This document shows, one piece after another, positions 1 through 64,000 of a stretch of DNA of 64,000 nucleotides. The DNA comes from Candidatus Woesearchaeota archaeon. GTDB lineage: Archaea; Nanobdellota; Nanobdellia; Woesearchaeales; JAIPIC01. The notes under the pieces are model-generated. The model was not told the DNA's origin and searched no databases. It saw only the letters and a program-made list of their open reading frames with translations. Position 1 is the first letter of the stretch. Every line of letters starts with the position of its first letter. The position numbers and the translations under genes were made by a program. Location of the stretch: NCBI GenBank assembly GCA_021734865.1, contig JAIPIC010000001.1, forward strand, positions 4,166 through 68,165. The letters are read 5' to 3'.

Positions 1-22
1 CGTTCTCTATCTGATTTAACCC

Positions 23-634
23 TTACTCTTGCCATTGTATCCCTATTATTCGGTAAAGGAAAGCCTCTTTAAGAGCTGTAAGCTGGTTGGTGGTCTTGGC
101 TTTCATTAATATGCATCCCTCTGAAACAGTCACTTCTGGTTCTTCACCAATCTCAATGCTCAATACTGGAACAAACATCGAAGAGTTTGCACATGTTATT
201 ATTGTCGAGTTGGGGAATCTTGAATCCTCACTGGCGATTGCAGGTGGAGGAGCATAAATTGTCATCTGTTCGGTAAGAATCTCACTCATACTGAAACCAA
301 CTTCTGCAATATCCCTGATTTCAACGATTGATAGATTAGATGTGTCAAAAGTGATCTGGACCATGTTTGATGTTTTCATCCTGTCAACTGCATCATCACT
401 GATATTGTACTCTTGTACTTGTTCTGGCAAATACCTGAATGGTATCTTCATGTCGTCGAGAATCCAGAAATTGCCCTCTCTGAAAAAGGAAAAATTACCG
501 ATCTTCATCTTCTGCTGACTATCTGTGTACATAAAACCAACAATGCTGGTTATCATTATTAAAGCAATAAAAGCAGTAAAAAAAGTGGTCATAAGCTTTT
601 TTTTCTTATCAGAGCTTGTCTTTCTTCGTCTCAT
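23..634 (-). CDS. hypothetical membrane-anchored protein (203 aa)
   Basis: Complete ORF. It has a basic N-terminus (MRRRKTSSDKKKK) followed by one hydrophobic helix (FFTAFIALIMITSIVGF). No catalytic motifs were recognised. Confidence 0.45.
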   Translation of the reverse strand: MRRRKTSSDKKKKLMTTFFTAFIALIMITSIVGFMYTDSQQKMKIGNFSFFREGNFWILDDMKIPFRYLPEQVQEYNISDDAVDRMKTSNMVQITFDTSNLSIVEIRDIAEVGFSMSEILTEQMTIYAPPPAIASEDSRFPNSTIITCANSSMFVPVLSIEIGEEPEVTVSEGCILMKAKTTNQLTALKEAFLYRIIGIQWQE

Positions 635-696
635 AATAAAAAGATAAATTCAACGGTTTTTATGTTTTATGTAATATTATCTTAAAAATTAGTATC

Positions 697-2061
697 TTAA
701 TCATCCTTTTTTGGAACCCACAAAGTGGTCTTCATTGTGACATACTTTCCCAAGCCATCATGGAACTTATTCACATTTGATGTATAAACGTCTTCAGAAT
801 TAACATTCAACTTATAAGTAGTATCCTCTTCTTCATGGAATGAAACATCAGAAATAGAACCACAACATTCTACATTATGTGTTGAGTTGTATGGGACAAT
901 ATATCCTTTCTTTCGAGGCGTGACTGGATCAGCACATACGTCTCGAACAGTATCATCATAGAAATCACATCCATTTGCACCTTCACATGCTGCAACGCAG
1001 AAACCGTCAGAGTTGCTACTAGTACAATCGGCAAAACATACTGTTCCAGTTGGTTCCATTTCCATATTTATGACACGATTTACAGACAAATTTATATCAG
1101 GAACCACTTTTGATTCGTATCCTGCTCTTCTGAATATAATATTATAATACCCAATATCATCAAAACTTGCATTATTTATAAGGAACTCACCGTCAGAATT
1201 GGTGGTTACTTCAATCCTTGTTTCTGTGTTATTGTAATAAGCTTCTGTATCCCTCCAAATCTCAACTGATACATTGTTTAGGGGAGAAGTACTTGAGTAG
1301 ACTGTTCCAGACAGGGTTCTCTGGCAATCGGAGTCATTCTCATCTGTAAATCCATCACAATCATCGTCGACCCCATTAAAACAGTATGAAGGTAAAGATG
1401 GAACGAACCCTACTTCTGCTTCAGTAACGGGGTAGGAATTTTCATATACACAGTTCTCACAGCATAAATAGATTGGGAAATTAATTTCTCCAGGAATAGA
1501 AGCATGGCTGTTGAAATTCTGTTGGAGACCGATAACTTCTGTCTCCTCGCCAGTAAGATATGCAGTACTGCAGGGAGCTGACTGATAATGGCATGAAAAA
1601 CTTTCATCATATGATGTAACAGGAATACCCGCTTTGTCAGACAATGTGCGAGTCCATTTAATATTGACATCAGTTGGGAAATTAACCTGATCGTATAGTT
1701 CTATGTGACTGTTTTCTGAGTTAGCATCAAGATGGAACAAAGGTGTGGCATGTGGATCTGAAGCGTCAACAATCTCAAGACCAACTACATTTCCACAGCA
1801 CAATTTATAAGGATAAAGAACAGAATATATCGGTGTGTGTGAACTCAAAATCGTGTGAGCATCAGTATAACTAGTCATTTCAATTAAGCTAATCTCATAT
1901 AGATCGGTACAAGTTTCAGTGTTTGTTATATTGCATATTAAATGATTGATAGGGTTTTCAAGTGCCATAGAATAGACAACAGCAGATAAAACTATCGACA
2001 GGAATATTAGTAAGAAGACTCTGAGTAATGAATTTTTTTCATACGATGAGTGATTTATCAT
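697..2061 (-). CDS. secreted Cys-rich protein with a carboxypeptidase-regulatory-like (transthyretin-fold) domain and a NGxDDDCDGxxDE Cys-rich repeat
   Basis: N-terminal signal anchor (LLRVFLLIFLSIVLSAVVY). The segment NVSVEIWRDTE...TTNSDGEFLI...YNIIFRRAGYES resembles a CarboxypepD_reg-like Ig fold. CFNGVDDDCDGFTDENDSDC matches the core of the Cys-rich 'putative metal-binding' repeat family. Many paired Cys are present. Confidence 0.5.
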   Translation of the reverse strand: MINHSSYEKNSLLRVFLLIFLSIVLSAVVYSMALENPINHLICNITNTETCTDLYEISLIEMTSYTDAHTILSSHTPIYSVLYPYKLCCGNVVGLEIVDASDPHATPLFHLDANSENSHIELYDQVNFPTDVNIKWTRTLSDKAGIPVTSYDESFSCHYQSAPCSTAYLTGEETEVIGLQQNFNSHASIPGEINFPIYLCCENCVYENSYPVTEAEVGFVPSLPSYCFNGVDDDCDGFTDENDSDCQRTLSGTVYSSTSPLNNVSVEIWRDTEAYYNNTETRIEVTTNSDGEFLINNASFDDIGYYNIIFRRAGYESKVVPDINLSVNRVINMEMEPTGTVCFADCTSSNSDGFCVAACEGANGCDFYDDTVRDVCADPVTPRKKGYIVPYNSTHNVECCGSISDVSFHEEEDTTYKLNVNSEDVYTSNVNKFHDGLGKYVTMKTTLWVPKKDD

Positions 2062-2120
2062 GCAACTCCTCCTTTTTATTGTAATTTACCTTTACTTATA
2101 TATATAGTTTTTGAATCTCT

Positions 2121-2151
2121 GTTATTAAATAACAGAATGTTATAACAGAAT
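2121..2151. promoter_or_regulatory. two operator-like palindromes GTTAT-N-ATAAC (gttattaaataac and gttataac) about 13 nt apart in the divergent intergenic region
   Basis: Read directly from the sequence, where the direct repeat ataacagaat also occurs twice. The site lies between the divergent genes 697..2061(-) and 2339..2812(+). Confidence 0.3.
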
Positions 2152-2338
2152 CTTATAGCAAAAATTAATGGCTCAGGATTGGGAAAATACTAAATGAGCT
2201 GATAATAGGATTATTTAGGATTATTCTTCATGATTATTTTTTAGCCTACAAGTTTAAATATTTAACAATAGTCTTATATATCACCAGAGATTTAATATTT
2301 ACTGTACTTTCAGAATTTACTAAAAATAATAAAATATA

Positions 2339-2812
2339 ATGGACCCGATAACAAAAGATTTCAATGAAATGGTGCAAAAGATAGGGAATCCGGTCGGTGC
2401 AGATTCACTTGTAATGTCAATATATGCTATCTTATACCTTGCACCTGGACCGGTTGCTATGGAAGACCTGGCTAAAACAACAGGATACAGTCTTGCATCA
2501 GTTAGCAGTAAAACAAAGATGATGGAAACCATGGGTCTTATTGAAAGAAGGAATACACCTGGCACAAGAAAGCTGTATTATTACATGGAGAAAAATCTCA
2601 CTGAGATGTTCAAGAATTTCTTTATCAAAAAAGAGAAGACGCAGGTTGCAGTTGCAAAACAAATGCTTCCACCCATAATTAAAAAATATGAAAACGAAAA
2701 ATTATCAGATGAAGATAAGATTAAACTTAAAAATATGAAAGAATATTATAAGTGCATACTTAAATTTGAGAAAATCATACAGGAAATTGTCACGATGATT
2801 GACAAGCAATAA
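2339..2812 (+). CDS. winged-helix transcriptional regulator (MarR/PadR/ArsR-like), probably the regulator of the adjacent ABC cassette
   Basis: 157-aa protein. LAPGPVAMEDLAKTTGYSLASVSSKTKMMETMGLIERR reads as HTH plus wing, with a basic C-terminal helix. Its last 14 nt overlap the ABC ATPase start. Confidence 0.5.
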   Translation: MDPITKDFNEMVQKIGNPVGADSLVMSIYAILYLAPGPVAMEDLAKTTGYSLASVSSKTKMMETMGLIERRNTPGTRKLYYYMEKNLTEMFKNFFIKKEKTQVAVAKQMLPPIIKKYENEKLSDEDKIKLKNMKEYYKCILKFEKIIQEIVTMIDKQ

Positions 2813-3515
2813 GAAGATGAAAAAAGCCATAATAAAACTGGACAATGTTTGGAAGACATACACAATGGGCAATGTCAAGGTCCATGCTTTGAGGGGACTC
2901 AGTCTGACAATTAAGGATGGTGAGTTCGTATGCATATACGGTCCTTCAGGCAGTGGGAAGTCAACTGCGATGAATATGGTCGGTTGTCTTGATATTCCAT
3001 CTCAAGGAGATATCTTCCTCAAGGGAAAGAATATCGCTCACCTCTCAGAGTCTGACCTTGCACAGATCAGGGGAAAGACGATTGGATTCATTTTCCAGCA
3101 GTTCAATCTTATTAATACACTATCAGCTCTTGAGAATGTTATGCTTCCGATGGTCTTTCAAGGTTACAGTGAACAAGCAAGGCGTGCTCGGGCAATCAAA
3201 CTGCTCGACATGGTTGACTTGGCAAAGCGTATGGACCATAAGCCAACTGAACTCAGCGGTGGTCAGCAGCAAAGAGTTGCTATTGCTAGAAGTCTGTCAA
3301 ACAATCCTGAAGTGATACTGGCTGATGAGCCCACTGGTAACCTGGACTCAAAGACCGGGAACAAGATCATGGATTTCCTGAGAACCATGAATAAAAAGGA
3401 AAAGAAGACTATCATAATGGTCTCACATGACCAATCATTGGCAAAATATGCTGACCGGATCGAGTATCTTCGAGATGGAAGCATCATTGAAACCAAAAAC
3501 AATGGAAAAAGGTGA
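2799..3515 (+). CDS. ABC transporter ATP-binding protein, MacB/LolD family
   Basis: Walker A GPSGSGKST, Q-loop, ABC signature LSGGQQQRVAIARSL, Walker B ILADEPTGNLD and H-loop VSHD are all present. Confidence 0.92.
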   Translation: MTSNKKMKKAIIKLDNVWKTYTMGNVKVHALRGLSLTIKDGEFVCIYGPSGSGKSTAMNMVGCLDIPSQGDIFLKGKNIAHLSESDLAQIRGKTIGFIFQQFNLINTLSALENVMLPMVFQGYSEQARRARAIKLLDMVDLAKRMDHKPTELSGGQQQRVAIARSLSNNPEVILADEPTGNLDSKTGNKIMDFLRTMNKKEKKTIIMVSHDQSLAKYADRIEYLRDGSIIETKNNGKR

Positions 3516-3519
3516 TAAT

Positions 3520-4794
3520 ATGAAAAAAAAATTGATTGTGATATTGTTGCTTGCTGCAACAATCATTAGCATATTCGGATATACTGTACATGGCGATGGC
3601 ACTTTTGCAAATATTGAAAGTACGCTGCTAAGCCAGGATCCTGATCCGTGTGAACCTGGCAGTTTTGTCGAGGTGAGATACAAGATAGAGAATGTGGGCA
3701 ATTCAGTTGCCAAAGATGTTCAGTTTGTCCTTACACCTGAGTATCCGTTCAGTTTCTTCCCGGGTGAAACTGGTGCCAGAAAGTTGGGAGACCTATATAT
3801 GAGACAGATAGGAAATGATGCTTATGTCCTCTATTATCGTTTGAAGGTTGATTCTGATGCAACGGACGGAAGTTTCCCAATACGGATGAAATATTCTGTC
3901 AATGGGGGGAATTACATTAATCTTGAAGAAGATATGCTCAGAGTACGACCGACTAATGCTATCCTATATATCGAGAAGGTAGAACAGGAGCCAGAGATAT
4001 TCACTCCCGGTGACAAGTCAAAACTGAGTTTACGTTTGAAGAATACTGCTGGGACCTCCCTGAAGAACATCAAGGTGGTAATATCCAATGTCCAGGCAAC
4101 AGGAGCAGCTACTCCATCACCGCTTCCTATGTCACCTGTTGGTTCATCTAATGAGATGATCATTCCAAAGCTTGGTTCAAATCAAGTCACGAATGTGGTT
4201 TATGAGATGATTGTCGATCCGGATGCAGAATCAAAAATATACAAGGTTCCTATAACTTTGTCCTACAGTGACAACTTTGGCCACAATTATACTAAAGAAG
4301 AGGTTATCAGCATCGCTGTGCATGATAATCCGCAAATCTTTGTCAAACTGGATGACACAGACATCAAGATGAGCGGTCAGACAGGCAGTGTTAGTATCAA
4401 GGTAGTAAATAGGGGTCTTGAAGACATTAAGTTCGTGAGTGTGAAGCTGGATGATTCTGATGCATTCAAGAAGATCGGTACTGATGAGATATATTTAGGT
4501 AATATAGATTCTGACGACTACGAGACTGCTGACTTCAATATACAAGTCCAGGATACTGGAAAAGTAAGTCTTCCAATAGTTATTACCTATATGGATTCGC
4601 TAAATACAGAATACATGGATACGATCTCGCTTGATCTAAACACCTATAGTCAGGAAGAATTAGAGCAACTGGGGATCTCTCAACAAGGTAACTCCAACGG
4701 AATGATCATTGTTGTAGTAATTATTGTACTTGGCCTGGTTGTCTGGTGGTTCATGAAGCGCAAGAAGAACAACAAAGACAAGGAGATCGAATAA
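3520..4794 (+). CDS. COG1361/CARDB-like cell-surface protein of the ABC cassette (signal peptide, three Ig-like repeats, C-terminal TM anchor)
   Basis: The ORF track starts this gene at 3427, overlapping the ATPase by 89 nt. The ATG at 3520 has a GGTGA RBS 5 nt upstream and sits right after the ATPase stop, so it is the more likely start. The product begins MKKKLIVILLLAATIISIF (signal peptide), contains repeated P...V.V.N.G...A..V patterns (CARDB-like), and ends IIVVVIIVLGLVVWWFMKRKKNNK (TM plus basic tail). Confidence 0.65.
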   Translation: MKKKLIVILLLAATIISIFGYTVHGDGTFANIESTLLSQDPDPCEPGSFVEVRYKIENVGNSVAKDVQFVLTPEYPFSFFPGETGARKLGDLYMRQIGNDAYVLYYRLKVDSDATDGSFPIRMKYSVNGGNYINLEEDMLRVRPTNAILYIEKVEQEPEIFTPGDKSKLSLRLKNTAGTSLKNIKVVISNVQATGAATPSPLPMSPVGSSNEMIIPKLGSNQVTNVVYEMIVDPDAESKIYKVPITLSYSDNFGHNYTKEEVISIAVHDNPQIFVKLDDTDIKMSGQTGSVSIKVVNRGLEDIKFVSVKLDDSDAFKKIGTDEIYLGNIDSDDYETADFNIQVQDTGKVSLPIVITYMDSLNTEYMDTISLDLNTYSQEELEQLGISQQGNSNGMIIVVVIIVLGLVVWWFMKRKKNNKDKEIE

Positions 4795-4818
4795 GGAAGA
4801 ATAACTCTTCCTTTTTTT
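4795..4818 (+). terminator. hairpin ggaagaATAACTcttcc followed by T7 tract between the surface-protein gene and the first permease (possible intra-operon attenuator)
   Basis: Read directly from the sequence: a 5-bp stem, then a T-run, 4 nt before the ATG at 4822. Confidence 0.3.
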
Positions 4819-4821
4819 AAT

Positions 4822-6045
4822 ATGATACTGGAATACGTCCGGATGGCTGTCCGGAATCTGGGCGGTAGGAAGCTTAGATCATGGCTGACAATGCTTGGCA
4901 TATTCATCGGTATCGCTGCAGTGGTCTCTCTTGTTGGGATGGGAGAAGGGTTAAGGATAGCTATTACCTCCCAATTTGGTTTTGTCGGCTCAGATGTGCT
5001 GACAGTCACTGCTGAAGGGCTTGCGACTGCAGGTCCACCTGGCACAGGAGCACCAAATCCACTTTCTGATAACTTGGCTGCAAAGATTGAAAAAATACCC
5101 GGTGTCGAGGCTGCTATTAATAGATACTTGAAGTCCGGGACTCTTGAATTCAACAACAAGCAGGGCCTCGGTTTTGCTATGTCCGTTCCTGAAGGTGATA
5201 ACCGGAAGATTATGATGAAGATGCTCAACCTTGAGGCTGAGCAAGGCAGGCTGCTCAAGGATGGAGATGGACGGAAGGTCCTTCTTGGAAATTCGTACCT
5301 TGATAAAAGTCAGTTTGGCAAGCCCATATCGTCTGGTGACTATGTATACCTTAATAGTATAAAATACCAGGTCATAGGGATAATGAAAAAGAAAGGTAGT
5401 TTCCTGTTCGATCAGGCTGTGCTTGTTAATACCAAGCAGTTGCTTGCAGATTTCGGTGATGACGGCACTACTAATATCATCGCTGTCAAGGTGATTGATG
5501 AAAGCAGGATCGATAAGGTCAAGGAAGATGTGGAAAAGCTTCTTCGAAAAGAGAGGGACGTCAAGGTCGGCGAAGAGGATTTTTCGGTTTCAAGCCCAGA
5601 ACAGACTTTGGAGCAGATGAATTCAGTCTTGGGTGCTGTGCAGTGGTTCATCGTCATCCTTGCAAGCATATCCCTTGTGGTGGGAGGGATTGGCATAATG
5701 AATACTATGTATACATCTGTCCTCGAGCGGACTAAAGAGATAGGAATATTGAAGTCTATCGGTGCCAGGAACAGAGTCATCTTCCTGCTGTTTTTCCTAG
5801 AGTCAGGTTTTCTTGGCCTGGTTGGGGGAATAATCGGTGTAATTTTGGGAATCACACTTGCATACGGACTGGCATATCTTGGAAGAACATTGCTAGGCGC
5901 AGATCTGATTCAAGCAAGCGTCTCAATGGGATTAATATTTGGTTCGTTGAGCTTTTCATTTGTTATTGGCACTTTGGCAGGATTGCTTCCAGCATATCAG
6001 GCTTCAAGAAAGCATCCTGTTGATGCATTAAGGTTCATAAAATAA
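4822..6045 (+). CDS. ABC transporter permease, FtsX/MacB-type
   Basis: N-terminal TM (LTMLGIFIGIAAVVSLV), a large extracytoplasmic domain, and the C-terminal FtsX three-TM bundle (VLGAVQWFIVILASISLVVGGIGIMN ... RTKEIGILKSIGA). Confidence 0.85.
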   Translation: MILEYVRMAVRNLGGRKLRSWLTMLGIFIGIAAVVSLVGMGEGLRIAITSQFGFVGSDVLTVTAEGLATAGPPGTGAPNPLSDNLAAKIEKIPGVEAAINRYLKSGTLEFNNKQGLGFAMSVPEGDNRKIMMKMLNLEAEQGRLLKDGDGRKVLLGNSYLDKSQFGKPISSGDYVYLNSIKYQVIGIMKKKGSFLFDQAVLVNTKQLLADFGDDGTTNIIAVKVIDESRIDKVKEDVEKLLRKERDVKVGEEDFSVSSPEQTLEQMNSVLGAVQWFIVILASISLVVGGIGIMNTMYTSVLERTKEIGILKSIGARNRVIFLLFFLESGFLGLVGGIIGVILGITLAYGLAYLGRTLLGADLIQASVSMGLIFGSLSFSFVIGTLAGLLPAYQASRKHPVDALRFIK

Positions 6046-6057
6046 AAGGTCCATAAA

Positions 6058-7272
6058 ATGATGCAATATGATGAGATGAAATATTCGATAAAGAACATCT
6101 GGAGTCGGAAGACTAGAAGTTTTCTTACTTCTCTGTCTATCCTTATCGGTGTTATGTCTGTATTTGTAATTGTCAGTTTTGGTCTTGGACTCAACTATTA
6201 TGTTGACACGATAGCGGCTGAGGCTGGAGTTGACAAGCTGTATGTACAAGCAGCAGGCATAGGTGCTCCTGGAACTGACGATACATTTGCAATAACTGCA
6301 ACAGATATCAGTTTCATCAGTAAGATTAAGGGCGTAAACGAGTTTGCAGGAATGTACCTGAATATCGGGAAGATGGAGTCTGGGAATGATAAGCTATTTG
6401 CTTTCGTTGCCGGATTTGATATGGACAAGCAGGACTTCATCGATGAAGTGTTTACTGTTTCAGTCGAAAAAGGTAGAAATCTCAAGAGTGGAGAAGTAGG
6501 AAAGGTTATGCTCGGGTATAACTATCAGGTCAAGGACAAAGCTTTCAGCAAACCAGTAAAGCTGGGGGACAAGATTGATATTAATGATATGCCATTTGAG
6601 GTTGTTGGTTTCTATGAAGAAGTAGGCAATCCATCTGACGATGTGAATGTTTATATGACAGACAAGGCGTTTGAACTGCTTTTTCCAGATCACAAGGATA
6701 ATTATGGATATGTGATGTTGCAGGCCGATAAGAACGAGAATGTATCCGAACTGGCTGACAAGATTAGTGAGAAATTCAGAAAATTCCGTGGAGAAGAAGA
6801 AGGCAAGGAGACATTCCATGTGCAGACTTTCGAGGATGCTCTTGCTGTGTTCTCTTCTGTTACAAATATCATCGTGATAGTACTCGCATTGATCGCTGCC
6901 ATATCAATCTTTGTGGCAACCGTTAATATCATGAATACCATGTATACTGCAGTTCTTGAGAGAACAAAAGAGATTGGTACTATGAAAGCGGTTGGTGCAA
7001 GAAATAGCGAAATCATGTTCATGTTCATCTTTGAATCTGGTGTTATTGGCTTAATTGGCGGAATCATCGGAGTGATCTTTGGTTATCTGATCGCATCTGC
7101 AGGAGGAAGCCTTCTTGCACAACTGGGCTATTCAATGTTTGCACCAATCTTTCCATGGCAGTTGTATGCTGCATGTATAACTTTTGCATCTGTTATCGGA
7201 GCAGCAGCAGGTGTGCTTCCTGCGATGCAGGCTGCAAACCAAAAACCTGTCGACGCATTGAGATATGAATAA
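6058..7272 (+). CDS. ABC transporter permease, FtsX/MacB-type (second copy)
   Basis: Same architecture as the preceding gene (RTKEIGTMKAVGARN; three C-terminal TMs). It is a paralogous pair typical of MacB-like heterodimeric permeases. Confidence 0.85.
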   Translation: MMQYDEMKYSIKNIWSRKTRSFLTSLSILIGVMSVFVIVSFGLGLNYYVDTIAAEAGVDKLYVQAAGIGAPGTDDTFAITATDISFISKIKGVNEFAGMYLNIGKMESGNDKLFAFVAGFDMDKQDFIDEVFTVSVEKGRNLKSGEVGKVMLGYNYQVKDKAFSKPVKLGDKIDINDMPFEVVGFYEEVGNPSDDVNVYMTDKAFELLFPDHKDNYGYVMLQADKNENVSELADKISEKFRKFRGEEEGKETFHVQTFEDALAVFSSVTNIIVIVLALIAAISIFVATVNIMNTMYTAVLERTKEIGTMKAVGARNSEIMFMFIFESGVIGLIGGIIGVIFGYLIASAGGSLLAQLGYSMFAPIFPWQLYAACITFASVIGAAAGVLPAMQAANQKPVDALRYE

Positions 7273-7381
7273 AAAACACCTTGAGCAACAGACCACCACA
7301 CACTTCAAATGCCCACTGATTTGCCACTGACAGGTGGTTAAAATACGAATATTTATAAAGAAATATTGATTTCTGCATTGT

Positions 7382-8035
7382 ATGGATGAACTATTAGAAT
7401 ATTATTCAGTTCAGGGAGAACTGCTTGGATGCATGGAAAAGAAGAGGCTTCATCAGAAAATGCGAAGCGAATTCGCCAAAAACGGAGAAGTCAGTGTGAG
7501 ACATAAGGATGTCCGACTGATACTTATGACTTCAAATGGCAGGTTGATTCTTCAGCGAAGATCCAAATGGAAAGGTGACAATGCTGGCTTGTGGGACAAG
7601 ACTATCGGCGGCCATGTAAGAAAAGGAGATACTGCAGACATAACCATATTAAAGGAGTGCGCAGAAGAATTGGGAATTCCTACGACTGTTGTTGAAGAGA
7701 AGCATTTCAAAGATACTGTTGCTACAACAAATCTAAACATCCTTGGTGTCTTAACAAAGCTTGTTTATCTTGATAATTTTCATTCAAAGAGGACTCATAA
7801 GAATGAAAAATGGGTAGAAAAAAGCATGAGTCAATTCTATATTGGGTATTATGACGGTCCTATCAGATTCGTTGACAATGAATCATGCGGCATCCAGACT
7901 TTCACACTAGATGAGCTGGAAGATGATATGAAAAAATATCCAAGATTATTCACAAATGATATGAAATATATTCTTAAGTTCAAAGGAAAGATTATTCCTG
8001 CTCCTAGGAACATTCCAAAAGTTTTGAATGATTAA
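7382..8035 (+). CDS. Nudix-family hydrolase-like protein
   Basis: GHVRKGDTADITILKECAEELGI fits the Nudix box Gx5(E/D)x7(R/K)EUxEExGU. The upstream LILQRRSKWKGDNAGLWDKTIGGH matches the IDI/Nudix beta-strand pattern. There is no SD, and a TTTATAAAG TATA-like element lies about 30 nt upstream. Confidence 0.5.
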   Translation: MDELLEYYSVQGELLGCMEKKRLHQKMRSEFAKNGEVSVRHKDVRLILMTSNGRLILQRRSKWKGDNAGLWDKTIGGHVRKGDTADITILKECAEELGIPTTVVEEKHFKDTVATTNLNILGVLTKLVYLDNFHSKRTHKNEKWVEKSMSQFYIGYYDGPIRFVDNESCGIQTFTLDELEDDMKKYPRLFTNDMKYILKFKGKIIPAPRNIPKVLND

Positions 8036-8099
8036 TCATTATTTGTAAAGATTGGTAGGGTTATTATGCTAGTGAAGGAGGAATATTAATTTATCATAT

Positions 8100-9164
8100 C
8101 TAATTCATTCTCTTAAGATACATGTTGATCTTCTCGATTATTTTAGTCTTGAGGCTCTCTGGTAGATTCAGTTCAGATATATCTGCTGTCGCATCTATCT
8201 TCATCGGATGAGTCAGGTTGCTGCGATGACTCCGACCAGCTAACTTAAATTGTCTCTCAAGTTCAATTGCTTCTGGTCTGCCAAATAACTTCAGAGCAGG
8301 AAATTTGCTGACTGTATTTGCGCCTGAATTCAGGAGATATGCAACTTGGTTCACTTTGTCTGCCCAGATTCCACACTGGATTATAATTTTTGGGAAATCC
8401 AGACGGGTTTTTGATATCCACCATCCCTGATATTCTTGTGGGGGAGATTTGGTATTCTCATAAGCGGTTCCCTTTTGAGGATTGAGGGCATAATAATGGA
8501 TGACAGATATCTTAAATCTCTCAATAAATTCTTTCAATAAGTCATAATCCCCCTTGTTTTCACCTAGACCAAGAATGATCGTGACTGAAGTCTCAAGGCC
8601 ATGCTTTAGTGCCAGATCAAGAGTATTTTCTATGTCAGAGATTGGTTTTGACGGGCAGATCTCATCATGCAGAGATTGCCTTGGAGTTTCAAGAGCTCCC
8701 ACAATTCCTCTAAGATAAGGTTTAAACCTGGTTATCTGCCCCTCTGTGAGAGGGCCTGCGTTAAGCCAAATCCCTTGTTTGTGTATTATGTTAATAAGCT
8801 TGAGCAGGTTCTCAAGCTCGTCTTCATCAAATGCTTCATGACCGCCTGATAACTGGCCGAAATCCCAGCCAAACTTCCCAAGAAGATATACTTCAGCAAG
8901 GACCGATTCAATACGTCTTCTTGCCTCATGAGGTTTCTTATTTGATGGTTGTGTAGACATATAGCAGTATTTGCAATCTCTAATAGCACAGTACCAGCTA
9001 AAGAAGACTGCCCGCTCAAAGTTAGTCCTACATCCAAAATTTGAAAGATAAAGCTTTTCTGCCTTTTTCCTCTGTATTTCCAAATCCATGAATGAATGAG
9101 AATTTCGGTTCTTTTTAACAGTTATGAATTTAATGAGTCTTATTTGTCTGAGTTGGGTAGACAA
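8100..9164 (-). CDS. radical-SAM-like protein (non-canonical Cys cluster CAIRDCKYC)
   Basis: The Cys triad is Cx4Cx2C rather than CxxxCxxC. A Gly-rich LSGGHEAF segment follows, which is SAM-binding-like. The protein is about 354 aa and the true start may lie downstream. Confidence 0.4.
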   Translation of the reverse strand: MSTQLRQIRLIKFITVKKNRNSHSFMDLEIQRKKAEKLYLSNFGCRTNFERAVFFSWYCAIRDCKYCYMSTQPSNKKPHEARRRIESVLAEVYLLGKFGWDFGQLSGGHEAFDEDELENLLKLINIIHKQGIWLNAGPLTEGQITRFKPYLRGIVGALETPRQSLHDEICPSKPISDIENTLDLALKHGLETSVTIILGLGENKGDYDLLKEFIERFKISVIHYYALNPQKGTAYENTKSPPQEYQGWWISKTRLDFPKIIIQCGIWADKVNQVAYLLNSGANTVSKFPALKLFGRPEAIELERQFKLAGRSHRSNLTHPMKIDATADISELNLPESLKTKIIEKINMYLKRMN

Positions 9165-9243
9165 TTGCCTAAAAGATAATCATCACTCCTCGCCAGTAGC
9201 AAAAATGAAAACCTATTTAAAGAGATGATTATTGACTTAATTT

Positions 9244-10569
9244 ATGAATGATACATTTATGCCATATGATCCACCTGACTGTCCAGAATTGCTCAGGCAT
9301 GTAATAAATAGTTTCAGGTTCGATGGAAAATTTGATCCATATTCTGATAATACTATGAGACTTATAACACATTCTGCTGACTTGGCACACCAATTCCACA
9401 AGGGTCAGACAAGAATCACTGGAGGCCCATATACAACCCACCTTAAGGAGGTTCTGGGTGTCATTTTTGATTCATTGGATGAATATAATCAGAAAGCTAA
9501 CCATCATGTAAATCTTCCAGCACACGTAATAATTACTGCAATCCTGCACGACGGGGTAGAGGATGAAGAAGGCCTGAGTTTTTTGAACAAACAGCTAAAA
9601 GAAAATGGGAAAGGTCCAAAAATTGCAGCTTCCATAAAAGAAAGAATTGTGAATAGGAGAGCAGAAGTATTGGATACAAGGATATCAGAGCTATCTGATA
9701 TTGTCGAGCAGACAATCCCACATGAGAAACATCCTGTCTATGCAAATCTAATCAAGAACGTTAAAAATAGAGTCGACACACTGACAAGATATGAAGAGAA
9801 ATATCTTTTTCATGAATCGATGTACAAAATCTTTGATATATTACCAGACCGCCAAGATGATCTCACTTCATTGTTGGAAAGGGCTCTTGTCAAACTTAGT
9901 GATCGAGTCGCCAATCAAGAGGACAATCGTAAGAGATATGGTGAAACAACCGGTCAAGAATTGCAGACCTACCTAGAACAAAATGAGATGCTTATCCAGC
10001 GATATGGTAATATTGATCTATTAAGCAATCAGAGTCTGTCTTATGCCAAAGCGACTCATTCTATATGGAAATCAATTATCGTCCTGGATGCCATAGATAG
10101 AGGGTTGATGTCGAAATACAAGCATTTGATTGAAAATGATAATATTGAAAATGATAATAATCAGTACCATAAAGCGCTGCTCGGGATGATTGTTAATGTC
10201 AGACAGAGATTATGCAGGTCTGTCTCAAGACAAATAACATTCATTAAGACTCAAATTGGAGAAAATTATTTAACTCAAATTGACAAAAGTAATGCCTACA
10301 GTAGAGCATACGATTCTAAAGATTCATTTAAGCCCATGCTTCAGCGATGGCAGAAGTCAGATCAGTCCAAATCATATCTCAAGGATCTTGAAGCCAACCC
10401 AACTAAAAGTGATCAAACCTTTAGAGATATGATCAGTTTTCAGTCCCTTGTATCAACATATTACTTTAGGAAGGATTTTACATCTAAAATGACGGTAGAT
10501 GTGTACAGTTGTCTTGATAATCCTGCGAATATTCTAGTGTTACCAGCACCTAAACATCACAGAACTTAG
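9244..10569 (+). CDS. HD-domain phosphohydrolase, RelA/SpoT-type HD (small-alarmone-hydrolase-like) with a C-terminal domain of unknown function
   Basis: HKGQTRITGGPYTTHLKEVLGV...ITAILHDGVEDE matches the H...R..G.PY..H...V......AALLHDvvED signature of (p)ppGpp-hydrolase HD domains. There is no SD (leaderless-like), and a TATTTAAAG element lies about 35 nt upstream. Confidence 0.55.
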   Translation: MNDTFMPYDPPDCPELLRHVINSFRFDGKFDPYSDNTMRLITHSADLAHQFHKGQTRITGGPYTTHLKEVLGVIFDSLDEYNQKANHHVNLPAHVIITAILHDGVEDEEGLSFLNKQLKENGKGPKIAASIKERIVNRRAEVLDTRISELSDIVEQTIPHEKHPVYANLIKNVKNRVDTLTRYEEKYLFHESMYKIFDILPDRQDDLTSLLERALVKLSDRVANQEDNRKRYGETTGQELQTYLEQNEMLIQRYGNIDLLSNQSLSYAKATHSIWKSIIVLDAIDRGLMSKYKHLIENDNIENDNNQYHKALLGMIVNVRQRLCRSVSRQITFIKTQIGENYLTQIDKSNAYSRAYDSKDSFKPMLQRWQKSDQSKSYLKDLEANPTKSDQTFRDMISFQSLVSTYYFRKDFTSKMTVDVYSCLDNPANILVLPAPKHHRT

Positions 10570-10622
10570 AATACAGCTAGAACAAAAACTGTAAACAACA
10601 CAGGTCTTATTCCGTATTTGAT

Positions 10623-10650
10623 GACGTTTTGTAAAACGTCTTTGATTTTT
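10623..10650 (+). terminator. perfect palindrome GACGTTTTGTAAAACGTC followed by TTTGATTTTT
   Basis: Read directly from the sequence, about 55 nt after the HD-gene stop. Confidence 0.4.
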
Positions 10651-10986
10651 GGATTTGTCGGCATGATTTCATCATAACCGCCTCCATAATTCTCCCAACT
10701 GATGTACTAAAACATATTTTAATATATAAATGTTACTATTCTGTATACTAAGTTGATGGGCTTCTATTACACCCGTCCCTAGTTCCACTATCAATGGGCA
10801 TTCTAAGAATTTGGTGTTGTTTTTTTCAGACTGTAATTCTGAACTAATCTGGAAATAACAAATCTCAATTCCAAAACACATAAATACTAAATTAGTACTA
10901 ATTAATTAATTCATTAGTAATGCTTTAGATATAGGGATTTTACCGTCAATGTACACTATGGTATACTAAGCTATTCAATCAAAATA

Positions 10987-10994
10987 TTTATATA
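10987..10994 (+). promoter_or_regulatory. TTTATATA TATA-box-like element about 60 nt upstream of the AbrB-like ORF, flanked by three palindromic AGTACT sites (10895, 11001, 11022)
   Basis: Read directly from the sequence. A sigma70-like TTTACC-17-TATACT element also exists at about 10940-10968, so interpretation depends on the domain of life. Confidence 0.3.
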
Positions 10995-11053
10995 CCAATA
11001 GTACTTTTTTATCAATGTTTTAGTACTAAACAATTTTTTATCTTGGTGACTGA

Positions 11054-11227
11054 ATGGTTAGAGTTGTAGTAAATAATGGGCAATACAAACTTACGATCCC
11101 TAAGGATCTAGCTAATTCTAAAAGGTGGACCAAAGGAACCAAGCTTCGATTTGTAGAAGATCTCGACGGGCGAGTTTTCATTGTCGAACTCGAAGGAACA
11201 GAAAAGGTAAATGATGAACTGGAATAA
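11054..11227 (+). CDS. AbrB/MazE/SpoVT-family swapped-hairpin DNA-binding protein (57 aa). Not in the ORF track.
   Basis: Manual translation gives MVRVVVNNGQYKLTIPKDLANSKRWTKGTKLRFVEDLDGRVFIVELEGTEKVNDELE, which fits the looped-hinge-helix pattern (x-IPK-x-R...G..L.....DG.h.I). The stop at 11225-11227 overlaps the giant ORF start (11211) by 17 nt. Confidence 0.55.
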   Translation: MVRVVVNNGQYKLTIPKDLANSKRWTKGTKLRFVEDLDGRVFIVELEGTEKVNDELE

Positions 11228-14200
11228 TTCAGATATACAGGGAACTGGACCTAAGATAAGTCCAACTAGGGTGCTAGTATTTGCCATCTTAATAGGGGCC
11301 ATAATGCTTGCGGTATACTACTCTGGTCCAAGCCACATTGCCCGCTCACTGGAGATATCACCAGCATTCGACACTGAGAACAATAGGCTTATTGGTAATA
11401 TGCTACTTTCTGAGGGGGACTTTGATGCGGGCACACATATTCGAGTCACATTGGATAACAAGTCAGCTACGATGACCACTGGATTACTTAGGGAGCTTCT
11501 TTGGCCTAGCGCAGGATACGGATACGGTTATGGTTATTTAGATATGGCTCAATTGGACCTATCGATCTTCGATTTGAATGTGTCAGAATCAGGAATTTAC
11601 ACATTACTTGTGGAGATTCTTAAGGAAGGCAATGTTATGTTCAGTGTTTCATCTGAACTAAATATAACCCTTAACAAAGTACCAGCTTATACTGGAAATT
11701 TAAGCGTTATCAATCTTTACGTCAATGAGACCACAAGCATTGATGCTTCACTCATTTTCTGGGACCCAGACGATGACAACCTGACTTTTGGCTGTTTGGC
11801 TGGTCAGAATATCCAATGTCAGACAAGCACACCAAACTACTATGTAGAGATTGTACCTGAAGATAATTTTACTGGTTCATCATGGATAGTCTTCAGCGCA
11901 TCTGACGGGCTGAATACCAGCACTAGTCCAGAGATTAGGATAAATGTCCTTAATGCTCTTGAAGAGACTGATCAAGGTGAAGATATGCAGTATACAGCTA
12001 CTGTAGGTAAACCTGTTAAGTGGAAGAAACGGATCATTTCTGACGGATCTGATCTGAATGTGAACATTCCTCCTGAAGCAAAATCAATCAGAATAGTAGA
12101 TAAGACTGAGAAAATGAATCTGGAGGATGCTACACTTGTCACTGTAAGTAATGTCTCAATGGAACTTGATGAGCATGAAAATGTGGTTGAATATATCGAG
12201 ATCAAAAAGGAGATTGAATCTGGAAATAGGGCTGCAGATGAATCAGAAAAAAGCAATGAGGACGCAAGAATATCTGGTGATACCACCTCTGCAAGTGAAA
12301 TGGATAAAATAAGAGATAACAGTACTAAAACTAAAGAATTGCAACTGGAAGAACTTTCTAAAGAAATCAACATAAATATTAATGATGTTATCGAGGGGAT
12401 TGCTCCTTCTTCAGAGGAAGAGAATAAATCAAAAGAACTTGCTGTTGAAAACAATAAAACTTCACTAATAGATTTGTATTATGAGACTCCTGCACCAGAG
12501 ATGGATGAAGAAGTCATAGTAAATACGAGTGAAGTATTTAGGAAAGACGTCGTTGTGCATTCTAATGCTTCTCTGCATTATAACAATATCACTGCATTCA
12601 GTGATGTACCTGAAACAAACAGGTCAAAAGTCCGCTTATACTGGAAGATCAATGGTTCCAGAGTTGATGTAACAGATGACGAAAGATTCAATGTGAGGCT
12701 TACTGACACAAATAATAACCTGCTTATAGACCGGATTTACTGGACCGTACCGCAGCTTAGTGAACAGTTCTTTGAGATTTCACTTGATTTATTGGACTTA
12801 AGGATAGTGGATACAGCAGTTTCAAGCAACTGGACAGTTTTCTTTGAAACATCCGAGAGTTATGAGACACTTTATATTAAAAATCTTAACACAGAAGATA
12901 TTTCTTATAACTCCCTTTATGTTTGGACAGGTTCGACATGGAATCCAAAGGACCAGATTACTAACCCAAACGTAGGAAATAATTATACCTTGTCTACCCC
13001 ATGGAATGGCTCAGAATATACAAAGGGTAAGATAGTCTTTACAATTACAAATGTAGAGAATTATAGATTGAATTTCACATTTGGAACCTTGAGTACGATA
13101 GCTGAAAACTTTGATTACTATGAATATAGAATAAATCCAACAACACAGAAATTCAGTATGGATTTTAATAATCTGGAGTTTTATTATTATCTCTGCTCAT
13201 TCAATGAAAGTTACTGGGAGTGCAATCCTTCAGTTGGAGATTATGGATTTAATGGATTCAACAGAACACTAGACGGAAATGAATCTGAGCATTATCTTAG
13301 GCTTCCTAAGAATTCGTCTGTAATGAGCATGAATATAACTGTTGAGCCGCTGTGCAATACCTCCCTATTTTCGTACAGTTATGCTGGCAGTGTTGGAGAG
13401 ACCCATGTCACGTCTGCAGACATAAGTACAGATGATCTTGAAGAAATGCTTGTAAGTTCAGACACTCTGCTAAGAACGTATGATACATCAAAGATTAACA
13501 TATGGAATTTCACAAGCCCATACACGATAAATGATATTGTATCTTCAAATATTGATGTTGATTCTGCATTTGAAGAGATTATTGTTACCGCAGACCTTAA
13601 TCTATTTTTACTTAATGCATCTGGACAGCAAATATGGAATATCAGTGATGAAGTTGATTATACTTCTGCCACATCAGCTATTGTCAAGACAGTTATCAAT
13701 AGAACAAGATACGATCAAGAAAACGCTTCGGGTATTCATTGTATTGGATGCGACAACAATAATTATGAGGTTAGGTATTCTCTGCCTTACACTGTTTCAG
13801 ATCCAGTATCATCCATGTGCTTTATTGAAGCAGCATACAATTATCAGGGAACAACACAAGGCAACTTAAAATTCTTACTAAACAACACGGAAAGAACCGT
13901 CAATAAATACAATATATTCACTTCCAATATACTCAACTACAATAACTCTGATGGGGTCGCAGATAATTTTGAGTGTTTGGGATGTAATTACAGTATGCTT
14001 AGGCAGCAGTTCAACTTTGAGTTTGATCAACCTGTAGATGCAAATGATTGTTATATTCAGACTGGCATCAATTACGTCGGCTCTAACAACCCAAATATAT
14101 CTCTCGAGATTCAGGATGTGACATATGATATTGATGAATCAGTCATAACAACAGAGGATGAACAGAATTATTATAATTTTACAGGAGTGGGCCCTACAGT

Positions 14201-17200
14201 CTCAAGATGCATAGGTTGTCAGGATTCAAATACCAGAGTTATCCATAATATTGATTTTACCTTCGAGGACAAATCAGATAAGTTTTGCTATGTGCAGTCA
14301 CCATTAAATTACAGGAACAATAAAAATGGAAGCCTTTTCTTTGAATTAAACAATACCATTTACAATGTCGATACATCAGCAATAAGTCATACAAATGAAC
14401 AGAATTTCAACAGGACTGATAATATTGTTGACAGTATTATGTGTGTTGGATGTTCTGACTATACAGATTCTGCATTTACACTTAATTACAATATCTCAGA
14501 TCCAGTAAATGCAAACTCATGCTATATCGATGCATTGTTTAATTTTAAGGGGAACAATTCCGGAAACCTCACACTGGAGCTCAACTCAAATACATATGAT
14601 ATTGATGAAACAAAGATCACAGAAAGCAAAGTTATGGAGTACACATATGATAATTATCTTAATACATCTTCAGGCCAGATCGATTTCAACCAGTTAGGAT
14701 TCCTTGGTCTTGTGGAGTTCAGCCTTGAAGATATAACTTTCCCTGAACCTATGGCAGCCGGTGAATGTTATGTGAAGACTGCTCTTTGTTATAATGGTTC
14801 TAAGACAGGTCAACTACTTCTTTCATTCTCTTCTGGGGGTGAATATGAAATCAATAATACAGACATTGTGAAATGTGAAACTAAAGATAATTTTTCATGG
14901 ATAGAAACAGAAGTCCCATGCGCCAAGATTAACTCTTCCAGTACTGTGTCTATGTATTGTAATGATAGTTGCTCTGGTGCAAACTATTACAGAATGATGG
15001 TAGATAATAATACTGTTGCTCCTAATGCTGTTTATATTTCTGATGAGTGGTATTATCCAAATACGGACTTTAATTATACATATATGCTGCACATCTGGAC
15101 CAATGCTTCATATGTATCAAACTGGACCAGGACTGAAGTCAATTGTTCAGACGTAACACCAGGATTGAATGTCACGTTCAGTTGTTCAGATTGTACGGAT
15201 GATAATGCATTCTATTTAATGGCTGACCAAAACTCAAGTGGTAATTCACATTACAAAAAAAGCAGTACCTGGTATCCTGTCCTTTATGCGGACCATCTTG
15301 TGAGGTTTTATACAAATACTTCGCTACGATACGATTATATTGACACAGAAGTTGATTGTAATGATCTTAATTCTTCCACGAATGTTTCATACTTCTGTGT
15401 TGGTTGTACAAATGTGTCAAATTATCAGATCATGATGTCAAGTAGCAGTTCAGGGAACGCGTCTTTTTCAATCAATAATGGTACAACTGTATCCACAATA
15501 GATGAAGAGGATACTCTAACAAGGTTAAGGATCAATAACAGGCTTTTTGACTGGATTTATACTGAAGTGAATTGTTCCTTGATAGAGAATGCTGTAAATA
15601 TCACTTATGAGTGCGATGGATGTAATGATTCTAACAATTTCCACATCATGACTGATAGTAATTCTAATGGTAATTCGTTCATTTCCAGGTATAATGGTTC
15701 AGTATTTGCAAGTACTGCAAATGATATCATGAGTTTTATGTACTCAAACACGTCATTAAAGTATTCTCTTGTAAACACACCAGTTGGTTGTGACGACGTT
15801 GTTGCTGGAAACAATATCACATTCTTTTGTGAAGGATGCGATGATGATAATCACTATAATGTCTTGTCGGATAACGCTTCCAGAGGAAATACAACAGTAT
15901 CAATTGATGGGGGAAGTGAATGGACCTCAATTGAAAGTTCTGATCAGATGGTCAGTATTCTTGCATGGGAGAATAAAGGATATGATATTATTGTTGCTGA
16001 TGACACATATAATTATGTGAGGTCATTCAATTCCAGCGCAGATGGGTTATGGAATAAGAGCGTATTAGGCGACATATATGATCTAAGTGCAGCTGATATC
16101 AGTCCAGACTATGATGGTAATGAAATTCTGGTCGGAACAAGACTTAGAGCATATCTCCTGAACGCCAGTGGAGATGAAATCTGGCAGATGAGTGGGTGGA
16201 TTAAGAGTGTTGCTGCAGGAGAACTGGATAAAGGTGTTAGAGGTGTTGTTGGGAACAATAATGGAGAAATATATGAGTGTGACAGTATTGGCTGTACTCT
16301 TAAGTATTCATGGGGCACATCTATTAATAAGATTGGAATAGGGAATATCACAATTGACGATGGCAATGAGATCATTATCACAGGAGCAAATAAAAAAGTT
16401 CTTGTGCTGAACAATAGTTTTGGATATGTTTCAGAGCATACGATCGAATCAAATGTTTATGATATGCATATCGGAGATGTAAATCTTTTTAGCGGAGAGG
16501 AAACCGCTATAGTCGCACAGAATAATAATGTCGAACTGTTCAGTTTCCAACTACCTTATAACATTGGAATTGACGCAGGAAACACAGATGACGTTTTCAG
16601 TTACAATGGTTACTTAAGTTCCAAGACCATCATCAATGATGGAGAGTTAGTTAATGCTATTAATGCATATTTGGATACTTGTAATGATAAGTTATGTAAT
16701 GTTCCTTTCAATTTCACTGCTCAATCCCAGTCAAGATTCAACATAAGAGGTCTTTCGGTATCATTCAAGTACAATGCTTCAGGAGATGTGCAGTATGAGG
16801 ATAGTGCATGGAAATGGTCAAAAACAGATGATATTGATGTTGATGCAGAATATTACTATCTCGCAAGGAATTTCTCATATGGTCTGCCTGCTATTCCTAT
16901 ATATGTAAGAGAGATTACACCATTCACTGGGCTTGGTGATAATTTCACATTCAATCTTGATGTATGCAACAGTTCAGGTGCGTATGCTGATCTGGGTTAT
17001 ACATCACCAAACGGTATCAGTACTAATTGCGATAGGGATTACTTTATCAGCAACACTATACAAAGAGCAAATGATTATCTCTGGTTTAATAACAGCGCAA
17101 GAGAATCTCCTGTCATTGCAATGGTTTCAGAAGGGGACAATGGCAATAACCATGAATATACTGTCAAACTTGTCAGAAATACAGAATATATGCCAACGAT

Positions 17201-20200
17201 CTTTACTAATGTTACGTATGCTATTGCCATCAATGAGAGTAAATTCTTATCAGAAGTTGACCTTTTTGTTGATTGGTATGGAAACGGAACAATGTATAAT
17301 ATAACACCAGAAAATGCAAGTGCTAACTGTAATAGTTCATCATCTGATTATGAGATTAAACTTATTGATTCATATGAATTCTATGTATGCAAATATGATA
17401 ATGATATAAGTGGAATGAATGAATATTACAAATTCAAGCAGCCGCTGGTCAATACAACGGGAAATATTTTTGCGAATGCCACATACTATATCCATGGTCT
17501 GACCGCATCCGTTCCTCAGCTAAGCAATTTCATTGTCTCACCAAATGAATCACAATGGGGAGAATATATCAACTTCTCTGTAACTGTAACTGATGATGAT
17601 ATGACTAATGTCACCCTATTAGTATATGGTGATGAGTGGTCTGAAGTAGCAACATTAAACACATCTTTTGGAGGCGGTCAGCTTAGCTTCAATGTCTCGT
17701 CTAATAAAAGCTGGGTGGGAGACAGTGTAAATTATAAGTACAGTTTCTTTGATTATAACACTACAGACATTTTACATAATAATACCAATACTAGTGTACA
17801 GACCAATTTTGCTATACTTAAACACAATATTTCATACCAGACTGTAACAGAGAACTTGTCGGTGATAAATAGATATGAACCTAATCTAGATCATATTGTC
17901 ATCCAGATTAATGACTCAACAAATAATGGCCTTGTAACAGATGATGTTATATGTAAACTGTACTTTGATAACACTCTGAAGGACACGGATCTACCTAATT
18001 CATCAGCCCAATGTGCTTTCAATATTAATGGTCTTCTTCCTTCGATAGGTAACCACACTTGGCAAATCAGGATTGCAGACTCTCTCTATTATTATAACCA
18101 AAACAGTTCGGAATTCATTATTACAGTAGGTGATAATCTATCCGCCACTATCCTTCTTGATCCAATCAATGGTACAGAAGTTTTCAGGCACAATGATGCT
18201 ATTGGAACAAAAGAGATCAAGTGGAACGTGTCTGACATTGAATATATGGGTGGAGGAGAAGCTGACAATGCATTTATCAATATCAGTTGGAACGGAATAA
18301 CACAAAATTATACTGAAGTGAATGCTTCTGGTACAAACGGTTCATTCAATATTCCAGATGATTCGACACCGGGTATGACAAATGAGATGGTCATCAATCT
18401 GATCAAAGAAGATAACTGGAATTATACCAAAGTATTCTTTTATAATGTCTCCGGTGCTATCTACCCAATTATCGTAGAACCAGAAAATTATACTGTCGTT
18501 TCACAAGCAGGAGAGAACTCTACTGTGACACTTAAGATAAATGTCACAGATGACAATGGAAATTCTGTCGATGGTGTTGTTGTTGCATGGAATCTGCCAA
18601 ATGGAACATGTCTGAATGGAACTGGCAATGAATCAGACGGAATATACAATTGCAGTTTTGATCCGGATAATCTTGAACCCGGCAATTATTCTTGGAATGT
18701 AACTGTCTCAAAGAATAATTATGAAACTAGGACTTCAGAGTTAGGTTATATTACCTTATCAGGAACCGTATTTGAAGCAAATCTTAGTTTAAATCCAGAT
18801 ACTCCTGGACCTCTTTTCAGGTATGATAATGAAGTCTCTAATGCAACTCTTTACTGGAACATAAGCAGTATTTTATTCTCAGGAGATCCTCTGGATAATG
18901 TAACATATAATCTCTCATGGAGAAGAATTCCAAGTCAATGGAATCATACAATAGGATATTGGAAATTTAACAGAAATACGACTGATGATTCAGGCCCTCT
19001 AGGAAATGATGCTATGTTAGGTAATGGTACTTTAAGTGCACAGCCAATCTATAATGAGACTGGGTTTAGGGATGGTGGCTACAATTTTGATGGACTTGAT
19101 CAGTTTATAATGGTCAATGACACAGATGATTTCAATTGGAAAACTGGAGTCACGTTTTCAGCATGGATCAATACTTATCAATATGATAAGGCAGGGGGTT
19201 ATGGTCTTGTTCATAAACCAAACATGACATCTCTGCGTTGGATACGGGATGTAAATAAACCAAGCTTCATGGTTTACCTTGAGAATAAATGGATAAGTGT
19301 CAATGCGACTGTAAAGGTCGATAGATTCATGTGGACTCATCTAGCTGGAACTTACAATGCAAATGATCAGACCTTGAGGTTATATATCAACGGGGAACTT
19401 AACAATGTTGAACAGATTGCAGGTGTTACTGATTTTAATATAGCTCGGGTTAATGAGAGCTTATTCTTTGGTGCCACAAGAGAACGTCAGGATCTTCTTA
19501 ATGGTAGTCTTGATGAAATTAGGATTATAAACCGGACTTTGTCGGCTCGTGAAGTATACCATGAATACTTATTAGCGAATTATTCAGTGTTTAGCAGCGG
19601 CATCTGCAATTCAAGCGGCGCAAATGGAACTTTTGATATACCGGACTATGAATCTTTGGGAACTGACCATAATCTTTCTGTAATCCTGTCAAAAGAAGGA
19701 TATGGAAATACAGAATTCTCAAGACAATTCACAACATATGGGACATTTATCACTCAGACTATTGGACCGGATAATTATTCGACAGTCAATGCAACAGGCG
19801 GAGATAACATAAATCTTAGAGTTAACGTTAAGGATGACCTTGGAAATAATGTCAATGATTCAACTGTGACATTTAATACACCTCTTGGTGTATGTATCTA
19901 TGGGAATCTAAATGAGAATGGGGGATATTATAATTGCACTTACGATCCTCTGGATATTGTTACGGTTAATACCTATGAGTGGAATACAACCATCTCAAAA
20001 GAATACTTCAGGACAATCACTCCTTTAGGCGGTATTATCAATATCAATACAAGCTTAACGACAGTTGTAAACCTGACACCAGAATATCCTGGTCCAGCAT
20101 ACAGGCATAACAATTCTATATACAAAGACTTGTACTTTAACCTTAGTAGTATTTTAGATGCAAATGGCGCTGTTGACATTGTAAATATGTCAGTCTACTG

Positions 20201-23200
20201 GGACGGAGAATTGTATAATTCAAGTATTGTCAATTCATCAGGAATGGCAGGGAACATTTCTATTGATGATAACCTCAGCCTAGGCAACCACACATTTAGT
20301 GCAGTATTATCTAAAGATTATAGATATTTACTCAACTACAGCCGCAACATTCTCATATATGGGACTCTCAACATTACAGTTCTTTCGCCTGCAAATGGAT
20401 CAATAATGGCACAATCAGGAGAGAATGCCACAAGAGTGCTTAGGATTAGGGTCCAGAACATGCTTGGTGATAACATTACAGGCGCAAATGTAACATTCCA
20501 CACTGCTCCAGGCGAATGTGTAGGTGGTGTTCAGGAAGAAGCAGATGGGTTTTACAATTGTACCTTTGATCCTGATACTATTACACCAGGAAATTACACT
20601 TGGAACACTACTGTATTGAAAGAGTTTTATAATGACACAGTGTCAGACTCCAACCTTATTACTATTCTTGGAGGTAATATGAGTGCAAATGTGAATGTTA
20701 CTCCGGAATCACCTGGTCCGATATTCAGGAGTAATGAGAACTCAGAAAACATCACATTATCATACAATTTTACTAATATTACGTCAGCAGGCGATAATCT
20801 TACGGATGTCACTTACAATGTCACTTGGGATGGAGTAACTCTCCTAAGTGGAACCTGTGGTAGTGAAGGAATAAATGGTACTTACGATGTAGATTATGAT
20901 GAAGCTCTTGGTTCCCATACGTTCAAGATAGTACTTACTAAATCCAATTATGAGAACTTCACTTATTCACGAACTTATGATGTGTTTGGTAATATGTTCA
21001 TAAGTTTTGTTGGTCCAGCAAACGGGACAACAGTTAATGCAACTGGGGATGATACAGAGGTACTTATTGTCAATTTGACGAATGACCTAAATGAAACGAT
21101 GGATGGTTCGACCATTGTCTTCAATACTCCAGCTGGTATATGCCTTTACAATACACAGAATCCAGGTGATGGTTATTATAATTGCACTTATGATCCTAAT
21201 AATGTTATTGTACCAAGCAATTACACGTGGAATGCCACTGCGTCTGAATCTTATTATAGATCTGTAACTTCATCCAATAATGTTGTGACTATCATGTCCT
21301 TCATATCAAGCAATGTTGCAACCCTTCCTGTAGAATTTGATGAAGTGCATAGGTACAATGGTTCCGACTGGAGGAAGACCGTCGATTATAATGTTACCAA
21401 TATAATCAATAACATGGGTGCTGTTGATGTCAATTATTCTGTCATGTGGAATGGAACAATAATTGACTCTGGTAATACAACAGGGTATGGATTCAATTCC
21501 AGTTTTGATGTCGATGATGGTCTGGATACTGGCAACCAATCCCTAATACTCACTTTATCTCAGGACTTCCATCATTCTAAAACTTACAACATATCAATCA
21601 AGGTTGTTGATACGATATTCATTGACCTCTTGTCACCTGATAATGGGACTATCGTAATGCAGATTGCTCCAAATGATACTGTTGTGCTCAAGGTCAACAT
21701 CTCAGATCAGCATAATAATACTCTGGATGGTCTGAACGTTACTTTTAATCTTCCGTCAGGATCATGTATCGCTTCGGGCGATGAAGGAACAGGAGTATAC
21801 AATTGTACTTTTGATCCAGACGACATGGTTCCTGGGAATTACACTTGGAATGTGACTGTAACAGATCTGGACTATGAGACAACTAATTCATCAAGCAGAT
21901 ACTTACTTATTGGTGGTGGACAGCTAACTGCTGAGACATCCGTGACACCGGCTGCTAATAGTGTTGCATATAGGGATAATAGTTCGAATGTCAATAATGT
22001 ATCATACAGTATTTACGATATTAATACAACCTATGGAGAACTTGAAGATTACACATGCAGGATATTTTACAGTAGTATCCCTTACTCTGATTCTTTAGTA
22101 ATTTTCTTTGATTTTGATGAGAATTCCACTTATGATCTAACTGGAAGAGGCAACAATGCAACTCTTGGAAATGGTTCTGTTGAAACAATACCAGAGTATA
22201 ATATCAGTGGGAGGATTGGTGGAGCATATGATTTTGATGGTATTGACGATTACTTGAATATAAGTGACAATGATTTCCTCGACTTTGGAAATGATAGTGG
22301 TTTCTCAGTTGAGATGTGGTTAAAAGTCCATAGGAAAACTTCAGAGAACTGGTCCACAATATTTAGAAAAGGAGGATGGGGTGGTGACGGACAGAATGTA
22401 GGTTATAATATGTTCATCGAAAATGCTTCAGATAATCTTGTTTGGAGACTGAAGTTTGCTGACTCCTCTGATGCTGTAGTAATTAGTTATAATCTTTCAA
22501 GTGAGAATGTGTGGGATGACTGGATTCATGTTGTAGGCACTGTTCTTCGTGGAGAAAATATGAGCATTTATGTGAATGGTGCACTCAGAGACAGTATTGA
22601 CATCTCATCATATTCTAATATTAGCATTTCAAATAATGAGGATTTAATTATAGGTAAAGTCAGTGATTCTGCATATTATTATAACGGATCAATTGATCAA
22701 TTCAGATTATATAACAGATCACTGTCAAGTGAGGAAGTGTATCACAATTATTTAGTAGGAACCCAGATTGTAATCTTGTCCGAATCATGTGATATTAATG
22801 GTTCAAGCGGAGAATTTGACATACCGGACAATGAGACAATTGGTCAATATAATATCACAATAGATAGTTATGAGGACTTATATGATAATTTTTCATTTTC
22901 TCAGAATTACTCTGTTTACGGCAACCTTTTTGTCAACACGATAGAACCAGCAAATGGAAGCCAGGTCAGTAATACTGGTTCAAGTACAACTATTGGTCTT
23001 ATGGTCAATGTAACAGATGAATTGGGAATACTTATCAGAGATGCTTCAGTCAGATTCAATCTTCCATCTGGCTCATGTGTTGGAGCAATAATTAACAACC
23101 ATGACGGAACTTACAACTGCACTTATGATCCGGATATTGTCGTCCCCGCAAACTACTCGTGGTCTGCAAATGCATCAAGGATTTATTACAGCAGTGCTGT

Positions 23201-26200
23201 AAGTGATAATAAGACTGTCTATATTATCGGCGGATCCTTGAATGCTTCAGCGAGTGTAGTTCCTTCTGATGGATCACCTATATTCAGGAACAACCAAAGC
23301 AGTGGTTATGTTAATATTGAGTATAACTTTAGTTCTCTTTCCGCACCACATGGTGATATAGGTAGTTATGATTACAGGTTCCTTTATGAAGCAAAACCAA
23401 TAAATGACAGTCTGGTAGGATGGTGGAATTTTAATTTTGGTGCGGACGATATTTCAGGCAGGGGTAATGATGGAATGTTAGGGAATGGCACCGGAGGAAC
23501 AGAACCCACAGCGTCATCAGGAAGAATCATGAGCGGTTATCTATTCGATGGAGAAGATGATCTTATAACTGTTTCTGACAGCCCGGATTTTGGTTTTGGC
23601 GAAAATGACTTCACTATTGAAGCATGGATAAACCCTGGAGACTTCAATTATCAGGGTACTGTATATAATTCTATATTTTCAAAAGGCGTTTATACAAACG
23701 AGACTGCAATCAACCATTTTGGCCTTTTCATTAAAAATTATACAAATGAACTAGTCTTTATTGTAAATAATGATTCTGATACGGCAAGCAGTGTGAGTTC
23801 ATTATCTCAGGAATGGCATCACGTCGTTGGTGTTAGGGTGTTCGATACTATATATTTGTATATAGATGGGGTGCTGAATGATACAGCAACAGTATCTGGT
23901 TCAGTAAATAATACAGAAGCGCTTTATTTTGGAGCACATGTATCTTCCAATGGTTATTTTAATGGTTCAATTGATGAAGCAAGGATCTACAGCCGTTCCT
24001 TGTCTTCAAATGAGATAAGGCATAATTTTGAAGTGGGACAACAGACAGTCGCGTCAAGTGGAACAACTGATGGAGATGGTATCGCTGGTTCTATCGATAT
24101 ACCAGAGAATGCATCAGTCGGTCCATACATGATGACTTTCGAAACACATGATGCTGATTATGACAACTACACATATTTGCAGAATTTCACAGTTTTAGGA
24201 AACCAATATCTCACAATATCTGGTCCTGCTAACGGTACTATTGTAAATGCTTATGGTGAAGATAGTGTGTTGCTTAGGGTCAATATATCTGACGATCTTA
24301 ATGAGACTGTCCAGGGGGCAGTTGTAGATTTTATAACACCATCCGGTCTATGTATATATGGAACTGAGAATGAAAGTGGAGCTTATTACAATTGTACTTT
24401 TGAACCAAACAATGTTCTGCAGCCGAATAATTATACCTGGTATGCAAGTTCAAGCAGGTTATATTATAATAATTCAAATTCAGGATTGGGCATAATAACT
24501 GTAATGGGTTATATCAGGAGAGACTTAAGCCTTAATCCTGAACAGAATTTCGCAGTTCACAGATCAAATGGTTCTGATCAATCAATTAACATCTCATGGC
24601 AGTTATCAAATATTATTGATAATAAGGGTCCGCTAAACGCTGTCAATTATTATGTTAAGTGGAATAATAGTAATGTGTCAAATGGAACAATATCAACTTC
24701 AGGGACAAGTGGCTGGTTTGATGTTGAAGATGACCTTCCAGTAGGTCAGTATTACCTTGAAGTTGGGTTGTCCAAAACTTATCGTTATGATAATGTAACT
24801 AATTATTCATATAATGTTTATGGTGATATGAGTATAGATATTATAGCTCCAGAAAATGGAACAGTAATCACACAGACGGGTCAGAATAGTACAAGAGTCT
24901 TAATCGTCAATATTAGTGATGAATTGAATAACTCAATTATTGGGGCCAATGTCACTTTCAACTTACCATCTGGTAACTGTACAATGGGTACTGAGGAGAT
25001 GGACTCGGGGCTGTACAATTGTACTTATAATGCAGCTGATATGATTCCAGGGAATTATTCGTGGAACGTGACTGTTGAAGCAGATTATTTCAATGTAACC
25101 TCCTCAGCAGATGGACTTTTATTCATACAGGGAGGGAGCATTGATGCAAGTATCAGTCTGACACCTGATAATGGAAGTAGATTATATAGATTTGATTCAG
25201 AGTCAGAGAACACGACAATAATCTACAATCTTAGTCAGATAAATACATCAAATGGTGAACTTGATAATTATACATGTAATATATTCTTCAATGATTATTC
25301 AGGGCAGTTGACTGAATACATCTTTAATGGGACCTGCAACTCTTCCGGTTCAGCTGATTCAATAGATGTTGCAGATAATAAAAGTGTTGGCCCATCACAT
25401 AGTTTTATTATTGAGGTCTTCAAGGAAGATTATGACAATTATACTTATTATTTCAATTACACAGTCTATGGTACATTAAGTGCCACAACAGTTGGACCTC
25501 CTAATGGTACAATGATATTTAGATCGGGAGATAATTCCACGCAAGTTCTCAGAGTCAATGTCACAGATATGCTTGGTAATCCAATAGAAAATGCAACAGT
25601 TACATTTGTTACACCAGATGGGATCTGTATAGGAGGAGTCCAAAATGGATCAGATGGAATCTATAACTGTACATTCGATCCGGATGATATGGATCCTGCT
25701 AATTATACATGGTACGCGACAGCTACAAAAACATATTATATTAATGCACAAAGCGATAATAAGACAGTATACGTAGCTGGCGGAAGTATGACTGCCACAT
25801 TTAACTCCACTCCTATTTTTCCTGGTCCTGTATTTAGATATGATCTGGGACAGGATGTAACAAATGCTTCTGAAGAGATCGGAAGAATAAACACGTCAGA
25901 TTTAAGCATGACTCTTGATCTTGATGATGATAGTGATGCTGATGATGTGATAAGTGTTTTCAACAGCTCTGATTTGCTGGTCAATCTGACTAATGGATCT
26001 GAATACTATGTACCTTTGGGAATAAATATTTCAAATGCCAGCAGTGGTATGCAGTATATCAATCTGTCTCATTCGGATCTGGGAGGAACTGGTTATATCA
26101 AGGTTATTGGCTGGGCAGGAGAAGATGATGTAATATGGGAAAATGTCACTGTTTTTATTGTTGACAATTCAAAGATTGCAAATAATACTATTATCACGTA

Positions 26201-29200
26201 CAATATATCAGAGATTGAAGCTGCAGGAAATCCAGTTGATTCTGTTAATTACGATGTCTTCTGGGACGGAATTTCAATAGATAGTGGAACTTGTGACAGA
26301 GATGGTTTTAGTGGAGATTACAACATACCTGACGATGAGACACCTGGGACTGCTCATTACCTGACAATTAATCTTACAAAAACAGGATACGATGATTATT
26401 ACATTAATGAATCTTATACTGTTCATGGAGAAATATTCACTCATCTTGAGCAGCCAGTTAATGGTTCAATAGTCCATAGAGCAGGAACAGTAAACAGGAC
26501 AATTGTATTGCTAGTCAATCTAACACAGGACTTAAATGAATCTGTAGATGATGCTACTGTAAGTTTTAATATTCCCACGCCTGGTTCGTGTCTTTATGGG
26601 ACAGTAAACATGGGTGATGGGTTATATAATTGTACTTATGAACCTCATGCTTCACTTTCAATGAACAACTATTCCTGGAATGTTTCCATCACCAAGGATT
26701 ATTATCAGAAGAATAATGTCAATGGAATTATCACAGTCAAGGACTGGATGAAAATTGTGTACATGAACAATAGTGTCAATTTTAGCAGAAGAGACAATAT
26801 ATCTTTATCAGCAAGAATGCAGGATCTGAGTGCAAACAATCTCTCACTTTCAGGCTTCAGCTGTGACTGGTATGTAAATGACATATACATAAACACAAGC
26901 AATACTACTGAAGCAGGTTTATGTAATCTAAATTACAGTATCAACTGTTCTAATTCAGTTGGACAATACAATGTGTTTGTCAATTTCAGCGGTTCCTATG
27001 ATGCATATACAATTTATCAGAATTGGAGCACTGGAACTTTCAATCTTAGGGATGTTGTCACAATCAACATTACTAATCCGAATACTACAACAACTTATGA
27101 CCCTGGTGATCAGGTCAGTCTGAATGCGACTATTAATGACAGCTGCGGATATGATCCAGATACAGGGTATTCTGTAACCTGGTACTACAGTAAAGCTGGA
27201 TCAGCTTGGTCTATCATATCAACCAATCAGCATGATGTATGGAATATTCCTGGAGACGATTACGGGTTACTGAATGTTACAGCAGAGGTCAGCCATGCAT
27301 ATTATGATAATATCAATGATTCCAATATTATCACTGTACAGGATGTATTGAACGCGGAACTAGTATCACATCAGACTCAGTTCAACCGAACAGATGCTGT
27401 ATTAGCAGGAGAAACCTTCACTTTGATAGGGCGGCTTGTTACTGGAAATGGCATTGCTCTTAATGATTCTGATTATGTTGGAAATTGGTCAAATTATACA
27501 TGCAACTGGTTCATAGATGGGTGGGGAAATATGTCCAATTTTACTATGAATCTGATTAATCAGTCTCTCCAGAACTTCACGATTGATCTGGATGATGATA
27601 CCTATGCTAATGATACTGTATATGTTTATAATGATACACATATCCTTATCAATCTTTCAGATGGGTCCGATTATTTCATTGATCTTGGAGCTGATATTTC
27701 AGAAGCCAACGTTACCAAAGTTGAACTGAACGTGATCAGGGCGCCAATCGGCCCTTATGCAAATATTTCAATTGTTGGAAATACCAGCATAAACTATTCT
27801 ATATCTGGTTGCAATATAACTGTATGGAGAGAAAGGAATTATACGACCTACACAGATGAAGACGGCTATTGCTATTTCAACTGGACTACAACATGTGATC
27901 AGGCACCAAAACAGTACACTGCCAATGTTCACATTGAGGGCAACTCAACCTCTGGTTATGCATTATGGGACAAAGATGGAGACGGGACTATCAGTATTGT
28001 GGATCATCTTAATTTCACAATAATGTCCCCTTTAAATAATGAGGGATTCACTTACCCAAGCGATGCCTTGTTGAATGCTTCAATCATTGACAGTTGTGGT
28101 CCAAATCCTCCTGTTAATTATACACACTATTGGAGATGGGCTGATAAAGATACTCCTCAGCAGCTGGTTGGTGATTCCAATCCTTACGTCTGGACTATTT
28201 CCTCATGGGCCAATGAAGAAGGCAACTTAACAAGTCAGATAATATATCCATATTATATTGTTAATAACCAGATGATTAATCTAACAATCTCTAAAACAAT
28301 CAAGATTTTTAATGTGTCCACTCTTGAATATCCTCCGAAGGACAGTCTTGTAAATATCACATGTAATGGTTCCATCGTTGGCATGACCAATCATTCCGGG
28401 TTTAATGTAACCTTCTTTATTGACCGGTTAGTTGAACAGTTCAGTGATAATATGAATGAAGTGAGCACTGACTGGACAAACAGGAATCTAATTAGAAGAG
28501 GCAGTTCAAGTTTAAAACAGATTATTTCTTATAAACAAATACCAGGAGACTTCTATGCAGGTAGCACTACAAACACAGTAACATCAGCCTCTGGTATCAG
28601 ATTAGAAGCTTTTGGCATATCAGACACAAATATTCTTAAAAATTTTTCGGCAGAGTCATTTTCCTCTAATGTGGGTTGGTGGTCTCATGAGATAGCCCAG
28701 CTTTTTGATAACAATACTGACTGCACATATTATGGCGGCACGTCTTGTTTATATGTTGCTAAAGGAAATGGCAGAGTCATGATTCAACTTGATTTTGATA
28801 ACACCAGCACTAGCCGGAGTCATTTCATCAGGAAGATGATGATATTTCACAGACCCATAACTGACTCAAGTTATGATACAATGAGGACAAACGGAATGGA
28901 GATAATACTTTCTCCAGATACTTATTTCAATGGTTCTGAGACAGTTGTATGGGACACATCTGAGAATGGCACCTATTATGAAACAATTTATGGACAGGAC
29001 TTCTTTTTCGGGCCGATCGATACTAGATCCATTCGTCTGTGGACAGATGGCAATACGCTGAACGGGTGGAATTTTTATGTAGAAGTTGAAGCATATGAGG
29101 AAGATAATTATTCTGATACAGGTGAATTCATTGGCCAGGTTGTGGATACTTATTCATCACCTGAATATGGTTCATTATACTGGTCAGAACTGTTTTACAG

Positions 29201-32200
29201 GGCCAACTATTCTCAATTTGCAACAAATCTTCAAGATGATATAAACAATTTGGACACAGAGAATTGGCCTCACGCCTGGGCAAGCAATTTTGAATCTGAT
29301 GCTCATAATGGCAGTGGAGTAATCAATGGCATAACTGATATGCCAACTGCTTGGCAAACTGATGAGACTGATCTATCAGATGTATATTTAGATATCAATT
29401 TTAGCCGGACAAGGCACTTATTCAAGATAGGGTTAAATCCATCCTATTATTCTACCAGTAAGAACACAGCTCAGATGGACAATTTCACAGTCGAAATAGG
29501 AGAAGATGAATATACTTTCTCTGTGGAAAATGTATCTGACTGGAACTATTATCAAATTAACCCTACCGAGACAGATTATGTGAGAATAAAGAATATTGGA
29601 AAGAATGATTCATCTATGGGAGCTGGAATCAGAGAGATCCAATTGTTTGAAAAATATGGAAACGTGAAGATGCAGGTTAGGAGTAGCAGTAGCAATGCAA
29701 CTCTGCAAACTCTTGATTTTGTAGGTCCAGATGGCACTACTGACACATATTTTACAAGACCAGGTCAGGAAATAAACGAATCTCATGACTCAGACAGATA
29801 TATCCAGACTAAAGTATACCTAAATACAACTAACACTTCATTCTCACCTATTGTATCGGATATAGAGATCAGCATGAGCAATATTACAACTGAGACGCAT
29901 AGGGGAGAAAACTGGACTAATTATATTTTCAATTTTACTCTACAATCCTATTCCAATTCATCAGCCTTTTTTAGGTACATTAATGAAACAGATTATTACA
30001 GTATCGATTTTGATTACAACAACAATGAGGTTGTGTTATACAAAACATTAGAGGGTTCAAGATCAAAACTAAATAATGCAAGTGTAACGGTTGATGATAC
30101 TTTAAGGAAGGTTTCTATCGAAGTGGATAATTCTTCTATTACAGATTTTGAGATCCAGATAACATATTCTGGTTCAGTCATAATTGAGAGCAATGATACC
30201 AGTATTAATAGAGGTAAGGTAGGATTCTTAGTCGTCAACAATACGCAGACCTCATTTGACGACATTGAGGTTACAACATTCAACAAAGAAGGTGAAATGG
30301 TTGAGACAGACTATTTTGGGAATGCTGTCTATCAATGGGATACTATTGGATACTCTGAGGGTAACCATCTAATTGAATGTAATATTACTGACGATCGTGA
30401 CAACTATTACATAGCTGATGAAAGCCAATTTTATACTAATAAGATGGTGGTTCTCCCTACAGATCTTATTCTTTCAGCGTATTATATAGCAAATGACCAA
30501 TCTGGTTATATGGATACAGACATTGTCTACCGGGATCAGAATCCACATTGGGAGGAACCTTGGAATATATCTCTTGGGGTGAATGTAAGTATTGCCGGTG
30601 CTGCTGGAATCCAACCAATTGACAATGTTACTGCACATTTCAATATTTTTGACAATAGTCTAAACCTTGTTGAGACAATCAACTGCACCACCAATATAAC
30701 CAAATATAACGAAAGGCAATATGATAATGATTATAATTGGTTTGACAATTATATTTGTGATACCCTTTTTAATCCAGGAGATAATTTTGAGGTAGGAAAA
30801 CATTTCATCATCTTAAATGCTACAAAACCTGATTCAGAAGGATGGAGTACAAATATTGTCAATGAGACAATTTACATATATGGCATGTTAAATATTACAA
30901 TAAACGAATCGTTTGAAAACAAGACCTACTATTCACATCTAAATTATACTTTCAATTATACAGTTACAGATGATAGGGGTCAATTCATTGATCATCCAAA
31001 TGTTGAAGTCAGGTTTTATCAAGAAAGAGGGGATACTGCAACATGTGTTGATGAACTGATTGGAGAAGCAAATGACAGCGGTGAAGTGGAATGGGCATTA
31101 TCAGATTGGCAGAGAGACAACAGGACATTATTCAGTGCCAGGGATTGGCATGTGTATGCCATAGCTCAAGCACTATACTATGTAGCAGACGATATCACAA
31201 CAGTATATAATGCTGAGAATAGTGATTGTGAAGACCAACGTTACAGATATCACTGGGGAAATATAAATATTACTTTGGTGCATATTGTCAATGTATCGAT
31301 AGACAAACCTACTGAATCTGTAGCACTAATGAATACTACGACAGGAATGGTCAATTTCACATGTATGCTTTTCCGGGATTTTGACAATATGAATGTCGAT
31401 GAAGGATATGATGTTTATTTTAGATGTGATAGCTGTAATCAATCTGAAAACTATAATTGGAGAAGTACACTGACCAATTATAATGGAGAGGCAAAATTTG
31501 CTTTGAATTTCTCACAAGAAATACTTGATATACCATACAACTTTACATGTCGTTTTGAAAATACAACATTCTTACAATCTGATAATGCAACCCACACCAG
31601 AACCTATATCGTTTCTGATTATATCGGTACTGGTGAAGGAACATGCTTAGATGATGGCTATTGCAATACTTCAGCCATGTTTGGAGGTGGAGGTGGAGGA
31701 GAAAACTGTCAGCTCTGTCCAAAAGAATGTGATATGGATGTATGGATGACTAATAATACAGATTATTATAAAGGTGGTTATGTCAATAACCAATATCATT
31801 TTGAACCTGCACTAAACTGGAGTACTCAAAACGAATCTGAAGATCTTGGGGAACTCAATACGAGTGATTGGGCTAACCTCACTATTGATCTTGATGATGA
31901 TGGCATTCTAAACGATAGATCACGTATTTTCAATGATACTCATTTAGTTTTAAATATGTCCAACTCATCAGTCTACTTCGTTGGTCTTGGTGTAAATGTA
32001 TCAAATGTTTCTGAGGGAACTGGTTTCACATTAATAAATGTCTCACAGGCATCAATTGGAGATATTGGTAACATTACAATTGTAGGTGAAATATTTGAAG
32101 ATAATGTGATCTGGGATAACATAACTGTGCTTGTCCAGACTGGTTCAATTATATGGACAAACCAAAATGGCATTTCAAATTCTCAAGAATATTATGGATC

Positions 32201-35200
32201 AAGAATATACCCAATATCAATAGCAAACGCATGTGGTTGTAATTATGATGGGGTATGTAATGGTGCTTACGAAACGACCACAAGCTGTCCTGAAGATTGC
32301 GAAACTGTTGATTTGAATAGAACACCAGATTTTATGAATAATCAATCAACAAAATACTTTGTGCATGTTGGCGAAAATGTTAATATCACTGTCAATGTAC
32401 GTGATCAAGATGAGAATCTTCATTATGTCTGGCTTTACAATAACATTTCTGACACCAATACGACAATGTTCCAAGAAGGTACTGGTACCTGTGAGGATTG
32501 GTGTACTTTTTATCTAAATAATGTAAACATTGGCGAAGATACATTGTTTACTTTTTATGCAAATGATACTAGTGGGAATCTTAATGGCGACACGATTGTT
32601 TCTGTAAAGATTGATGAGATCTACCCTCAGATATGGAATTTGATTCTTGAAGAGGGAGATAATGTCACAAGACACGATGCAAGTGTGAATTTCACAGTGG
32701 AAGTCAATGAACCTAATGTTCTAAATGTAACTCTAAATGGAAGTCTAATGTCAAATGCAACCGGAATATATAAAATTCAGATAGAACCATCAGCTTTAGG
32801 GTGTACTTCAGGAGAAAATAACCCCTGCACATTAATGGCAGAGGTATATGATGGTGCTTGGAACTATAATTCTACACCTTACACTTTTTACATTGATACT
32901 GTAGATCCTTTAATATGGAACTTTACCCATAGTTTCACTTATGACAATACCACAACGTCTGGTTTAATAAATCATTATTATGTGCATGCTACGGATGTAA
33001 ATATTAGAAATGTAAGCATCAATGGTACACAGATGTATCAAAATGTGAGTGATAATGAAGTCTGGTGGATCAATGAGTCTGTTATTAGTTTTGGTTGCAA
33101 TGTCAGTGGAGTAAACAACTGCACACTTGTAGCAACTGCAGAAGATTATGCTGGTAATAGTATTGATTCAGATGAGGTAATAATCTCAGTGAATAACAAC
33201 GCACCTCAAATAGTAAATTTTTCAACCAATCTTACAATAAATGTGTCAAACATGTACGATCTGATCAACTTTTCAGTATGGGCAAATGAAACAAGCCTAA
33301 AAAACGTGACAGTATCAGGGATTAATATGAGTCAGGTAGGTCAAAGTACTATATTCAACCTTGAGATTTCGCCTTATGATTTGGGTTGCACTGTGGAAGG
33401 ATTATGTACATTAACAGCCATTGCTTATGAATCAATAAATGAAAACTCCAATTCAACAGAGTTTAATTTGACTATTGATAATACTCCTCCAGCAATTACT
33501 GACTATAATGTCAATGATAGTATTGTTAAAGCAGGTATACCAATCACTATTTGGGCAAATGCAGTAGATGATTATATGGATGATTTTTGGATTCAGAACG
33601 GGACTGGTTTTGATCCGGCATCATTGGCTGAACACTCAAACTTAGGAAATGAATTATATATTGCTATTTGGAAAAACAACACAGTACCATTTGGTAACAA
33701 ATCAGCCAATACTTCCCTGTACTTTAGGACTGGAACCAATGATAGCACATATACAGTCACTGGAAGATTTAAAATTTACAATGCATATATCGATTTGTAT
33801 AATGAGATTAGCATTGATGGAGGGGATTCATATTCAAAAATAAGCAACAATGAAGTTTCCTTCAGCTCAACATTCGAATCTGGAAGTGATACTGATGGTT
33901 TTGATATCACCCTTAATGCTCATAAAAATGCTGCATTCCTTGTTAATCTGACATCGCCTAGTGGATATCATCTTGTCACGTACTTTGGTGCTGGCTCAGT
34001 AAGGAATCAGACTGTGCCCTATGCTTATGCTAATGGAATCTATGATGGCAGTTACAATGATATTATTTGTTTTGGTTCCAAATCTGAGACAAATTATTCA
34101 TGCACTTATGAAATCAGCAAGAATACCACCCTTTACTTTTATGGCAATGATTCTGCTCGGAACACTAACGACACGAATACTATCTTTGTTGAAGTTGACG
34201 ATACAGTACCAGTAATTACTTCCAACCTGATTTCTAATGCTTCAGAAAATCAGTCAACAACACTCGCGGTTCTGAATTTTAGTGTTGGTGGTGTTGACAA
34301 TAATATTTGGTATGTTTCTCTTAATGACTCTGTAAACATGACAAATACTTATGGTGATCAATTTGAAGCCATAACTACAGCTGGCAATCTTGGGTGCGGA
34401 GAGGACGGCGCTTGCATAATTGGTGCAAGATTCATTGATGAAGCTGATCATGAGAATACTTCTGAATATGTACTGATCAGTGATTTGACACCTCCTGAAG
34501 TCACAAACATGGAGGTGAACGATTCGACAATCCGATCGGGAGCTTCAGTCAATATAACTGTAAACATTACAGATTATCTTTCATTCGATGGATACGTATA
34601 TAATTCAAGCAATCAACAAGAATGCACTCTAAGTCAAATTGAAGGAGATATTTACTCTTGTGTATTTACAGTACTTGCAACTGACACTTTCTATGTCAAT
34701 GCGACTGATGCACTTGACAATACAAACGACGATGCAAATATAACAGTGTATGTTGATGAGACTCCACCAACCCCTGTTAGGGTATTCATTAATGATAGTG
34801 ATAATATAACAGGAATACTCTATGATTACAGTTTCTTGTTTGAGGTTACAGATATTGACGGAGCTGAGCCAGACTATGTTGCAGAAGCAGTTATCAATGG
34901 TACACAATTATCAAAAATATCAGACTATATCTGGGGAACAAATACTTCTCCCAGCACATTTGGTTGCTCTGCAGGCGATAATGTCACCTGTATAATCAAT
35001 GCAACTGGAACTGATTACGCACAGCTTTCCAACTATAAGACATTTGAATTCACTATTGATAGCTGGGCACCATATATTATTGATGAAAACATTAACATAA
35101 CCAGCGAAGCATACAGATCTGATAGGGATGTCTTGTTCTGGGCAAATGTGACTGACTCAAATTTGTTTAATGTATCTTTTGGTGGTAGAACAGCAACTGA

Positions 35201-38200
35201 AACTGTAACTAACAACTTCACATATGTCAATACTTTGGCTGTACTTGGTTGCAGTGCTGGTGGTGAAGATGTAAACTGTCAAGTAACATTAAGAGCTACA
35301 GACAAAGGAGAAAATGCAAATACTTCAACATACAATATTAAAATAGATGATAGGGCTCCTAGACTCAATATATTTTATTTGAATGATTCGGTTGTCCAGA
35401 GTTATCAAAATGTAACTTTCAACGCACAGGTTGATGATATTTATTTGGATTTGGTATGGATCGAAACAGATGGTAGTCCAGTTGGTTTCATGGAGAATAT
35501 AAGCAGTAATGATTTTGAGTATACTCTGAATGTATCAGAGAATAAAACTTATACACTTAATGCAAATGACACAAACAACAATCTAAACTTCAGTCTCACT
35601 GCTCCAGTATATATTGATGATTTACCTCCTAATCCGATTAGGTTCTACTCGAATGATACAAATAATCTGACATCTCATACAAATCCATTACTATTCTATG
35701 TGAATGCTGATGATATTGATGGCATCACTCCAGACTTTGCAAAGGACGTGTATATCAACGGTACAATTATGGGTCACGAAGGAGGTACTTACAATTATAC
35801 TTTAGCCTCAACCCCAAATGATTTAGGATGTACGTCTTCTGCAGATCAGACCTGCCTTTTGAGAGCAACCGTAGTTGATGAAGCAGACAACACAGATTAC
35901 ATAGATTATTCAATTGTTTTAGACGCGAGTCCGCCTAGAATATGGCTTTTTGACTCCAATGATACAGATGATGTTGCAAGATCAGACAAGATTCTCAATT
36001 TTAGTGTCAATGCAGATGACATTACGTTGATTAATGTCACTGCAAACCAACAGGAATTTACTCAGCTTGGTTCTACCGTAGTATTCCAGTACATTGGTAG
36101 TCCGCTAACACTGGGATGTCCACCTGGCCCAGATGAATCTTGTACAATTACAGTTAGAGCAGATGATTTAGCTGAAAACACAAACAGCACTAACTACACT
36201 CTAATTATTGATGATAATAGTCCGTCTGTTTCTCTTTTTACGGCAAATGACACTATCGTACAGAGCGGCATCAGTGTAAATTTAACTATTAATGTCTCTG
36301 ATCCAAACATTTACGATTTTGATATATATAATGAATCTTTGCAACTTGCCTGTACCCTAGACAGAAAGATAAGTGGAGAGACTTCATACTGCATTGTAAC
36401 ATATTATGAACAGCACAATTTCACAGTCAATGCTTCAGATAGAGCTGATAATGTAAACAATAGTGAAACTCTTGCAATATATATTGATGATACTCCCCCA
36501 GTTGTAAATTACTTTGTTTCAAGCCAAGGTGACAATGTTAGCCAGCCAAGCCAATATGTCAACTTCACAGTTTTAGTTACTGATGTTGATGATGTGCCGA
36601 CGCAATATGCAGAATCAGTAAATATAAATGGAACGCCAATGACTAGAAGCCAGAATCCCAATCTCTGGTATTTGTATACACGACCCATGGACATAAATTG
36701 TCCTGGTGAAGCTTCAACATATGACTGCATACTTATGGCCAATGCTTCCGATGAAGCAGGAAATATTGACACAGAGATATATGTCATAACAATAGACCAA
36801 AATAATCCAAACATTCAAAATCTCACATCAAATGCAACAAATGATCTGGCGAGACTTTCATCTGTGTTGAACTTCAGCGTTTTATCGCAGGATGATAATC
36901 TAATGAATGTGACAATAAATGGTTCATATATGAGTAGAGTTGCTGACAGTGACTATTATTACAACATTACAACTCCTGCAGATCTCGGTTGCGGTTCAGG
37001 GAATAATCAACCTTGTATACTTGTTTCAAGAGCCGTTGATATGGCACTAAATACAAATGAAACGACATATATTATTTACATAGATGAGATAGCACCACAA
37101 GTGACTTTTATAACTGCAAATGATACAATTGTTAAGAATTCAATCTCTGTGAATATTAGTGTAGATGTTACTGATCCTAACTTAGAACTTGTATGGGCAA
37201 TGAACGAAACTGAAATAATTTGTTCAAACATGGTAGAAACTGATACAGATCAATATTCATGCGTATTCTTAACTTCTGATGATACTCAAAATATTACGAT
37301 CTATGCAAATGACAGTGTAGGAAATTTAAATGATTCAGTCCTTATAGAAATTGTTGTTGATACATTACAACCACATCTTCACAGTTTTGAAACAAACGAT
37401 TCTGACAGTATTGTTAGTATGGAGCAGCCTATAAATTTTACAATATATATGAATGATACATACGCAAAGAGTATCAAACTTAATGGTTCAGATATGAACC
37501 AAATCGGCGATTCATACTACTATGATATTGTGAAGACACCAAATGAGCTAGGATGCACGTCTGGAGATGGAGTTGATTGCATTATTGGAGTAATCTCTGA
37601 GGATGAAGCTGGAAACACCAATACATCTGAACTAATAATATCAGTAGATTCTATTAGTCCTTTGATTTCACCAATCATTATCAATGACAGTGATAATGTA
37701 AGTAATAATGGTGTAGATATCAATTTCACTGTCCATGTAGATGACAGCTATGTAAATTATGTCAGATTGAACGGTAGCGACATGATTCAGGATCAGGTAG
37801 ACACGACATTATTTTATCTAACCACCACACCGCTGGCTTTAGGTTGTACCATGACTTCAAATGTAAATTGTACCGTAGCTGTGACTGCAACTGATCTTGC
37901 AGATAATTATAATGTCACCGATTATATTATTGAGATTGACAATGTTAATCCAGTAAACAACTGGGCAAGATCAAACGATACTGATAATATTTCAAAGCTA
38001 TACTCTGAGATTAACTTTACGATAAACACAACTGACAAGTACATGTCTTTTGTCAGCATTAACGGCACAAACATGATTCAAACTGAAGACCCATATATTT
38101 GGTATTTTAATGGAACGCCAGATGAGTTATCATGTACCGGCGGCCCTAGTACTGTCTGTTTATTAGGGATGGAATCTGTGGACCAAGGAGGTAACAGAGA

Positions 38201-41200
38201 GGTTAGTATTTACAATCTAATAATTGATACAATTGCACCATTAGTGTTGGATTATAACTCAAACGACACTGTCATAAAATCCGAGACTTTTGTCAACATA
38301 AGTGTAGCAGTATCTGATGCGCATATTGACGATGTGTGGATCAAAAATGTCTCAGGAGACACTGCCTGTCAAATGCAACATATTGCAGGTAATGATTATG
38401 CATGTATTGTTTCAGTACCTGTCACTCAAAATCTAACAATTTTGGCTAATGATTCTGTAAATAATATCAATGATTCCAATGATATTACAATCTATATTGA
38501 TGATACTCAACCCGTTTTGAATAATTTTACATCAATTAAGGCAGATAATATTCTTAATTCAAGCAGATACTATAATTTCACTGTGAATATTACGGATATA
38601 GATGGAGTATTCACTGATTATGCTCAGTTTGCAATAATTAATGATAGTCATTACATGATGAATACGTCCAACCCACAAATATTACATTATTATGGTAGAC
38701 CGATTGACATGGGATGCACAAGCAGTGCTAATGGTACCTGCATACTCAGAGTCAAAGGCATCGATGAGGCTGGCAATGAAAATACTATAGACCAAAATTT
38801 CACAATTGATGACGTTGAACCATCAATTGATAATGTAACATTAAATGATACTGTAATACAAGCTGGGATATTCATTAATATAAGTGCTATCGTGTCCGAT
38901 CCACACCTTGATAGTGTTTGGGCATATAATGGAAGCACAAAAATATGTACAATGACTAAACTGGGTTCAACAGATCTATACCAGTGCCAAGTTTCGTTAA
39001 CTTCAAACACAGGAATTTATGTTTATGCAAACGATTCTGCGCAGAATATGAACTCATCAACTGAGACAGAAGTGTATGTTGATGGTACAAATCCCTTGAT
39101 ATTAAGCATAATAAGTGATACTATTGAGAATATTACAAATAGTCTAACATCAGTTATTTATGAAGTCAACAGTAGCGATGTTGATTCTGCTTGGCCAGAT
39201 TATGTTAATGCAGTTTCGATAAATGGCTCAGATCTAAGCCAGACTGGTCCTGAAATACATTGGGAGATTACTTCAACACCAGCAGACCTTGGCTGCGGAA
39301 GTGGAGAGAATATTTCCTGTATTTTGGAAGCATTATCAACTGATGAAGCTGGTCTCTCATCAACACAAGAATTCACACTGGTTATTGATGATTATTCGCC
39401 AGGTATCTATGCTTTCATTTCAAATGATAGTGATAATGTATCAAGACTCGATCAGGAGTTGAATATAACTGTAACAATTACAGATATGAATCCGTTTAAT
39501 TATACACTTAATGGAAGTCAACTCACGTATCACGGCTCCGATAATTATGGGTTACTGATAACACCAGAAATCAAAGGGTGCACAGGAGGTGAAAATTCAT
39601 CGTGCATATTATCCATTAATGCGGCTGATAAAGCACATAACACCAATCAAAGCTTCTATGTTATGCAAATCGATACGGTCAGTCCAAGGGTTAATGATTT
39701 ATTTGTAAATGCAACTCTCAATATTACTAAGTCTGATGTAGATATTAATTTCACAGTAAATGCGAGCGATGTTCATATCCTAAATGTAAGCTTAAATGGA
39801 ACAACAATGGAGTTAATTGGTGATAATATATTTGATGTTGTTCTACAAGCTGACCAACTAGGGTGCAGTAGTGGTGATAATATTGAATGTATTATCTCAG
39901 TAACAGCCATCGACAAGGCAGATAATATTAATACAACTGAACATATTATCACAATTGATGATGCGAATCCAGAGATTAACTCCATATATACTAACACATT
40001 AGACAATATTACAAAGTTTAATTCCAGTATCAATTTTACATTCAATGTATATGACAGTTATATACAGGATGTAAGATTGAACGGCAGCAGCCTGGAAAGA
40101 ATTGAACAGACCAATGATTGGTGGATTAACAGAACTGCACAGGAATTAGGATGTGCAAATGGAGAAAACAGTTCCTGCCTTCTCCAAGGATATGCTGTTG
40201 ATGTTGCAGGCAATTTCATTACTCAAGATTTCTCGATAATTGTGGACAACAGATCTCCTCAAGTCAGTTCATTAATAATTAATGATTCTGATAACATCAC
40301 AAGAAGCAACGTAATTATTAATTTTTCAGTCTATTCAAGTGATACAAATATCTTCAATGTTTCTTTGAACAATACACAGATGCAGAGGATTGGTAACTCT
40401 GATTATTATGATCTGCAAAGTGCACCATCCACTTTAGGATGTTCTTCTGGAGATGATGAAAACTGCACACTTCAAGCATTTTCTCTTGATTATGCAGGAA
40501 ATGAGAATACGACCAGTCTGAATATTGTGATTGATGATGTTAACCCATATGTAATAAATTTTACTGTAAATGATAGTGTAGTAAATACAAATTCTGGAAT
40601 CAACTTCACGGTAAATATAACCGATCCAAATATCAAAGAAGCATGGGTACAGAATGAAAGCAACCAAGTCTGCTTATTGACTGAATATTCGGCTGACTAT
40701 TATACCTGTGAGATCAACTCGGTTGACACAGAGACATATACTGTGTATGCAAAAGATTATGCTGATAATATTAACAATACCCAACAACTGATTGTGTATG
40801 TGGATAGTATAAAACCTGAGATGTCTGATTTCAATGTGAATCTTTCTGCTAATATATCAAAAAGCAGAAACATACTTAATTTTTCAGTCAGTGCAAGCGA
40901 CATAGACGGTACAGGGCTTGATAATGTCATCAATGTTACTATCAATGGAACAAGCGCAACACAGGTTGGTTCAAGTAATATATGGTATCTTGTAGCAACT
41001 CCTGAAAGTCTGGGATGCGGAAGCGCTCAAAATTATTCCTGCTTGCTAACTGCTAGGGGAATTGATGAAGCTGACAATTTTGAGTATATCAATTTCAGCC
41101 TGATTATTGATGATAAGACACCTAGTATCGATAATATTTGGATGAACATTACATACAATATATCTACAAGTTGGAATGTAATCAATTTTACAGTCAATGT

Positions 41201-44200
41201 TACAGATCCAAACATGAAGAACAGCACACTTAATGGAAATCTCATGAATTGGGTTGACAATGGTGACTTGTGGACATATTCTGCTACACCTTCCAGCTTA
41301 AATTGTTCTTCAGGAGAGAATGAATACTGCAATATAATCTTAGAGGTATATGATTTCACAGATAATAAGAACACAACAGACATAACTATTTTCATTGATG
41401 ATGTTGCTCCTGCACTTAATCAATTAATATCAAATGATAGCGATAATGTTTCAAGAAGTGATGTCGTTCTTAACTTTACGATTAATTCATCAGATCAAAA
41501 TCTTCTCAATGTTACATTAAATGGAACAGAGATGATTCAAGATGGCAATAGATTTTACTTAAGCTCAACACCATCAGATCTGAATTGTGGAAGTGGATAT
41601 AATGTTCCATGCATACTTGGTGTAACTGCAGTCGATAAAGCATTCAATATTAATGTTTCAGAATATGTTCTTAATATTGATGACTATCCATCTAGAGTCA
41701 CTAATGTTGGCCTCGATGATGATATTGTCCAAAGCAATACTCAGGTGTATCTAACGACTGATATTATTGATGAGAATCTTCGTTTCAATTACGTATTCAA
41801 TGGGTCAATCAATATATGCAATATGACATTATTTTCAGGAAATACATACAACTGTTCTTTCCTATCTTCTGGGTCATCTCATAATTACACAGTTATATCA
41901 TACGATTATGCAAATAATGTTAATGACACTGTGAATTTCACAACTTATGTAGATGATAAAGAGCCAAGTGTGTTGTCATTTGGCTCAAATGACACAGATA
42001 ATATTGTAAAAAGTAGTTTTATTGTCAATCTTTCTGTTAATGCTTCAGACAGGGATGCGACACAATCAGATATGGTGGATAACGTCACAATAGGAGGGCA
42101 GAATTTAACAAATCTTGAACCAGGAGATGTTTGGTATATTGTTACAACACCATTGACAGTCGGATGCGGTTCTGGTGACAACCTCAGCTGTGAGCTTTAT
42201 GCAGTAGCACTGGATGATGCAGGCAATCAAAATATGACAAATTATACATTAGTTATAGATGATGCTGATCCTGTTGTTGTTTATTTCAACTCAAACGACA
42301 CTGATTATGTGACCCGCTTGAATTCAATCCACAATTTGACAATAAAGATGACTGATTCAAATCCGGATTATGTTATGTTAAATACTACTGTGATGAATAC
42401 TACTCAAGATAATACTATATGGTATAGTGTTATGAATGCTTCTGTTGCTGGATGCCCTCAATCTGGTGAGAATGTCTCCTGCACAGTAAATAGTTATTCG
42501 TATGATATCTTAGGCAATATGAAGATTGAAACTATTGATTTCATAATTGATGAAGTAAATCCAAATATATCTGCAATAAATGTGAATGATAGTGACCTAA
42601 TTGTCAGGAATGACCGGCCCCTAAACTTTTCACTGCTATCAAGCGATGCAAACATAAATAATGTGAATATTAACGGAACGGAGTTGACAAATACTCAGGA
42701 TGTGCTTTGGGAAACTTCTACAGATCTTGATTCGTTTGGTTGCACGCTTTCAGATAACAGGACATGCACGATTATAGCTACAACATATGATAAGGCAGGG
42801 AATACAAACAGTTCAGAGATTACAATGATTGTTGACAATTTGCTCCCAAGTGTTGACACACTGTACAGTTCAGATATTGACAATGTCACTAGAACTAATG
42901 TTTCAATAACTTATTTTGTTAATGTAACTGAACATAATATCCAAAATGTTACATTAAATGGAACTGAGATGAGTGTTCAGGGGAATGGGGTTACTTATGA
43001 AGTCACCGCCACACCTGCTGATATAGGATGTGAATCAGGTGTTAATTATAATTGTACTTTAGTCGTAACAGCCCAAGACAAGGCAGGCAACATGAATTCA
43101 TCCACTTATTTTCTCACTATCAAAGATGCTATTCCAGGAGTAGAAGATTTTATGATAAACAAGACGGTCAACATTTCAAGAAGCAACAGCATATTAAATT
43201 TCAGTGTAAAAATAATAAGTGATAATATTGATAACGTTACAATAAATGACAGTACTTTAATGAATCCTATTCCTGGTTCAGAAAGGTATAATCTTGTCAC
43301 AACCCCAGCAGACTTAAATTGTCCTGAAGGAACAGAACAATATTGCATATTAAGAGTCAGTGCAATTGATTTTGCTTCAAATGGTAATTACACCGAGATG
43401 TCCATATTCATTGATGATGTCAAACCAACAATAAATAACATTGAAGCAAATGATACAATTGTAAATTCGTTTGTTGATGTCAATATTTCAATAAGTGCTT
43501 TGGATATAACTATCAATACAACCTGGATAAATAATAATTCCGGAATTGAATGCATTGCTGACTATCATGGTTCAAATATCTATTCATGCGTATTCCCTGT
43601 AGTGGAAACACAGAATTATACAATATATGTAAATGACACTGCATCAAATGTTCAGGCACAAAACATTACTATTTATGTTGATGATAAGGCACCGTATGTT
43701 ACTAGTTATTACAGCAATGCATCTAACAATGTAAGTAGATCAGATGTTGAAGTAAGATATACTGTTGAGGCAGAGGACATCGATGATGCACCAACTCATG
43801 AAATCGAATTTGGAGATATTAATGGAACACAATTAGATAATCATTCAGACAATTACACTTGGTACATTATAGCATCTCCTTCAGATCTTGGTTGTTCGGC
43901 TGGGAATAATACCACTTGCGTTCTAACTTCAAGTGTGACCGACGCTGCAAATAATATCAATACTTCAAATTATTCAATCATAATAGATGATTACGATCCT
44001 GCTGTTTTCGATCTATTCTCTAACGATACAGACAATATCAGCCGAGATTCAACAGTTGTAAATATATCTGTGTCAGTGCTCGATCCGAACTTCAAAGAGG
44101 TAAGAATAAATGGATCTCTCATGAGTCTCGCTGGTTTCCCAGGTAATTTCAGTTTAACAAGTTCATTATCTGGTCTGGGATGTAATTATTCAATTAGCAA

Positions 44201-47200
44201 CCTTTGTGTGATAGCAGCAACCGCATATGATTATGCTGGCAATCATGAATCGGTTGAGATGAGTATAGCCCTTGATAATACAAACCCCATTATACTATAT
44301 CCTGATAGTAATGCTAGTTATAATATCACAAGAAGTGATATCGACATAAATATTTCTGTTAATGTAACCGATGCAAATCTAAGGTCTGTATATGTAGAAG
44401 GAAACTTGATGTCAAGAATTGGATTGTCAGACATATTTGAGTATACTGCAAATGCAAGTTATCTTGGATGTACTAGTGGTACCAATGAAACCTGTTCATT
44501 AGAAATAACAGCATATGATGAAGCAGACAATTCTGAGACAATCCCATTCAGTATTATTATTGATGATGTAAATCCTGATGCATTCAATCTCAATGTCAGT
44601 GATAATATAAGTCAGTCTAATACGACCATTATATTCTATGCAAATATATCGGATGCAAACATTGAGACAGTAATCATGGAAAATATAAGTACTACTGCAT
44701 GTGTAATGAACCTGGTTGATAGTCTGTTCCAGTGTGAGATCAATACAACCATAACACAGAATTATACTCTAAAAGTTTTGGACAAGGCTGATAATCTTAA
44801 TGATTCCTTGATGATTTCAGTATATGTTGATGACAATGAACCAGAAATACTAACGCTTATATCTAATGATACTGATAACGTCTCTCGACATGATATCTCA
44901 CTAAATATCAGCGTGAACGCCTCTGATTTTGATGGTATACCATATGATGAAGTCCAAGCGGTATACCTTAACCAATCTGTACCTTTGACTCAGTTAGGTA
45001 ATACTTCAATTTGGTCAGTCCAGACTATGTTAAGCGACTTGAATTGTGATACTGGAAAATCAGAAATATGTTTGGTTACTGCAACTGCATATGATTTTGC
45101 AGATAATACAAATACTACCGATTATTATATTACAGTTGATACTTATACGCCAAATATATACAGATTGGTATCCAATGATACTGATAATATATCACGAAGT
45201 GATATTTCAATCAATATTAGTGTAAATGTAATAGAAGAAAATATCAGATCTGTTGTCCTGAATGAATCAGTTATGGACCATGGCCAAGGAGAAACGTGGT
45301 ACTACTCAACAACACTATTTGATGTATGTGATGATGAAAATGGGAGTAACTTAACATGTGTACTTCGTGCAACAGGCATTGATCTTGCAGATAATTCAAA
45401 TTTCTCTGATTATATTATTACGATTGATGATGAGTTCCCATATCTCTATAATAGTTTCATCAATCTGACAAAAAATGTGACCAATTTAAACAAGGACATC
45501 AATATAAGTATATATGTTGATGAAAGTCATCCTAAGAACATTTCAGTAGATTACATATCTGCGGTTCAAAATTATCAAAATCCTGCTTCAAATGAGACCT
45601 TGTATTCTGTAATTCTTTCACCATCTGATTTAGGTTGTATTTCTGGAGCAAATGAATTGTGCATCCTAAACTATACTGCCTTAGACTATGCAGATAATTT
45701 AGCATATAATGAAATAAATTTGTACATAGATGATGAAACACCAAATGCTATAGAATTCAATTCAAATGATACAATAGTCCGATCAAATACTACAATTATG
45801 CTTTATGCAAATGTCACAGATGATAATCTGGAGAATATTTGGACTACTAATATGACCGGTCTTGAATATGAAAGATACTGTGATATGAGTCATTGGTATG
45901 GACAGAGATACAGGTGCTATTACATTATCAACTCCACTTCTGAGTTCTGGTTGTATGCAAATGATAGTGCAGAAAATTTCAACAATAATCTTAACATTAC
46001 AGTTATCGTTGATGACGGATTCCCAGGTGTTGACAATTTATCTATAAATGATTCAGACAATATTATTGTCAGTTCACAGATAATTAATTTTACTGTAGAA
46101 GTCTCAGATCCGTATGTTGCTTCAGTGGATATAAATGGTACTCAGATGTCATTAAGTGCTGAACTGAGTCTTTATGAAATTGTAACTGACGCTCAAAGTC
46201 TGGGTTGTCCAACAGATGTGTATGCACCTTGCTATCTTCGTGCAAATATTTATGATGAAGCAGGCAACTACAATTTTACCGACCTGAATATAACTATTAA
46301 TGATATTGCACCTAAAATATCCTTCATCATATCAAATGACTCGGATAATATAAGCAGGTCAGATGTGGAGGTCAATTTCACAGCTGAGATCAATGGATCT
46401 GAAATAAAATTCGTAAATTTGAATGGATCAAATATGACTGAAAATAGTGAAAACAGTTACTCACTCAATATTAGTCCAAGTAGCTTAGGATGTCAGGCTG
46501 GAAGGAATGAACCCTGTCTGCTGATTGGTGTCGTAGAGAGTTATTCTGATTTACAAGGTACAAATAATTATACAATAATAATTGATGAAGGGATACCTTA
46601 CACTTATTTATTTAATGCGAACAAATCCGTAATAAAAACAGGTAACGAGATTAATTTCACTGCAAATGCGTCTGATGAACACCTAGAAAATGTCACAGTT
46701 GTTAATAGTACTGGTGATCTGGTATGTCTAATGGATACCTTGTTAGAGAATGAGTTCTTTACTTGTACTGTAAGTATCAATGCTAATGATACACTCACTA
46801 TGGTAGCCCTTGACAAGGCTTCAAATAGTGAGGATTCCAGGACTGTAGACATATTTATTGATGACTTGTTGCCAAATATAGATTCCATTTCAACTAATAG
46901 CAGCAGATTGAACAATCACACCAAGTCAGACGAGATTCTGAGGATTATAATCGATGCTAGTGATTTAGATGGAATTGGATCAGATCATATAACAAAAGCT
47001 AATTATACAACAATATCTGATAGTGGTCCATTCACAAGAATAGGTGTAACCTCTTCCTGGTATATGGATAGAAATATCTCTGATTTTGGGTGTTCGACGG
47101 GCGCGAACGAATCATGTATAATTGAAATCAGTGTATTTGATGAAGCAGGCAATTCTCTCGTTCAGAACCATTCATTCATAATTGATGATGTTATTCCATC

Positions 47201-50200
47201 AGTTTATTCTTTAGAAAAGAATAACACAAATGCTGTAGTGATGAGCCTTGAACCAATTAATTTCACAGTAAACGCATCTGATTTAAATATTTATGAAGTT
47301 ATCATAAATAATGTAAGCGCTACCTATATAGGAGATAATATTTGGTCATTGACAACAAATGCTTCTAATCTTTCATGTACAAGTGGAGATAACATCAGTT
47401 GTCAGGTCAGAGCAGATGTATATGATTTTGCTGGTAATGTAAATTCAACAAATATATCTATAGTAATTGATGACATGGCACCAGCAATTAACTGGTTCAT
47501 TATTAATAGAAGTAATAATATATCCCGTAGTGATGTATTAGTCAATATATCAGCAAATATCTCAGAAAATAATTTGTATTCAGTAACTGTTAATGGTAGC
47601 TTATTGAGTCAGCTTGCTGATTCTGATATATACTTCAACCTTTCAAATTTAAGCACATATGGGTGCTCCGGTGGTAAAAATACTCCTTGTATACTTGGAT
47701 TATCTGCAGAAGATATCAGTGGCAACCTAAACACTTCCGAATTGATTGTATATATTGATGACTATCTGCCTCTGATTCCAGTAGCTAATGAACACGGACT
47801 AATTTCCAATGTGTCTACGAACATCACTAGAAGTGACAAAGTCATAAATTTCTCAGTAAATAGTTATGATGAAAATTTTAGATATGTTACTTTGAATGGG
47901 ACACTTATGGAACTGGGAGCAGGAAATATAAGTCATGTGAATCGCACTGTCCAGCAATTATGCGGTGCCTATGATGTAGAGAATGAAACATGTATATTCA
48001 CAGCTTTTGCGTACGATTATGCTGATAATGTCAATTCTTCGACTTATAACATTGTCGTTGATGATATTCCCCCGACTGTCGAATCTTTTGACTTTAACGA
48101 TAGTGACAATACAACAAGAAGCGATATAATGCATAACTTCACTGTGTACGTTACAGATCCATTCCTAGTCAATGTTACTATTAATGACACAGAGATGGAA
48201 AGAATCGGTGAAACAGATTATTGGCAATATATAGGAACTCCAGGAAACTTAAGCTGTAGTAGTGGGACAAATGTTATCTGCCTACTTCGCTCCACTGGAA
48301 CTGATATTGCTGGTAATGAAAATTATATTGATATGGAACTCAAGATTGATGAGGGACATGTTAATATTACTGATTTAGATGTTAATGTCACACGAAAACT
48401 CGATTGGAGTCAGCCAATCATGAAAGTTAATTCAACTGTCAATTTCACAGTATTAGTAAATGATGATAATATAGTTAATGTCACTTTAAATGGTACAGAG
48501 ATGAATCAGGTTGGAGATTCATTTATGTACAGTTTAGTGACTACACCGTATGCAATGAACTGCCAGACAGGTGCAAACAATAATTGCTCGTTCCAAGCTT
48601 ACGCCATAGATGCAGCAGGGAATAATAATGTAACTGATCTAATAATAACCATTGATGATGTTCCTCCAGTTGTACTAAGGGCATATTCAAATGACAGCGA
48701 CAACTACTCGCGAAGCGATGTTGATGTAAATTTCAGCGGAATTGCAGATGACCCATATATGTATAATCTCACAGTAAGGGTCAATGGTATGGATCTTGTT
48801 AATGACAGCTGGCATTACGTAGCAAAACCAGTGGATTTAGGATGTCCTATTGGTGTTGAGACCACATGTGATGTGTGGTTTGAAGCCTTTGATATTGCTG
48901 GCAATAATATGTCCAAGCTCTATATTATTAATGTTGATGATGTTCCTCCAACCGTTACAGATCTTACGGCCACCAATGCTCAGGAGGGAAGCCAAGAGAC
49001 AGGATATTTACCAGTTGTCAGTCCGCTTGAGAACACATCCTGGGCTGTGACAGCTTCAGATACAAACACATTTACATTGAATTTCTCAATGAATAATGGA
49101 ACTGAACATGGTAACGGAACTTGGGACTTCATGACATATTCAGGAAGTGGGAACATATATTCACTCACAATGAATGTCATAGATTATCTTGCCAAATCAA
49201 ATAAATCATATGAGTTTGTTGTTGTTGGTGAAGATTATGCTGGAAATAAAGCAAACTCAACTGAATATGTTTATATCGCAGAATCTCAACCGAGCGTCCA
49301 GAATGTTACAGTCGATAAGGTGTTTGTTGAGACAAACTATGAAAATGTAACGCTCAATTTCAGTGTTCAGAGTTATGTGCAGGTCATAAATGTTACAATT
49401 AATTTCAGCAATTCTGGAAATGAGGAATTTTTAACAGATAATCTTGGAGCAAGATCAGGCAATTTCAGTTATAATTTCTCACCTAAGAAAACAGGATATT
49501 ACAATGTGACAATAAGAGTAGTAAATCTTGCTGATTCAGTTGGGACGTCTATCAATGAGGAATTGTTCTTTGCTTCTGGAAGCACAACAGGTGTGATACT
49601 TTCTACTGTTGATGAGTGTAATATTTGCAGTGAGAACAATCTAACCTTTGACAATATATCAAGGGATTCTCCTGGCACACTTGTACTGAATATGACGTTC
49701 AATAATACTGGACGGTCACCTATGTACGGTACTGACTTGGATTCACCTATCACAGGACCAACTGTATCTTTCAATCTTCCAACGGGTATCTCAATTAATG
49801 CATCTAATGATAAAATCCAGTGTGATGTCATTGCTCCAAATACATCATGTAATTTTTCAATTAATGTGACAATCAATGTATCAGCAAAGGTTGGTATAAA
49901 ACAGATTATGGCTATTGGCTCGTGGAGCAATTCAGATTATTCACCAGGGTCTGTTACAAACGAAGATGCAGAACTTACACTTAATGAGTTCAAGGAACTG
50001 GAAATTCTTGAAGAAAGTCTATCGCATAACAGGGTTTTCTATGGGAGGAACTTCACAATAGGCAATTTCAGTCTGGCGTCTTATGGTAATATTGCCCTTC
50101 ATGATGTTAATATATCAGTAATCAGTGGTAATCTCAGTTCAGATAATGTAACGCTCAATTCATATTATATCCAACAGTTGAATATCTCTCCTGATGCAGT

Positions 50201-53200
50201 TATCCCAATTAATGTATCTGTATATAATACAGGAATTTTCAGATCATATGTATTTGCTAATGCAACTAACGAAGTGTGCCTAGATCCTACATTATGTATT
50301 GATACAATGCCTTTTGATATTACGGTGTTCAAAGAATTGTCTGTCGAACATTATCAACCAGTAAATGGGCGGATAATGAGACAAAGTGGTGAAAATGGTC
50401 TGCTAAAAATATACTGTCAGGTATCACATACGTATGATGGAGAGCAAATTGATGAGACATATAATGTTAAACTTATCGATAATGCAACATCCAATGAGAC
50501 AATATACTGGGATGAGACAGGCCCAACAGTATTTGGAAAGGTTGCAAGATTTGACTATGATATGACACAAGAAGAAGTGGGCCCGCATAACTTTTCTTGT
50601 ATAATTTACGACAATCTCAGCATGTATTACCTTGTTAATCAGGAACTTAATATTTCAAGTACTCAGGCAGATTTAGTTGGTGTGATTAACCACACGATAA
50701 ATAGAACACTCAATTCAGATGCAGTGTATTGGTCAGATAACCATGAGAAAAATACTACAGCTCTCAGAATGGACATATTTGATGAATTTGGTGAACCAAT
50801 CCAAGGTGCCAGCATTTTATTCAAATCAAATGCTACTCCGACCGGAGCTTATAACACTATTGGTTCTTGCATCACGGAATCTGGAGGAAATTGTACATTC
50901 ATATGGAATCCAGATGTGATTAAGCAAGATACATACACAATCAATTATACAATATATAAAAGTGAATATTATGAACCCAGAAACGTAAATGGATCAATCA
51001 ATATAACGGTTTATGGACATTTAAATATCAGTATTATTGATTCAGGGAACACAATAATTTACAGAGATAACAATCATAGTGAGGGTTCACCAACAAATAC
51101 CACGATTGTCATTCAAGTGAACGAAACGAATGTTCCTATTGAAAATGGAATGGTGTACTTCTATTATCAGAACACGACACAAGAGATTGGTGTCTGCACC
51201 ACGAATGCTTCAGGTATGTGTCAATTCTATTGGGATCCTAATTCAACTATCAATCCTGGAACAGTAAATATTTCCATGGTAGCAGTAAGTCCGCTTTATA
51301 CTAACTCATCCATGAAAAATATCGAGATTGACATATGGGCACACAATAAAATTGAATGGTTGGAACCAGATCAAAATATACTTTTGAATGATTCAATACC
51401 AATGTCATTGTACTATTTCAATCTAAGTGTTGGCGTGCGATGGAGTCAGAATAACGAATACATATCTAATTATGATTTCCCATTGGAAATGTATAGGCTT
51501 GAACCGTACTCGTTCCAAAATGATGTCGTATTCAACAATAGTCCTGTTATTAATGAACAGGAAATTGATTGGTCTTTCAGTGAAGTTTATGGAAGTGTCA
51601 CAGATATGGATGATGGCTCAATGAACATTACAACTTCTGAACTACTTTTCAAGGTCAGATCTGAATATCTGACAGAGGCTCTTACTGGTTATGATATAAT
51701 CAGAGTAAATATCAGTGAAATTGTGACCAATATGGATTGGGGTCTTGAAATATATAATGGAACTAACTGGGTACAAATAATTGATTATAACCAAAATAAT
51801 TCATATGATGTCAATATATCCAATAAGAACATTCAAGGTATTGGAATAATTGCTAGGTCGCTAAATAGTCTTGAAAAAACTATGACTGTAGAAAATATTA
51901 CCTTAATAAATAATGTATATACAAAGATTACTCCAATAGGGGCTGAATACATTGTTAATGAGAATGACACAGCATCAAATTCAGCTGGTGATATGGAAAA
52001 TCTGGGACAATTAATACCAAAGAGTGTCAATCATGGATGGTATAGCTCAGAGAATATTGAGGCAAAAAGGAATGATAATTACACATACACATATGCAGAT
52101 AATTTTTCTATGTTGATCAATCTTACTGGATTTGTACCTGCTGAAACTGGTTATGTTGCTTGGCACTACAATTATTCACTTATCAATGCATATAATGTAT
52201 CTGATTATGAAAAGATTGGCTTATCATTGTATATCCCTGCAAATTCATCTTACATGACACATAGTCTGTCTTTAGGAGATGACAATGCTCCAAATCCAAA
52301 TTATGCAACATATACTTTATTGGGAGAAGAAGGTTGGAATAATTTCATGGTAAATCTGTCTTATTTTACGGATAGAGGTGTTGATATTTCTGCGATAAGG
52401 TTCATAAATATCTCATTTACAAATGATGACACTGGAATTGAAGAATATCAAGGTAATTATTACCTTGACCAAGTCATATTCATAAAGAACATAACTTCTG
52501 TCAATGGGGTTCCAACAACTCCATGGAAACTACCTGAAGCAGGATATTATAAATTCTATGCGCGGCTACCGTACAAAAATTACTTCAATTCGTCGGTCAG
52601 AGAAGTGTATCAGACAGTCAATTTTGAAAGCAAGGAAGGGGGAGATCAAGGAGAAACTCAAGACAATCAATCTTCAGAATTTGATCTGGCTGGACTAATA
52701 TCAGGAGCAGAAGTTACATCATTTGAGGTTTGGCCTATTAATCAAAGATTAATTATTCCTGAAAACAGCACGGGCTTTCTTTACAACCTGAGCATCTACA
52801 GTGTTACAAACCTAAACCTCACATTAAATCTCAGTGCACCTCATGAGATTCTGTACCTGAATAATGCAACTAATGATGAGTACTACTTAACATTAATGCC
52901 TGGACAGTTAATTGAGATACCAATATATTTCAACACATCTAACAAGACAGAAGCTTACGACAGTCCAACAAGAGAAAACATCATTATCACCTCAGATGAC
53001 ACTAAGGAAGTAGTTATTTCTGAAGAGGAATTAAATCTTAGGAACGTATTTGGCAAAATTATAACTCCAAATTCAGTTCAGACTACATCAGCAATAGAAA
53101 AAGAGGATATCATTAATGTACGTATGAATTTAAGCTATGATGGAAGTTCATCACTTGAAGACACTCAAAATATCTCATTTGATTTACTTGTCGCTGATCT

Positions 53201-56200
53201 CAAATGCGAACAAACAAGTAAAACAAGGGATATTGCTTCAGGTACATGGGATATAACCTGCAAGGCACCTGAGATTCTATATAATCCTATACTCAATGAT
53301 CTTGAGCTTATTGTTTATCTTGACAATATAAGTTCAGATGGGATGGTTGGGAGAGGAAGTATCATTGACATAGAGGATAATGCAATTTTGTATAAGGATA
53401 TTTTGCCTCCTGTTTTCCATAATGTAAATATCTCAGTTGAGGATTTGAACACAGATAGGTTAGTCAGAGCAAATATCACTGATAATTCTCAAATCGATGA
53501 AGTCATCTCCTATCTCATGAACCCATCCGCTGAAATGGAACAGACTCAATTTACTGATGGTGACACAGTAGATTTCTTATTCAATGGAAGTCTTCAAAAT
53601 ATTACTAGTGTGCAGTTACCTGTAAATGCTACAGTAACAGGAGCAGTATTTAGAATAAATGTGTCTCCATTGGATATGGAATATTTAAGCAATATTAATA
53701 TCAGCGTAGGAGATGAAGTGATTTGGAGTCATGAAGGTTATCTTGGTAAACAATCAGAAATTCAGGCATATGAAAATGGAGAGTTTGTGGATAAATCAGA
53801 TGTTCTTGTCGAAGATCTTCAGGAACAGCTTTATCTTAAGCTTCCAAGAGGTGCCATGGTAACTGGAGTTGAATTAAATCTTACTGGAGAAACAGATCAA
53901 GAAGTCCTTGAACGCCCTGTTGGAATAAGTAGGGACAGTGATGGATATTTGTATATTGTTGATAATTACAAAAGTAAGATATTTGTCCTCAATCCGGATC
54001 TAACATACAATAGTACAATGGGAAGGTATGGAAGTGATACTGCAAGTCTGGATCATCCTGAAAATATTGATATAGACAATCTGAATCAGGTATATATTGC
54101 AGACAGGAATAATAATAGGATTCAAGTTTTAGGGTCAAGGAATGGGTCGGACCAAGTAAGTTATTTTGGAGAAGGGCAAGAATATTCTGGTAAGATGGAT
54201 TCAACAACAATAAATGTTGGTTATATTTCAAATGTTTCAGAATCCGGACTGTACGTAAGTCCAATCCATGGTGTATCTAGTTTAAGTGACTCAAAGGTAA
54301 AAGAGGGTAATACGTCATTATTGACTACTATGGATGTGATGAATAATTATGATCAGTATAATATCACTTGGTTCTTTGCTGATCAGTCCTTTGATCTTAA
54401 CTCTTATGATGAGATTAATCTATATGTATATCTAAATACTGAAGGTATAAATTTAACATTAAATATCAGCGATGTTGAGGGGTGTGTCTATAAGTATAAT
54501 GTACCTTATGTTACCGATGAATGGTCAAAAGTCTCAGTTGATCTCCTTAACTATTCAGTTGAAGGTTGTGATCTCTCAAGGATAAATGAATTGCGAATAA
54601 TTGCGCAGAGCAATACAGACAGTTTGACAAATGTCGAGTTTTACCTTGATAATGTTACATTAATTGATATCTATGATCCTTTCACCTTCAAAAGAACTCT
54701 ACTGTCTCACAATGAGACAATGAATTATCCAAGGGGCGTTCATTATGGATCCGATGGGCAAACTTATGTGGCAGACACATTTAATGATAAAATTAGAGTA
54801 TTCAACAGCAGTTCTGATGAAGCTTACACTCTGCAAAATGATATTGATCTAATGTATCTTCCTTCGGATGTCTTAACAGATAATGGACTGATATATATTG
54901 CAGAGTCAGGTAATAATAAGATAAAGGTTTATAATTATTCCAATGGTACTACGACAGAAGTAAGGTCTCTTGGACAAGAATCACCAGAAAGATACAACTT
55001 CAGCAGTCCAAGAGATATCGAAATCAGTGATGAATTACTGTACGTGCTTGATTCATATAATAATAGGGTCCAAATATTCTCATTGGACTCTGAGTTTAGT
55101 TACTACGCTTCCATTGAGCTTAATTTCTCAAGGCCTCAGGGATTGTATGTAGACGATCAATCAGTAATAATTGCAGATACATATGGCGGACGAGTGGTAA
55201 TTTTCAACAAGGTTGGCGGCGGCTATGTATATAATACTACTATTGATATGTTCGGTGAATTCTATCCTACAGGAATTAAGGTAGACATTGGATCCGATGA
55301 AGGCGAGTTCTATGGTAATTTTGTCAATCTTGAGTACTATAATCAATATTGGCTCGACAACAAAGTATCAATCAATGATAATGGGACGGTCAATGCAATA
55401 AATGCATATATTTCAGATTGTGATATGATCAGTGACACTGCAGGATATCAGTACTGCCTTGTACCAATCAATATAAGCTGTCAAACGACTGGAAAACTAA
55501 ATCTCTCTGATTTATTAGTACAATATGATTATATCAGTGAAACAAAGCAACTTAGAAACGCCTTTAATGATTATTTGTATTCTGTTAGTGGCTTAAATGA
55601 TGATTTTGTGAATGTCAATATAACTGTCAATGTCAATGGAAGCGGAATATTTGTGATAGATAGGCTGTCTCTTCAATATGCTGAAGAAAATACTGAGAAT
55701 TCATACAACTTAAATCAAGAAGACCTTTATGAATCGTCATTAATAAATCTGGATGAGTCCGGTGAATACACCTTATTGATTTATGCGACCGATGCAGCTG
55801 GACAAAAAGATTCATTCAGAAAGTGGTTTGACAATGAGAAGTTGCTGACTTTAAGTAATGAGATTGTCAGTAATTCAAACAATATATCTGTGCTAATGGA
55901 CTTCATGAGACCAAAGACAAATGAGAGTATGTATAGATTCATGGCCAATAACAGTAATGTTACCGTAAATGGGTCAATATACAATAGATCCTACAATATC
56001 CAGTTAAATATAAGCCTGCCAACAATATATAATCATGAGATTGCCATTGATGAGCAATACGTTGAGATCAAGGACGCTGAGCTTAACATTGAAATTGATA
56101 ATGAAACAAATGAGTCAATAGTCCGCGATCCTATCAAGGTTAAGGCAGTAAGCTTGAACACTCTCTACCTTCCGCTTACAATAAAGGGCTTTGAAGATGA

Positions 56201-58640: not shown

Positions 58641-60736
58641 AAATAAAAAGAGGTGCTATTTGTATACTGATACTAATTGGTATCATGTCTGTCGGATACT
58701 TTGAAGTATTTGCTGCAAACGAAGATATAGCTGCAAGCATAAGAAATCAGTCAAGCAACTTAGTTATCAATATAACCTGTGGTAACAATAGATGTGAAAC
58801 TGGAGAGAATGAATATAATTGCCCTCAAGATTGTTCAAAGTCGCCATTTGACTTTAAGATGAGTTTTACTAATCCGCAGATATGGCTTGGTGCTGAAGAG
58901 AAGATTCATTTCATTGAAATACAGAATAATCTCAAAACAGAAATAACTGTTAATGTGAATTTAATAGGGGACACTCTTAACAGACTAATTCACATTAACA
59001 AGACGACTTACGTTATTAAATCAAGAGAGACTGGGATTGTCAATCTTGTTATTCGGGCCTGGGATGTTACTCCGGGAGTCTATAATGGATATATAAACTT
59101 AAATTCTGCTAAGAAGAATGTCACGATACCTGTTGGAATACAAGTATATGATGAAATAAAGGATACTATTGATGTTCAGTCTAACATTATCGGAGATGAA
59201 ATCGAAAATGATGGGTCAATTAAACTCCATATCACAATTTATAATCCTAATTTCAAGACAGTCAATATGTCAATATCATATTATATTAATAATTCTGTCG
59301 ATGGGCTGATGATTTATAATTCAAGTGAGTATATGTTAATAAATTCTTCAAGAGTATTGGTCAGGGATTTTGACTTGAACAGTTTCAATCTGACCAACAG
59401 GTTTTATTCACATAATATGACAGTTAAACCTGGAACATTAAGAGAAGTGCCACCAAGCGACTATTATGTCACCGTAAAATTCAACCTTGATAACCAAACG
59501 ATCTATCTGACTGATACTGTGATAATAAGCAAGCCTTTCTGGACAAAAGACAGAATATGGGTAGTGATTGGAAGCATATTGTTTATTGCTATAGGGGGGG
59601 GAGGACTATTTGGCTACAAAAAATATATGGAACTAAAAAAGAATAAAGCTAGGTATGTTTTCCCAATGGATTATAGTAAATTACCACAACAGGATAATTA
59701 TTCTTTGTGGTTAGGATTGATTGCAGAAACCAAAAAAAAGGCCTTTTATAGTATGAATGATTTGACAACCCATGCACTTGTTGCTGGTTCTACTGGTTCT
59801 GGTAAATCTGTTTCTGCCTCAGTAATTGTGGAAGAGGTTCTTGAAAAAAAGGTACCTGTAATCATTTTTGATCCAACCAGTCAGTGGACTGGATTTGTAC
59901 GGCCGTGCAAAGATAAAAATTTATTAAAATACTACCCAAAATTTAGTCTTACAGATGACGATTCCAGACCATATAAAGGTTTAATCTATGATGTAAAGAG
60001 TCCTGACGTCCAGATTGATTTCAAGAAATTTATGAATCCTGGAGAAGTGACTGTATTTAATTTAGGTAATTTAAAGGTAGGAGAATATGATATTGCAACG
60101 AAAAATATTGTTGATACGATATTTCATATGAGATGGGAAGAATCTCCTGAACTCAAGATGTTATTGGTATTTGATGAGGTGCATAGGCTACTTGAGAAAT
60201 ATGGTGGTAAAGGAGGATATATTGCGCTTGAGAAAGGAGCAAGGGAGTTTAGGAAGTGGGGAATCGGCATGATAATGGCATCACAGGTATCTGCAGACTT
60301 CAAAGAGTCAATAGCTGGGAACATCCTTACAGAAGTACAGTTGAATACAAAGTCTATGGAAGATATTAAGAAAATTGCACAAAAGTATGGGACTGAATTT
60401 TCAGAGAGGATCTCTAGAGAAGGTATTGGTGTTGCTATGATCCAGAATCCAAAATATAATGATGGTAAACCATGGTTCATCAATTTCAGACCTACTTACC
60501 ACTCACCACATAAGATTGCAGCTGAAGAGCTTGAGATGTATGCTAAGTTCACCGATCAGCTCAGCGAGATTGAAGTTCAAATTACTAAGCTAAGAGAGAA
60601 GAAGGTTGATACTTCTGATATAGAAATGGAAATTAAGTTAGCCAAGGACAAGTTAAAAGAAGGTCATTTCAGGATGGCAGAAATTTATATAAATGGATTA
60701 TTTGAAAATTTAAACAAATTGAAAGGAAAGAAATGA
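58637..60736 (+). CDS. mini-paralog of the giant protein C-terminus (699 aa): signal peptide, CPEDC-type Cys module, juxtamembrane Ig-like domain, TM helix, HerA/FtsK/VirB4-type ATPase
   Basis: The start ATG overlaps the giant stop (ATGA). MKIKRGAICILILIGIMSVGYFEVFA is a signal peptide, IWVVIGSILFIAIGGGGLFGY is the TM helix, and the ATPase region is about 90% identical in amino acids to giant aa ~15440-15740. The ectodomain is homologous to giant residues after 56700 (SPFDFKMSFTNPQI vs FPFDYELDFLNPEV). Confidence 0.9.
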   Translation: MKIKRGAICILILIGIMSVGYFEVFAANEDIAASIRNQSSNLVINITCGNNRCETGENEYNCPQDCSKSPFDFKMSFTNPQIWLGAEEKIHFIEIQNNLKTEITVNVNLIGDTLNRLIHINKTTYVIKSRETGIVNLVIRAWDVTPGVYNGYINLNSAKKNVTIPVGIQVYDEIKDTIDVQSNIIGDEIENDGSIKLHITIYNPNFKTVNMSISYYINNSVDGLMIYNSSEYMLINSSRVLVRDFDLNSFNLTNRFYSHNMTVKPGTLREVPPSDYYVTVKFNLDNQTIYLTDTVIISKPFWTKDRIWVVIGSILFIAIGGGGLFGYKKYMELKKNKARYVFPMDYSKLPQQDNYSLWLGLIAETKKKAFYSMNDLTTHALVAGSTGSGKSVSASVIVEEVLEKKVPVIIFDPTSQWTGFVRPCKDKNLLKYYPKFSLTDDDSRPYKGLIYDVKSPDVQIDFKKFMNPGEVTVFNLGNLKVGEYDIATKNIVDTIFHMRWEESPELKMLLVFDEVHRLLEKYGGKGGYIALEKGAREFRKWGIGMIMASQVSADFKESIAGNILTEVQLNTKSMEDIKKIAQKYGTEFSERISREGIGVAMIQNPKYNDGKPWFINFRPTYHSPHKIAAEELEMYAKFTDQLSEIEVQITKLREKKVDTSDIEMEIKLAKDKLKEGHFRMAEIYINGLFENLNKLKGKK

Positions 60737-62823
60737 AAGATTCAATTATGATTGCAAAGGAGAAACTGGCCCAAAGCGAGTTTGACAGTTTTGATATTGA
60801 TAATATTATTGAAAAGATTGTCATGAAGAGGCGGGCTTCAAATGTCCAGAGTTCTGTTGAACAGAAAGATCAAGTTATCGGATCAAAGAATAATTCAACA
60901 CAATCATCACAGATATCAACTCAGGATAGTACTGTAACAGATACTGTTAGTGGGAATGTCAAAGAGTCAAAGGGTGTACCTGAAGGAACTACTCAAAATG
61001 ATTCATCAAAAGGTGCCGATAATGGAACAGCAAATATAAATGTAATATCAGAAGATGATATTAAAGAAATAATTAAAGGTGCTTTAGTAAGAGGAGTTAA
61101 AATTAATTCTATTTCGGATCACTTAATTCAAAGAGGATTAGACAAGGACCGTTGTAATAATATTATTCATGATTCTTTCAGCAGTATTGATAGGAATCAA
61201 ATAATTGCTGAACAACAAATTGAAGACAAGAAAAAGGCTAATGAGGGTGATAATAATATGTCGCAAAACGAGGATAATCAGAATCAACCAGATGAAAAAG
61301 TAAGCAAGGAATCAGATGCTGAACAAAAAAATGTAGAGGAAGCAAAGGAGCAAACTGATGAACCATCTAAAGACAAACAAGGTAAAGATGCAGAGGATTA
61401 TGATCGAAGCAGAGATGCATTCAAACCAGGAGAATTAGCTGAATTGGAAAAGGCTGAAGCAGAGAAAAATAAAAGTCTAATGGATAAGCTATTCGCGAAA
61501 AAAGAAAACACTGAAAAAAATGATGACAACGGTAAGGAAGTGGTAATCGAGCGAGATGTTTTTGATGGTAGTTATTTAGATAGGGCTACAAAAGCAGAGA
61601 TCAGAGAAATAACCAACAGGATAATGGAAGAATATAAGAAAAGAACAGATGACATACAGTTAATGGTTGAAAAGGTTGATGGTAAAATAGCAAGGGAGAA
61701 GGAAGTTGATGAAGGTCTGAATATGAGAATCTCTGATCTTGTTGAAAAGATTGGTGAACTCCGTTCAACAATAATGGGCAGGGAGAGATTTTTTGACAAG
61801 ATGGAAAATGATTTTGAATCAATGAAAGATGTTATTCACGATCTGAAGCCGGAGAGAATAAAGAAAGAATTTGAAGATAAAGAGAAGTCAATACTCCAGT
61901 TGGACGCCAAAATTGAAAAAGCAACTAATGTTCTTGAGACGATGTCAGTTGATCTGAAAAAATACAAAGAAATAATGACTAAGATTGTAAGTTATGAAAA
62001 TTTGCTTGCTACTCTAGAGGACTTAAATAAGAAAGTCAAGAAAATTGATGAGACTGAAAGATATATGGAAAAGATAGGAGGACGTTTGGAGACTTCATAC
62101 TCTGATCTTAACAAGAAATTGGGTACTATAGTAACTCATGATGAAAAACTTAGGGGATTTGAAGAAATGACAAAAGAGTTCACGAAGAATATTGACCTTC
62201 TCCAAAATAAACTTGAAAAGAAGCTCAATAAAAATGATATTGAGAAAGTGTACCCCGAATTTGAGAAGAAATTCAATGAACATTTTGGTAAGATCAATGA
62301 TGAGATTGCAGTGCTTAAAGATGCCCTTTTCAGAAAGGAAGTTAATGAATCAAATAGTAGCTCTATTGTCTACCCAAACCAAACCACTGATCAGACAATC
62401 AGTAACTCAGGAGTTTCTTCACCTGGAAACCAGAAGGTCTCAGATTCCAGCAGTGCGACCTTAAATGCTCCAGAAAATAGTGTTCACGTTGAAAAGGCTC
62501 CTAGTCAAAACCAAAAATCCGTAAGCCCACAAACACAAAACCTATCTAGGGAATCTTCAACACCTAGTAGCGCACCTAAGAATGAGAACAAGATGAGCAT
62601 TAAGGAGAAAGAACTAGTGAATGCATTAATTAAACATATCGAAGCAAAAATTGATAGTGATCAAGCACCTCAATATTATAAAAAAGCTGTCGATATGATT
62701 ACAAAATACCCTGAAGATCCTTCAATCAACCAACTGAAGAACAAACTGACTGAAATAAGATCAAAGATGCTAGGATCAGATGGTCCTGAAATTAAATTCA
62801 GTTGGGGAAACTGGAATAAGTAA
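60733..62823 (+). CDS. acidic coiled-coil protein (696 aa), probable cytoplasmic partner/scaffold
   Basis: ATGA overlap with the paralog stop. There is no TM helix or signal peptide. It has S/T/Q-rich linkers, a long E/K-rich region and heptad-like segments (aa ~280-520, e.g. LMVEKVDGKIAREKEVDEGLNMRISDLVEKIGELRS). Confidence 0.75.
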   Translation: MKDSIMIAKEKLAQSEFDSFDIDNIIEKIVMKRRASNVQSSVEQKDQVIGSKNNSTQSSQISTQDSTVTDTVSGNVKESKGVPEGTTQNDSSKGADNGTANINVISEDDIKEIIKGALVRGVKINSISDHLIQRGLDKDRCNNIIHDSFSSIDRNQIIAEQQIEDKKKANEGDNNMSQNEDNQNQPDEKVSKESDAEQKNVEEAKEQTDEPSKDKQGKDAEDYDRSRDAFKPGELAELEKAEAEKNKSLMDKLFAKKENTEKNDDNGKEVVIERDVFDGSYLDRATKAEIREITNRIMEEYKKRTDDIQLMVEKVDGKIAREKEVDEGLNMRISDLVEKIGELRSTIMGRERFFDKMENDFESMKDVIHDLKPERIKKEFEDKEKSILQLDAKIEKATNVLETMSVDLKKYKEIMTKIVSYENLLATLEDLNKKVKKIDETERYMEKIGGRLETSYSDLNKKLGTIVTHDEKLRGFEEMTKEFTKNIDLLQNKLEKKLNKNDIEKVYPEFEKKFNEHFGKINDEIAVLKDALFRKEVNESNSSSIVYPNQTTDQTISNSGVSSPGNQKVSDSSSATLNAPENSVHVEKAPSQNQKSVSPQTQNLSRESSTPSSAPKNENKMSIKEKELVNALIKHIEAKIDSDQAPQYYKKAVDMITKYPEDPSINQLKNKLTEIRSKMLGSDGPEIKFSWGNWNK

Positions 62824-62940
62824 GTCACATAAAAAAATGAATTCCCGTTCCGCTTTATCTCCAAGCTGAATTTTAAGATCAAAGATACTCGAGCATCACA
62901 GAAATCTTCAATGGCATGAAATAGTCATCTCACAACTTAA

Positions 62941-62961
62941 ATCTCACAACGTGAGATTTTC
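62941..62961 (+). terminator. hairpin ATCTCAC-AAC-GTGAGAT followed by TTTT, about 120 nt after the coiled-coil gene stop. The direct repeat atctcacaac is also present at 62927.
   Basis: Read directly from the sequence. Confidence 0.4.
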
Positions 62962-63026
62962 AATAACTTATGTTTTCTTCTGAAAGTTAATTGCAGTTAT
63001 CAATATGAAATCCTCTAAATGGTTTG

Positions 63027-63309
63027 TAATAAGTAAAAATTAATTATTAATAAGTAAAAAAAGGGGAAATTTGCCAATTTTTAGAATTTTTGAATGGTAG
63101 TTTAACTATAATAAGTTTAAATTAATCCATAGTAAGTAAAAAAAAGACAAATATTAATTAATAGTAAGTAAAGTATTCAATGAATTATGAAGAACTTTGG
63201 GATAACCATAACAATTATACCTATTTTAAAGTCAAAAGAAGGTATTTGCTGATTCAGGGCGACAAAATTAATAATATTTATAAAGTAACATTAATTAATA
63301 GTAAGTTAT
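63027..63309. repeat. five copies of a (T)AATA(A/G)TAAGTAAA-like motif, including two near-identical TTAATTAATAGTAAGT at about 63155 and 63289, upstream of the HTH gene
   Basis: Copies at about 63027, 63048, 63130, 63162 and 63296. The last copy ends at the TTG start codon. A TTTATAAAG TATA-like element lies at about 63277. Confidence 0.5.
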
Positions 63310-63310
63310 A

Positions 63311-63784
63311 TTGAATCAAAGCAGTAAACTGGAGGAATTTATTATAGCTGTCCGTAGACTCAAGACTGTTTCTAATCTATCTGATTCAGATATTATCAAC
63401 ATAGCAAAAAAAGAGATTGTAAGAAAACCAAGCATACCAATATCCATCTTTGCATCAAATCTTGGTATACTCGAGACTGCTGTAAAGTATCTAAAGGAAG
63501 CTTTTGGTTTGACTTATGCAAAAATTGCTCTTATGTTAAATAGAGATCAAAGAACCATATGGGTATGCTACAATAGGGCTTGCGCAAAAAACAGTAAGAA
63601 GTATGAGATGGGGTTTTCAACAGGCGATATTGAAATTCCAATAGAAATACTGGCCAATAGAACACTGTCACCCCTTTGTGCAGTATGTAATTATCTTTTT
63701 AATCTTGGTGTGACAAAGACCACTATTGCAAAATTACTCAATAGGAAAGTGCAGAATATCTGGTATGCAATAAAGAAAGGATGA
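63311..63784 (+). CDS. small DNA-binding protein with two tandem sigma70-region-4/LuxR-like HTH repeats. Its apparent start codon is TTG.
   Basis: There is an internal duplication: IALMLNRDQRTIWVCYNRA versus IAKLLNRKVQNIWYAIKKG. Each is preceded by L..L...(V/C).YL...(F/L)G(L/V)T, like HTH region 4. The first in-frame start after the upstream stop is TTG at 63311, and there is no in-frame ATG until aa ~75. Confidence 0.4.
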   Translation: MNQSSKLEEFIIAVRRLKTVSNLSDSDIINIAKKEIVRKPSIPISIFASNLGILETAVKYLKEAFGLTYAKIALMLNRDQRTIWVCYNRACAKNSKKYEMGFSTGDIEIPIEILANRTLSPLCAVCNYLFNLGVTKTTIAKLLNRKVQNIWYAIKKG

Positions 63785-64000
63785 ATTTAAATCAAATAAT
63801 GGATCAGGGAAGTGGATTTAATTGTTCTAGTTGTTATACTAAGAAGAGTAATTATATCTTCATTTTCTTGTTGATATTATTGTGTATTCCATTGGTTCAA
63901 GCAGATTCTAATCTTTATGGGCACAAATACTCCTCTAAACCTGCCCCTAATAATGATTTCATTATGCAGATATCAAATGCTTCAGAGATGAATAATTCCT
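63781..64000 (+). CDS. N-terminus of a secreted protein (partial, runs off the window)
   Basis: ATGA overlap with the HTH gene stop. Manual translation gives MNLNQIMDQGSGFNCSSCYTKKSNYIFIFLLILLCIPLVQADSNLYGHKYSSKP..., which has a hydrophobic core plus a VQA-like cleavage site. It is not in the ORF track because it has no stop. Confidence 0.35.
   Translation, partial: MNLNQIMDQGSGFNCSSCYTKKSNYIFIFLLILLCIPLVQADSNLYGHKYSSKPAPNNDFIMQISNASEMNNS

What the first reader, a model, noticed from the sequence alone, without database searches (positions are those of the whole stretch)
11211..58640. Single uninterrupted 47.4-kb ORF encoding a 15,809-aa surface protein
In DNA this AT-rich, random frames hit TAA/TAG/TGA every few dozen codons, so a 15,809-codon open frame is strong evidence of selection for coding. 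The product has an N-terminal signal anchor and a mosaic of at least eight distinct repeat or domain families that all read as extracellular folds. These are Cys repeats, FG-GAP-like, LamG, discoidin, Ig/HYR-like, NHL and CPEDC modules. The repeat copies are substantially diverged at the nucleotide level, which argues against recent amplification or an assembly artefact. Proteins this size are rare in any domain of life and typically mediate cell-cell or cell-surface attachment.
Basis: seen in the sequence. Interest (0 to 1): 0.9.

Follow-up and report, generated by a model that had tools for sequence, protein, structure and literature searches.

The report
Giant archaeal surface protein with ATPase
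A real, uninterrupted 47-kb gene of a tiny symbiotic-type archaeon (Woesearchaeota, DPANN) encodes a 1.76-MDa membrane-anchored surface stalk that ends in a cytoplasmic HerA-like ATPase; it is an unusually large member of the already described 'SPEARE' family, which is thought to mediate attachment to and exchange with host cells.

Summary
The ORF is real: 11211-58640 (+), 15,809 codons, no internal stop. A second assembler reproduces it as an open gene up to window position ~58,169.

Its layout is an N-terminal signal/anchor helix, a ~15,380-aa acidic ectodomain rich in glycosylation sequons, one TM helix, and a cytoplasmic HerA-clade P-loop ATPase with a helical hairpin.
- The ectodomain holds Cys-repeat modules, 3 LamG domains, 12 Invasin-like Ig domains, a rod of ~57 back-to-back 97-aa Ig-like domains, and NHL propellers.
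- The last ~670 aa are a full paralog of the next gene, a 699-aa membrane ATPase that is translationally coupled to it.

This is the architecture published for nanohaloarchaeal 'SPEARE' giant proteins.
- The protein is collinear over its whole length with two 7.9-kaa nanohaloarchaeal members.
- It shares their rod repeat and their ATPase.
- The core module is widespread in DPANN archaea.

Verdict: a new and very large member of a known kind. At 15,809 aa it exceeds the largest published SPEARE I found (12,127 aa) and all 140 newly returned representatives among the 150 best matches (max 7,878 aa). Its function (a host-contact tether coupled to a membrane motor) is inferred, not shown. FG-GAP, discoidin and HYR calls were not reproduced.

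The parts
11211..58640 (+). Giant ORF, 15,809 aa (1.758 MDa, pI 4.06)
   Evidence: a second assembler gives an open gene up to window ~58,169
11256..11330 (+). N-terminal hydrophobic helix (aa 16-40): signal peptide or signal anchor
   Evidence: Kyte-Doolittle scan; whether it is cleaved was not testable
11718..12860 (+). N-terminal module (aa 170-550): a Big_9-like Ig domain plus a ~300-aa domain shared with two other large proteins (P0124, P0125)
13725..14867 (+). Cys-repeat family A, 5 copies of ~75 aa (aa 839-1219)
   Evidence: own HMM; sequence; also present in nanohaloarchaeal P0142/P0144
14895..15959 (+). Cys-repeat family B, 5 copies of ~72 aa (aa 1229-1583)
17850..26705 (+). Array of 11 Invasin_D3/Big_1-like Ig domains at ~210-aa spacing, interleaved with other beta modules and 3 LamG domains (aa 2214-5165; LamG at aa 2627-2782, 3676-3843, 4113-4269). 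A twelfth Invasin-like Ig domain lies downstream at aa 13176-13253.
   Evidence: Pfam; own HMMs
32319..49277 (+). Rod: ~57 back-to-back copies of a 97-aa, two-Cys Ig-like beta-sandwich (aa 7037-12689). No Pfam family passes its threshold.
   Evidence: best PDB 2yn3, E 2.7e-4; SiiE BIg by my recollection; pLDDT 96.6
53853..55673 (+). NHL-repeat beta-propeller region, probably two propellers (aa 14215-14821)
   Evidence: Pfam NHL E 4e-29; PDB NHL propellers, two stretches; own HMM
56613..56759 (+). Two CG(D/N)xxC...E...NCPEDC motifs (aa 15135-15183); the same motif opens the ectodomain of the short paralog
   Evidence: CPxDC is conserved across the family
56763..57440 (+). Conserved membrane-proximal ectodomain: two beta-sandwich domains (aa ~15185-15410)
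   Evidence: AF2 model; Foldseek WxLIP/RbmA-like; conserved in related loci and representatives
57459..57521 (+). Transmembrane helix (aa 15417-15437)
57606..58400 (+). Cytoplasmic HerA-clade P-loop ATPase (Walker A aa 15494, Walker B aa 15619, REFRKWG aa 15646)
58425..58637 (+). C-terminal helical hairpin / coiled coil
   Evidence: AF2 model, helices 629-697 of the 699-aa core
58164..58463 (+). Gene-conversion-like tract shared with the paralog (nt identity 96-98%; 87-96% identical codons, against ~50% elsewhere)
   Evidence: longest exact repeat 106 nt at 58341/60437
58637..60736 (+). Paralogous short membrane ATPase (699 aa: signal peptide, CPxDC motif, two beta-sandwiches, TM, ATPase). Its start overlaps the giant's stop (ATGA). 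Identical to NCBI MCF7860615.1.
60733..62823 (+). 696-aa soluble protein of low-complexity and coiled-coil sequence, coupled by an ATGA overlap; not conserved next to relatives
11054..11227 (+). 57-aa ORF overlapping the giant's start by 17 nt; weak AbrB/MazE-like match (possible regulator)
   Evidence: PF04014, E 0.04, below threshold

Best explanation
The gene encodes a SPEARE-family giant cell-surface protein of a Woesearchaeota (DPANN) archaeon.

Shown:
- Topology and parts. One polypeptide runs from an N-terminal signal/anchor helix through a ~15,380-aa acidic ectodomain to a single TM helix and a cytoplasmic HerA-clade ATPase with intact catalytic motifs.
- Ectodomain order: distal head with Ig-like, Cys-repeat and LamG modules; a ~57-domain Ig-like rod; NHL propellers; and a conserved membrane-proximal double beta-sandwich. 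The excess of N-X-S/T sequons suggests heavy glycosylation.
- The last ~670 aa duplicate the adjacent, translationally coupled 699-aa membrane ATPase.

Inferred:
- The lectin, propeller and Cys-rich head binds glycans or proteins on a host cell.
- The rod, if extended, spans roughly 0.2 um or more, on the order of the size of the cell itself.
- The cytoplasmic ATPase oligomerises into a ring, as HerA, FtsK and VirB4 do, probably together with the short paralog.
- ATP hydrolysis at the membrane is thereby coupled to the contact site. The likeliest role is to move a macromolecule (DNA or protein) across the symbiont membrane. A less likely role is to remodel or retract the tether.
- The protein reached 15.8 kaa mainly by ancient, now diverged amplification of the rod module (57 copies against 13-17 in collinear 7.9-kaa relatives), plus added Ig/LamG and NHL modules.
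For: Reality of the gene.

Topology:
- Only two TM-like segments exist, aa 16-40 and 15417-15437.
- The ectodomain has 920 N-X-S/T sequons (5.98 per 100 aa, against 323 expected from shuffling). The cytoplasmic part has 1. Ectodomain net charge is -1366.

ATPase:
- Pfam DUF87, E 7e-12.
- The PDB profile search finds HerA chains first (8wiv 1e-8, 4d2i 4e-8).
- The AF2 core model has pLDDT 83.9.
- All ATPase-level matches in the Foldseek top 50 are HerA.
- Walker A/B and the REFRKWG motif are invariant across the family.

Paired paralog:
- 61% identity over 673 aa and 91% in the ATPase, with an ATGA overlap.
- The big+small tandem recurs in 10 other loci that carry two scored ATPase copies (a further one, L001). 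The SG9 and Nanohalobium pairs are orthologous big-to-big (0.89) and small-to-small (0.90).
- There is a conversion tract between the two copies.

SPEARE membership:
- The published description has the same layout, including the downstream second ATPase.
- The ATPase is 52-56% identical to SG9 SPEARE-locus proteins (P0093 = AQV86_02330; L065).
- The rod-repeat HMM hits the SG9 SPEARE ORF 10 times (best E 4e-21).
- The protein is collinear over its full length with the nanohaloarchaeal proteins P0142 (7,878 aa) and P0144 (7,852 aa).

Family breadth:
- 567 stretches in GTDB species genomes.
- 421 cluster representatives at E<=1e-30.
- Most members carry the core at the C-terminus of 1-8 kaa proteins.

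Experimental support from the literature:
- A SPEARE protein was detected by proteomics in Ca. Nanohaloarchaeum antarcticus.
- The paired membrane-anchored HerA-clade ATPases CedB and CedD are required for DNA import in Sulfolobales.
Against: - There are no expression, localisation or activity data for this protein or organism.
- The substrate and direction of any transport are unknown.
- No polytopic channel (VirB6/CedA-like) or pilin gene lies in the window, so a translocation pathway is not evident locally.
- Ring formation and hetero-oligomerisation with the short paralog are untested.
- I could not decide whether the N-terminal helix is cleaved (free stalk) or retained (giant loop anchored at both ends).
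- About a third of the ectodomain (aa ~250-840, 1584-2100, 5200-7037, 12690-14215, 14822-15130) has no assigned fold.
- The second assembly probably used the same reads and breaks inside the ATPase duplication. The exact 3' junction (58,169-60,513) therefore rests on one assembly.
Confidence: 0.78

Rival explanations
1. It is a passive giant adhesin or envelope scaffold. The ectodomain does the job (attachment, spacing, glycocalyx). The ATPase serves only the protein's own biogenesis, anchoring, tension sensing or retraction, and transports no cargo.
For: - Most of the mass is adhesion-type modules: LamG, Ig-like, NHL.
- The rod resembles the BIg arrays of giant bacterial adhesins (2yn3; identified as SiiE from memory).
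- No channel or pilin genes lie nearby.
Against: - The ATPase core is the most conserved part of the family (52-69% identity across phyla, against 22-25% for ectodomains).
- The core also exists as short stand-alone proteins with almost no ectodomain (12 of 41 complete loci, 571-699 aa). This points to a function beyond servicing a giant stalk.
- Its nearest characterised relatives are translocases.
Confidence: 0.13
2. It is a bona fide component of a type IV secretion or Ced-type conjugation-like machine. In this view the ATPase is a VirB4/VirD4/CedB-D orthologue, and the giant protein is the 'straw' proposed by Reva et al. 2023.
For: - The literature proposal.
- Pfam TrwB_AAD_bind is above the whole-protein threshold (22.2 and 30.5 bits against 20.5).
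- The best NCBIfam hit is CedD.
- A T4CP-like topology (TM-loop-TM-NBD) would result if the N-terminal helix is retained.
Against: - The Pfam match covers only profile positions 12-56 of 387, which is the P-loop region.
- CedD scores 40.6 bits against a cut-off of 600, and VirB4-like CD1110 scores 28.6 against 325.
- HerA outranks VirB4 and TrwB in every sequence and fold search.
- The window has no VirB6/CedA-like polytopic protein, VirB2-like pilin, VirB3/8 or relaxase.
Confidence: 0.06
3. It is an artefact: a chimeric or collapsed assembly, a read-through fusion of a giant adhesin gene with the first of two tandem ATPase genes, or a non-functional relic.
For: - The two ATPase copies share a 106-nt exact repeat and a ~300-nt near-identical tract. 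This could confuse short-read assemblers.
- The Logan contigs break exactly there.
Against: - The ectodomain-core junction lies about 1 kb upstream of the duplicated tract, in sequence only ~12-47% identical at the aa level to the paralog. It is inside the Logan contig.
- No remnant signal peptide or other hydrophobic segment occurs between aa 40 and 15417.
- The same fusion is found in dozens of other genomes and in over 100 cluster representatives.
- No other nucleotide repeats exist in the window.
- The sequon bias and codon usage indicate a functional coding sequence.
Confidence: 0.03

Closest known systems
SPEARE giant proteins of Nanohaloarchaeota and the EX4484-52 lineage. Examples: Ca. 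Nanohaloarchaeum antarcticus NAR1_1133 (5,998 aa); SG9 (8,553 and 4,057 aa); Ca. Nanohalococcus SVXNc_0300 (9,409 aa); MAG KA27 (12,127 aa). Sources: PMC6642349, PMC10266531, PMC8470020.
   Same: - N-terminal signal or TM helix, with the bulk of the protein extracytoplasmic.
- LamG plus dozens of ~100-aa tandem Ig-like domains and beta-propellers.
- A single TM helix, a conserved cytoplasmic P-loop ATPase and a terminal coiled coil.
- A second ATPase gene immediately downstream.
- Homology was shown here for the ATPase (52-56%), the rod repeat (HMM E 4e-21), both Cys-repeat families and the overall domain order.
   Different: - The host lineage is Woesearchaeota rather than Nanohaloarchaeota.
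- At 15,809 aa it is about 30% longer than the largest published member I found, and twice the largest of the 140 newly returned representatives among the 150 best matches.
- It has ~57 rod repeats against 13-17 in the collinear relatives.
- Its NHL propellers lie on the membrane side of the rod and were found in none of those 140 representatives.
- Ectodomain identity is only 22-25%.
CedB/CedD, the paired membrane-anchored HerA-clade ATPases of the crenarchaeal DNA-import (Ced) system (PMC11868833)
   Same: - Two paralogous HerA-clade ATPases tethered to the membrane by a TM helix.
- CedD is the best NCBIfam hit.
- The system acts on cell-cell contact.
   Different: - The score is far below the family cut-off (40.6 against 600 bits).
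- The Ced ATPases have an N-terminal TM and a cytoplasmic VirB4-like NTD, and no ectodomain.
- No CedA/CedA1/CedA2-like genes lie in the window.
HerA hexameric DNA translocase (Sulfolobus HerA 4d2i; HerA-NurA; HerA of Sir2-HerA and DUF4297-HerA defence systems)
   Different: - There is no room for a HAS-barrel: only ~45 residues separate the TM helix from the P-loop.
- The ATPase is membrane-tethered.
- No NurA, Sir2 or DUF4297 partner lies nearby.
- NCBIfam HerA scores are 21-33 bits against cut-offs of 800-970.
Giant bacterial BIg/RTX adhesins (Salmonella SiiE, LapA/MpIBP type)
   Same: It has a rod of dozens of diverged tandem Ig-like domains with lectin-type modules. The SiiE BIg fragment 2yn3 (identification from memory) is the best solved-structure match to the rod profile.
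   Different: - Those adhesins are exported by type I secretion and held at the outer membrane. This part is my own knowledge.
- They have no TM helix plus cytoplasmic ATPase.
- No RTX or T1SS signal was found here.
Type IV coupling proteins (TrwB/VirD4) and VirB4
   Different: - They rank below HerA everywhere.
- The Pfam match is confined to the P-loop region.
- No other T4SS genes lie in the window.

Membership tests
SPEARE giant proteins (DPANN) | Conserved cytoplasmic C-terminal P-loop ATPase after a single TM helix, homologous to that of published SPEARE proteins | tested here: met
   - 52% identity to SG9 AQV86_02330 (P0093), E 1.5e-139.
- 56% identity to the SG9 big copy in L065.
- 33-39% identity over the whole core to P0142 and P0144.
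- TM helix at aa 15417-15437.
SPEARE giant proteins (DPANN) | Most of the length is extracytoplasmic, behind an N-terminal signal peptide or TM helix | tested here: met
   There are only two hydrophobic segments. The ectodomain holds 920 sequons against 1 in the cytoplasmic part. No signal-peptide predictor was available.
SPEARE giant proteins (DPANN) | At least one laminin-G domain plus multiple adhesion domains | tested here: met
   3 Laminin_G_3 domains (E to 4e-48), 12 Invasin_D3/Big_1-like Ig domains, and NHL propellers.
SPEARE giant proteins (DPANN) | Long array of ~100-aa tandem Ig-like domains | tested here: met
   - ~57 copies at aa 7037-12689.
- The AF2 model is a beta-sandwich, pLDDT 96.6.
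- The same HMM hits the SG9 ORF 10 times and P0142 14 times.
SPEARE giant proteins (DPANN) | A second paralogous ATPase gene immediately downstream | tested here: met
   ORF 58637-60736 has an ATGA overlap with the giant and is 61% identical over 673 aa. The same pairing occurs in SG9, Nanohalobium, KA27 and other loci.
SPEARE giant proteins (DPANN) | [quoted passage not shown] | tested here: not met
   No peptidase or endonuclease family appears in any Pfam tile. Reva et al. 2023 argue that these domains are also absent from the original SPEARE proteins, so this feature is disputed as a defining one.
SPEARE giant proteins (DPANN) | The protein is made and is located at the symbiont-host interface | not testable with these tools
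   Only literature evidence exists, for Ca. Nha. antarcticus (81 peptides).
HerA clade, FtsK-HerA superfamily | RecA-like core with Walker A/B motifs, closest in sequence profile and fold to HerA | tested here: met
HerA clade, FtsK-HerA superfamily | N-terminal HAS-barrel domain and a NurA (or defence-effector) partner | tested here: not met
   The model has only two short strands between the TM helix (304-337) and the P-loop (384). No NurA, Sir2 or DUF4297 is found among the neighbours. NCBIfam HerA scores are far below their cut-offs.
Type IV secretion (VirB4 / VirD4 coupling protein) | ATPase reaches the family thresholds over its length | tested here: inconclusive
Type IV secretion (VirB4 / VirD4 coupling protein) | Accompanying channel and pilus genes (VirB6/CedA-like, VirB2-like, VirB3/8) | tested here: not met
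   None is found in the 64-kb window. The only polytopic proteins are two MacB/FtsX permeases of an upstream ABC operon. The rest of the genome was not available.
Ced DNA-import system (CedB/CedD) | Equivalog-level match to CedB or CedD, and the presence of CedA-family genes | tested here: not met
   CedD scores 40.6 and 42.1 bits against a cut-off of 600. There is no CedA-like gene.
Type I-secreted giant RTX/BIg adhesins | C-terminal RTX repeats and T1SS signal; no membrane anchor | tested here: not met
   No RTX family is found in Pfam. The C-terminus is a TM helix plus ATPase.

The most novel reading that the evidence does not exclude
The giant protein and its short paralog may co-assemble through their near-identical ATPase domains into one mixed membrane ring. 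This would form a DPANN-wide (and partly wider) contact-dependent translocation machine that is neither a T4SS nor a Ced system.
- Its reach would be set by the number of rod domains.
- This Woesearchaeota version, with ~57 rod domains and added NHL propellers, would be the longest-reaching example.
- It is possibly the largest archaeal protein with support from two assemblies.
- The conversion tract between the two ATPase genes would then reflect selection to keep the ring interfaces compatible.
Probability: 0.3. Interest if true: 0.65.

Novelty: new member of a known kind. Interest (0 to 1): 0.42.

Why it matters
How DPANN archaea, with their minimal genomes, attach to hosts and take material from them is an open question. 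The SPEARE family is one of the few concrete candidates.

This locus adds the following:
- The complete architecture (head, rod, membrane-proximal module, TM, HerA-like ATPase, partner ATPase) is conserved from Nanohaloarchaeota to Woesearchaeota at only ~23% ectodomain identity. That argues for an old, selected machine rather than a lineage oddity.
- The family scales from ~570 aa to 15.8 kaa by adding ectodomain modules to an invariant core.
- The ATPase is better described as HerA-clade than as VirB4/TraG or as a restriction enzyme.

The gene takes 47.4 kb in a lineage whose genomes are small (median 1,409 kbp for complete Woesearchaeales genomes), which implies strong selection.

It does not by itself make the mechanism testable, because the organism is uncultivated.

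Tried and rejected
- Pfam at E<=0.05 over all tiles, and at E<=1 on candidate regions, gave no FG-GAP, discoidin (F5_F8_type_C) or HYR hit.
- The region aa ~735-830 plus 1581-1790 looks by eye like propeller blades split by the Cys-repeat insert. My blade HMM drifted into the Ig family and proved nothing.
- The FG-GAP-annotated homolog P0125 aligns only to aa 183-548, not through its FG-GAP part.
- PDB sequence searches of aa 1-2500 and 4901-7100 returned nothing.
- The exact-sequence look-up of the 699-aa ATPase gene found no contig. The giant itself is too long for the cluster look-up. It did not appear in the 5.8-billion-protein search with its N-terminal 1,200 aa, so I could not confirm its own NCBI accession. 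The accession numbering leaves room for it between MCF7860612 and MCF7860615.
- orf3 (the 696-aa coiled-coil protein) is not conserved next to relatives; the only hit is L019, at 25%. I do not count it as a core component.
- The downstream 4,143-aa gene is unrelated to the giant.
- The window holds no tRNA or Rfam element.
- The rod shows no strong higher-order periodicity beyond a recurring short-long-medium length pattern.
- I considered a defence-system HerA (Sir2/DUF4297 type) and rejected it: no partner genes are present, and the ATPase is fused to an ectodomain.
Full report
OBSERVATION. The window holds one ORF at 11211-58640 (+) of 15,809 codons starting with ATG. Translation shows a single stop, at the end. 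The previous in-frame stop sits at 11208-11210, immediately before the start. At this composition (about 36% G+C) a stop is expected every ~13.5 codons, and log10 of the chance probability of such a run is about -528. The other five frames of the region contain 756-2,037 stops. Codon usage matches nine neighbouring genes (RSCU r = 0.97).

ASSEMBLY. A blastn self-comparison finds only one repeat in the 64 kb. It lies between the two ATPase-coding segments (57514-58642 vs 59610-60738, 82.7% identity; longest exact repeat 106 nt). The tandem protein repeats are therefore far too diverged for repeat collapse.
- A second assembler's contig (Logan, run SRR12088349, 59,052 bp) is 100% identical to window 1-20569 over the part I could fetch.
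- It carries a gene call of 15,622 residues that runs to the contig end. That end corresponds to window ~58,169, inside the duplicated ATPase segment.
- A second Logan contig resumes at window 60513.
- The open frame is thus reproduced, including the junction between ectodomain, TM helix and Walker A. Only the resolution of the two ATPase copies rests on one assembly, and the reads are probably the same.

SOURCE. Three flanking proteins are identical to NCBI records of a MAG named Candidatus Woesearchaeota archaeon. They are MCF7860612.1 (K9M79_00070), MCF7860615.1 and MCF7860616.1 (K9M79_00090), on a contig of 94,432 bp.

ANATOMY. A hydropathy scan finds only two TM-like segments, aa 16-40 and aa 15417-15437. 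The ~15,380 residues between them are acidic (net charge -1366). They carry 920 N-X-S/T sequons, which is 5.98 per 100 aa against 323 expected from shuffled sequence. The 372-aa C-terminal part has one sequon. This fits a heavily N-glycosylated archaeal ectodomain and a cytoplasmic tail.

From the N-terminus, Pfam and HMMs built from the protein itself give:
- A Big_9-like Ig domain plus a ~300-aa domain (aa 170-550), shared with only three database proteins.
- Two Cys-repeat families of five copies each (aa 839-1219 and 1229-1583).
- Eleven Invasin_D3/Big_1-like Ig domains at ~210-aa spacing, interleaved with three Laminin_G_3 domains (aa 2214-5165).
- An unassigned stretch (aa 5200-7037).
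- A rod of about 57 back-to-back 97-aa units (aa 7037-12689).
- A further unassigned stretch (aa 12690-14215) that contains one more Invasin-like Ig domain at aa 13176-13253.
- An NHL propeller region, probably two propellers (aa 14215-14821).
- Two CGxxC...E...NCPEDC motifs (aa 15135-15183).
- The conserved core described below.

THE ROD UNIT. It has no Pfam family above threshold. Its profile's best solved-structure hit is 2yn3 (E 2.7e-4), which I know as the BIg fragment of the giant Salmonella adhesin SiiE. AlphaFold2 on the 51-copy alignment gives a seven-strand beta-sandwich at pLDDT 96.6. Foldseek matches are generic Ig/PKD/cadherin-like folds. The 46 strictly contiguous units have no linkers, average 29% identity and never exceed 48%. 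The array is therefore old and maintained.

THE CORE. The last ~670 aa align end to end with the next gene's 699-aa product (61% identity; 91% in the ATPase). That gene's start overlaps the giant's stop (ATGA), and the gene after it is coupled in the same way.

AlphaFold2 on a 50-sequence alignment of the core (pLDDT 83.9) gives two beta-sandwich ectodomains, a long TM helix, an alpha/beta ATPase and a C-terminal helical hairpin.
- Pfam calls the ATPase DUF87 (HerA central domain), with partial P-loop-region matches to TrwB_AAD_bind and HerA_C.
- A profile search of PDB sequences finds HerA chains first.
- All ATPase-level matches in the Foldseek top 50 are HerA.
- The best NCBIfam hit is the DNA-import ATPase CedD, at 40.6 bits against a cut-off of 600.
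- Walker A (GSTGSGKS), Walker B (LLVFDEVH) and an invariant REFRKWG motif are present in both paralogs and across the family.
- The domain is thus a distinct family in the HerA branch of the FtsK-HerA superfamily. It lacks room for a HAS-barrel.

Between the two paralogs, about 300 nt (giant aa 15652-15751) are 96-98% identical, with 87-96% identical codons. Elsewhere, conserved residues share only ~50% of codons. This points to an old duplication with a recent gene-conversion patch.

WHAT IT IS. The architecture has been published for the 'SPEARE' giant proteins of Nanohaloarchaeota.
- Hamm et al. 2019 (PMC6642349) reported proteins of up to 8,553 aa that are mostly extracytoplasmic. They have a TM helix near the C-terminus, a conserved intracellular part and at least one LamG domain. 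One was detected by proteomics. Similar intracellular sequences were noted in Woesearchaeota, Aenigmarchaeota and other lineages.
- Reva et al. 2023 (PMC10266531) described 9,409- and 8,880-aa versions. These have a signal peptide, propellers, ~75 Ig-like domains, a TM helix, a 'VirB4/TraG-like' ATPase and a coiled coil, plus a second ATPase gene immediately downstream. They dispute the protease and endonuclease assignments.
- A 12,127-aa member with TM helices at both ends was reported from the EX4484-52 MAG KA27 (PMC8470020).

I tested membership directly.
- The ATPase is 52% identical to the SG9 SPEARE-locus protein AQV86_02330 (P0093). It is 56% identical to the large SG9 copy (L065).
- The rod HMM built only from this protein hits the SG9 ORF 10 times (best E 4e-21) and another nanohaloarchaeon 8 times.
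- Two 7.9-kaa nanohaloarchaeal proteins (P0142, P0144) are collinear with this protein from head to core. The matched order is head aa ~504-2569 (including both Cys-repeat families), then the mid-region, the rod, the post-rod region and the core. Identity is 22-25% in the ectodomain and 33-39% in the core.
- The main differences are rod copy number (57 against 13-17), extra Ig/LamG modules, and the NHL propellers. The NHL module was found in none of the 140 newly returned representatives among the 150 best matches.

FAMILY BREADTH.
They occur mostly in Aenigmatarchaeota, Nanohaloarchaeota, Woesearchaeota and other DPANN, and also in Hydrothermarchaeota.
- Of 41 loci with a complete N-terminus, 12 are short (571-699 aa) and 29 are 1.2-3.6 kaa.
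- 25 of 48 edge-truncated loci are open for at least 1,000 codons, and 11 reach the 10-kb flank limit.
- In 1.84 billion cluster representatives there are 421 hits at E<=1e-30. Among the 140 newly returned representatives in the best 150, the median length is 2,200 aa, the maximum is 7,878 aa, and none reaches 10,000 aa.
- The membrane-proximal module and the CPxDC motif are conserved family-wide, while the distal ectodomains are mosaic.
- Big+small ATPase tandems recur in 10 other loci with two scored copies (a further one, L001). In SG9 and Nanohalobium the big copies are orthologous to each other (0.89), and so are the small copies (0.90). The pairing therefore predates their split.

MECHANISM (inferred). 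Shown: the topology, the domain composition, the intact catalytic motifs, the coupled paralog, and family membership. Inferred:
- The lectin, propeller and Cys-rich head binds host surface glycans or proteins.
- The rod, at roughly 4 nm per Ig-like domain (my own knowledge), would span about 0.2 um or more.
- The ATPase forms a ring like its HerA, VirB4 and FtsK relatives, plausibly mixed with the short paralog. The ring would power movement of DNA or protein at the contact site.
- The nearest experimentally characterised analogy is the CedB/CedD pair of membrane-anchored HerA-clade ATPases, which are needed for DNA import in Sulfolobales (PMC11868833).
- Against a complete local machine: the window has no VirB6/CedA-like channel or pilin gene.

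RIVALS. They are a passive adhesin whose ATPase serves only its own biogenesis, a true T4SS/Ced component, and an assembly artefact. Each is weighed in the rival-explanations section of this report. The artefact reading is largely excluded.

NOVELTY AND SCORE. This is a new, very large member of a known family in a different DPANN lineage. The gene sits in a public MAG. I found no paper describing a full SPEARE-type giant in Woesearchaeota. Archaeal proteins over 10,000 aa are reported as rare (bioRxiv 10.1101/2023.11.21.568195). A DPANN specialist would find the size, the full-length collinearity across phyla and the HerA-clade assignment useful, but not very surprising. Interest: 0.42.

Noticed in passing
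window 63781-64000 (continues in L080 3269-12311): Another very large gene starts at the window's end. It is 4,143 aa in the Logan contig, has a Cys-rich N-terminus with a signal-like helix, and shows no similarity to the giant or its rod repeat. An ATGA overlap couples it to the 157-aa ORF 63311-63784, which has a weak Sigma70_r4_2/HTH match.
   Followed up: partly
window 11054-11227 (+): A 57-aa ORF overlaps the giant's start codon by 17 nt and has a weak AbrB/MazE-like match (PF04014, E 0.04, below threshold). It may be a small DNA-binding regulator of the giant gene. A TATA-like TTTATATA lies at 10987.
   Followed up: partly
window 58164-58463 vs ~60260-60559: A ~300-nt tract between the two ATPase paralogs is 96-98% identical at the nucleotide level, while synonymous sites elsewhere are near saturation. 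This looks like gene conversion. In another genome (L063) the pair is 97% identical in protein.
   Followed up: yes
window 2339-7272 (+): An upstream operon encodes a MarR-type regulator, an ABC ATPase, a CARDB-domain membrane protein and two MacB/FtsX-type permeases. No link to the giant gene is apparent.
   Followed up: no
L048, L074, L079; L006, L013, L014, L026, L042, L067; L029: The SPEARE-type core also occurs outside DPANN-labelled genomes. It is found in Hydrothermarchaeota (including a 1.9-Mb contig of Ca. Hydrothermarchaeum profundi, with at least 3,333 open codons upstream). It is also found in MAGs labelled Methanosarcinales or Heimdallarchaeota. The latter may be mis-binned DPANN contigs or host-associated sequence.
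   Followed up: no
window 9244-10569 (+): A 441-aa soluble protein has no Pfam hit but contains an 'HDGVEDEE' motif that recalls HD-domain (RelA/SpoT-type) hydrolases. I saw this by eye only.
   Followed up: no
giant aa 7758-12184 (window 34482-47762): The rod units follow a recurring length pattern. A 92-95-aa unit with an extra Cys pair is followed by a 103-106-aa unit with an insertion, and then by one to five 97-100-aa units. This suggests ancient duplication of multi-domain blocks rather than of single units.
   Followed up: partly
giant aa ~735-830 and 1581-1790 (window ~13413-13700 and ~15951-16580): About seven blade-like segments (motif D..D...E-I-I-V ... L-L-N-x-S-G..I-W) flank the 745-aa Cys-repeat block, as if a beta-propeller were split by a large insertion. 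No Pfam or PDB support was obtained.
   Followed up: partly

Follow-up and report, generated by a model that had tools for sequence, protein, structure and literature searches.

The question that this locus raises is what a gene of only 57 codons is doing directly in front of, and partly inside, a gene of 47.4 kb. The DNA analysed here (the window) is a stretch of 64,000 nucleotides from a contig of a Candidatus Woesearchaeota archaeon, and the contig is contained in run SRR12088349. An earlier note, made from the letters alone, had pointed to a small open reading frame (ORF) upstream of the giant one, to the overlap between both and to a likeness to the DNA-binding fold of AbrB, MazE and SpoVT, and had suggested that such a coupling ties a regulator, or an antitoxin-like partner, to its target. 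The answer favoured here on computational evidence, which is considered rather probable, is that the small gene encodes an AbrB-type dimer that regulates, and probably represses, its own promoter, and that it heads, and is translationally coupled to, a SPEARE-like surface-protein operon.

The small gene and its protein family

The small ORF (positions 11054-11227, forward strand) starts with ATG and encodes a protein of 57 aa with a predicted domain of the AbrB/SpoVT/MazE fold and no other domain. Four nt 5' of the ATG lies a putative Shine-Dalgarno-like element, GGTGA (11045-11049, forward strand), which is also present in L064, the locus of an 87%-identical relative. In a search against 5.8 billion proteins, 38 homologues were retrieved, with lengths of 46-64 aa and 55-87% identity to the window protein; all those with a named source belong to Woesearchaeota or Nanoarchaeia. 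A scan of one genome per GTDB species yielded 42 further species-level loci of the small gene, for ~80 homologues in all, again of 46-64 aa and from Woesearchaeota/Nanoarchaeota.

The alignment of the small genes contains 10 invariant positions, and the core signature of the protein is MV(K/R)VVVNNGQYK(I/L)TIPKDLA..(K/R)GW...T.LRFVED..G; behind it comes a tail that is short, charged and variable. Past residue ~46, this tail comprises 0-20 residues, with no conserved column in the family alignment; even between the window protein and its relative from L064 it differs by an indel. Among the first 47 codons of these two genes, 13 differ (10 synonymously, three conservatively), a pattern that shows, in the sequences compared, purifying selection on the small gene. 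Furthermore, an independent gene caller predicted the identical 57-aa product in a Logan assembly of the same organism. The minus-strand ORFs of 47 and 64 aa that overlap the small ORF have no support. In view of the ~80 homologues, the synonymous-biased changes and the independent gene call, the small ORF has to be regarded as a real, selected gene, present with the sequence that the earlier note had quoted.

That note had also called the protein a close fit to the AbrB fold. This is sound for the family and for the predicted fold but overstated for the single sequence. In profile searches, the window protein alone stayed below threshold against PF04014 (E=0.04; 14.3 bits, with a cut-off of 24.7), as it did against TIGR01439 (E=0.04), but 32 of the 39 aligned family members matched PF04014 at E<=0.01 (best, 1.1e-7) and 13 homologues carry a precomputed match to it. 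At family level, the profiles thus place the small protein in the SpoVT/AbrB-like superfamily (PF04014, TIGR01439).

An AlphaFold2 model computed from the family alignment (mean pLDDT 78.9) has a beta-beta-alpha-beta-beta topology, with strands at residues 3-7, 10-14, 31-35 and 41-45 and a helix at 17-22. The best Foldseek matches to this model in the PDB were SpoVT (top), MazE, C56, C68, a truncated histone-like protein (5itm) and VapB, with RMSD values of 1.5-2.5 A over 45-48 residues; the MazE match had a probability of 0.98 and a TM of 0.6-0.7, and 2mrn, 1ub4 and 6nkl (MazE and AbrB-fold antitoxins) were among the matches, all with E-values that are non-significant for so short a chain. 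The family profile likewise matched C56 (7xi6), C68 (3o27) and SpoVT in the PDB, weakly and ranked below a lectin; C56 and C68 (E 0.03-0.14) are its best archaeal matches. The predicted structure is, in consequence, an AbrB-like half-barrel of the type beta1-beta2-alpha-beta3-beta4. As for the single-sequence search of the PDB, it gave only designed beta-propellers and a lectin, which were dismissed as artefacts of composition or of repeats.

With 174 matches at E<=1e-3 in a library of 1.84 billion representatives, the family is small; it is confined to DPANN Woesearchaeota/Nanoarchaeota and marked by an invariant NNGQYK-TIPK signature of its own. Within a well-known fold, it represents a new subfamily of narrow distribution. 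The strongest profile matches in the same library are natural fusions of 97-118 aa with two AbrB-like domains per chain (P0039-P0044, P0048, P0064), and in L043 (1-480) two tandem small genes overlap by 4 nt. These fusions and tandem genes look like stages in the duplication and fusion of a dimeric DNA binder, and they agree with the obligate dimer expected of the fold, for which the palindromic form of the candidate binding site gives further indirect support. Phage records and viral contigs yielded no relatives of the small gene and, for this reason, a viral or plasmid origin, as for C56 and C68, is unsupported.

Surface-protein genes overlapping the small gene

The giant ORF (11211-58640, forward strand) runs uninterrupted over 47.4 kb and encodes 15,809 aa. 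It shares positions 11211-11227 with the small ORF in a different frame, which confirms the overlap of 17 nt described in the earlier note; the overlap is 14 nt if translation starts at the ATG at 11214. The latter is probably the conserved start of the giant gene, and the partner start in L064 aligns with it, the second ATG of the window ORF. A start at 11304, proposed by the automatic caller in Logan, was dismissed because the signal-anchor helix would be deleted and because relatives keep the overlapping start. In such metagenomes, gene callers may systematically misplace the start of a giant gene if it overlaps an ORF that is small or was not called.

In the giant protein, the following parts can be distinguished: (i) an N-terminal signal-anchor helix (residues ~21-39); (ii) a huge repetitive ectodomain, unassigned except for NHL repeats near the C-terminal end of the protein; (iii) a transmembrane helix (~15417-15439); and (iv) a cytoplasmic ATPase, with matches to DUF87, HerA_C and TrwB in the last ~370 residues. 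The next gene, which encodes a HerA/VirB4-like ATPase of 699 aa (58637-60736, forward strand; DUF87/HerA_C matches), overlaps the stop of the giant ORF by 4 nt and, because of this overlap, it probably belongs to the same operon. The operon probably ends with a 696-aa ORF (60733-62823, forward strand) that has no Pfam match and, in its turn, overlaps the ATPase gene by 4 nt. On the other side, a 441-aa ORF, also with no Pfam match, lies upstream of the small ORF.

A similar arrangement is known from the SPEARE loci of Nanohaloarchaeota, where a huge ectodomain is followed by a C-terminal transmembrane helix and a cytoplasmic VirB4/HerA-like ATPase, and where the next gene encodes another such ATPase (PMC10266531; PMC6642349). 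The giant gene of the window and the ATPase gene downstream share this layout, and the operon can be termed SPEARE-like, by architecture only, when likened to the published description. Both papers, like the giant-gene survey (bioRxiv 10.1101/2023.11.21.568195), are silent on any upstream AbrB gene or operator. With its 15,809 aa, the giant protein exceeds the 10,000-aa threshold for giant proteins, rarely passed in Archaea (bioRxiv 10.1101/2023.11.21.568195), and it is much longer than the largest protein of cultivated archaea, of 9,409 aa (PMC10266531). Just past the operon, a 157-aa ORF (63311-63784, forward strand) has a weak match to a helix-turn-helix of the Sigma70_r4_2 type. A similar protein is encoded upstream of the small gene, in divergent orientation, in the loci of P0024 (L013, 9392-9829, reverse strand; L014; L015). 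This may point to a second regulator or be coincidental.

Across species, the small gene keeps this kind of company. In ~32 of the 42 species-level loci, a gene for a membrane or secreted protein lies on the same strand and overlaps or abuts the small-gene stop, with partner-start offsets of -4, -8, -11, -14, -17, -20, +3 or +6 nt. Overlaps of 4 to 20 nt recur in most homologous loci, amid unrelated flanks, which speaks for the coupling of a regulator to its target gene that had been suspected from the window alone. Of five homologues examined on long contigs, four directly precede a huge gene (3,226, more than 2,590, 5,598 and more than 3,504 aa), with completely different flanking genes in each case, whereas an HU gene and a tRNA synthetase gene come after the fifth. 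Many of the records that bear the module are titled "uncultured Methanosarcinales archaeon" or "Euryarchaeota archaeon SM23-78" (L018, L020, L021, L023, L025, L028 and others); given a module of the Woesearchaeota/Nanoarchaeota type, these titles are probably placeholders or wrong taxonomic labels.

Partners of at least 1,000 aa, including those that run off the fetched DNA beyond 1,000 aa, were found in 18 of the 39 evaluable cases, compared with 4 of 211 neighbouring ORFs (1.9%) in the upstream flanks of the same loci. In general terms, the partner is a large surface protein that is giant only in some loci. A strongly hydrophobic segment is present within the first 130 residues of most partners (27/32), and residues ~110-547 of the giant protein are homologous to at least 11 partners (blastp, 1e-11 to 1e-29). 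Apart from two apparent exceptions, the remaining partners are membrane or secreted proteins too, with lengths of 290-650 aa. The shared head region (window ~11540-12850; loci L016, L021, L028, L035, L041, L046, L048, L050 and others), to which no Pfam family corresponds, may represent a conserved domain of these surface proteins that has not yet been described.

Regarding translation, a Shine-Dalgarno-like element precedes 13 of 32 partner starts and often consists of the AAGGAG in conserved Lys-Glu codons; the remaining 19 have none, which is compatible with termination-reinitiation. In several loci (e.g., L049, L051, L054, L033), the AAGGAG of conserved Leu-Lys-Glu codons lies 10-13 nt 5' of the partner start and may double as its Shine-Dalgarno sequence, which would amount to dual coding in the overlap zone.

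The putative promoter and its candidate palindromic operator

In the window, a TATA box read from the sequence, TTTATATA (10987-10994, forward strand), with an A-rich BRE-like stretch just 5' of it, would constitute the promoter of the small gene. Three candidate operator sites accompany it: (i) O1, TAGTACTT (10999-11006), which lies 4 nt 3' of the TATA box and has one mismatch to the 8-mer palindrome TAGTACTA; (ii) O2, a 22-nt near-palindrome (11014-11035) formed by the inverted repeat AATGTTTTAGTA/TACTAAACAATT, with the core TTAGTACTAA at 11020-11029; and (iii) O3, a distal and exact palindrome TTAGTACTAA (10892-10901), ~160 nt 5' of the small ORF, with a half-site-like TAGTAATG 22 nt downstream. 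O1 and O2 are invariant in L064, and O3 is kept there. Exact copies of TTAGTACTAA occur only twice in the 64 kb of the window, in O2 and O3, both upstream of the small ORF. The distance from O1 to O2 is 22 nt (2 x 11), and O2 lies near the expected transcription start. Between the window and L064, the promoter block is 92.6% identical, whereas the N-terminus of the giant protein has heavily diverged.

Other elements were observed in the same region. The sequence GTATACTAAG appears twice (10743-10752 and 10961-10970), and a block up to the TATA box (10946-10985) is almost invariant in L064; they may be further half-sites or sites of another factor. Some 55 nt past the stop of the 441-aa ORF there is a terminator-like hairpin, GACGTTTTGTAAAACGTC, with a T-run behind it (10623-10650, forward strand), by which the small-gene promoter would be shielded from upstream transcription. 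Scans of the window for Rfam families and tRNAs gave no match and, therefore, no known RNA element accounts for the conserved upstream blocks. A sigma-70 promoter scan found no excess of sites over shuffled sequence, its model being inapplicable to an archaeon.

Nearly every copy of the small gene is preceded by a TATA box and then by the palindrome TAGTACTA. Within the 110 nt upstream of each copy, the order is TATA box, TAGTACTAA and a second (T)TAGTACTAA(T) nearer the ATG, which it often abuts. In 21 of 43 loci, the distal operator (the first site) is preceded, at a distance of 0-11 nt, by a TTTAWAWA box; the gap between TATA box and first site has its mode at 4 nt (11 loci), the same as in the window. 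The extended consensus is a 14-bp palindrome, AATTAGTACTAATT, that is, (AAT)TAGTACTA(ATT). The 645,612 nt searched contain 81 exact sites of TAGTACTA, 66 of which are found within -200..0 of a small-gene ATG, a zone that makes up 1.3% of the sequence. Since the 15 sites elsewhere do not exceed the ~18 that base composition predicts, the possibility that the palindrome is a general promoter element of these genomes was dismissed. In the reverse direction, a metagenome scan for the pattern TATA-N4-site-N(2-32)-site gave six matches, and all six precede an AbrB-like ORF with an overlapping transmembrane partner.

The sites are also arranged in register. With one mismatch to TAGTACTA allowed, the distance from one site to the next is an exact multiple of 11 bp (11, 22, 33, 44, 55, 66, 99) in 31 of 45 cases, and the phasing has a Rayleigh p of ~1e-10 at a period of 10.5-11, an optimistic value because the loci belong to related species and are not fully independent. 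Between sites, the in-register 11-mers agree with the motif in 4.8 of 8 positions on average, versus 1.5-3.6 out of register, and this resemblance suggests an array with strong outer and weak inner sites. Around a quarter of the copies depart from the canonical layout: ~8-10 of the 42 loci show no exact motif or no coupled partner, and in two of these, L024 and L044, the small gene sits inside another operon; P0002, the nearest full-length homologue with good context (78% identical), has neither partner nor exact operator.

This conserved, helically phased palindromic candidate operator in the gene's own promoter, an element absent from the earlier note, constitutes the strongest evidence for a regulatory role. 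According to the standard inference of comparative genomics, a palindrome that occurs almost only at the own promoter of a dimeric DNA-binding protein is that protein's operator. To go by this exclusive association, the small protein would bind double-stranded DNA and would itself recognise the motif, binding of the motif by a different factor also being conceivable. In the open-access literature, the motif string is found only in primers and unrelated oligonucleotides.

A different factor is what is assumed by a rival explanation that is decidedly unlikely: the small protein would be a general nucleoid or chromatin protein of low specificity, and the palindromes would serve another protein. 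Its model is Sso7c4, a domain-only archaeal AbrB-fold homodimer that binds the DNA major groove and has been described as a chromatin protein (PMC3159460). The small protein has the size and fold class of Sso7c4 and shares the archaeal domain-only AbrB fold with it, with C68 (pSSVx, 3o27) and with C56 (pSSVi, 7xi6), all of ~55-68 aa; in addition, the 5itm "histone-like protein" is among the Foldseek matches, many homologues have basic tails and one adjoins an HU gene. Unlike those three proteins, however, the small protein is fixed before surface-protein genes and has a defined palindromic candidate site. A chromatin role does not account for a palindrome confined to the protein's own promoter (66/81 in the forward count, 6/6 in the reverse scan), and it gives no reason for the overlap with surface-protein genes in about three quarters of the loci.

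A probable autoregulatory first gene: proposed mechanism, rivals and meaning

According to the favoured explanation, that of autoregulation, the small gene would be the first of an operon of ~52 kb formed by the small gene, the giant gene, the HerA/VirB4-like ATPase gene and the 696-aa ORF. Its product would act as a swapped-hairpin dimer on the palindrome (AAT)TAGTACTA(ATT), at least two copies of which would lie on one face of the DNA, n x 11 bp apart, from the TATA box across the expected transcription start. Cooperative binding on that helix face would then feed back on the protein's own promoter, most likely as repression, by blocking either the recruitment of the polymerase or initiation. 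The transcript would presumably start at the expected position and cover both small gene and giant gene, with reinitiation at their junction. As the regulator would be the first product of translation and its last codons coincide with the beginning of the giant gene, a single mRNA with coupled translation is proposed; in this manner, the promoter would be informed of the operon's output in a matter of seconds, well ahead of the completion of the 47-kb gene.

Archaeal repressors usually act between the TATA box and the start, ~22-27 nt downstream of the box. As the candidate sites sit between the TATA box and the expected start, negative autoregulation is proposed, and repression appears preferable to activation. 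Given that the proximal site abuts the ATG in many loci, it may be part of the transcribed leader, and a mechanism at the RNA level or a roadblock may operate through it. Cooperative binding to multiple sites is a feature of AbrB, and the small protein shares the DNA-binding fold of Bacillus AbrB and SpoVT. But while these regulators have a C-terminal multimerisation or GAF domain and act on many genes with loose specificity, the small protein lacks any second domain, and its candidate sites are local and of sharp definition. The C-terminal oligomerisation domain of Bacillus AbrB (~94 aa) is absent from the window protein, of 57 aa, and from the family, of 46-64 aa.

A more far-reaching version of autoregulation, which is fairly unlikely, would make the small protein and its 11-bp-register array a dedicated governor of very long surface-protein genes, one that polymerises on phased sites, shuts the promoter and cross-regulates operons. 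Were this true, only one or a few polymerases would enter each gene of 5-50 kb, the regulator being made in the first seconds of the transcript. Since all copies in a genome share one operator, the surface-protein operons would cross-regulate, resulting in a coordinated or mutually exclusive display of host-contact proteins.

Instead of a repressor at the promoter, the small protein might be a processivity or coupling factor for a very long gene, loaded on the leader or the mRNA in the manner of RfaH/ops, or the small ORF might be a mere translated leader that feeds ribosomes to the next gene. Such ideas, which are highly doubtful, can appeal to the proximal site that abuts the ATG in many loci and is probably transcribed, to the 19 of 32 partner starts that have no Shine-Dalgarno element and hence depend on the upstream ORF, and to the strong enrichment of very long genes among partners. 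However, the strong conservation of the amino acids speaks against a mere leader, many partners have only 300-650 aa and some copies have operators without a partner. No AbrB-fold protein is known to act as a processivity or coupling factor.

The idea of an antitoxin-like partner, already present in the earlier note, has lost its ground. It would make the small protein a type II antitoxin of the MazE/VapB/PrlF kind, or an immunity-like partner, that neutralises the downstream protein and exerts conditional autoregulation. The Pfam family is named MazE_antitoxin, homologues carry the JGI label "antitoxin component of YhaV-PrlF", and the layout fits, as in E. coli mazEF: an N-terminal swapped-hairpin domain, a small first gene overlapping the next one and a palindrome proposed as operator of its own promoter. 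Actually, MazE represses its own promoter through a palindrome (PMC4333400). Nevertheless, no known toxin family (MazF, PIN, YhaV and similar) adjoins the window gene, whose partner is a 15,809-aa surface protein, and the partners in the 42 related loci are diverse membrane or secreted proteins; in many loci they are mutually unrelated, yet the small proteins are 55-87% identical. Antitoxins require a conserved toxin-binding tail (PMC4333400), but only 8-20 residues, variable in length and sequence, follow the AbrB domain, and the family alignment contains no conserved C-terminal extension of that sort. Unlike MazE operons, moreover, the downstream gene encodes a giant secreted, membrane-anchored protein, and the sites stand in an 11-bp register beside an archaeal TATA box. 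All in all, an antitoxin is very improbable. Finally, the suspicion that the small ORF is a chance open frame in the AT-rich DNA 5' of the giant gene, prompted by its length of under 60 aa and its own sub-threshold Pfam score, is refuted by the comparative data and has practically no probability left, in the face of ~80 homologues of the same length, a synonymous bias, a confident fold and a TATA box and Shine-Dalgarno element of its own.

For autoregulation, a first gene that controls its own operon is a known design. On the other hand, no earlier description was found in the open-access literature of the coupling of this subfamily to large or giant DPANN surface-protein genes, of the candidate operator TAGTACTA or of its 11-bp register. 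Searches of the same literature for AbrB together with Woesearchaeota or DPANN gave nothing relevant (one figure legend has AbrB as an antitoxin label), and nothing was found on the control of genes of 10-50 kb. The small gene, the palindromes and the overlapping surface-protein gene look like a dedicated, previously undescribed control module.

Giant surface proteins are regarded as the key host-contact devices of DPANN archaea (PMC6642349, PMC10266531). For their genes, the module offers a testable control element: an easily made protein of 57 residues, a precise palindrome of 8-14 bp and a promoter layout shared by dozens of uncultured species. As a natural case of helical phasing in an archaeal promoter, the exact 11-bp quantisation of its sites is unusually clean. 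In addition, the module is of practical use as a genomic marker, both to recognise surface-protein operons and, in fragmented metagenomes, to assign giant genes their correct start codons.

Follow-up and report, generated by a model that had tools for sequence, protein, structure and literature searches.

Giant Surface Proteins and Ig-Like Extenders in Other Systems

The SPEARE, or giant surface protein, architecture has been described in DPANN archaea (PMC10266531, PMC6642349), including a protein of 5,998 aa in Ca. Nha. antarcticus. A nanohaloarchaeal giant surface protein, SVXNc_0300, reaches 9,409 aa with about 75 Ig-like domains, and a second ATPase gene lies directly downstream (PMC10266531). 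Proteins of this kind combine a signal peptide, LamG and other adhesion domains, a long tandem Ig-like array, a transmembrane (TM) helix, a cytoplasmic VirB4/HerA-like ATPase and a coiled coil. In bacteria, SiiE of Salmonella enterica has 53 BIg domains in a 175 nm rod that kinks upon Ca2+ removal. Its interface (type I) Ca2+ site is made up of D43, D97-x-A-G-N101 and D117 (PMC5466336, PMC6272769). Tandem beta-sandwich domains are also found in the extenders of RTX/T1SS adhesins (MpIBP region II and the Aeromonas and Marinobacter tetra-repeats; PDB 5irb, 6xi1, 6xi3) and in the EC arrays of cadherins and protocadherins, where acidic linkers bind Ca2+ and stiffen the chain.

We analyzed a stretch of 64,000 nt from Candidatus Woesearchaeota archaeon (GCA_021734865.1 JAIPIC010000001.1:4166-68165), hereafter the window, with positions counted from its first letter; all features reported below are on the plus strand.

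Architecture of the Giant Open Reading Frame

The ORF list of the window contains a single giant ORF of 15,809 aa (11211-58640), with no internal stops in its translation. Pfam matches within the giant ORF include three to Laminin_G_3 (best E-value 4e-40), as well as Big_1/Invasin_D3-like, NHL, and DUF87/HerA. A hydropathy scan found only two TM-like segments: an N-terminal hydrophobic segment at aa 16-40 (11256-11330), which we interpret as either a signal peptide or a signal anchor, and a C-terminal TM helix at aa 15417-15437 (57459-57521). The latter is also marked by a drop in the density of N-glycosylation sequons, from 6.0 per 100 aa before the helix to 0.27 after it. The ectodomain that follows the N-terminal segment (15,366 aa) contains 920 N-x-S/T sequons vs 321 expected, and the cytoplasmic tail contains 1. 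Behind the helix, on the cytoplasmic side, lies a HerA/VirB4-like P-loop ATPase of the DUF87 family that ends in a coiled coil (57528-58637; Pfam DUF87, E=4.9e-12); this ATPase is also matched by HerA_C/TrwB. The overall layout consists of a signal peptide, LamG domains, the Ig array, NHL repeats, the TM helix, and the ATPase.

The C-terminal ATPase shares 50-65% identity with DUF87/HerA-like proteins of Woesearchaeota, Aenigmarchaeota, and Nanohaloarchaeota (50-53% for the nanohaloarchaeal homologs, including a protein of Nanohaloarchaea archaeon SG9). All of the ATPase homologs found belong to DPANN, and they are frequently C-terminal in proteins of 2,200-3,800+ aa. The next gene (58637-60736) encodes a paralog of 699 aa with a signal, a short ectodomain, a TM helix, and the same ATPase (Pfam DUF87). 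It shares 61% identity with the C-terminal 673 aa of the giant protein, and it is identical to an NCBI protein labeled Candidatus Woesearchaeota archaeon.

Judged by these sequence features, the giant ORF encodes a SPEARE-like surface protein, anchored in the membrane, of a woesearchaeotal member of the DPANN, a group of tiny symbiotic archaea: an ectodomain with LamG and tandem Ig-like domains is followed by a C-terminal TM helix and then a VirB4/HerA-like ATPase, and an ATPase gene of the same family lies immediately downstream. The Ig-repeat family is likewise shared with the nanohaloarchaeal giant proteins P0141 and P0166. By contrast, the giant protein occurs in another DPANN lineage, has other distal modules, and is about 1.7 times longer than the largest SPEARE/nanohaloarchaeal protein cited here.

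The Ig-Like Array and Its Relationship to SiiE

Segmentation with an HMM built from the copies themselves resolved an array of 57 contiguous SiiE-like Ig (BIg) domains of ~96 aa (aa 7042-12696; 32334-49298), and a search of the whole 15,809-aa protein found no array-type domains elsewhere. A preliminary description of this DNA had proposed about 55 consecutive domains at 32600-48950, and 55 of the 57 domains indeed fall within those limits, with a base period of 96 aa. The common core and linker that it described are also present: in the motif ...D-x-A-G-N...I-D-D-x-x-P, the D, N, D, and P are each at least 90% conserved among 55 aligned copies. The copies are diverged, as had been noted, with ~33% identity within type, and at the DNA level the array shows no tandem repetition with a unit of ~288 or ~870 nt. 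Each domain carries about 5-7 conserved N-glycosylation sequons, and the predicted N-glycan coat is very dense, at ~6.7 sequons per 100 aa.

The domain families suggested earlier are not those of the array. When the copies were scanned singly, none of the 55 matched HYR (PF02494), He_PIG (PF05345), Big_9 (PF17963), or Cadherin at E<=1, and the sole Big_9 match in the protein (aa 170-244, E=0.008) is below threshold and far outside the array. Pfam returned no family at E<=0.01 for a repeat-only chunk of 4,000 aa, and no copy scanned singly reached threshold with any Pfam or NCBIfam model. Big_13 (PF19077) gave weak matches to 6 of the 55 copies at E<=1 (best E-value 0.005; 14.9 bits for the listed copy vs a gathering cutoff of 27), and Ca_tandemer matched one copy (E=0.03). 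Closer homologs from other archaea pass Big_13 at 40-82 bits (60-82 for P0128, P0132, and P0159), and the array repeat may be read as a divergent relative.

An AF2 model of a B-A'-A triplet (the subtypes are described below) is all-beta, with a pLDDT of 90.7 and a pTM of 0.74, which bears out the proposed long tandem of Ig-like beta-sandwich domains. In a Foldseek search, the top match of this model was SiiE BIg50-52 (2yn3_C; E=4.4e-11, TM 0.45 over three domains), followed in the PDB by protocadherin EC1-4 arrays, a Bacteroides glycan-binding protein (SGBP-B), and RTX-adhesin tandem repeats. The structural neighbors of the triplet are, in other words, tandem Ig/cadherin-type extender segments. 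SiiE is also the sole significant PDB sequence match of the repeat profile (E=6.8e-5); the alignment covers S-D-S-D-N, the Asp ending strand B, D-x-A-G-N, and the terminal V-D, at motif positions that are 75-100% conserved in all three subtypes. The conserved Asp and Asn residues of the repeat correspond to SiiE D43, D97-x-A-G-N101, and D117. By sequence and fold, the Ca2+-binding BIg domains of SiiE are the closest relatives of the array domains, although they are distant relatives with only about 15-18% sequence identity.

The resemblance to SiiE (PDB 2yn3/2yn5) extends to a comparable count of ~95-100-aa Ig-like domains in one tandem array, to the three aspartates that accompany D-x-A-G-N in the inter-domain (type I) Ca2+ site, and to a rod-like extender role. 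On the other hand, the giant protein is densely sequon-rich, has conserved Cys pairs, and shows an ordering of domain subtypes that has not been reported for SiiE. SiiE is a bacterial protein secreted C-terminus-first by the type 1 system and transiently retained, whereas the archaeal giant protein carries its signal at the N-terminus and, in place of the C-terminal secretion signal of a T1SS substrate, has a TM helix joined to a cytoplasmic ATPase. Therefore, the biology of the two proteins differs. The RTX extenders and cadherin arrays, although they are among the fold-search matches, superpose poorly on the whole triplet (TM 0.2-0.37), and Pfam gives no Cadherin match in the array. MpIBP differs further in that its repeats are nearly identical, whereas the array copies fall into three diverged classes. 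Conservation of the motifs suggests that the array, like these extenders, may bind Ca2+.

Domain Subtypes and Their Order

Hierarchical clustering of all-vs-all alignment scores separated the domains into B (n=14), A' (n=10), and A (n=32), plus one divergent terminal domain; the three subtypes of the preliminary description are real, and they are diverged yet maintained. The B-type copies start at 32334, 33501, 34503, 35373, 36237, 37104, 38247, 38835, 40554, 41703, 43437, 44583, 45750, and 46608 (an example is domain 13, 36237-36512), and have their own Cys pair and their own set of sequons. The A' copies start at 34782, 35643, 36513, 38526, 39108, 40830, 41979, 43707, 44856, and 46893 (an example is domain 14, 36513-36821). 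In the alignment, A' equals A plus an exact 6-residue insertion, D-x-D-G-x-x-x-D, placed after the conserved Asp that ends strand B, with the pattern D(100%)-G-x-x-x-D(80%).

The order of the array, with a for A' and X for the terminal domain, is BAAABA BaA BaA BaA BAAA Ba BaAAAA BaAA BaAAAA BaAA BaAA BAA BaAAAAAA X. The three consecutive A copies noted near its start are domains 2-4, and they are preceded by a B-type domain 1 (32334-32639), just outside the previously proposed start. The last 8 domains, an A' followed by six A's and X, include no B. Subtype A' is found only, and always, directly behind a B, with 10/10 copies in post-B slots (hypergeometric P = 5.2e-7). The general order can be written B-A'-A(n), where n is 0-6, and this strict A'-after-B rule is a weaker but real syntax in comparison with a fixed cycle. 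Such a rule could be an inherited duplication pattern instead of an interface constraint. In the SPEARE/nanohaloarchaeal giants, by contrast, BAB- or BB-type spacing occurs and the B-A'-A(n) syntax was not seen.

The subtype-B copy with a large insertion, noticed earlier near 33480-34200, is domain 5 (33501-34223), which is 241 aa long and in which the B-type HMM matches the two flanks only. Its unique insertion of ~145 aa (about nt 33624-34055) sits in the loop before the first Cys and has no similarity elsewhere in the protein or among 150 homologs; the AF2 model of the insertion is of low confidence (pLDDT 30-65).

Successive B domains are spaced 4, 2, 3, 3, 3, 4, 2, 6, 4, 6, 4, 4, and 3 domains apart. 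Over the whole array, domain-level similarity at lag 3 is not significant (z = 1.06) and is below that at lags 4, 6, 10, and 12.

Super-repeats of fixed length are known from the A-band of titin, where 7- and 11-domain patterns of Ig and Fn3 domains are matched to the lattice of the partner. Like the array, titin is a long tandem of beta-sandwich domains, each of ~100 aa, and in both the succession of domain classes obeys a rule. However, the unit length of the array varies from 2 to 6 domains without a constant period, and this spacing, together with the lag-3 result, rules out a titin-like super-repeat of fixed length.

The Array as a Probable Stalk

We read the array as the long stalk (extender) of a surface protein, and the protein is of a known kind. 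We put a probability of roughly 0.7 on the reading that this stalk is part of a giant surface protein that a DPANN archaeon (Woesearchaeota) anchors in its membrane, and that the stalk is glycan-coated and probably stiffened by Ca2+. The N-terminal signal would export the protein, and the single C-terminal helix would hold it in the membrane with the HerA/VirB4-like ATPase as its predicted cytoplasmic end. Every domain junction appears to keep the three aspartates and the D-x-A-G-N that make the interface Ca2+ site of SiiE, and this conservation, taken together with the sequons of each domain, points to a rod about 190 nm long that would be covered with glycans and probably stiffened by Ca2+. 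Such a rod could hold the distal part of ~7,000 aa, with its LamG and other binding modules, off the cell and so allow it to reach a host cell. It would be built of two domain classes, A and B, with the B's scattered every 2-6 domains, and the two extra acidic residues of A' should lie in a loop at the pole toward the preceding B. We read B-A' as a co-adapted special junction and not as part of a periodic three-domain unit.

Alternative Explanations

The preliminary description saw in the array an ancient, maintained three-domain unit in which A', A, and B cycle in fixed order (~870 nt, ~18 copies), forming a rigid helical spacer with a set pitch. For the array taken as a whole this proposal is already refuted, and we consider it very improbable. 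The stronger signal that it expected at ~290 aa was recovered in part: in a residue-level autocorrelation, 288 aa is the second-highest offset after 96 aa and exceeds 192 aa, but offsets of 384, 575, and 959 aa come out with similar strength. The cycle does exist locally, as subtype classification shows three perfect B-A'-A units in domains 7-15 (34503-37103), the sole strict three-domain stretch, with a fourth B following at 37104-37385; over domains 7-16 domain-level similarity is 0.26 at lag 3 vs 0.13 at lag 1 and 0.11 at lag 2. The order B-A'-A occurs 9 times in the array, although extra A's come next in 6 of these. Across the array as a whole, however, the lag-3 signal is lost, B's are 2-6 domains apart, and the final 8 domains lack a B altogether. 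Neighboring domains show no congruent similarity that would be a trace of en-bloc duplication (Mantel r = 0.03, -0.10, 0.05), and in homologous proteins the B-to-B spacings are 1, 2, and once 5, never 3. Because the number of A's between B's varies from 0 to 6 (A' counted separately), a three-domain rod segment of defined pitch is rejected as the functional unit.

The subtype pattern could instead be a fossil of growth, in which an ancestral B-A'(-A) block was copied several times and single A's were then duplicated locally, leaving an order that has no present structural meaning. This is possible but doubtful. The varying number of A's behind each B-A' fits local duplication, similarity between A-type copies rises slightly with proximity (Spearman rho = -0.17, P=1.6e-4), and A and B interleave in homologs too, though in other patterns. 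Yet the Mantel tests did not detect a block history, and at ~33% identity, near saturation, the insertion is still kept in all 10 A' copies with its Asp residues at 100% and 80%, which argues for selection on the insertion. Growth history and interface constraint are not mutually exclusive. We regard it as unlikely that the array is itself adhesive, making many weak lectin-like contacts to glycans of the host envelope with the B domains and the domain 5 insertion as specialized sites. For the BIg domains of SiiE, glycan binding by way of many weak contacts has been suggested (PMC5466336); in the nanohaloarchaeal study, the Ig-like domains are put forward as the part that binds (PMC10266531); and the 145-aa insertion is unique to one domain. 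Against this, Pfam scans of the repeat chunk and the 55 copies gave no lectin or CBM signature in the array, the dense predicted N-glycan coat would mask much of the domain surface, and the modules of dedicated binding type (LamG, NHL) are located elsewhere in the protein. Finally, the contig is metagenome-derived and the giant protein is absent from the protein collections searched, two points in favor of an artifact, be it misassembly of repeats or a frame that is open by chance and does not encode one protein. The likelihood of such an artifact is negligible given a frame open for 47,430 nt at 35% G+C and no near-identical DNA repeats able to collapse or chimerize in assembly. The folded domains, coherent topology, and sequon asymmetry are all consistent with one protein, and both its N-terminal and its C-terminal parts are shared with homologous giant proteins.

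A more specific extension of the stalk reading, which is speculative and in our view rather improbable, is that B-A' is a co-evolved junction (e.g., an extra Ca2+ site, a hinge, or a docking point) marking stations at irregular, selected positions, and that the giant protein and a gene-converted paralogous ATPase form a mixed membrane ring coupling ATP hydrolysis to the stalk. If such junctions exist, the ~190-nm rod would carry defined mechanical or binding stations, and if the mixed ring exists, the system could be a contact or transfer device between the DPANN cell and its host.

Architecture of the Giant Protein

The region between 32600 and 48950 lies wholly inside a single open reading frame on the forward strand (11211..58640) that encodes a giant protein of 15,809 aa. 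At the G+C content of the window (~35%), it is impossible that a 47-kb frame would stay open by chance. An HMM built iteratively from the repeat copies returned 58 hits, resolved into 57 contiguous domains (one being split by an insertion) at aa 7042-12696 (nt 32334-49298), so that the ~55 consecutive domains of ~100 aa given in the preliminary description were correctly recognized. These tandem Ig-like domains, referred to here as the array and numbered 1-57, have a base period of 96 aa in the residue-level autocorrelation (aa 7130-12580), and the rest of the giant protein contains no convincing further copy. An assembly artefact was dismissed, given the absence of near-identical DNA repeats. 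Neither tRNA nor Rfam features were detected in the window.

The giant protein has only two TM-like segments, one near the N-terminus (aa 16-40) and one near the C-terminus (aa 15417-15437). Its 15,366-aa ectodomain (window 11343-57440) is 11.6% Asn and only 4.3% Lys+Arg, and its sequons are extremely dense, with 920 N-x-S/T versus 321 +/- 16 expected from shuffled sequences; the 370-aa cytoplasmic tail has one. In the ectodomain, Pfam identified three Laminin_G_3 domains, Big_1/invasin-like domains, and NHL repeats (53898-55310, aa ~14230-14700; E=7e-25), the last of which lie C-terminal to the Ig array and ahead of the membrane anchor and probably form a beta-propeller. In the tail, Pfam identified a DUF87/HerA-type ATPase. 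It shares 50-65% identity with proteins from Woesearchaeota, Aenigmarchaeota, and Nanohaloarchaeota, and the homologous ATPase in related genomes is often the C-terminal end of proteins of 2,200-3,800+ aa.

Several other repeated elements are present in the ectodomain. A second repeat system, distinct from the Ig repeat, occupies 17838-27020 (aa ~2210-5270) with at least ~10 copies of a ~200-215-aa unit that are 30-50% identical; the copies are spaced by roughly 200 aa or more, which suggests a multi-domain unit, and three of them contain an inserted LamG domain (aa ~2560-2790, 3650-3861, and 4088-4284). A module bearing an acidic D-L-D-D-D stretch (e.g., TIDLDDDTYANDTVYVYNDTHILINLSDGSDYFIDLGADISEAN), which could be assigned to no family, occurs in three irregularly placed copies that share 32-46% identity, at 25617-26186, 27555-27779, and 31752-32162 (aa 4803-4992, 5449-5523, and 6848-6984). 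Further toward the N-terminus, 13743-15992 (aa ~845-1594) encodes two runs of Cys-containing modules, each with several repeats that are 27-35% identical: the first (aa 845-1204) is marked by C-I-G-C or C-V-G-C and the second (aa 1201-1594) by E-V-N-C-S...C-x-x-C, and neither matches Pfam. In addition, a short Cys-rich motif of the type C-G-N-N-x-C-E-x-G-E-N-x-x-N-C-P-x-D-C recurs just before the array (32211-32330), near aa 6812-6840 (31640-31730), and in the membrane-proximal stubs of both the giant protein (56590-56770) and the ATPase protein encoded directly downstream (aa 48-67).

Domain Subtypes and Their Order

When every copy was aligned with every other and the scores were clustered, 14 copies separated as a B class, and alignment of the non-B copies showed that 10 of them, termed A', correspond to subtype A with an exact 6-residue insertion. 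Read along the array, the domains run BAAABA BaA BaA BaA BAAA Ba BaAAAA BaAA BaAAAA BaAA BaAA BAA BaAAAAAA X, where a denotes A' and X a divergent terminal domain. The first three copies within 32600-48950 (domains 2-4) are of A type, as previously noted, and a B copy with an inserted segment was likewise borne out: it is domain 5 (33501-34223), its insertion of ~145 aa is unique, and AlphaFold2 modeled the domain with low confidence (pLDDT 63 overall and 30-65 in the insert).

A fixed cycle of three subtypes repeated roughly 18 times at ~870 nt, as proposed in the preliminary description, is not what the array contains. The B-to-B spacing varies (4,2,3,3,3,4,2,6,4,6,4,4,3), perfect triplets are consecutive only in domains 7-15 (nt 34503-37103), and the lag-3 similarity of domains over the whole array is unremarkable against permutation (z=1.06), being exceeded by lags 4, 6, 10, and 12. 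The residue-level autocorrelation at 288 aa is second to that at 96 aa and above that at 192 aa, with 384, 575, and 959 aa about equally strong. Because consecutive perfect triplets are confined to domains 7-15, and lag-3 similarity is prominent in domains 7-16 (0.26 vs. 0.13 and 0.11), the 288-aa peak is a local effect. Overall, the array, its subtypes, and the insertion stand, and the regular three-domain period does not; what remains is an extender of the ordinary kind, in which a single local rule is of interest, namely that A' occurs only after B. All 10 A' copies directly follow a B domain (hypergeometric P = 5.2e-7).

It had also been suggested that the three-domain unit is ancient and maintained, which the history of the copies contradicts. 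Identity within a type is ~33% (range 18-48%), and Tandem Repeats Finder detected no DNA repeat of ~288 or ~870 nt. In Mantel tests, the similarity of B domains was uncorrelated with that of their A'/A neighbors (r = 0.03, -0.10, and 0.05), so no sign that triplets were duplicated as blocks survives. Interleaved A- and B-like domains occur in the 150 best homologues as well, with B-to-B spacings of 1, 2, and once 5 but never 3, and only two of these homologues have B adjacent to A', one of them a fragment from another Woesearchaeota genome. Together with the null Mantel results, these spacings and the scarcity of B-A' adjacency indicate that the three-domain unit is no ancient conserved module.

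The Cys pair in L-G-C-x-S-G-x-N-x-x-C is common to A and A', and B has a different pair. The A' insertion brings in two Asp residues (conserved in 100% and 80% of copies) immediately past the conserved strand-B aspartate, and by standard Ig topology its loop would sit at the pole toward the preceding domain. Many of the motifs previously used as subtype markers (N-V-T, N-G-T/S, N-Y-T, and N-x-N-x-S) are conserved N-glycosylation sequons.

Fold and Family of the Array Domains

Ig-like domains were correctly proposed for the array, although neither their assignment to HYR nor a fixed three-domain functional unit was upheld. HYR, He_PIG, Big_9, and Cadherin gave no matches at E<=1 when all 55 copies were scanned singly, and a 4,000-aa chunk of array repeats alone matched no Pfam family. 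In the same scan, sub-threshold matches to Big_13 and Big_7 were obtained for six copies each, and NCBIfam gave a single marginal Ca_tandemer match (1/55 copies, E=0.03). The repeat profile gave no hits in a word-indexed protein search; an exhaustive HMMER search succeeded, with 18,145 proteins containing the family at E<=0.001 (596 at E<=1e-30). The named sources among the ten top hits examined were Woesearchaeota, Nanoarchaeota, and Nanohaloarchaeota, and some of the closer homologues pass the Big_13 threshold.

AlphaFold2 predicted a B-A'-A triplet (domains 13-15, aa 8343-8631) as three all-beta domains (pLDDT 90.7, pTM 0.74), using an alignment of sliding 3-domain windows that replaced a lopsided single-domain alignment. 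The best PDB fold match of the model was BIg50-52 of SiiE, the giant adhesin of Salmonella (E=4e-11), followed by protocadherin arrays, the Bacteroides glycan-binding protein SGBP-B, and RTX-adhesin tandem repeats. Independently, SiiE was the sole significant PDB sequence match of the repeat profile (E=6.8e-5), in an alignment anchored on S-D-S-D-N, the Asp that closes strand B, D-x-A-G-N, and a terminal V-D. SiiE carries an interface Ca2+ site at every domain junction, formed by D43, D97 (of D97-x-A-G-N101), and D117 (PMC5466336, PMC6272769), and is a 175-nm rod that kinks on Ca2+ removal. The array columns matching these Ca2+-site residues are 75-100% conserved in each of A, A', and B.

Sequence and fold alike connect the Ig-like stalk of giant surface proteins with the Ca2+-binding BIg domain of the SiiE type, a link that offers a concrete and testable idea of how the stalk is stiffened. 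The array is most likely the extender of this surface protein; its 57 SiiE-like Ig domains would make up a rod that, if scaled from SiiE, measures ~190 nm. Judging from conserved residues and sequons, each junction would be stiffened by Ca2+ and the rod coated with N-glycans, and the rod would keep the binding modules of the distal ~7,000 aa at a distance from a very small cell. The B domains break up the A runs at irregular intervals, and a junction at which A' follows B is probably chemically distinct. The main alternative, that the A/A'/B pattern is a mere fossil of array growth, seems less likely to us; against it stands the A' insertion, which all 10 copies have kept although their divergence is saturating.

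Comparison with Giant Surface Proteins of DPANN Archaea

The giant protein and the gene downstream have the same architecture as SPEARE, the giant membrane-anchored surface proteins of Nanohaloarchaeota, which comprise a signal peptide, LamG domains, ~75 tandem Ig-like domains, a TM helix, a VirB4/TraG-like ATPase, and a coiled coil, with a second ATPase gene downstream, and for which a role in host attachment or exchange was proposed (PMC10266531, PMC6642349). Such proteins, described mostly in Nanohaloarchaeota, are leading candidates for the attachment of DPANN archaea to their hosts and the exploitation of those hosts. Archaeal proteins that exceed 10,000 aa are reportedly rare, and the largest cited in cultivated archaea has 9,409 aa (PMC10266531), compared with 15,809 aa here. 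The giant protein is thus an unusually large addition to this known kind of DPANN surface protein, from Woesearchaeota.

Gene Neighborhood

Directly downstream, a forward-strand gene (58637-60736) encodes a 699-aa ATPase paralogue, identical to an NCBI protein labeled Candidatus Woesearchaeota archaeon. That label is the basis for assigning the window to Woesearchaeota; the GTDB species representatives, with a best identity of 63%, do not include its genome. At the protein level, the ATPase modules of the giant protein and the paralogue share 84-100% identity, and their ectodomain stubs just 20-28%. Over a stretch of ~100 codons (58170-58470 vs. 60270-60570), the DNA is 94-97% identical, including 90-94% at third codon positions. 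Near-identical modules beside diverged stubs look like the result of recent gene conversion, and may mean that the two ATPases co-assemble. The next ORF (60733-62823, 696 aa) overlaps the paralogue stop by 4 nt and is therefore probably co-transcribed with it; its product is unlike the ATPases and has no Pfam match. Upstream of the giant gene, an operon-like cluster on the forward strand (2339-7272) encodes a MarR-type regulator, an ABC ATPase, two MacB/FtsX-type permeases, and a CARDB-domain protein with a hydrophobic C-terminal tail.

Follow-up and report, generated by a model that had tools for sequence, protein, structure and literature searches.

In DPANN archaea, including Nanohaloarchaeota, loci encoding giant surface proteins of the SPEARE type have been described (Hamm et al., 2019, PMC6642349; Reva et al., 2023, PMC10266531). 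Among the gene products of these symbionts, the giants stand out most and are prime candidates for mediating attachment or transfer at the host, and the published models of their action conflict, portraying them either as an invasion tool or as a secretion 'straw'. As further components, Reva et al. name only a second ATPase and, more distantly downstream, a 'proteasome activator' (PMC10266531), and we found no mention of a third, coiled-coil gene in either study. Separately, coiled-coil proteins (CCPs) with a proposed role in host interaction have been described DPANN-wide and beside CpaF/TadC type IV pilus-like genes (Hamm et al., preprint 10.1101/2023.02.24.529834). Here, we characterize ORF3, the product of a gene located downstream of two adhesin-ATPases in a Candidatus Woesearchaeota MAG (NCBI hypothetical protein K9M79_00090). 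Since members of its family are nearly always encoded directly after SPEARE-type ATPase genes, ORF3 is very probably a so far overlooked third part of this cell-surface machine.

Results

Organization of the locus

The window, by which we denote the entire analysed stretch of 64,000 nucleotides, contains a chain of three genes encoding a giant protein, its mini-paralog and ORF3, all of which are joined by ATGA overlaps (Table 1). The TGA stop codon of the mini-paralog shares this tetranucleotide with the ATG start codon of ORF3, in line with the original prediction, and the giant/mini-paralog junction (58637-58640) likewise consists of ATGA, placed in the same GAAATGAAA context. Giant and mini-paralog each comprise an N-terminal signal/transmembrane (TM) segment, one more TM helix, a cytoplasmic DUF87/HerA-type ATPase and, as had been proposed, a helix following the ATPase, which proved to be a conserved tail. 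The mini-paralog is 61% identical to the C-terminal ~670 residues of the giant, and the ATPases of the window match DUF87 (E~1e-11) and also HerA_C and TrwB. ATPase domain and tail are conserved in loci from Nanohaloarchaea, Aenigmatarchaeota and others.

Both proteins thus share the build of SPEAREs, with a signal peptide, an adhesin ectodomain, one TM helix, a HerA/VirB4-like ATPase and a helical tail, and the likeness extends to the short second ATPase paralog directly downstream of the giant. The pair belongs to the published SPEARE-type adhesin-ATPases (PMC6642349, PMC10266531), with an architecture that fits the description in the latter study. The original prediction had not recognized this relationship. 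Compared to published loci, whose giants comprise at most 9,409 residues, the giant of the window is larger (15,809 residues), and its host is a Woesearchaeota MAG.

Table 1. Features of the locus. Positions are nucleotides of the window; residue numbers (aa) in the rows below ORF3 refer to ORF3.
Feature	Position	Strand	Remarks
Giant SPEARE-type protein	11211..58640	+	15,809 aa; signal/TM, huge ectodomain (NHL repeats, others), TM at ~aa 15417
Cytoplasmic ATPase of the giant	57519-58637	+	Ends in the same tail as the mini-paralog
Mini-paralog	58637..60736	+	699 aa; signal/TM, ~280-aa ectodomain, TM at ~aa 307, cytoplasmic DUF87/HerA-type ATPase
C-terminal helical tail of the mini-paralog	60509..60733	+	Last 75 aa; candidate docking site
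ATGA stop/start overlap, mini-paralog and ORF3	60733..60736	+	Translational coupling signal; purine-rich AAAGGAAAGAA just 5'
ORF3	60733..62823	+	696 aa; soluble coiled-coil protein
N-terminal helix, aa 1-36	60733..60840	+	AlphaFold2 pLDDT ~70
S/N/T/Q-rich linker, aa 37-102	60841..61038	+	Predicted disordered (composition and AlphaFold2)
Small four-helix domain, aa 107-171	61051..61245	+	AlphaFold2 pLDDT ~90; private to ORF3
Acidic K/E/D-rich region, aa 172-290	61246..61602	+	Predicted mostly disordered; single helix at 234-257
Conserved family core, aa 288-531	61594..62325	+	Heptad-patterned long helices
Signature I-G-E-L-R-S, aa 340-345	61750..61767	+	E338, G341, E342 and R344 (near-)invariant in the family
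Pro373 (K-P-E)	61849..61851	+	Nearly invariant; predicted helix break
S/N-rich linker, aa 536-620	62338..62592	+	Low confidence/predicted disordered from ~583
C-terminal three-helix domain, aa 623-679	62599..62769	+	AlphaFold2 pLDDT ~90; private to ORF3

Architecture of ORF3

ORF3 was proposed to be a soluble protein with a short N-terminal domain, S/T/Q-rich linkers, a very acidic E/K-rich stretch, about 250 residues of coiled coil and a small C-terminal helical domain, and most of this description is borne out by our analysis. Neither a TM segment nor a signal peptide is found in ORF3 (maximum Kyte-Doolittle mean over 19 residues of 0.57) and none of 153 family members contains a TM-like segment, showing that these proteins are soluble. 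The pI of the whole protein is 5.2. Residues 36-104 (S 19%, N 12%, T 12%, Q 10%) and 536-620 (S 25%, N 13%) have the composition of the proposed linkers, with asparagine also being enriched, and the acidic stretch is evident at residues 166-280 (K 17%, E 17%, D 13%; net charge of -12). AlphaFold2 predicts a helix at 1-36, a four-helix domain at 107-171, core helices at 291-559 and a three-helix domain at 623-679, latter corresponding to the proposed C-terminal domain, whereas the intervening low-confidence stretches are probably disordered. The N-terminal part is divided into a helix and a separate small helical domain instead of forming the one short domain that was proposed. A model of the core alone (pLDDT 85.9) contains long helices at 2-84, 87-211 and 217-244. 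The pTM of the two models is only 0.34 and 0.25, and the packing of helices is therefore not defined.

The peripheral modules are peculiar to ORF3. We did not detect a homologue of the N-terminal helix among other family members, nor a Pfam match for the four-helix domain. For the C-terminal domain, whose AlphaFold2 model is effectively one sequence deep, MIT- and TPR-like fold matches are all non-significant, the best in Foldseek being the MIT domain of Sulfolobus Vps4 (2v6y, E=1.2, probability 0.51).

A conserved coiled-coil core defines the family

Residues 288-531 are the sole part common to ORF3 and its relatives, and they align without gaps to the homologues P0002-P0004. A 40-sequence profile (A3) matches ORF3 with 219.6 bits and describes a core of ~220 residues (~245 in ORF3) with the signatures E-x-I-G-E-L-R-S and K-P-E and the (near-)invariant positions E313, E338, G341, E342, R344, P373, E395 and N423, all of which are present in ORF3. 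The predicted heptad-like character of this region is reflected in a hydrophobic periodicity of 3.5 residues, which in ORF3 alone is elevated only across residues ~295-500, and which in the 40-sequence alignment constitutes the top peak in all three core segments, above the 95th percentile of shuffles.

Profile searches retrieved 946 clusters at 50% identity with E<=1e-3 and 307 with E<=1e-30, with proteins ranging from 380 to over 800 residues and members found in several archaeal phyla. Searches of Pfam, NCBIfam, PDB and Foldseek gave no match covering the core: Foldseek returned zero matches for its model, and a profile search of PDB sequences at E<=1 only generic coiled coils (GCN4, sigma-1, designed proteins). 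ORF3 thus belongs to a large unnamed archaeal family, and the lack of any Pfam or NCBIfam model for its 946 clusters marks a clear annotation gap. Its helical core, which combines a heptad pattern with invariant polar residues, is specific to this family.

Several assignments were rejected. The similarity to the SMC-related ASRP (NF045487), which shares a long heptad coiled coil, is confined to coiled-coil residues and amounts to 18.8 bits (E 4.9e-4) compared to a cut-off of 300; neither a Walker A/B head nor a hinge is found, and ORF3 lacks an SMC_N match. WXG100 proteins are ~100-residue helical hairpins with a W-x-G turn and LXG proteins carry an LXG domain at the N-terminus, whereas the core of ORF3 is ~220 residues long and the protein has neither a WxG motif nor a Pfam WXG/LXG match. 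Finally, the described PDB and Foldseek searches detected no similarity, in sequence or fold, to the alpha1-alpha2/3 hairpin family of ESCRT-III/PspA/Vipp1.

Other modules are found outside the core in relatives. SHOCT-like helical hairpins (PF09851; helix-G-x-I-[ST]-x-x-E-[YF]-helix), which flank the family-defining core on both sides, were identified by Pfam in 6 of 68 members and by a regular expression in ~45% of 226 relatives, whereas ORF3 contains no copy by Pfam, regular expression or a family motif HMM. The N-terminal acidic peptide EENVITPEEF, which like the SHOCT-like motif is common among relatives, is also absent from ORF3.

Association with adhesin-ATPases

The claim that ORF3 is a third cluster component is upheld by gene neighbourhoods. 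Among 79 loci of GTDB species seeded by the ATPase, 68 encode a family member directly downstream on the same strand; 2 of the remaining 11 have no room for such a gene and 9 lack it, resulting in 68 of 77 informative loci. Conversely, the ATPase is located upstream in 48 of 52 informative metagenome loci seeded by the coiled-coil gene (92%) and at all five loci of relatives retrieved in the protein search. The link is thus close to obligate in both directions, and it includes loci from Nanohaloarchaea and Nanohalobium MAGs (L052, L063, L073) and those with ATPase proteins of only ~600-700 residues (such as L054 and L056). The complete order of giant, mini-paralog and coiled-coil gene is found in 13 of 85 loci, including the window, and 36 of 74 junctions between ATPase and coiled-coil gene overlap or are at most 30 nucleotides apart. 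In the great majority of loci, the coiled-coil gene, of which there is one per locus, follows the last ATPase gene. A conserved chaperone gene is not found across loci. No other conserved gene is located 3' of the coiled-coil gene, which thus closes the module. Fusions of the two proteins were found neither among 153 representative proteins nor in 85 scanned loci. Pairwise identities of ATPase domain and coiled-coil core are correlated (r=0.79, matched by none of 999 permutations), a co-divergence that shared ancestry alone would also produce. Taken together, coiled-coil gene and ATPase are inherited together as a unit.

The tail following the ATPase shows a conserved pattern (...D-T-x-D-I-E-x-E-L-K-L-A-K-D-K-L-K-x-G-x-F-R-M-A-E-I-Y-I... 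in the mini-paralog). In other genomes, four of six small genes located between ATPase and coiled-coil gene encode micro-paralogs with signal peptide, ectodomain and TM helix, which end in the tail motif of the ATPase while lacking the ATPase itself. The tail thus behaves as a separable handle, and its retention in ATPase-less proteins right upstream of the coiled-coil gene provides a hint that it is bound by the product of latter. The tail is equally conserved at the 9 loci without a coiled-coil gene, and an adjacent partner gene is therefore not strictly needed. A relationship between the tail and the SHOCT-like motif was rejected (hhalign probability 0.6%).

Discussion

Our results suggest that ORF3 is most likely a dedicated subunit that acts in the cytoplasm as adaptor or scaffold, and we consider it probable that its family as a whole serves as a partner that docks on or bridges SPEARE-type adhesin-ATPases. 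In such a mechanism, the core would form a homo-oligomeric coiled coil underneath the membrane, from which flexible acidic and S/T-rich linkers would hold small terminal modules, these being private helical domains in the Woesearchaeota protein, whereas relatives have SHOCT-like hairpins or the acidic peptide EENVITPEEF at the N-terminus. With the conserved C-terminal tails as the most plausible site, the coiled-coil protein would dock on the ATPase modules in the cytoplasm, and either bridge or cluster giant and mini subunits or recruit something to them. That ORF3 physically binds the tails is what we infer from circumstantial evidence. The original prediction had likewise placed ORF3 at the ATPase ring or the tails, as a putative scaffold resembling stators, tethers or cytoskeletal proteins. 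The flanking modules, comprising ORF3 end domains without homologues, SHOCT-like hairpins and N-terminal acidic motifs, are not conserved, which speaks against docking by these regions.

Proximity to a HerA/FtsK/VirB4-like ATPase of the translocase type might alternatively reflect a role as substrate, with the helical protein being exported or injected as cargo similar to WXG/LXG substrates of type VII secretion or effectors in the SPEARE 'straw' model. The long helices of the core with their conserved proline break and the long predicted disordered regions of ORF3 would be compatible with such a role, and Reva et al. suggest a secretion of unknown effectors by such loci (PMC10266531). We nevertheless regard it as quite unlikely, since typical effectors change fast, whereas the core is conserved over several phyla of archaea and diverges in step with the ATPase. 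Moreover, the proteins lack WXG/LXG hallmarks and are far bigger than WXG100 proteins, there is a single such gene per locus without a conserved chaperone gene, and no export channel is evident because each ATPase subunit contributes one TM helix. It appears similarly improbable that the core is a central stalk or regulator, which would be inserted into the hexameric ATPase ring or cap it, as FliJ does with FliI and the gamma subunit with F1, and couple or gate ATP hydrolysis instead of scaffolding rings. The tight translational coupling of the genes would indicate matched production, and a specific ring contact would be in keeping with the long helices of the core, their conserved turn and the invariant polar residues. 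However, HerA/FtsK-type rings normally thread substrate through their pore, the core with ~220 residues and helices of up to ~125 residues far exceeds known stalk hairpins in length, fold searches gave no match to FliJ, YscO or gamma subunits, and the tail kept by ATPase-less micro-paralogs would be left unexplained.

A flexible multi-module protein, co-transcribed and always encoded after the last ATPase gene, could also act as cytoplasmic holder that aids the insertion, oligomerization or turnover of giant chains while staying outside of the finished machine. Such an assembly or quality-control factor is very unlikely, as the gene is equally present beside the much shorter ATPase proteins and a chaperone-like domain is absent. 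Finally, the weak matches of ORF3, which are limited to ASRP and the generic coiled coils in the PDB, might point to an unrelated SMC-like or cytoskeletal protein that merely resides beside ATPase genes. This view is already contradicted by the synteny statistics, with a near-obligate two-way association at more than 130 independent loci, and it is extremely unlikely in light of the specific conserved motif of the core and the absence of a Walker A motif and SMC head. Neither of the two outcomes that the original prediction had named as refuting, homologous clusters lacking the gene and a generic SMC-like or unrelated protein, was thus observed.

Any mechanism of SPEARE-type systems must now account for a coiled coil of elongated shape in the cytoplasm and for a portable tail 'handle', which constrains the conflicting models. 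The coiled-coil partner offers a tractable third component to purify, localize and cross-link, and its family profile a marker for finding SPEARE-type loci. A bolder and rather unlikely extension would regard the family as cytoplasmic organizer of a three-part archaea-specific machine consisting of giant, mini-paralog and scaffold, where tails link rings into an ordered array beneath the membrane at the site of host contact. If true, the apparatus for attachment and transfer in DPANN archaea would gain its missing intracellular part, and the machine would represent a secretion or adhesion system of a new kind that differs from types IV and VII.

Among known proteins, the CCPs of DPANN archaea (10.1101/2023.02.24.529834) resemble the ORF3 family as soluble coiled coils encoded beside a secretion-type ATPase, and both show weak similarity to sigma-1-like coiled coils (6gao/6gaj, E 0.06-0.13 for the ORF3 family). 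They are set apart by gene context, with the CCPs NAR1_03220 and NAR1_01690 adjoining CpaF/TadC and the ORF3 family a DUF87 ATPase. Partnerships of a comparable kind are known from other systems: TraM binds the C-terminal tail of the coupling protein TraD, FliJ is a partner of FliI, and WXG100 proteins are partners of EssC/EccC, the FtsK-like ATPase of type VII secretion beside which WXG/LXG helical-hairpin substrates are encoded. No similarity of ORF3 to these partners in sequence or fold was detected and the analogy is thus purely functional; it would lie in a small or elongated helical protein encoded beside a RecA-fold hexameric membrane-associated ATPase that it contacts at its tail or ring.

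A coiled-coil gene accompanies the adhesin-ATPase genes

ORF3, the coiled-coil protein under study, is identical to the NCBI hypothetical protein K9M79_00090, which is encoded on a 94-kb contig of a Candidatus Woesearchaeota MAG. Its gene forms a chain with those of a giant adhesin-ATPase and a short ATPase protein (the mini-paralog), which are connected by 4-nt ATGA overlaps with GAAATGAAA context common to them. Giant and mini-paralog are built to the same plan, consisting of an N-terminal signal or transmembrane (TM) segment, an ectodomain, a single TM helix, a cytoplasmic P-loop ATPase of the DUF87/HerA type encompassing about 370 residues and a conserved helical tail. The mini-paralog and the last ~670 residues of the giant share 61% identity, with values above 90% in the ATPase region. 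The giant exceeds in length the 9,409-aa SVXNc_0300, described as the largest protein of any cultivated archaeon (PMC10266531), and the 8,553-aa SPEARE protein of Ca. Nanopetramus, and it may be among the longest predicted archaeal proteins. Upstream of the giant, at window positions 2339-7272, genes of a MarR-type regulator, an ABC ATPase, a CARDB-domain protein and two MacB/FtsX-type permeases constitute a MacB-like export operon near the surface-protein locus.

Genes of the ATPase and coiled-coil cluster and micro-paralogs of related loci
Feature	Position	Strand	Length or location
Giant ORF	window 11211..58640	+	15,809 aa
Mini-paralog	window 58637..60736	+	699 aa
ORF3	window 60733..62823	+	696 aa
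Micro-paralog	L018 9055-10068		between ATPase and coiled-coil genes
Micro-paralog	L027 6431-7435		between ATPase and coiled-coil genes
Micro-paralog	L035 7681-8643		between ATPase and coiled-coil genes
Micro-paralog	L050 9082-9996		between ATPase and coiled-coil genes

The original prediction assigned ORF3 to a functional unit with the two ATPases, a link that is strongly supported by synteny in both directions. Using an alignment of five ATPase domains as query and one genome per GTDB species, we identified at least 465 relatives, the best 79 loci of which were examined. These originate from Aenigmatarchaeota, Nanohaloarchaea/Nanohalobium, Nanobdellati/Nanoarchaeota, Hydrothermarchaeales and some MAGs labelled Methanosarcinales or Heimdallarchaeota. 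In 68 of the 79 loci, an HMM scan located a member of the family defined by the ORF3 core (aa 288-531) directly after the last ATPase gene and on the same strand, while two loci left no room for such a gene and nine were devoid of it. The reading frame of the coiled-coil gene opens at a median of 4 nt from the ATPase stop codon, and the two genes overlap or are separated by no more than 30 nt at 36 of 74 junctions, six of which show the ATGA overlap found in the window. The order of a large ATPase protein, a short ATPase paralog and a coiled coil is found in 13 of 85 loci, the window included. With the coiled-coil protein as starting point, all five independently found relatives reside downstream of such an ATPase, and of 59 metagenome loci that the coiled-coil profile detected, 52 were informative, 48 of which have the ATPase upstream on the same strand. 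The link between the two genes is near-obligate in both directions.

This association extends to sequence divergence. Across 107 loci, the ATPase domain (mean pairwise identity 57%) and the coiled-coil core (mean 28%) diverge in concert, with a correlation of their identities of r=0.79, a value reached in 0 of 999 permutations. This fits the two being passed on as a single module; a correlation would also be expected from shared phylogeny alone. Single MAGs contain two or three separate loci with both genes (L011/L025/L045; L031/L036; L035/L051; L077/L081), which shows that duplication within genomes involved the module as a whole. ATPase loci are also found in MAGs labelled Hydrothermarchaeales (L042, L067, L071; one 1.9-Mb contig), Methanosarcinales (L009, L011, L016, L025, L045, L076) and Heimdallarchaeota (L026), where the coiled-coil gene mostly follows the ATPase and is absent in L067 and L076; the ATPase may therefore not be confined to DPANN symbionts, with mis-binning being possible. 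We did not find a conserved fourth gene 3' of the coiled-coil gene, the largest cluster of downstream ORFs comprising 18 loci encoding other surface proteins in mostly convergent orientation. Rosetta-stone proteins joining the ATPase to the coiled coil were found neither among 153 representative proteins nor in the 85 loci scanned.

ORF3 belongs to a family with a conserved heptad-patterned core

An initial protein search with ORF3 identified three relatives only, all of which align without gaps over aa ~300-505 and contain the signatures IGELRS and KPE. A profile of these four sequences, run against 1.84 billion representative proteins, retrieved 946 proteins at E<=1e-3 and 307 at E<=1e-30. 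Near-invariant positions of the family include E313, E338, G341, E342, R344, P373, E395 and N423 (ORF3 numbering). No Pfam model covers the core in 68 members scanned, six of which contain a SHOCT domain that exclusively flanks it. Similarly, scans of ORF3 with Pfam, NCBIfam, PHROGs and PADLOC assigned no known domain to the core, PDB sequence-profile searches with the core returned generic coiled coils only, and Foldseek found 0 matches of the core model in PDB and BFVD and none of the full-length model in the PDB at E<1. The family is without a model in current domain libraries. We rejected the possibility of ORF3 being a generic or SMC-like coiled coil, which would leave a functional link unsupported, since the protein contains no Walker A motif, the profile search defines its core as a specifically conserved family and its coiled-coil match to the NCBIfam model ASRP is far below threshold (18.8 bits at a cut-off of 300). 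A WxG motif is also absent.

The features initially ascribed to ORF3 are all borne out by its composition, hydropathy, periodicity and AlphaFold2 models. As predicted, the protein does not contain a TM helix: it lacks hydrophobic segments (with a top 19-residue Kyte-Doolittle mean of 0.57), and TM-like segments were found in 0 of 153 retrieved family members. The proposed S/T/Q-rich linkers correspond to aa 36-104 and 536-620, which are rich in S/N/T/Q, and the acidic stretch to the K/E/D-rich aa 166-280 with a net charge of -12, in a protein with an overall pI of 5.2. Heptad periodicity in the single sequence, as expected for the suggested coiled coil, is limited to aa ~295-500. When 40 family sequences are aligned, the hydrophobic positions conserved in the core have their highest peak at a period of 3.5 in each of its three segments, exceeding the 95th percentile of shuffles. 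The AlphaFold2 model of the core (pLDDT 85.9) shows three long helices (2-84, 87-211 and 217-244), with the first break coinciding with a nearly invariant proline. In the full-length model, a further helix (1-36) and a small four-helix domain (107-171) are predicted, the latter with confidence, and a confident three-helix domain at aa 623-679 accounts for the anticipated small C-terminal helical domain, with low-confidence linkers setting the helical parts apart. Due to the low pTM (0.34, 0.25), helix packing and oligomeric state are not defined by these models. ORF3 is a soluble, elongated and heptad-patterned helical protein of a specific family.

Outside the core, sequences are highly variable across the family. 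In about 45% of its members, SHOCT-like hairpins are located N- or C-terminal of the core, and some members have very long Q/P-rich regions. The N-terminal acidic motif EENVI[TS]PEEFxxLEKKE, present in 59 of 244 members (~24%, e.g. at L012, L017, L028, L058, L104 and L109), frequently precedes a GLF/KKK patch and may be a short binding peptide. None of these elements was found in ORF3, whose N-terminal 'SEFDSFD' was considered as a divergent copy of EENVITPEEF, which was not supported. For the N- and C-terminal domains of ORF3, we detected neither homologues in other members nor Pfam matches. The long members P0131, P0147 and P0151 (~1,000-1,100 aa) share a conserved C-terminal segment of ~70 aa (IFDIIKGASVGK...GVPYIKI), which resembles a small beta-rich domain and is absent from ORF3.

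The ATPase tail is found on proteins without ATPase

At six loci, an additional gene coding for 260-340 aa separates those of the ATPase and the coiled coil; its product contains a signal peptide, a small ectodomain and a TM helix. Four of the six products have a short cytoplasmic end that is recognized by a profile of the ATPase tail (E 4.5e-8 to 8e-3). These proteins of 300-340 aa, which we term micro-paralogs, have no ATPase domain. No tail match was found in the intervening genes of L042 and L044. This makes the tail a portable module, retained beside the coiled-coil gene even where the ATPase is missing. Such a pattern would be expected of a docking handle for a partner shared by these proteins, the evidence being circumstantial. 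The presence of the tail does not discriminate between loci with and without coiled-coil gene, as it is equally conserved in the nine loci of the latter kind. We also considered the tail as a SHOCT-like hairpin pairing with the equivalent motifs of the family, which was rejected in light of an hhalign probability of 0.6% and the lack of the motif in ORF3.

Intergenic DNA downstream of ORF3

The 490-nt region between ORF3 and the next ORF (63311..63784) contains four copies of the 16-nt motif TTAATTAATAGTAAGT at window positions 63040-63306, two exact and two with 2 mismatches, which are found nowhere else in the window; four matches were reached in 0 of 100 shuffles. These could serve the downstream gene as operator or promoter repeats. 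About 120 nt past the ORF3 stop codon, a hairpin (ATCTCAC-AAC-GTGAGAT, 62941-62960) followed by TTTT may be where the three-gene transcript ends. It was not called in a consensus terminator scan, and sigma-70 promoter and terminator scans are uninformative for an archaeon. The decamer ATCTCACAAC is duplicated at 62927 and 62941.

Proposed role of the coiled-coil protein

Members of the ORF3 family are encoded together with TM-anchored HerA/VirB4-like adhesin-ATPases, to which they are often translationally coupled and with which they are inherited. We infer that ORF3 probably acts as adaptor or scaffold of these proteins. It would oligomerize via its core, while flexible linkers and small end modules would attach it to the ATPase modules in the cytoplasm, for which the conserved tails are the most plausible site. 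In this way, it could connect giant and mini subunits with each other, gather them in clusters or bring a client to them. For the terms 'stator' and 'cytoskeleton', which were part of the original prediction, we did not find specific support.

Alternatively, ORF3 could be a translocated substrate or effector, which we consider unlikely, and we regard it as no more probable that it serves, by analogy to FliJ, as a stalk or regulator in the axis of the ATPase ring. A function as assembly factor appears more doubtful still. Finally, the coiled-coil protein being an unrelated neighbor of the ATPase genes is highly improbable and effectively excluded by the described synteny.

Relation to known archaeal surface proteins

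Giant and mini-paralog match the 'SPEARE' proteins of Nanohaloarchaeota, whose huge extracytoplasmic adhesin regions are combined with a TM helix close to the C-terminus and a cytoplasmic part that is conserved, and similar sequences were reported in Woesearchaeota, Aenigmarchaeota, Micrarchaeota and Altiarchaeales (Hamm et al., PMC6642349). The cytoplasmic part was later re-annotated as VirB4/TraG-like ATPase followed by a coiled-coil tip, with a second ATPase gene located directly downstream, and a secretion 'straw' was proposed (Reva et al., PMC10266531). We found no mention of the gene after the second ATPase in either study, nor a description of the coiled-coil gene in a full-text literature search (DUF87/VirB4/HerA, DPANN, giant, coiled-coil). 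Other coiled-coil proteins of DPANN archaea are encoded beside type IV pilus genes (Hamm-group preprint, 10.1101/2023.02.24.529834) and differ from the present family in their gene context. The coiled-coil family adds to a known but poorly understood surface system of archaea a third component, which is very widespread and had so far gone unremarked.
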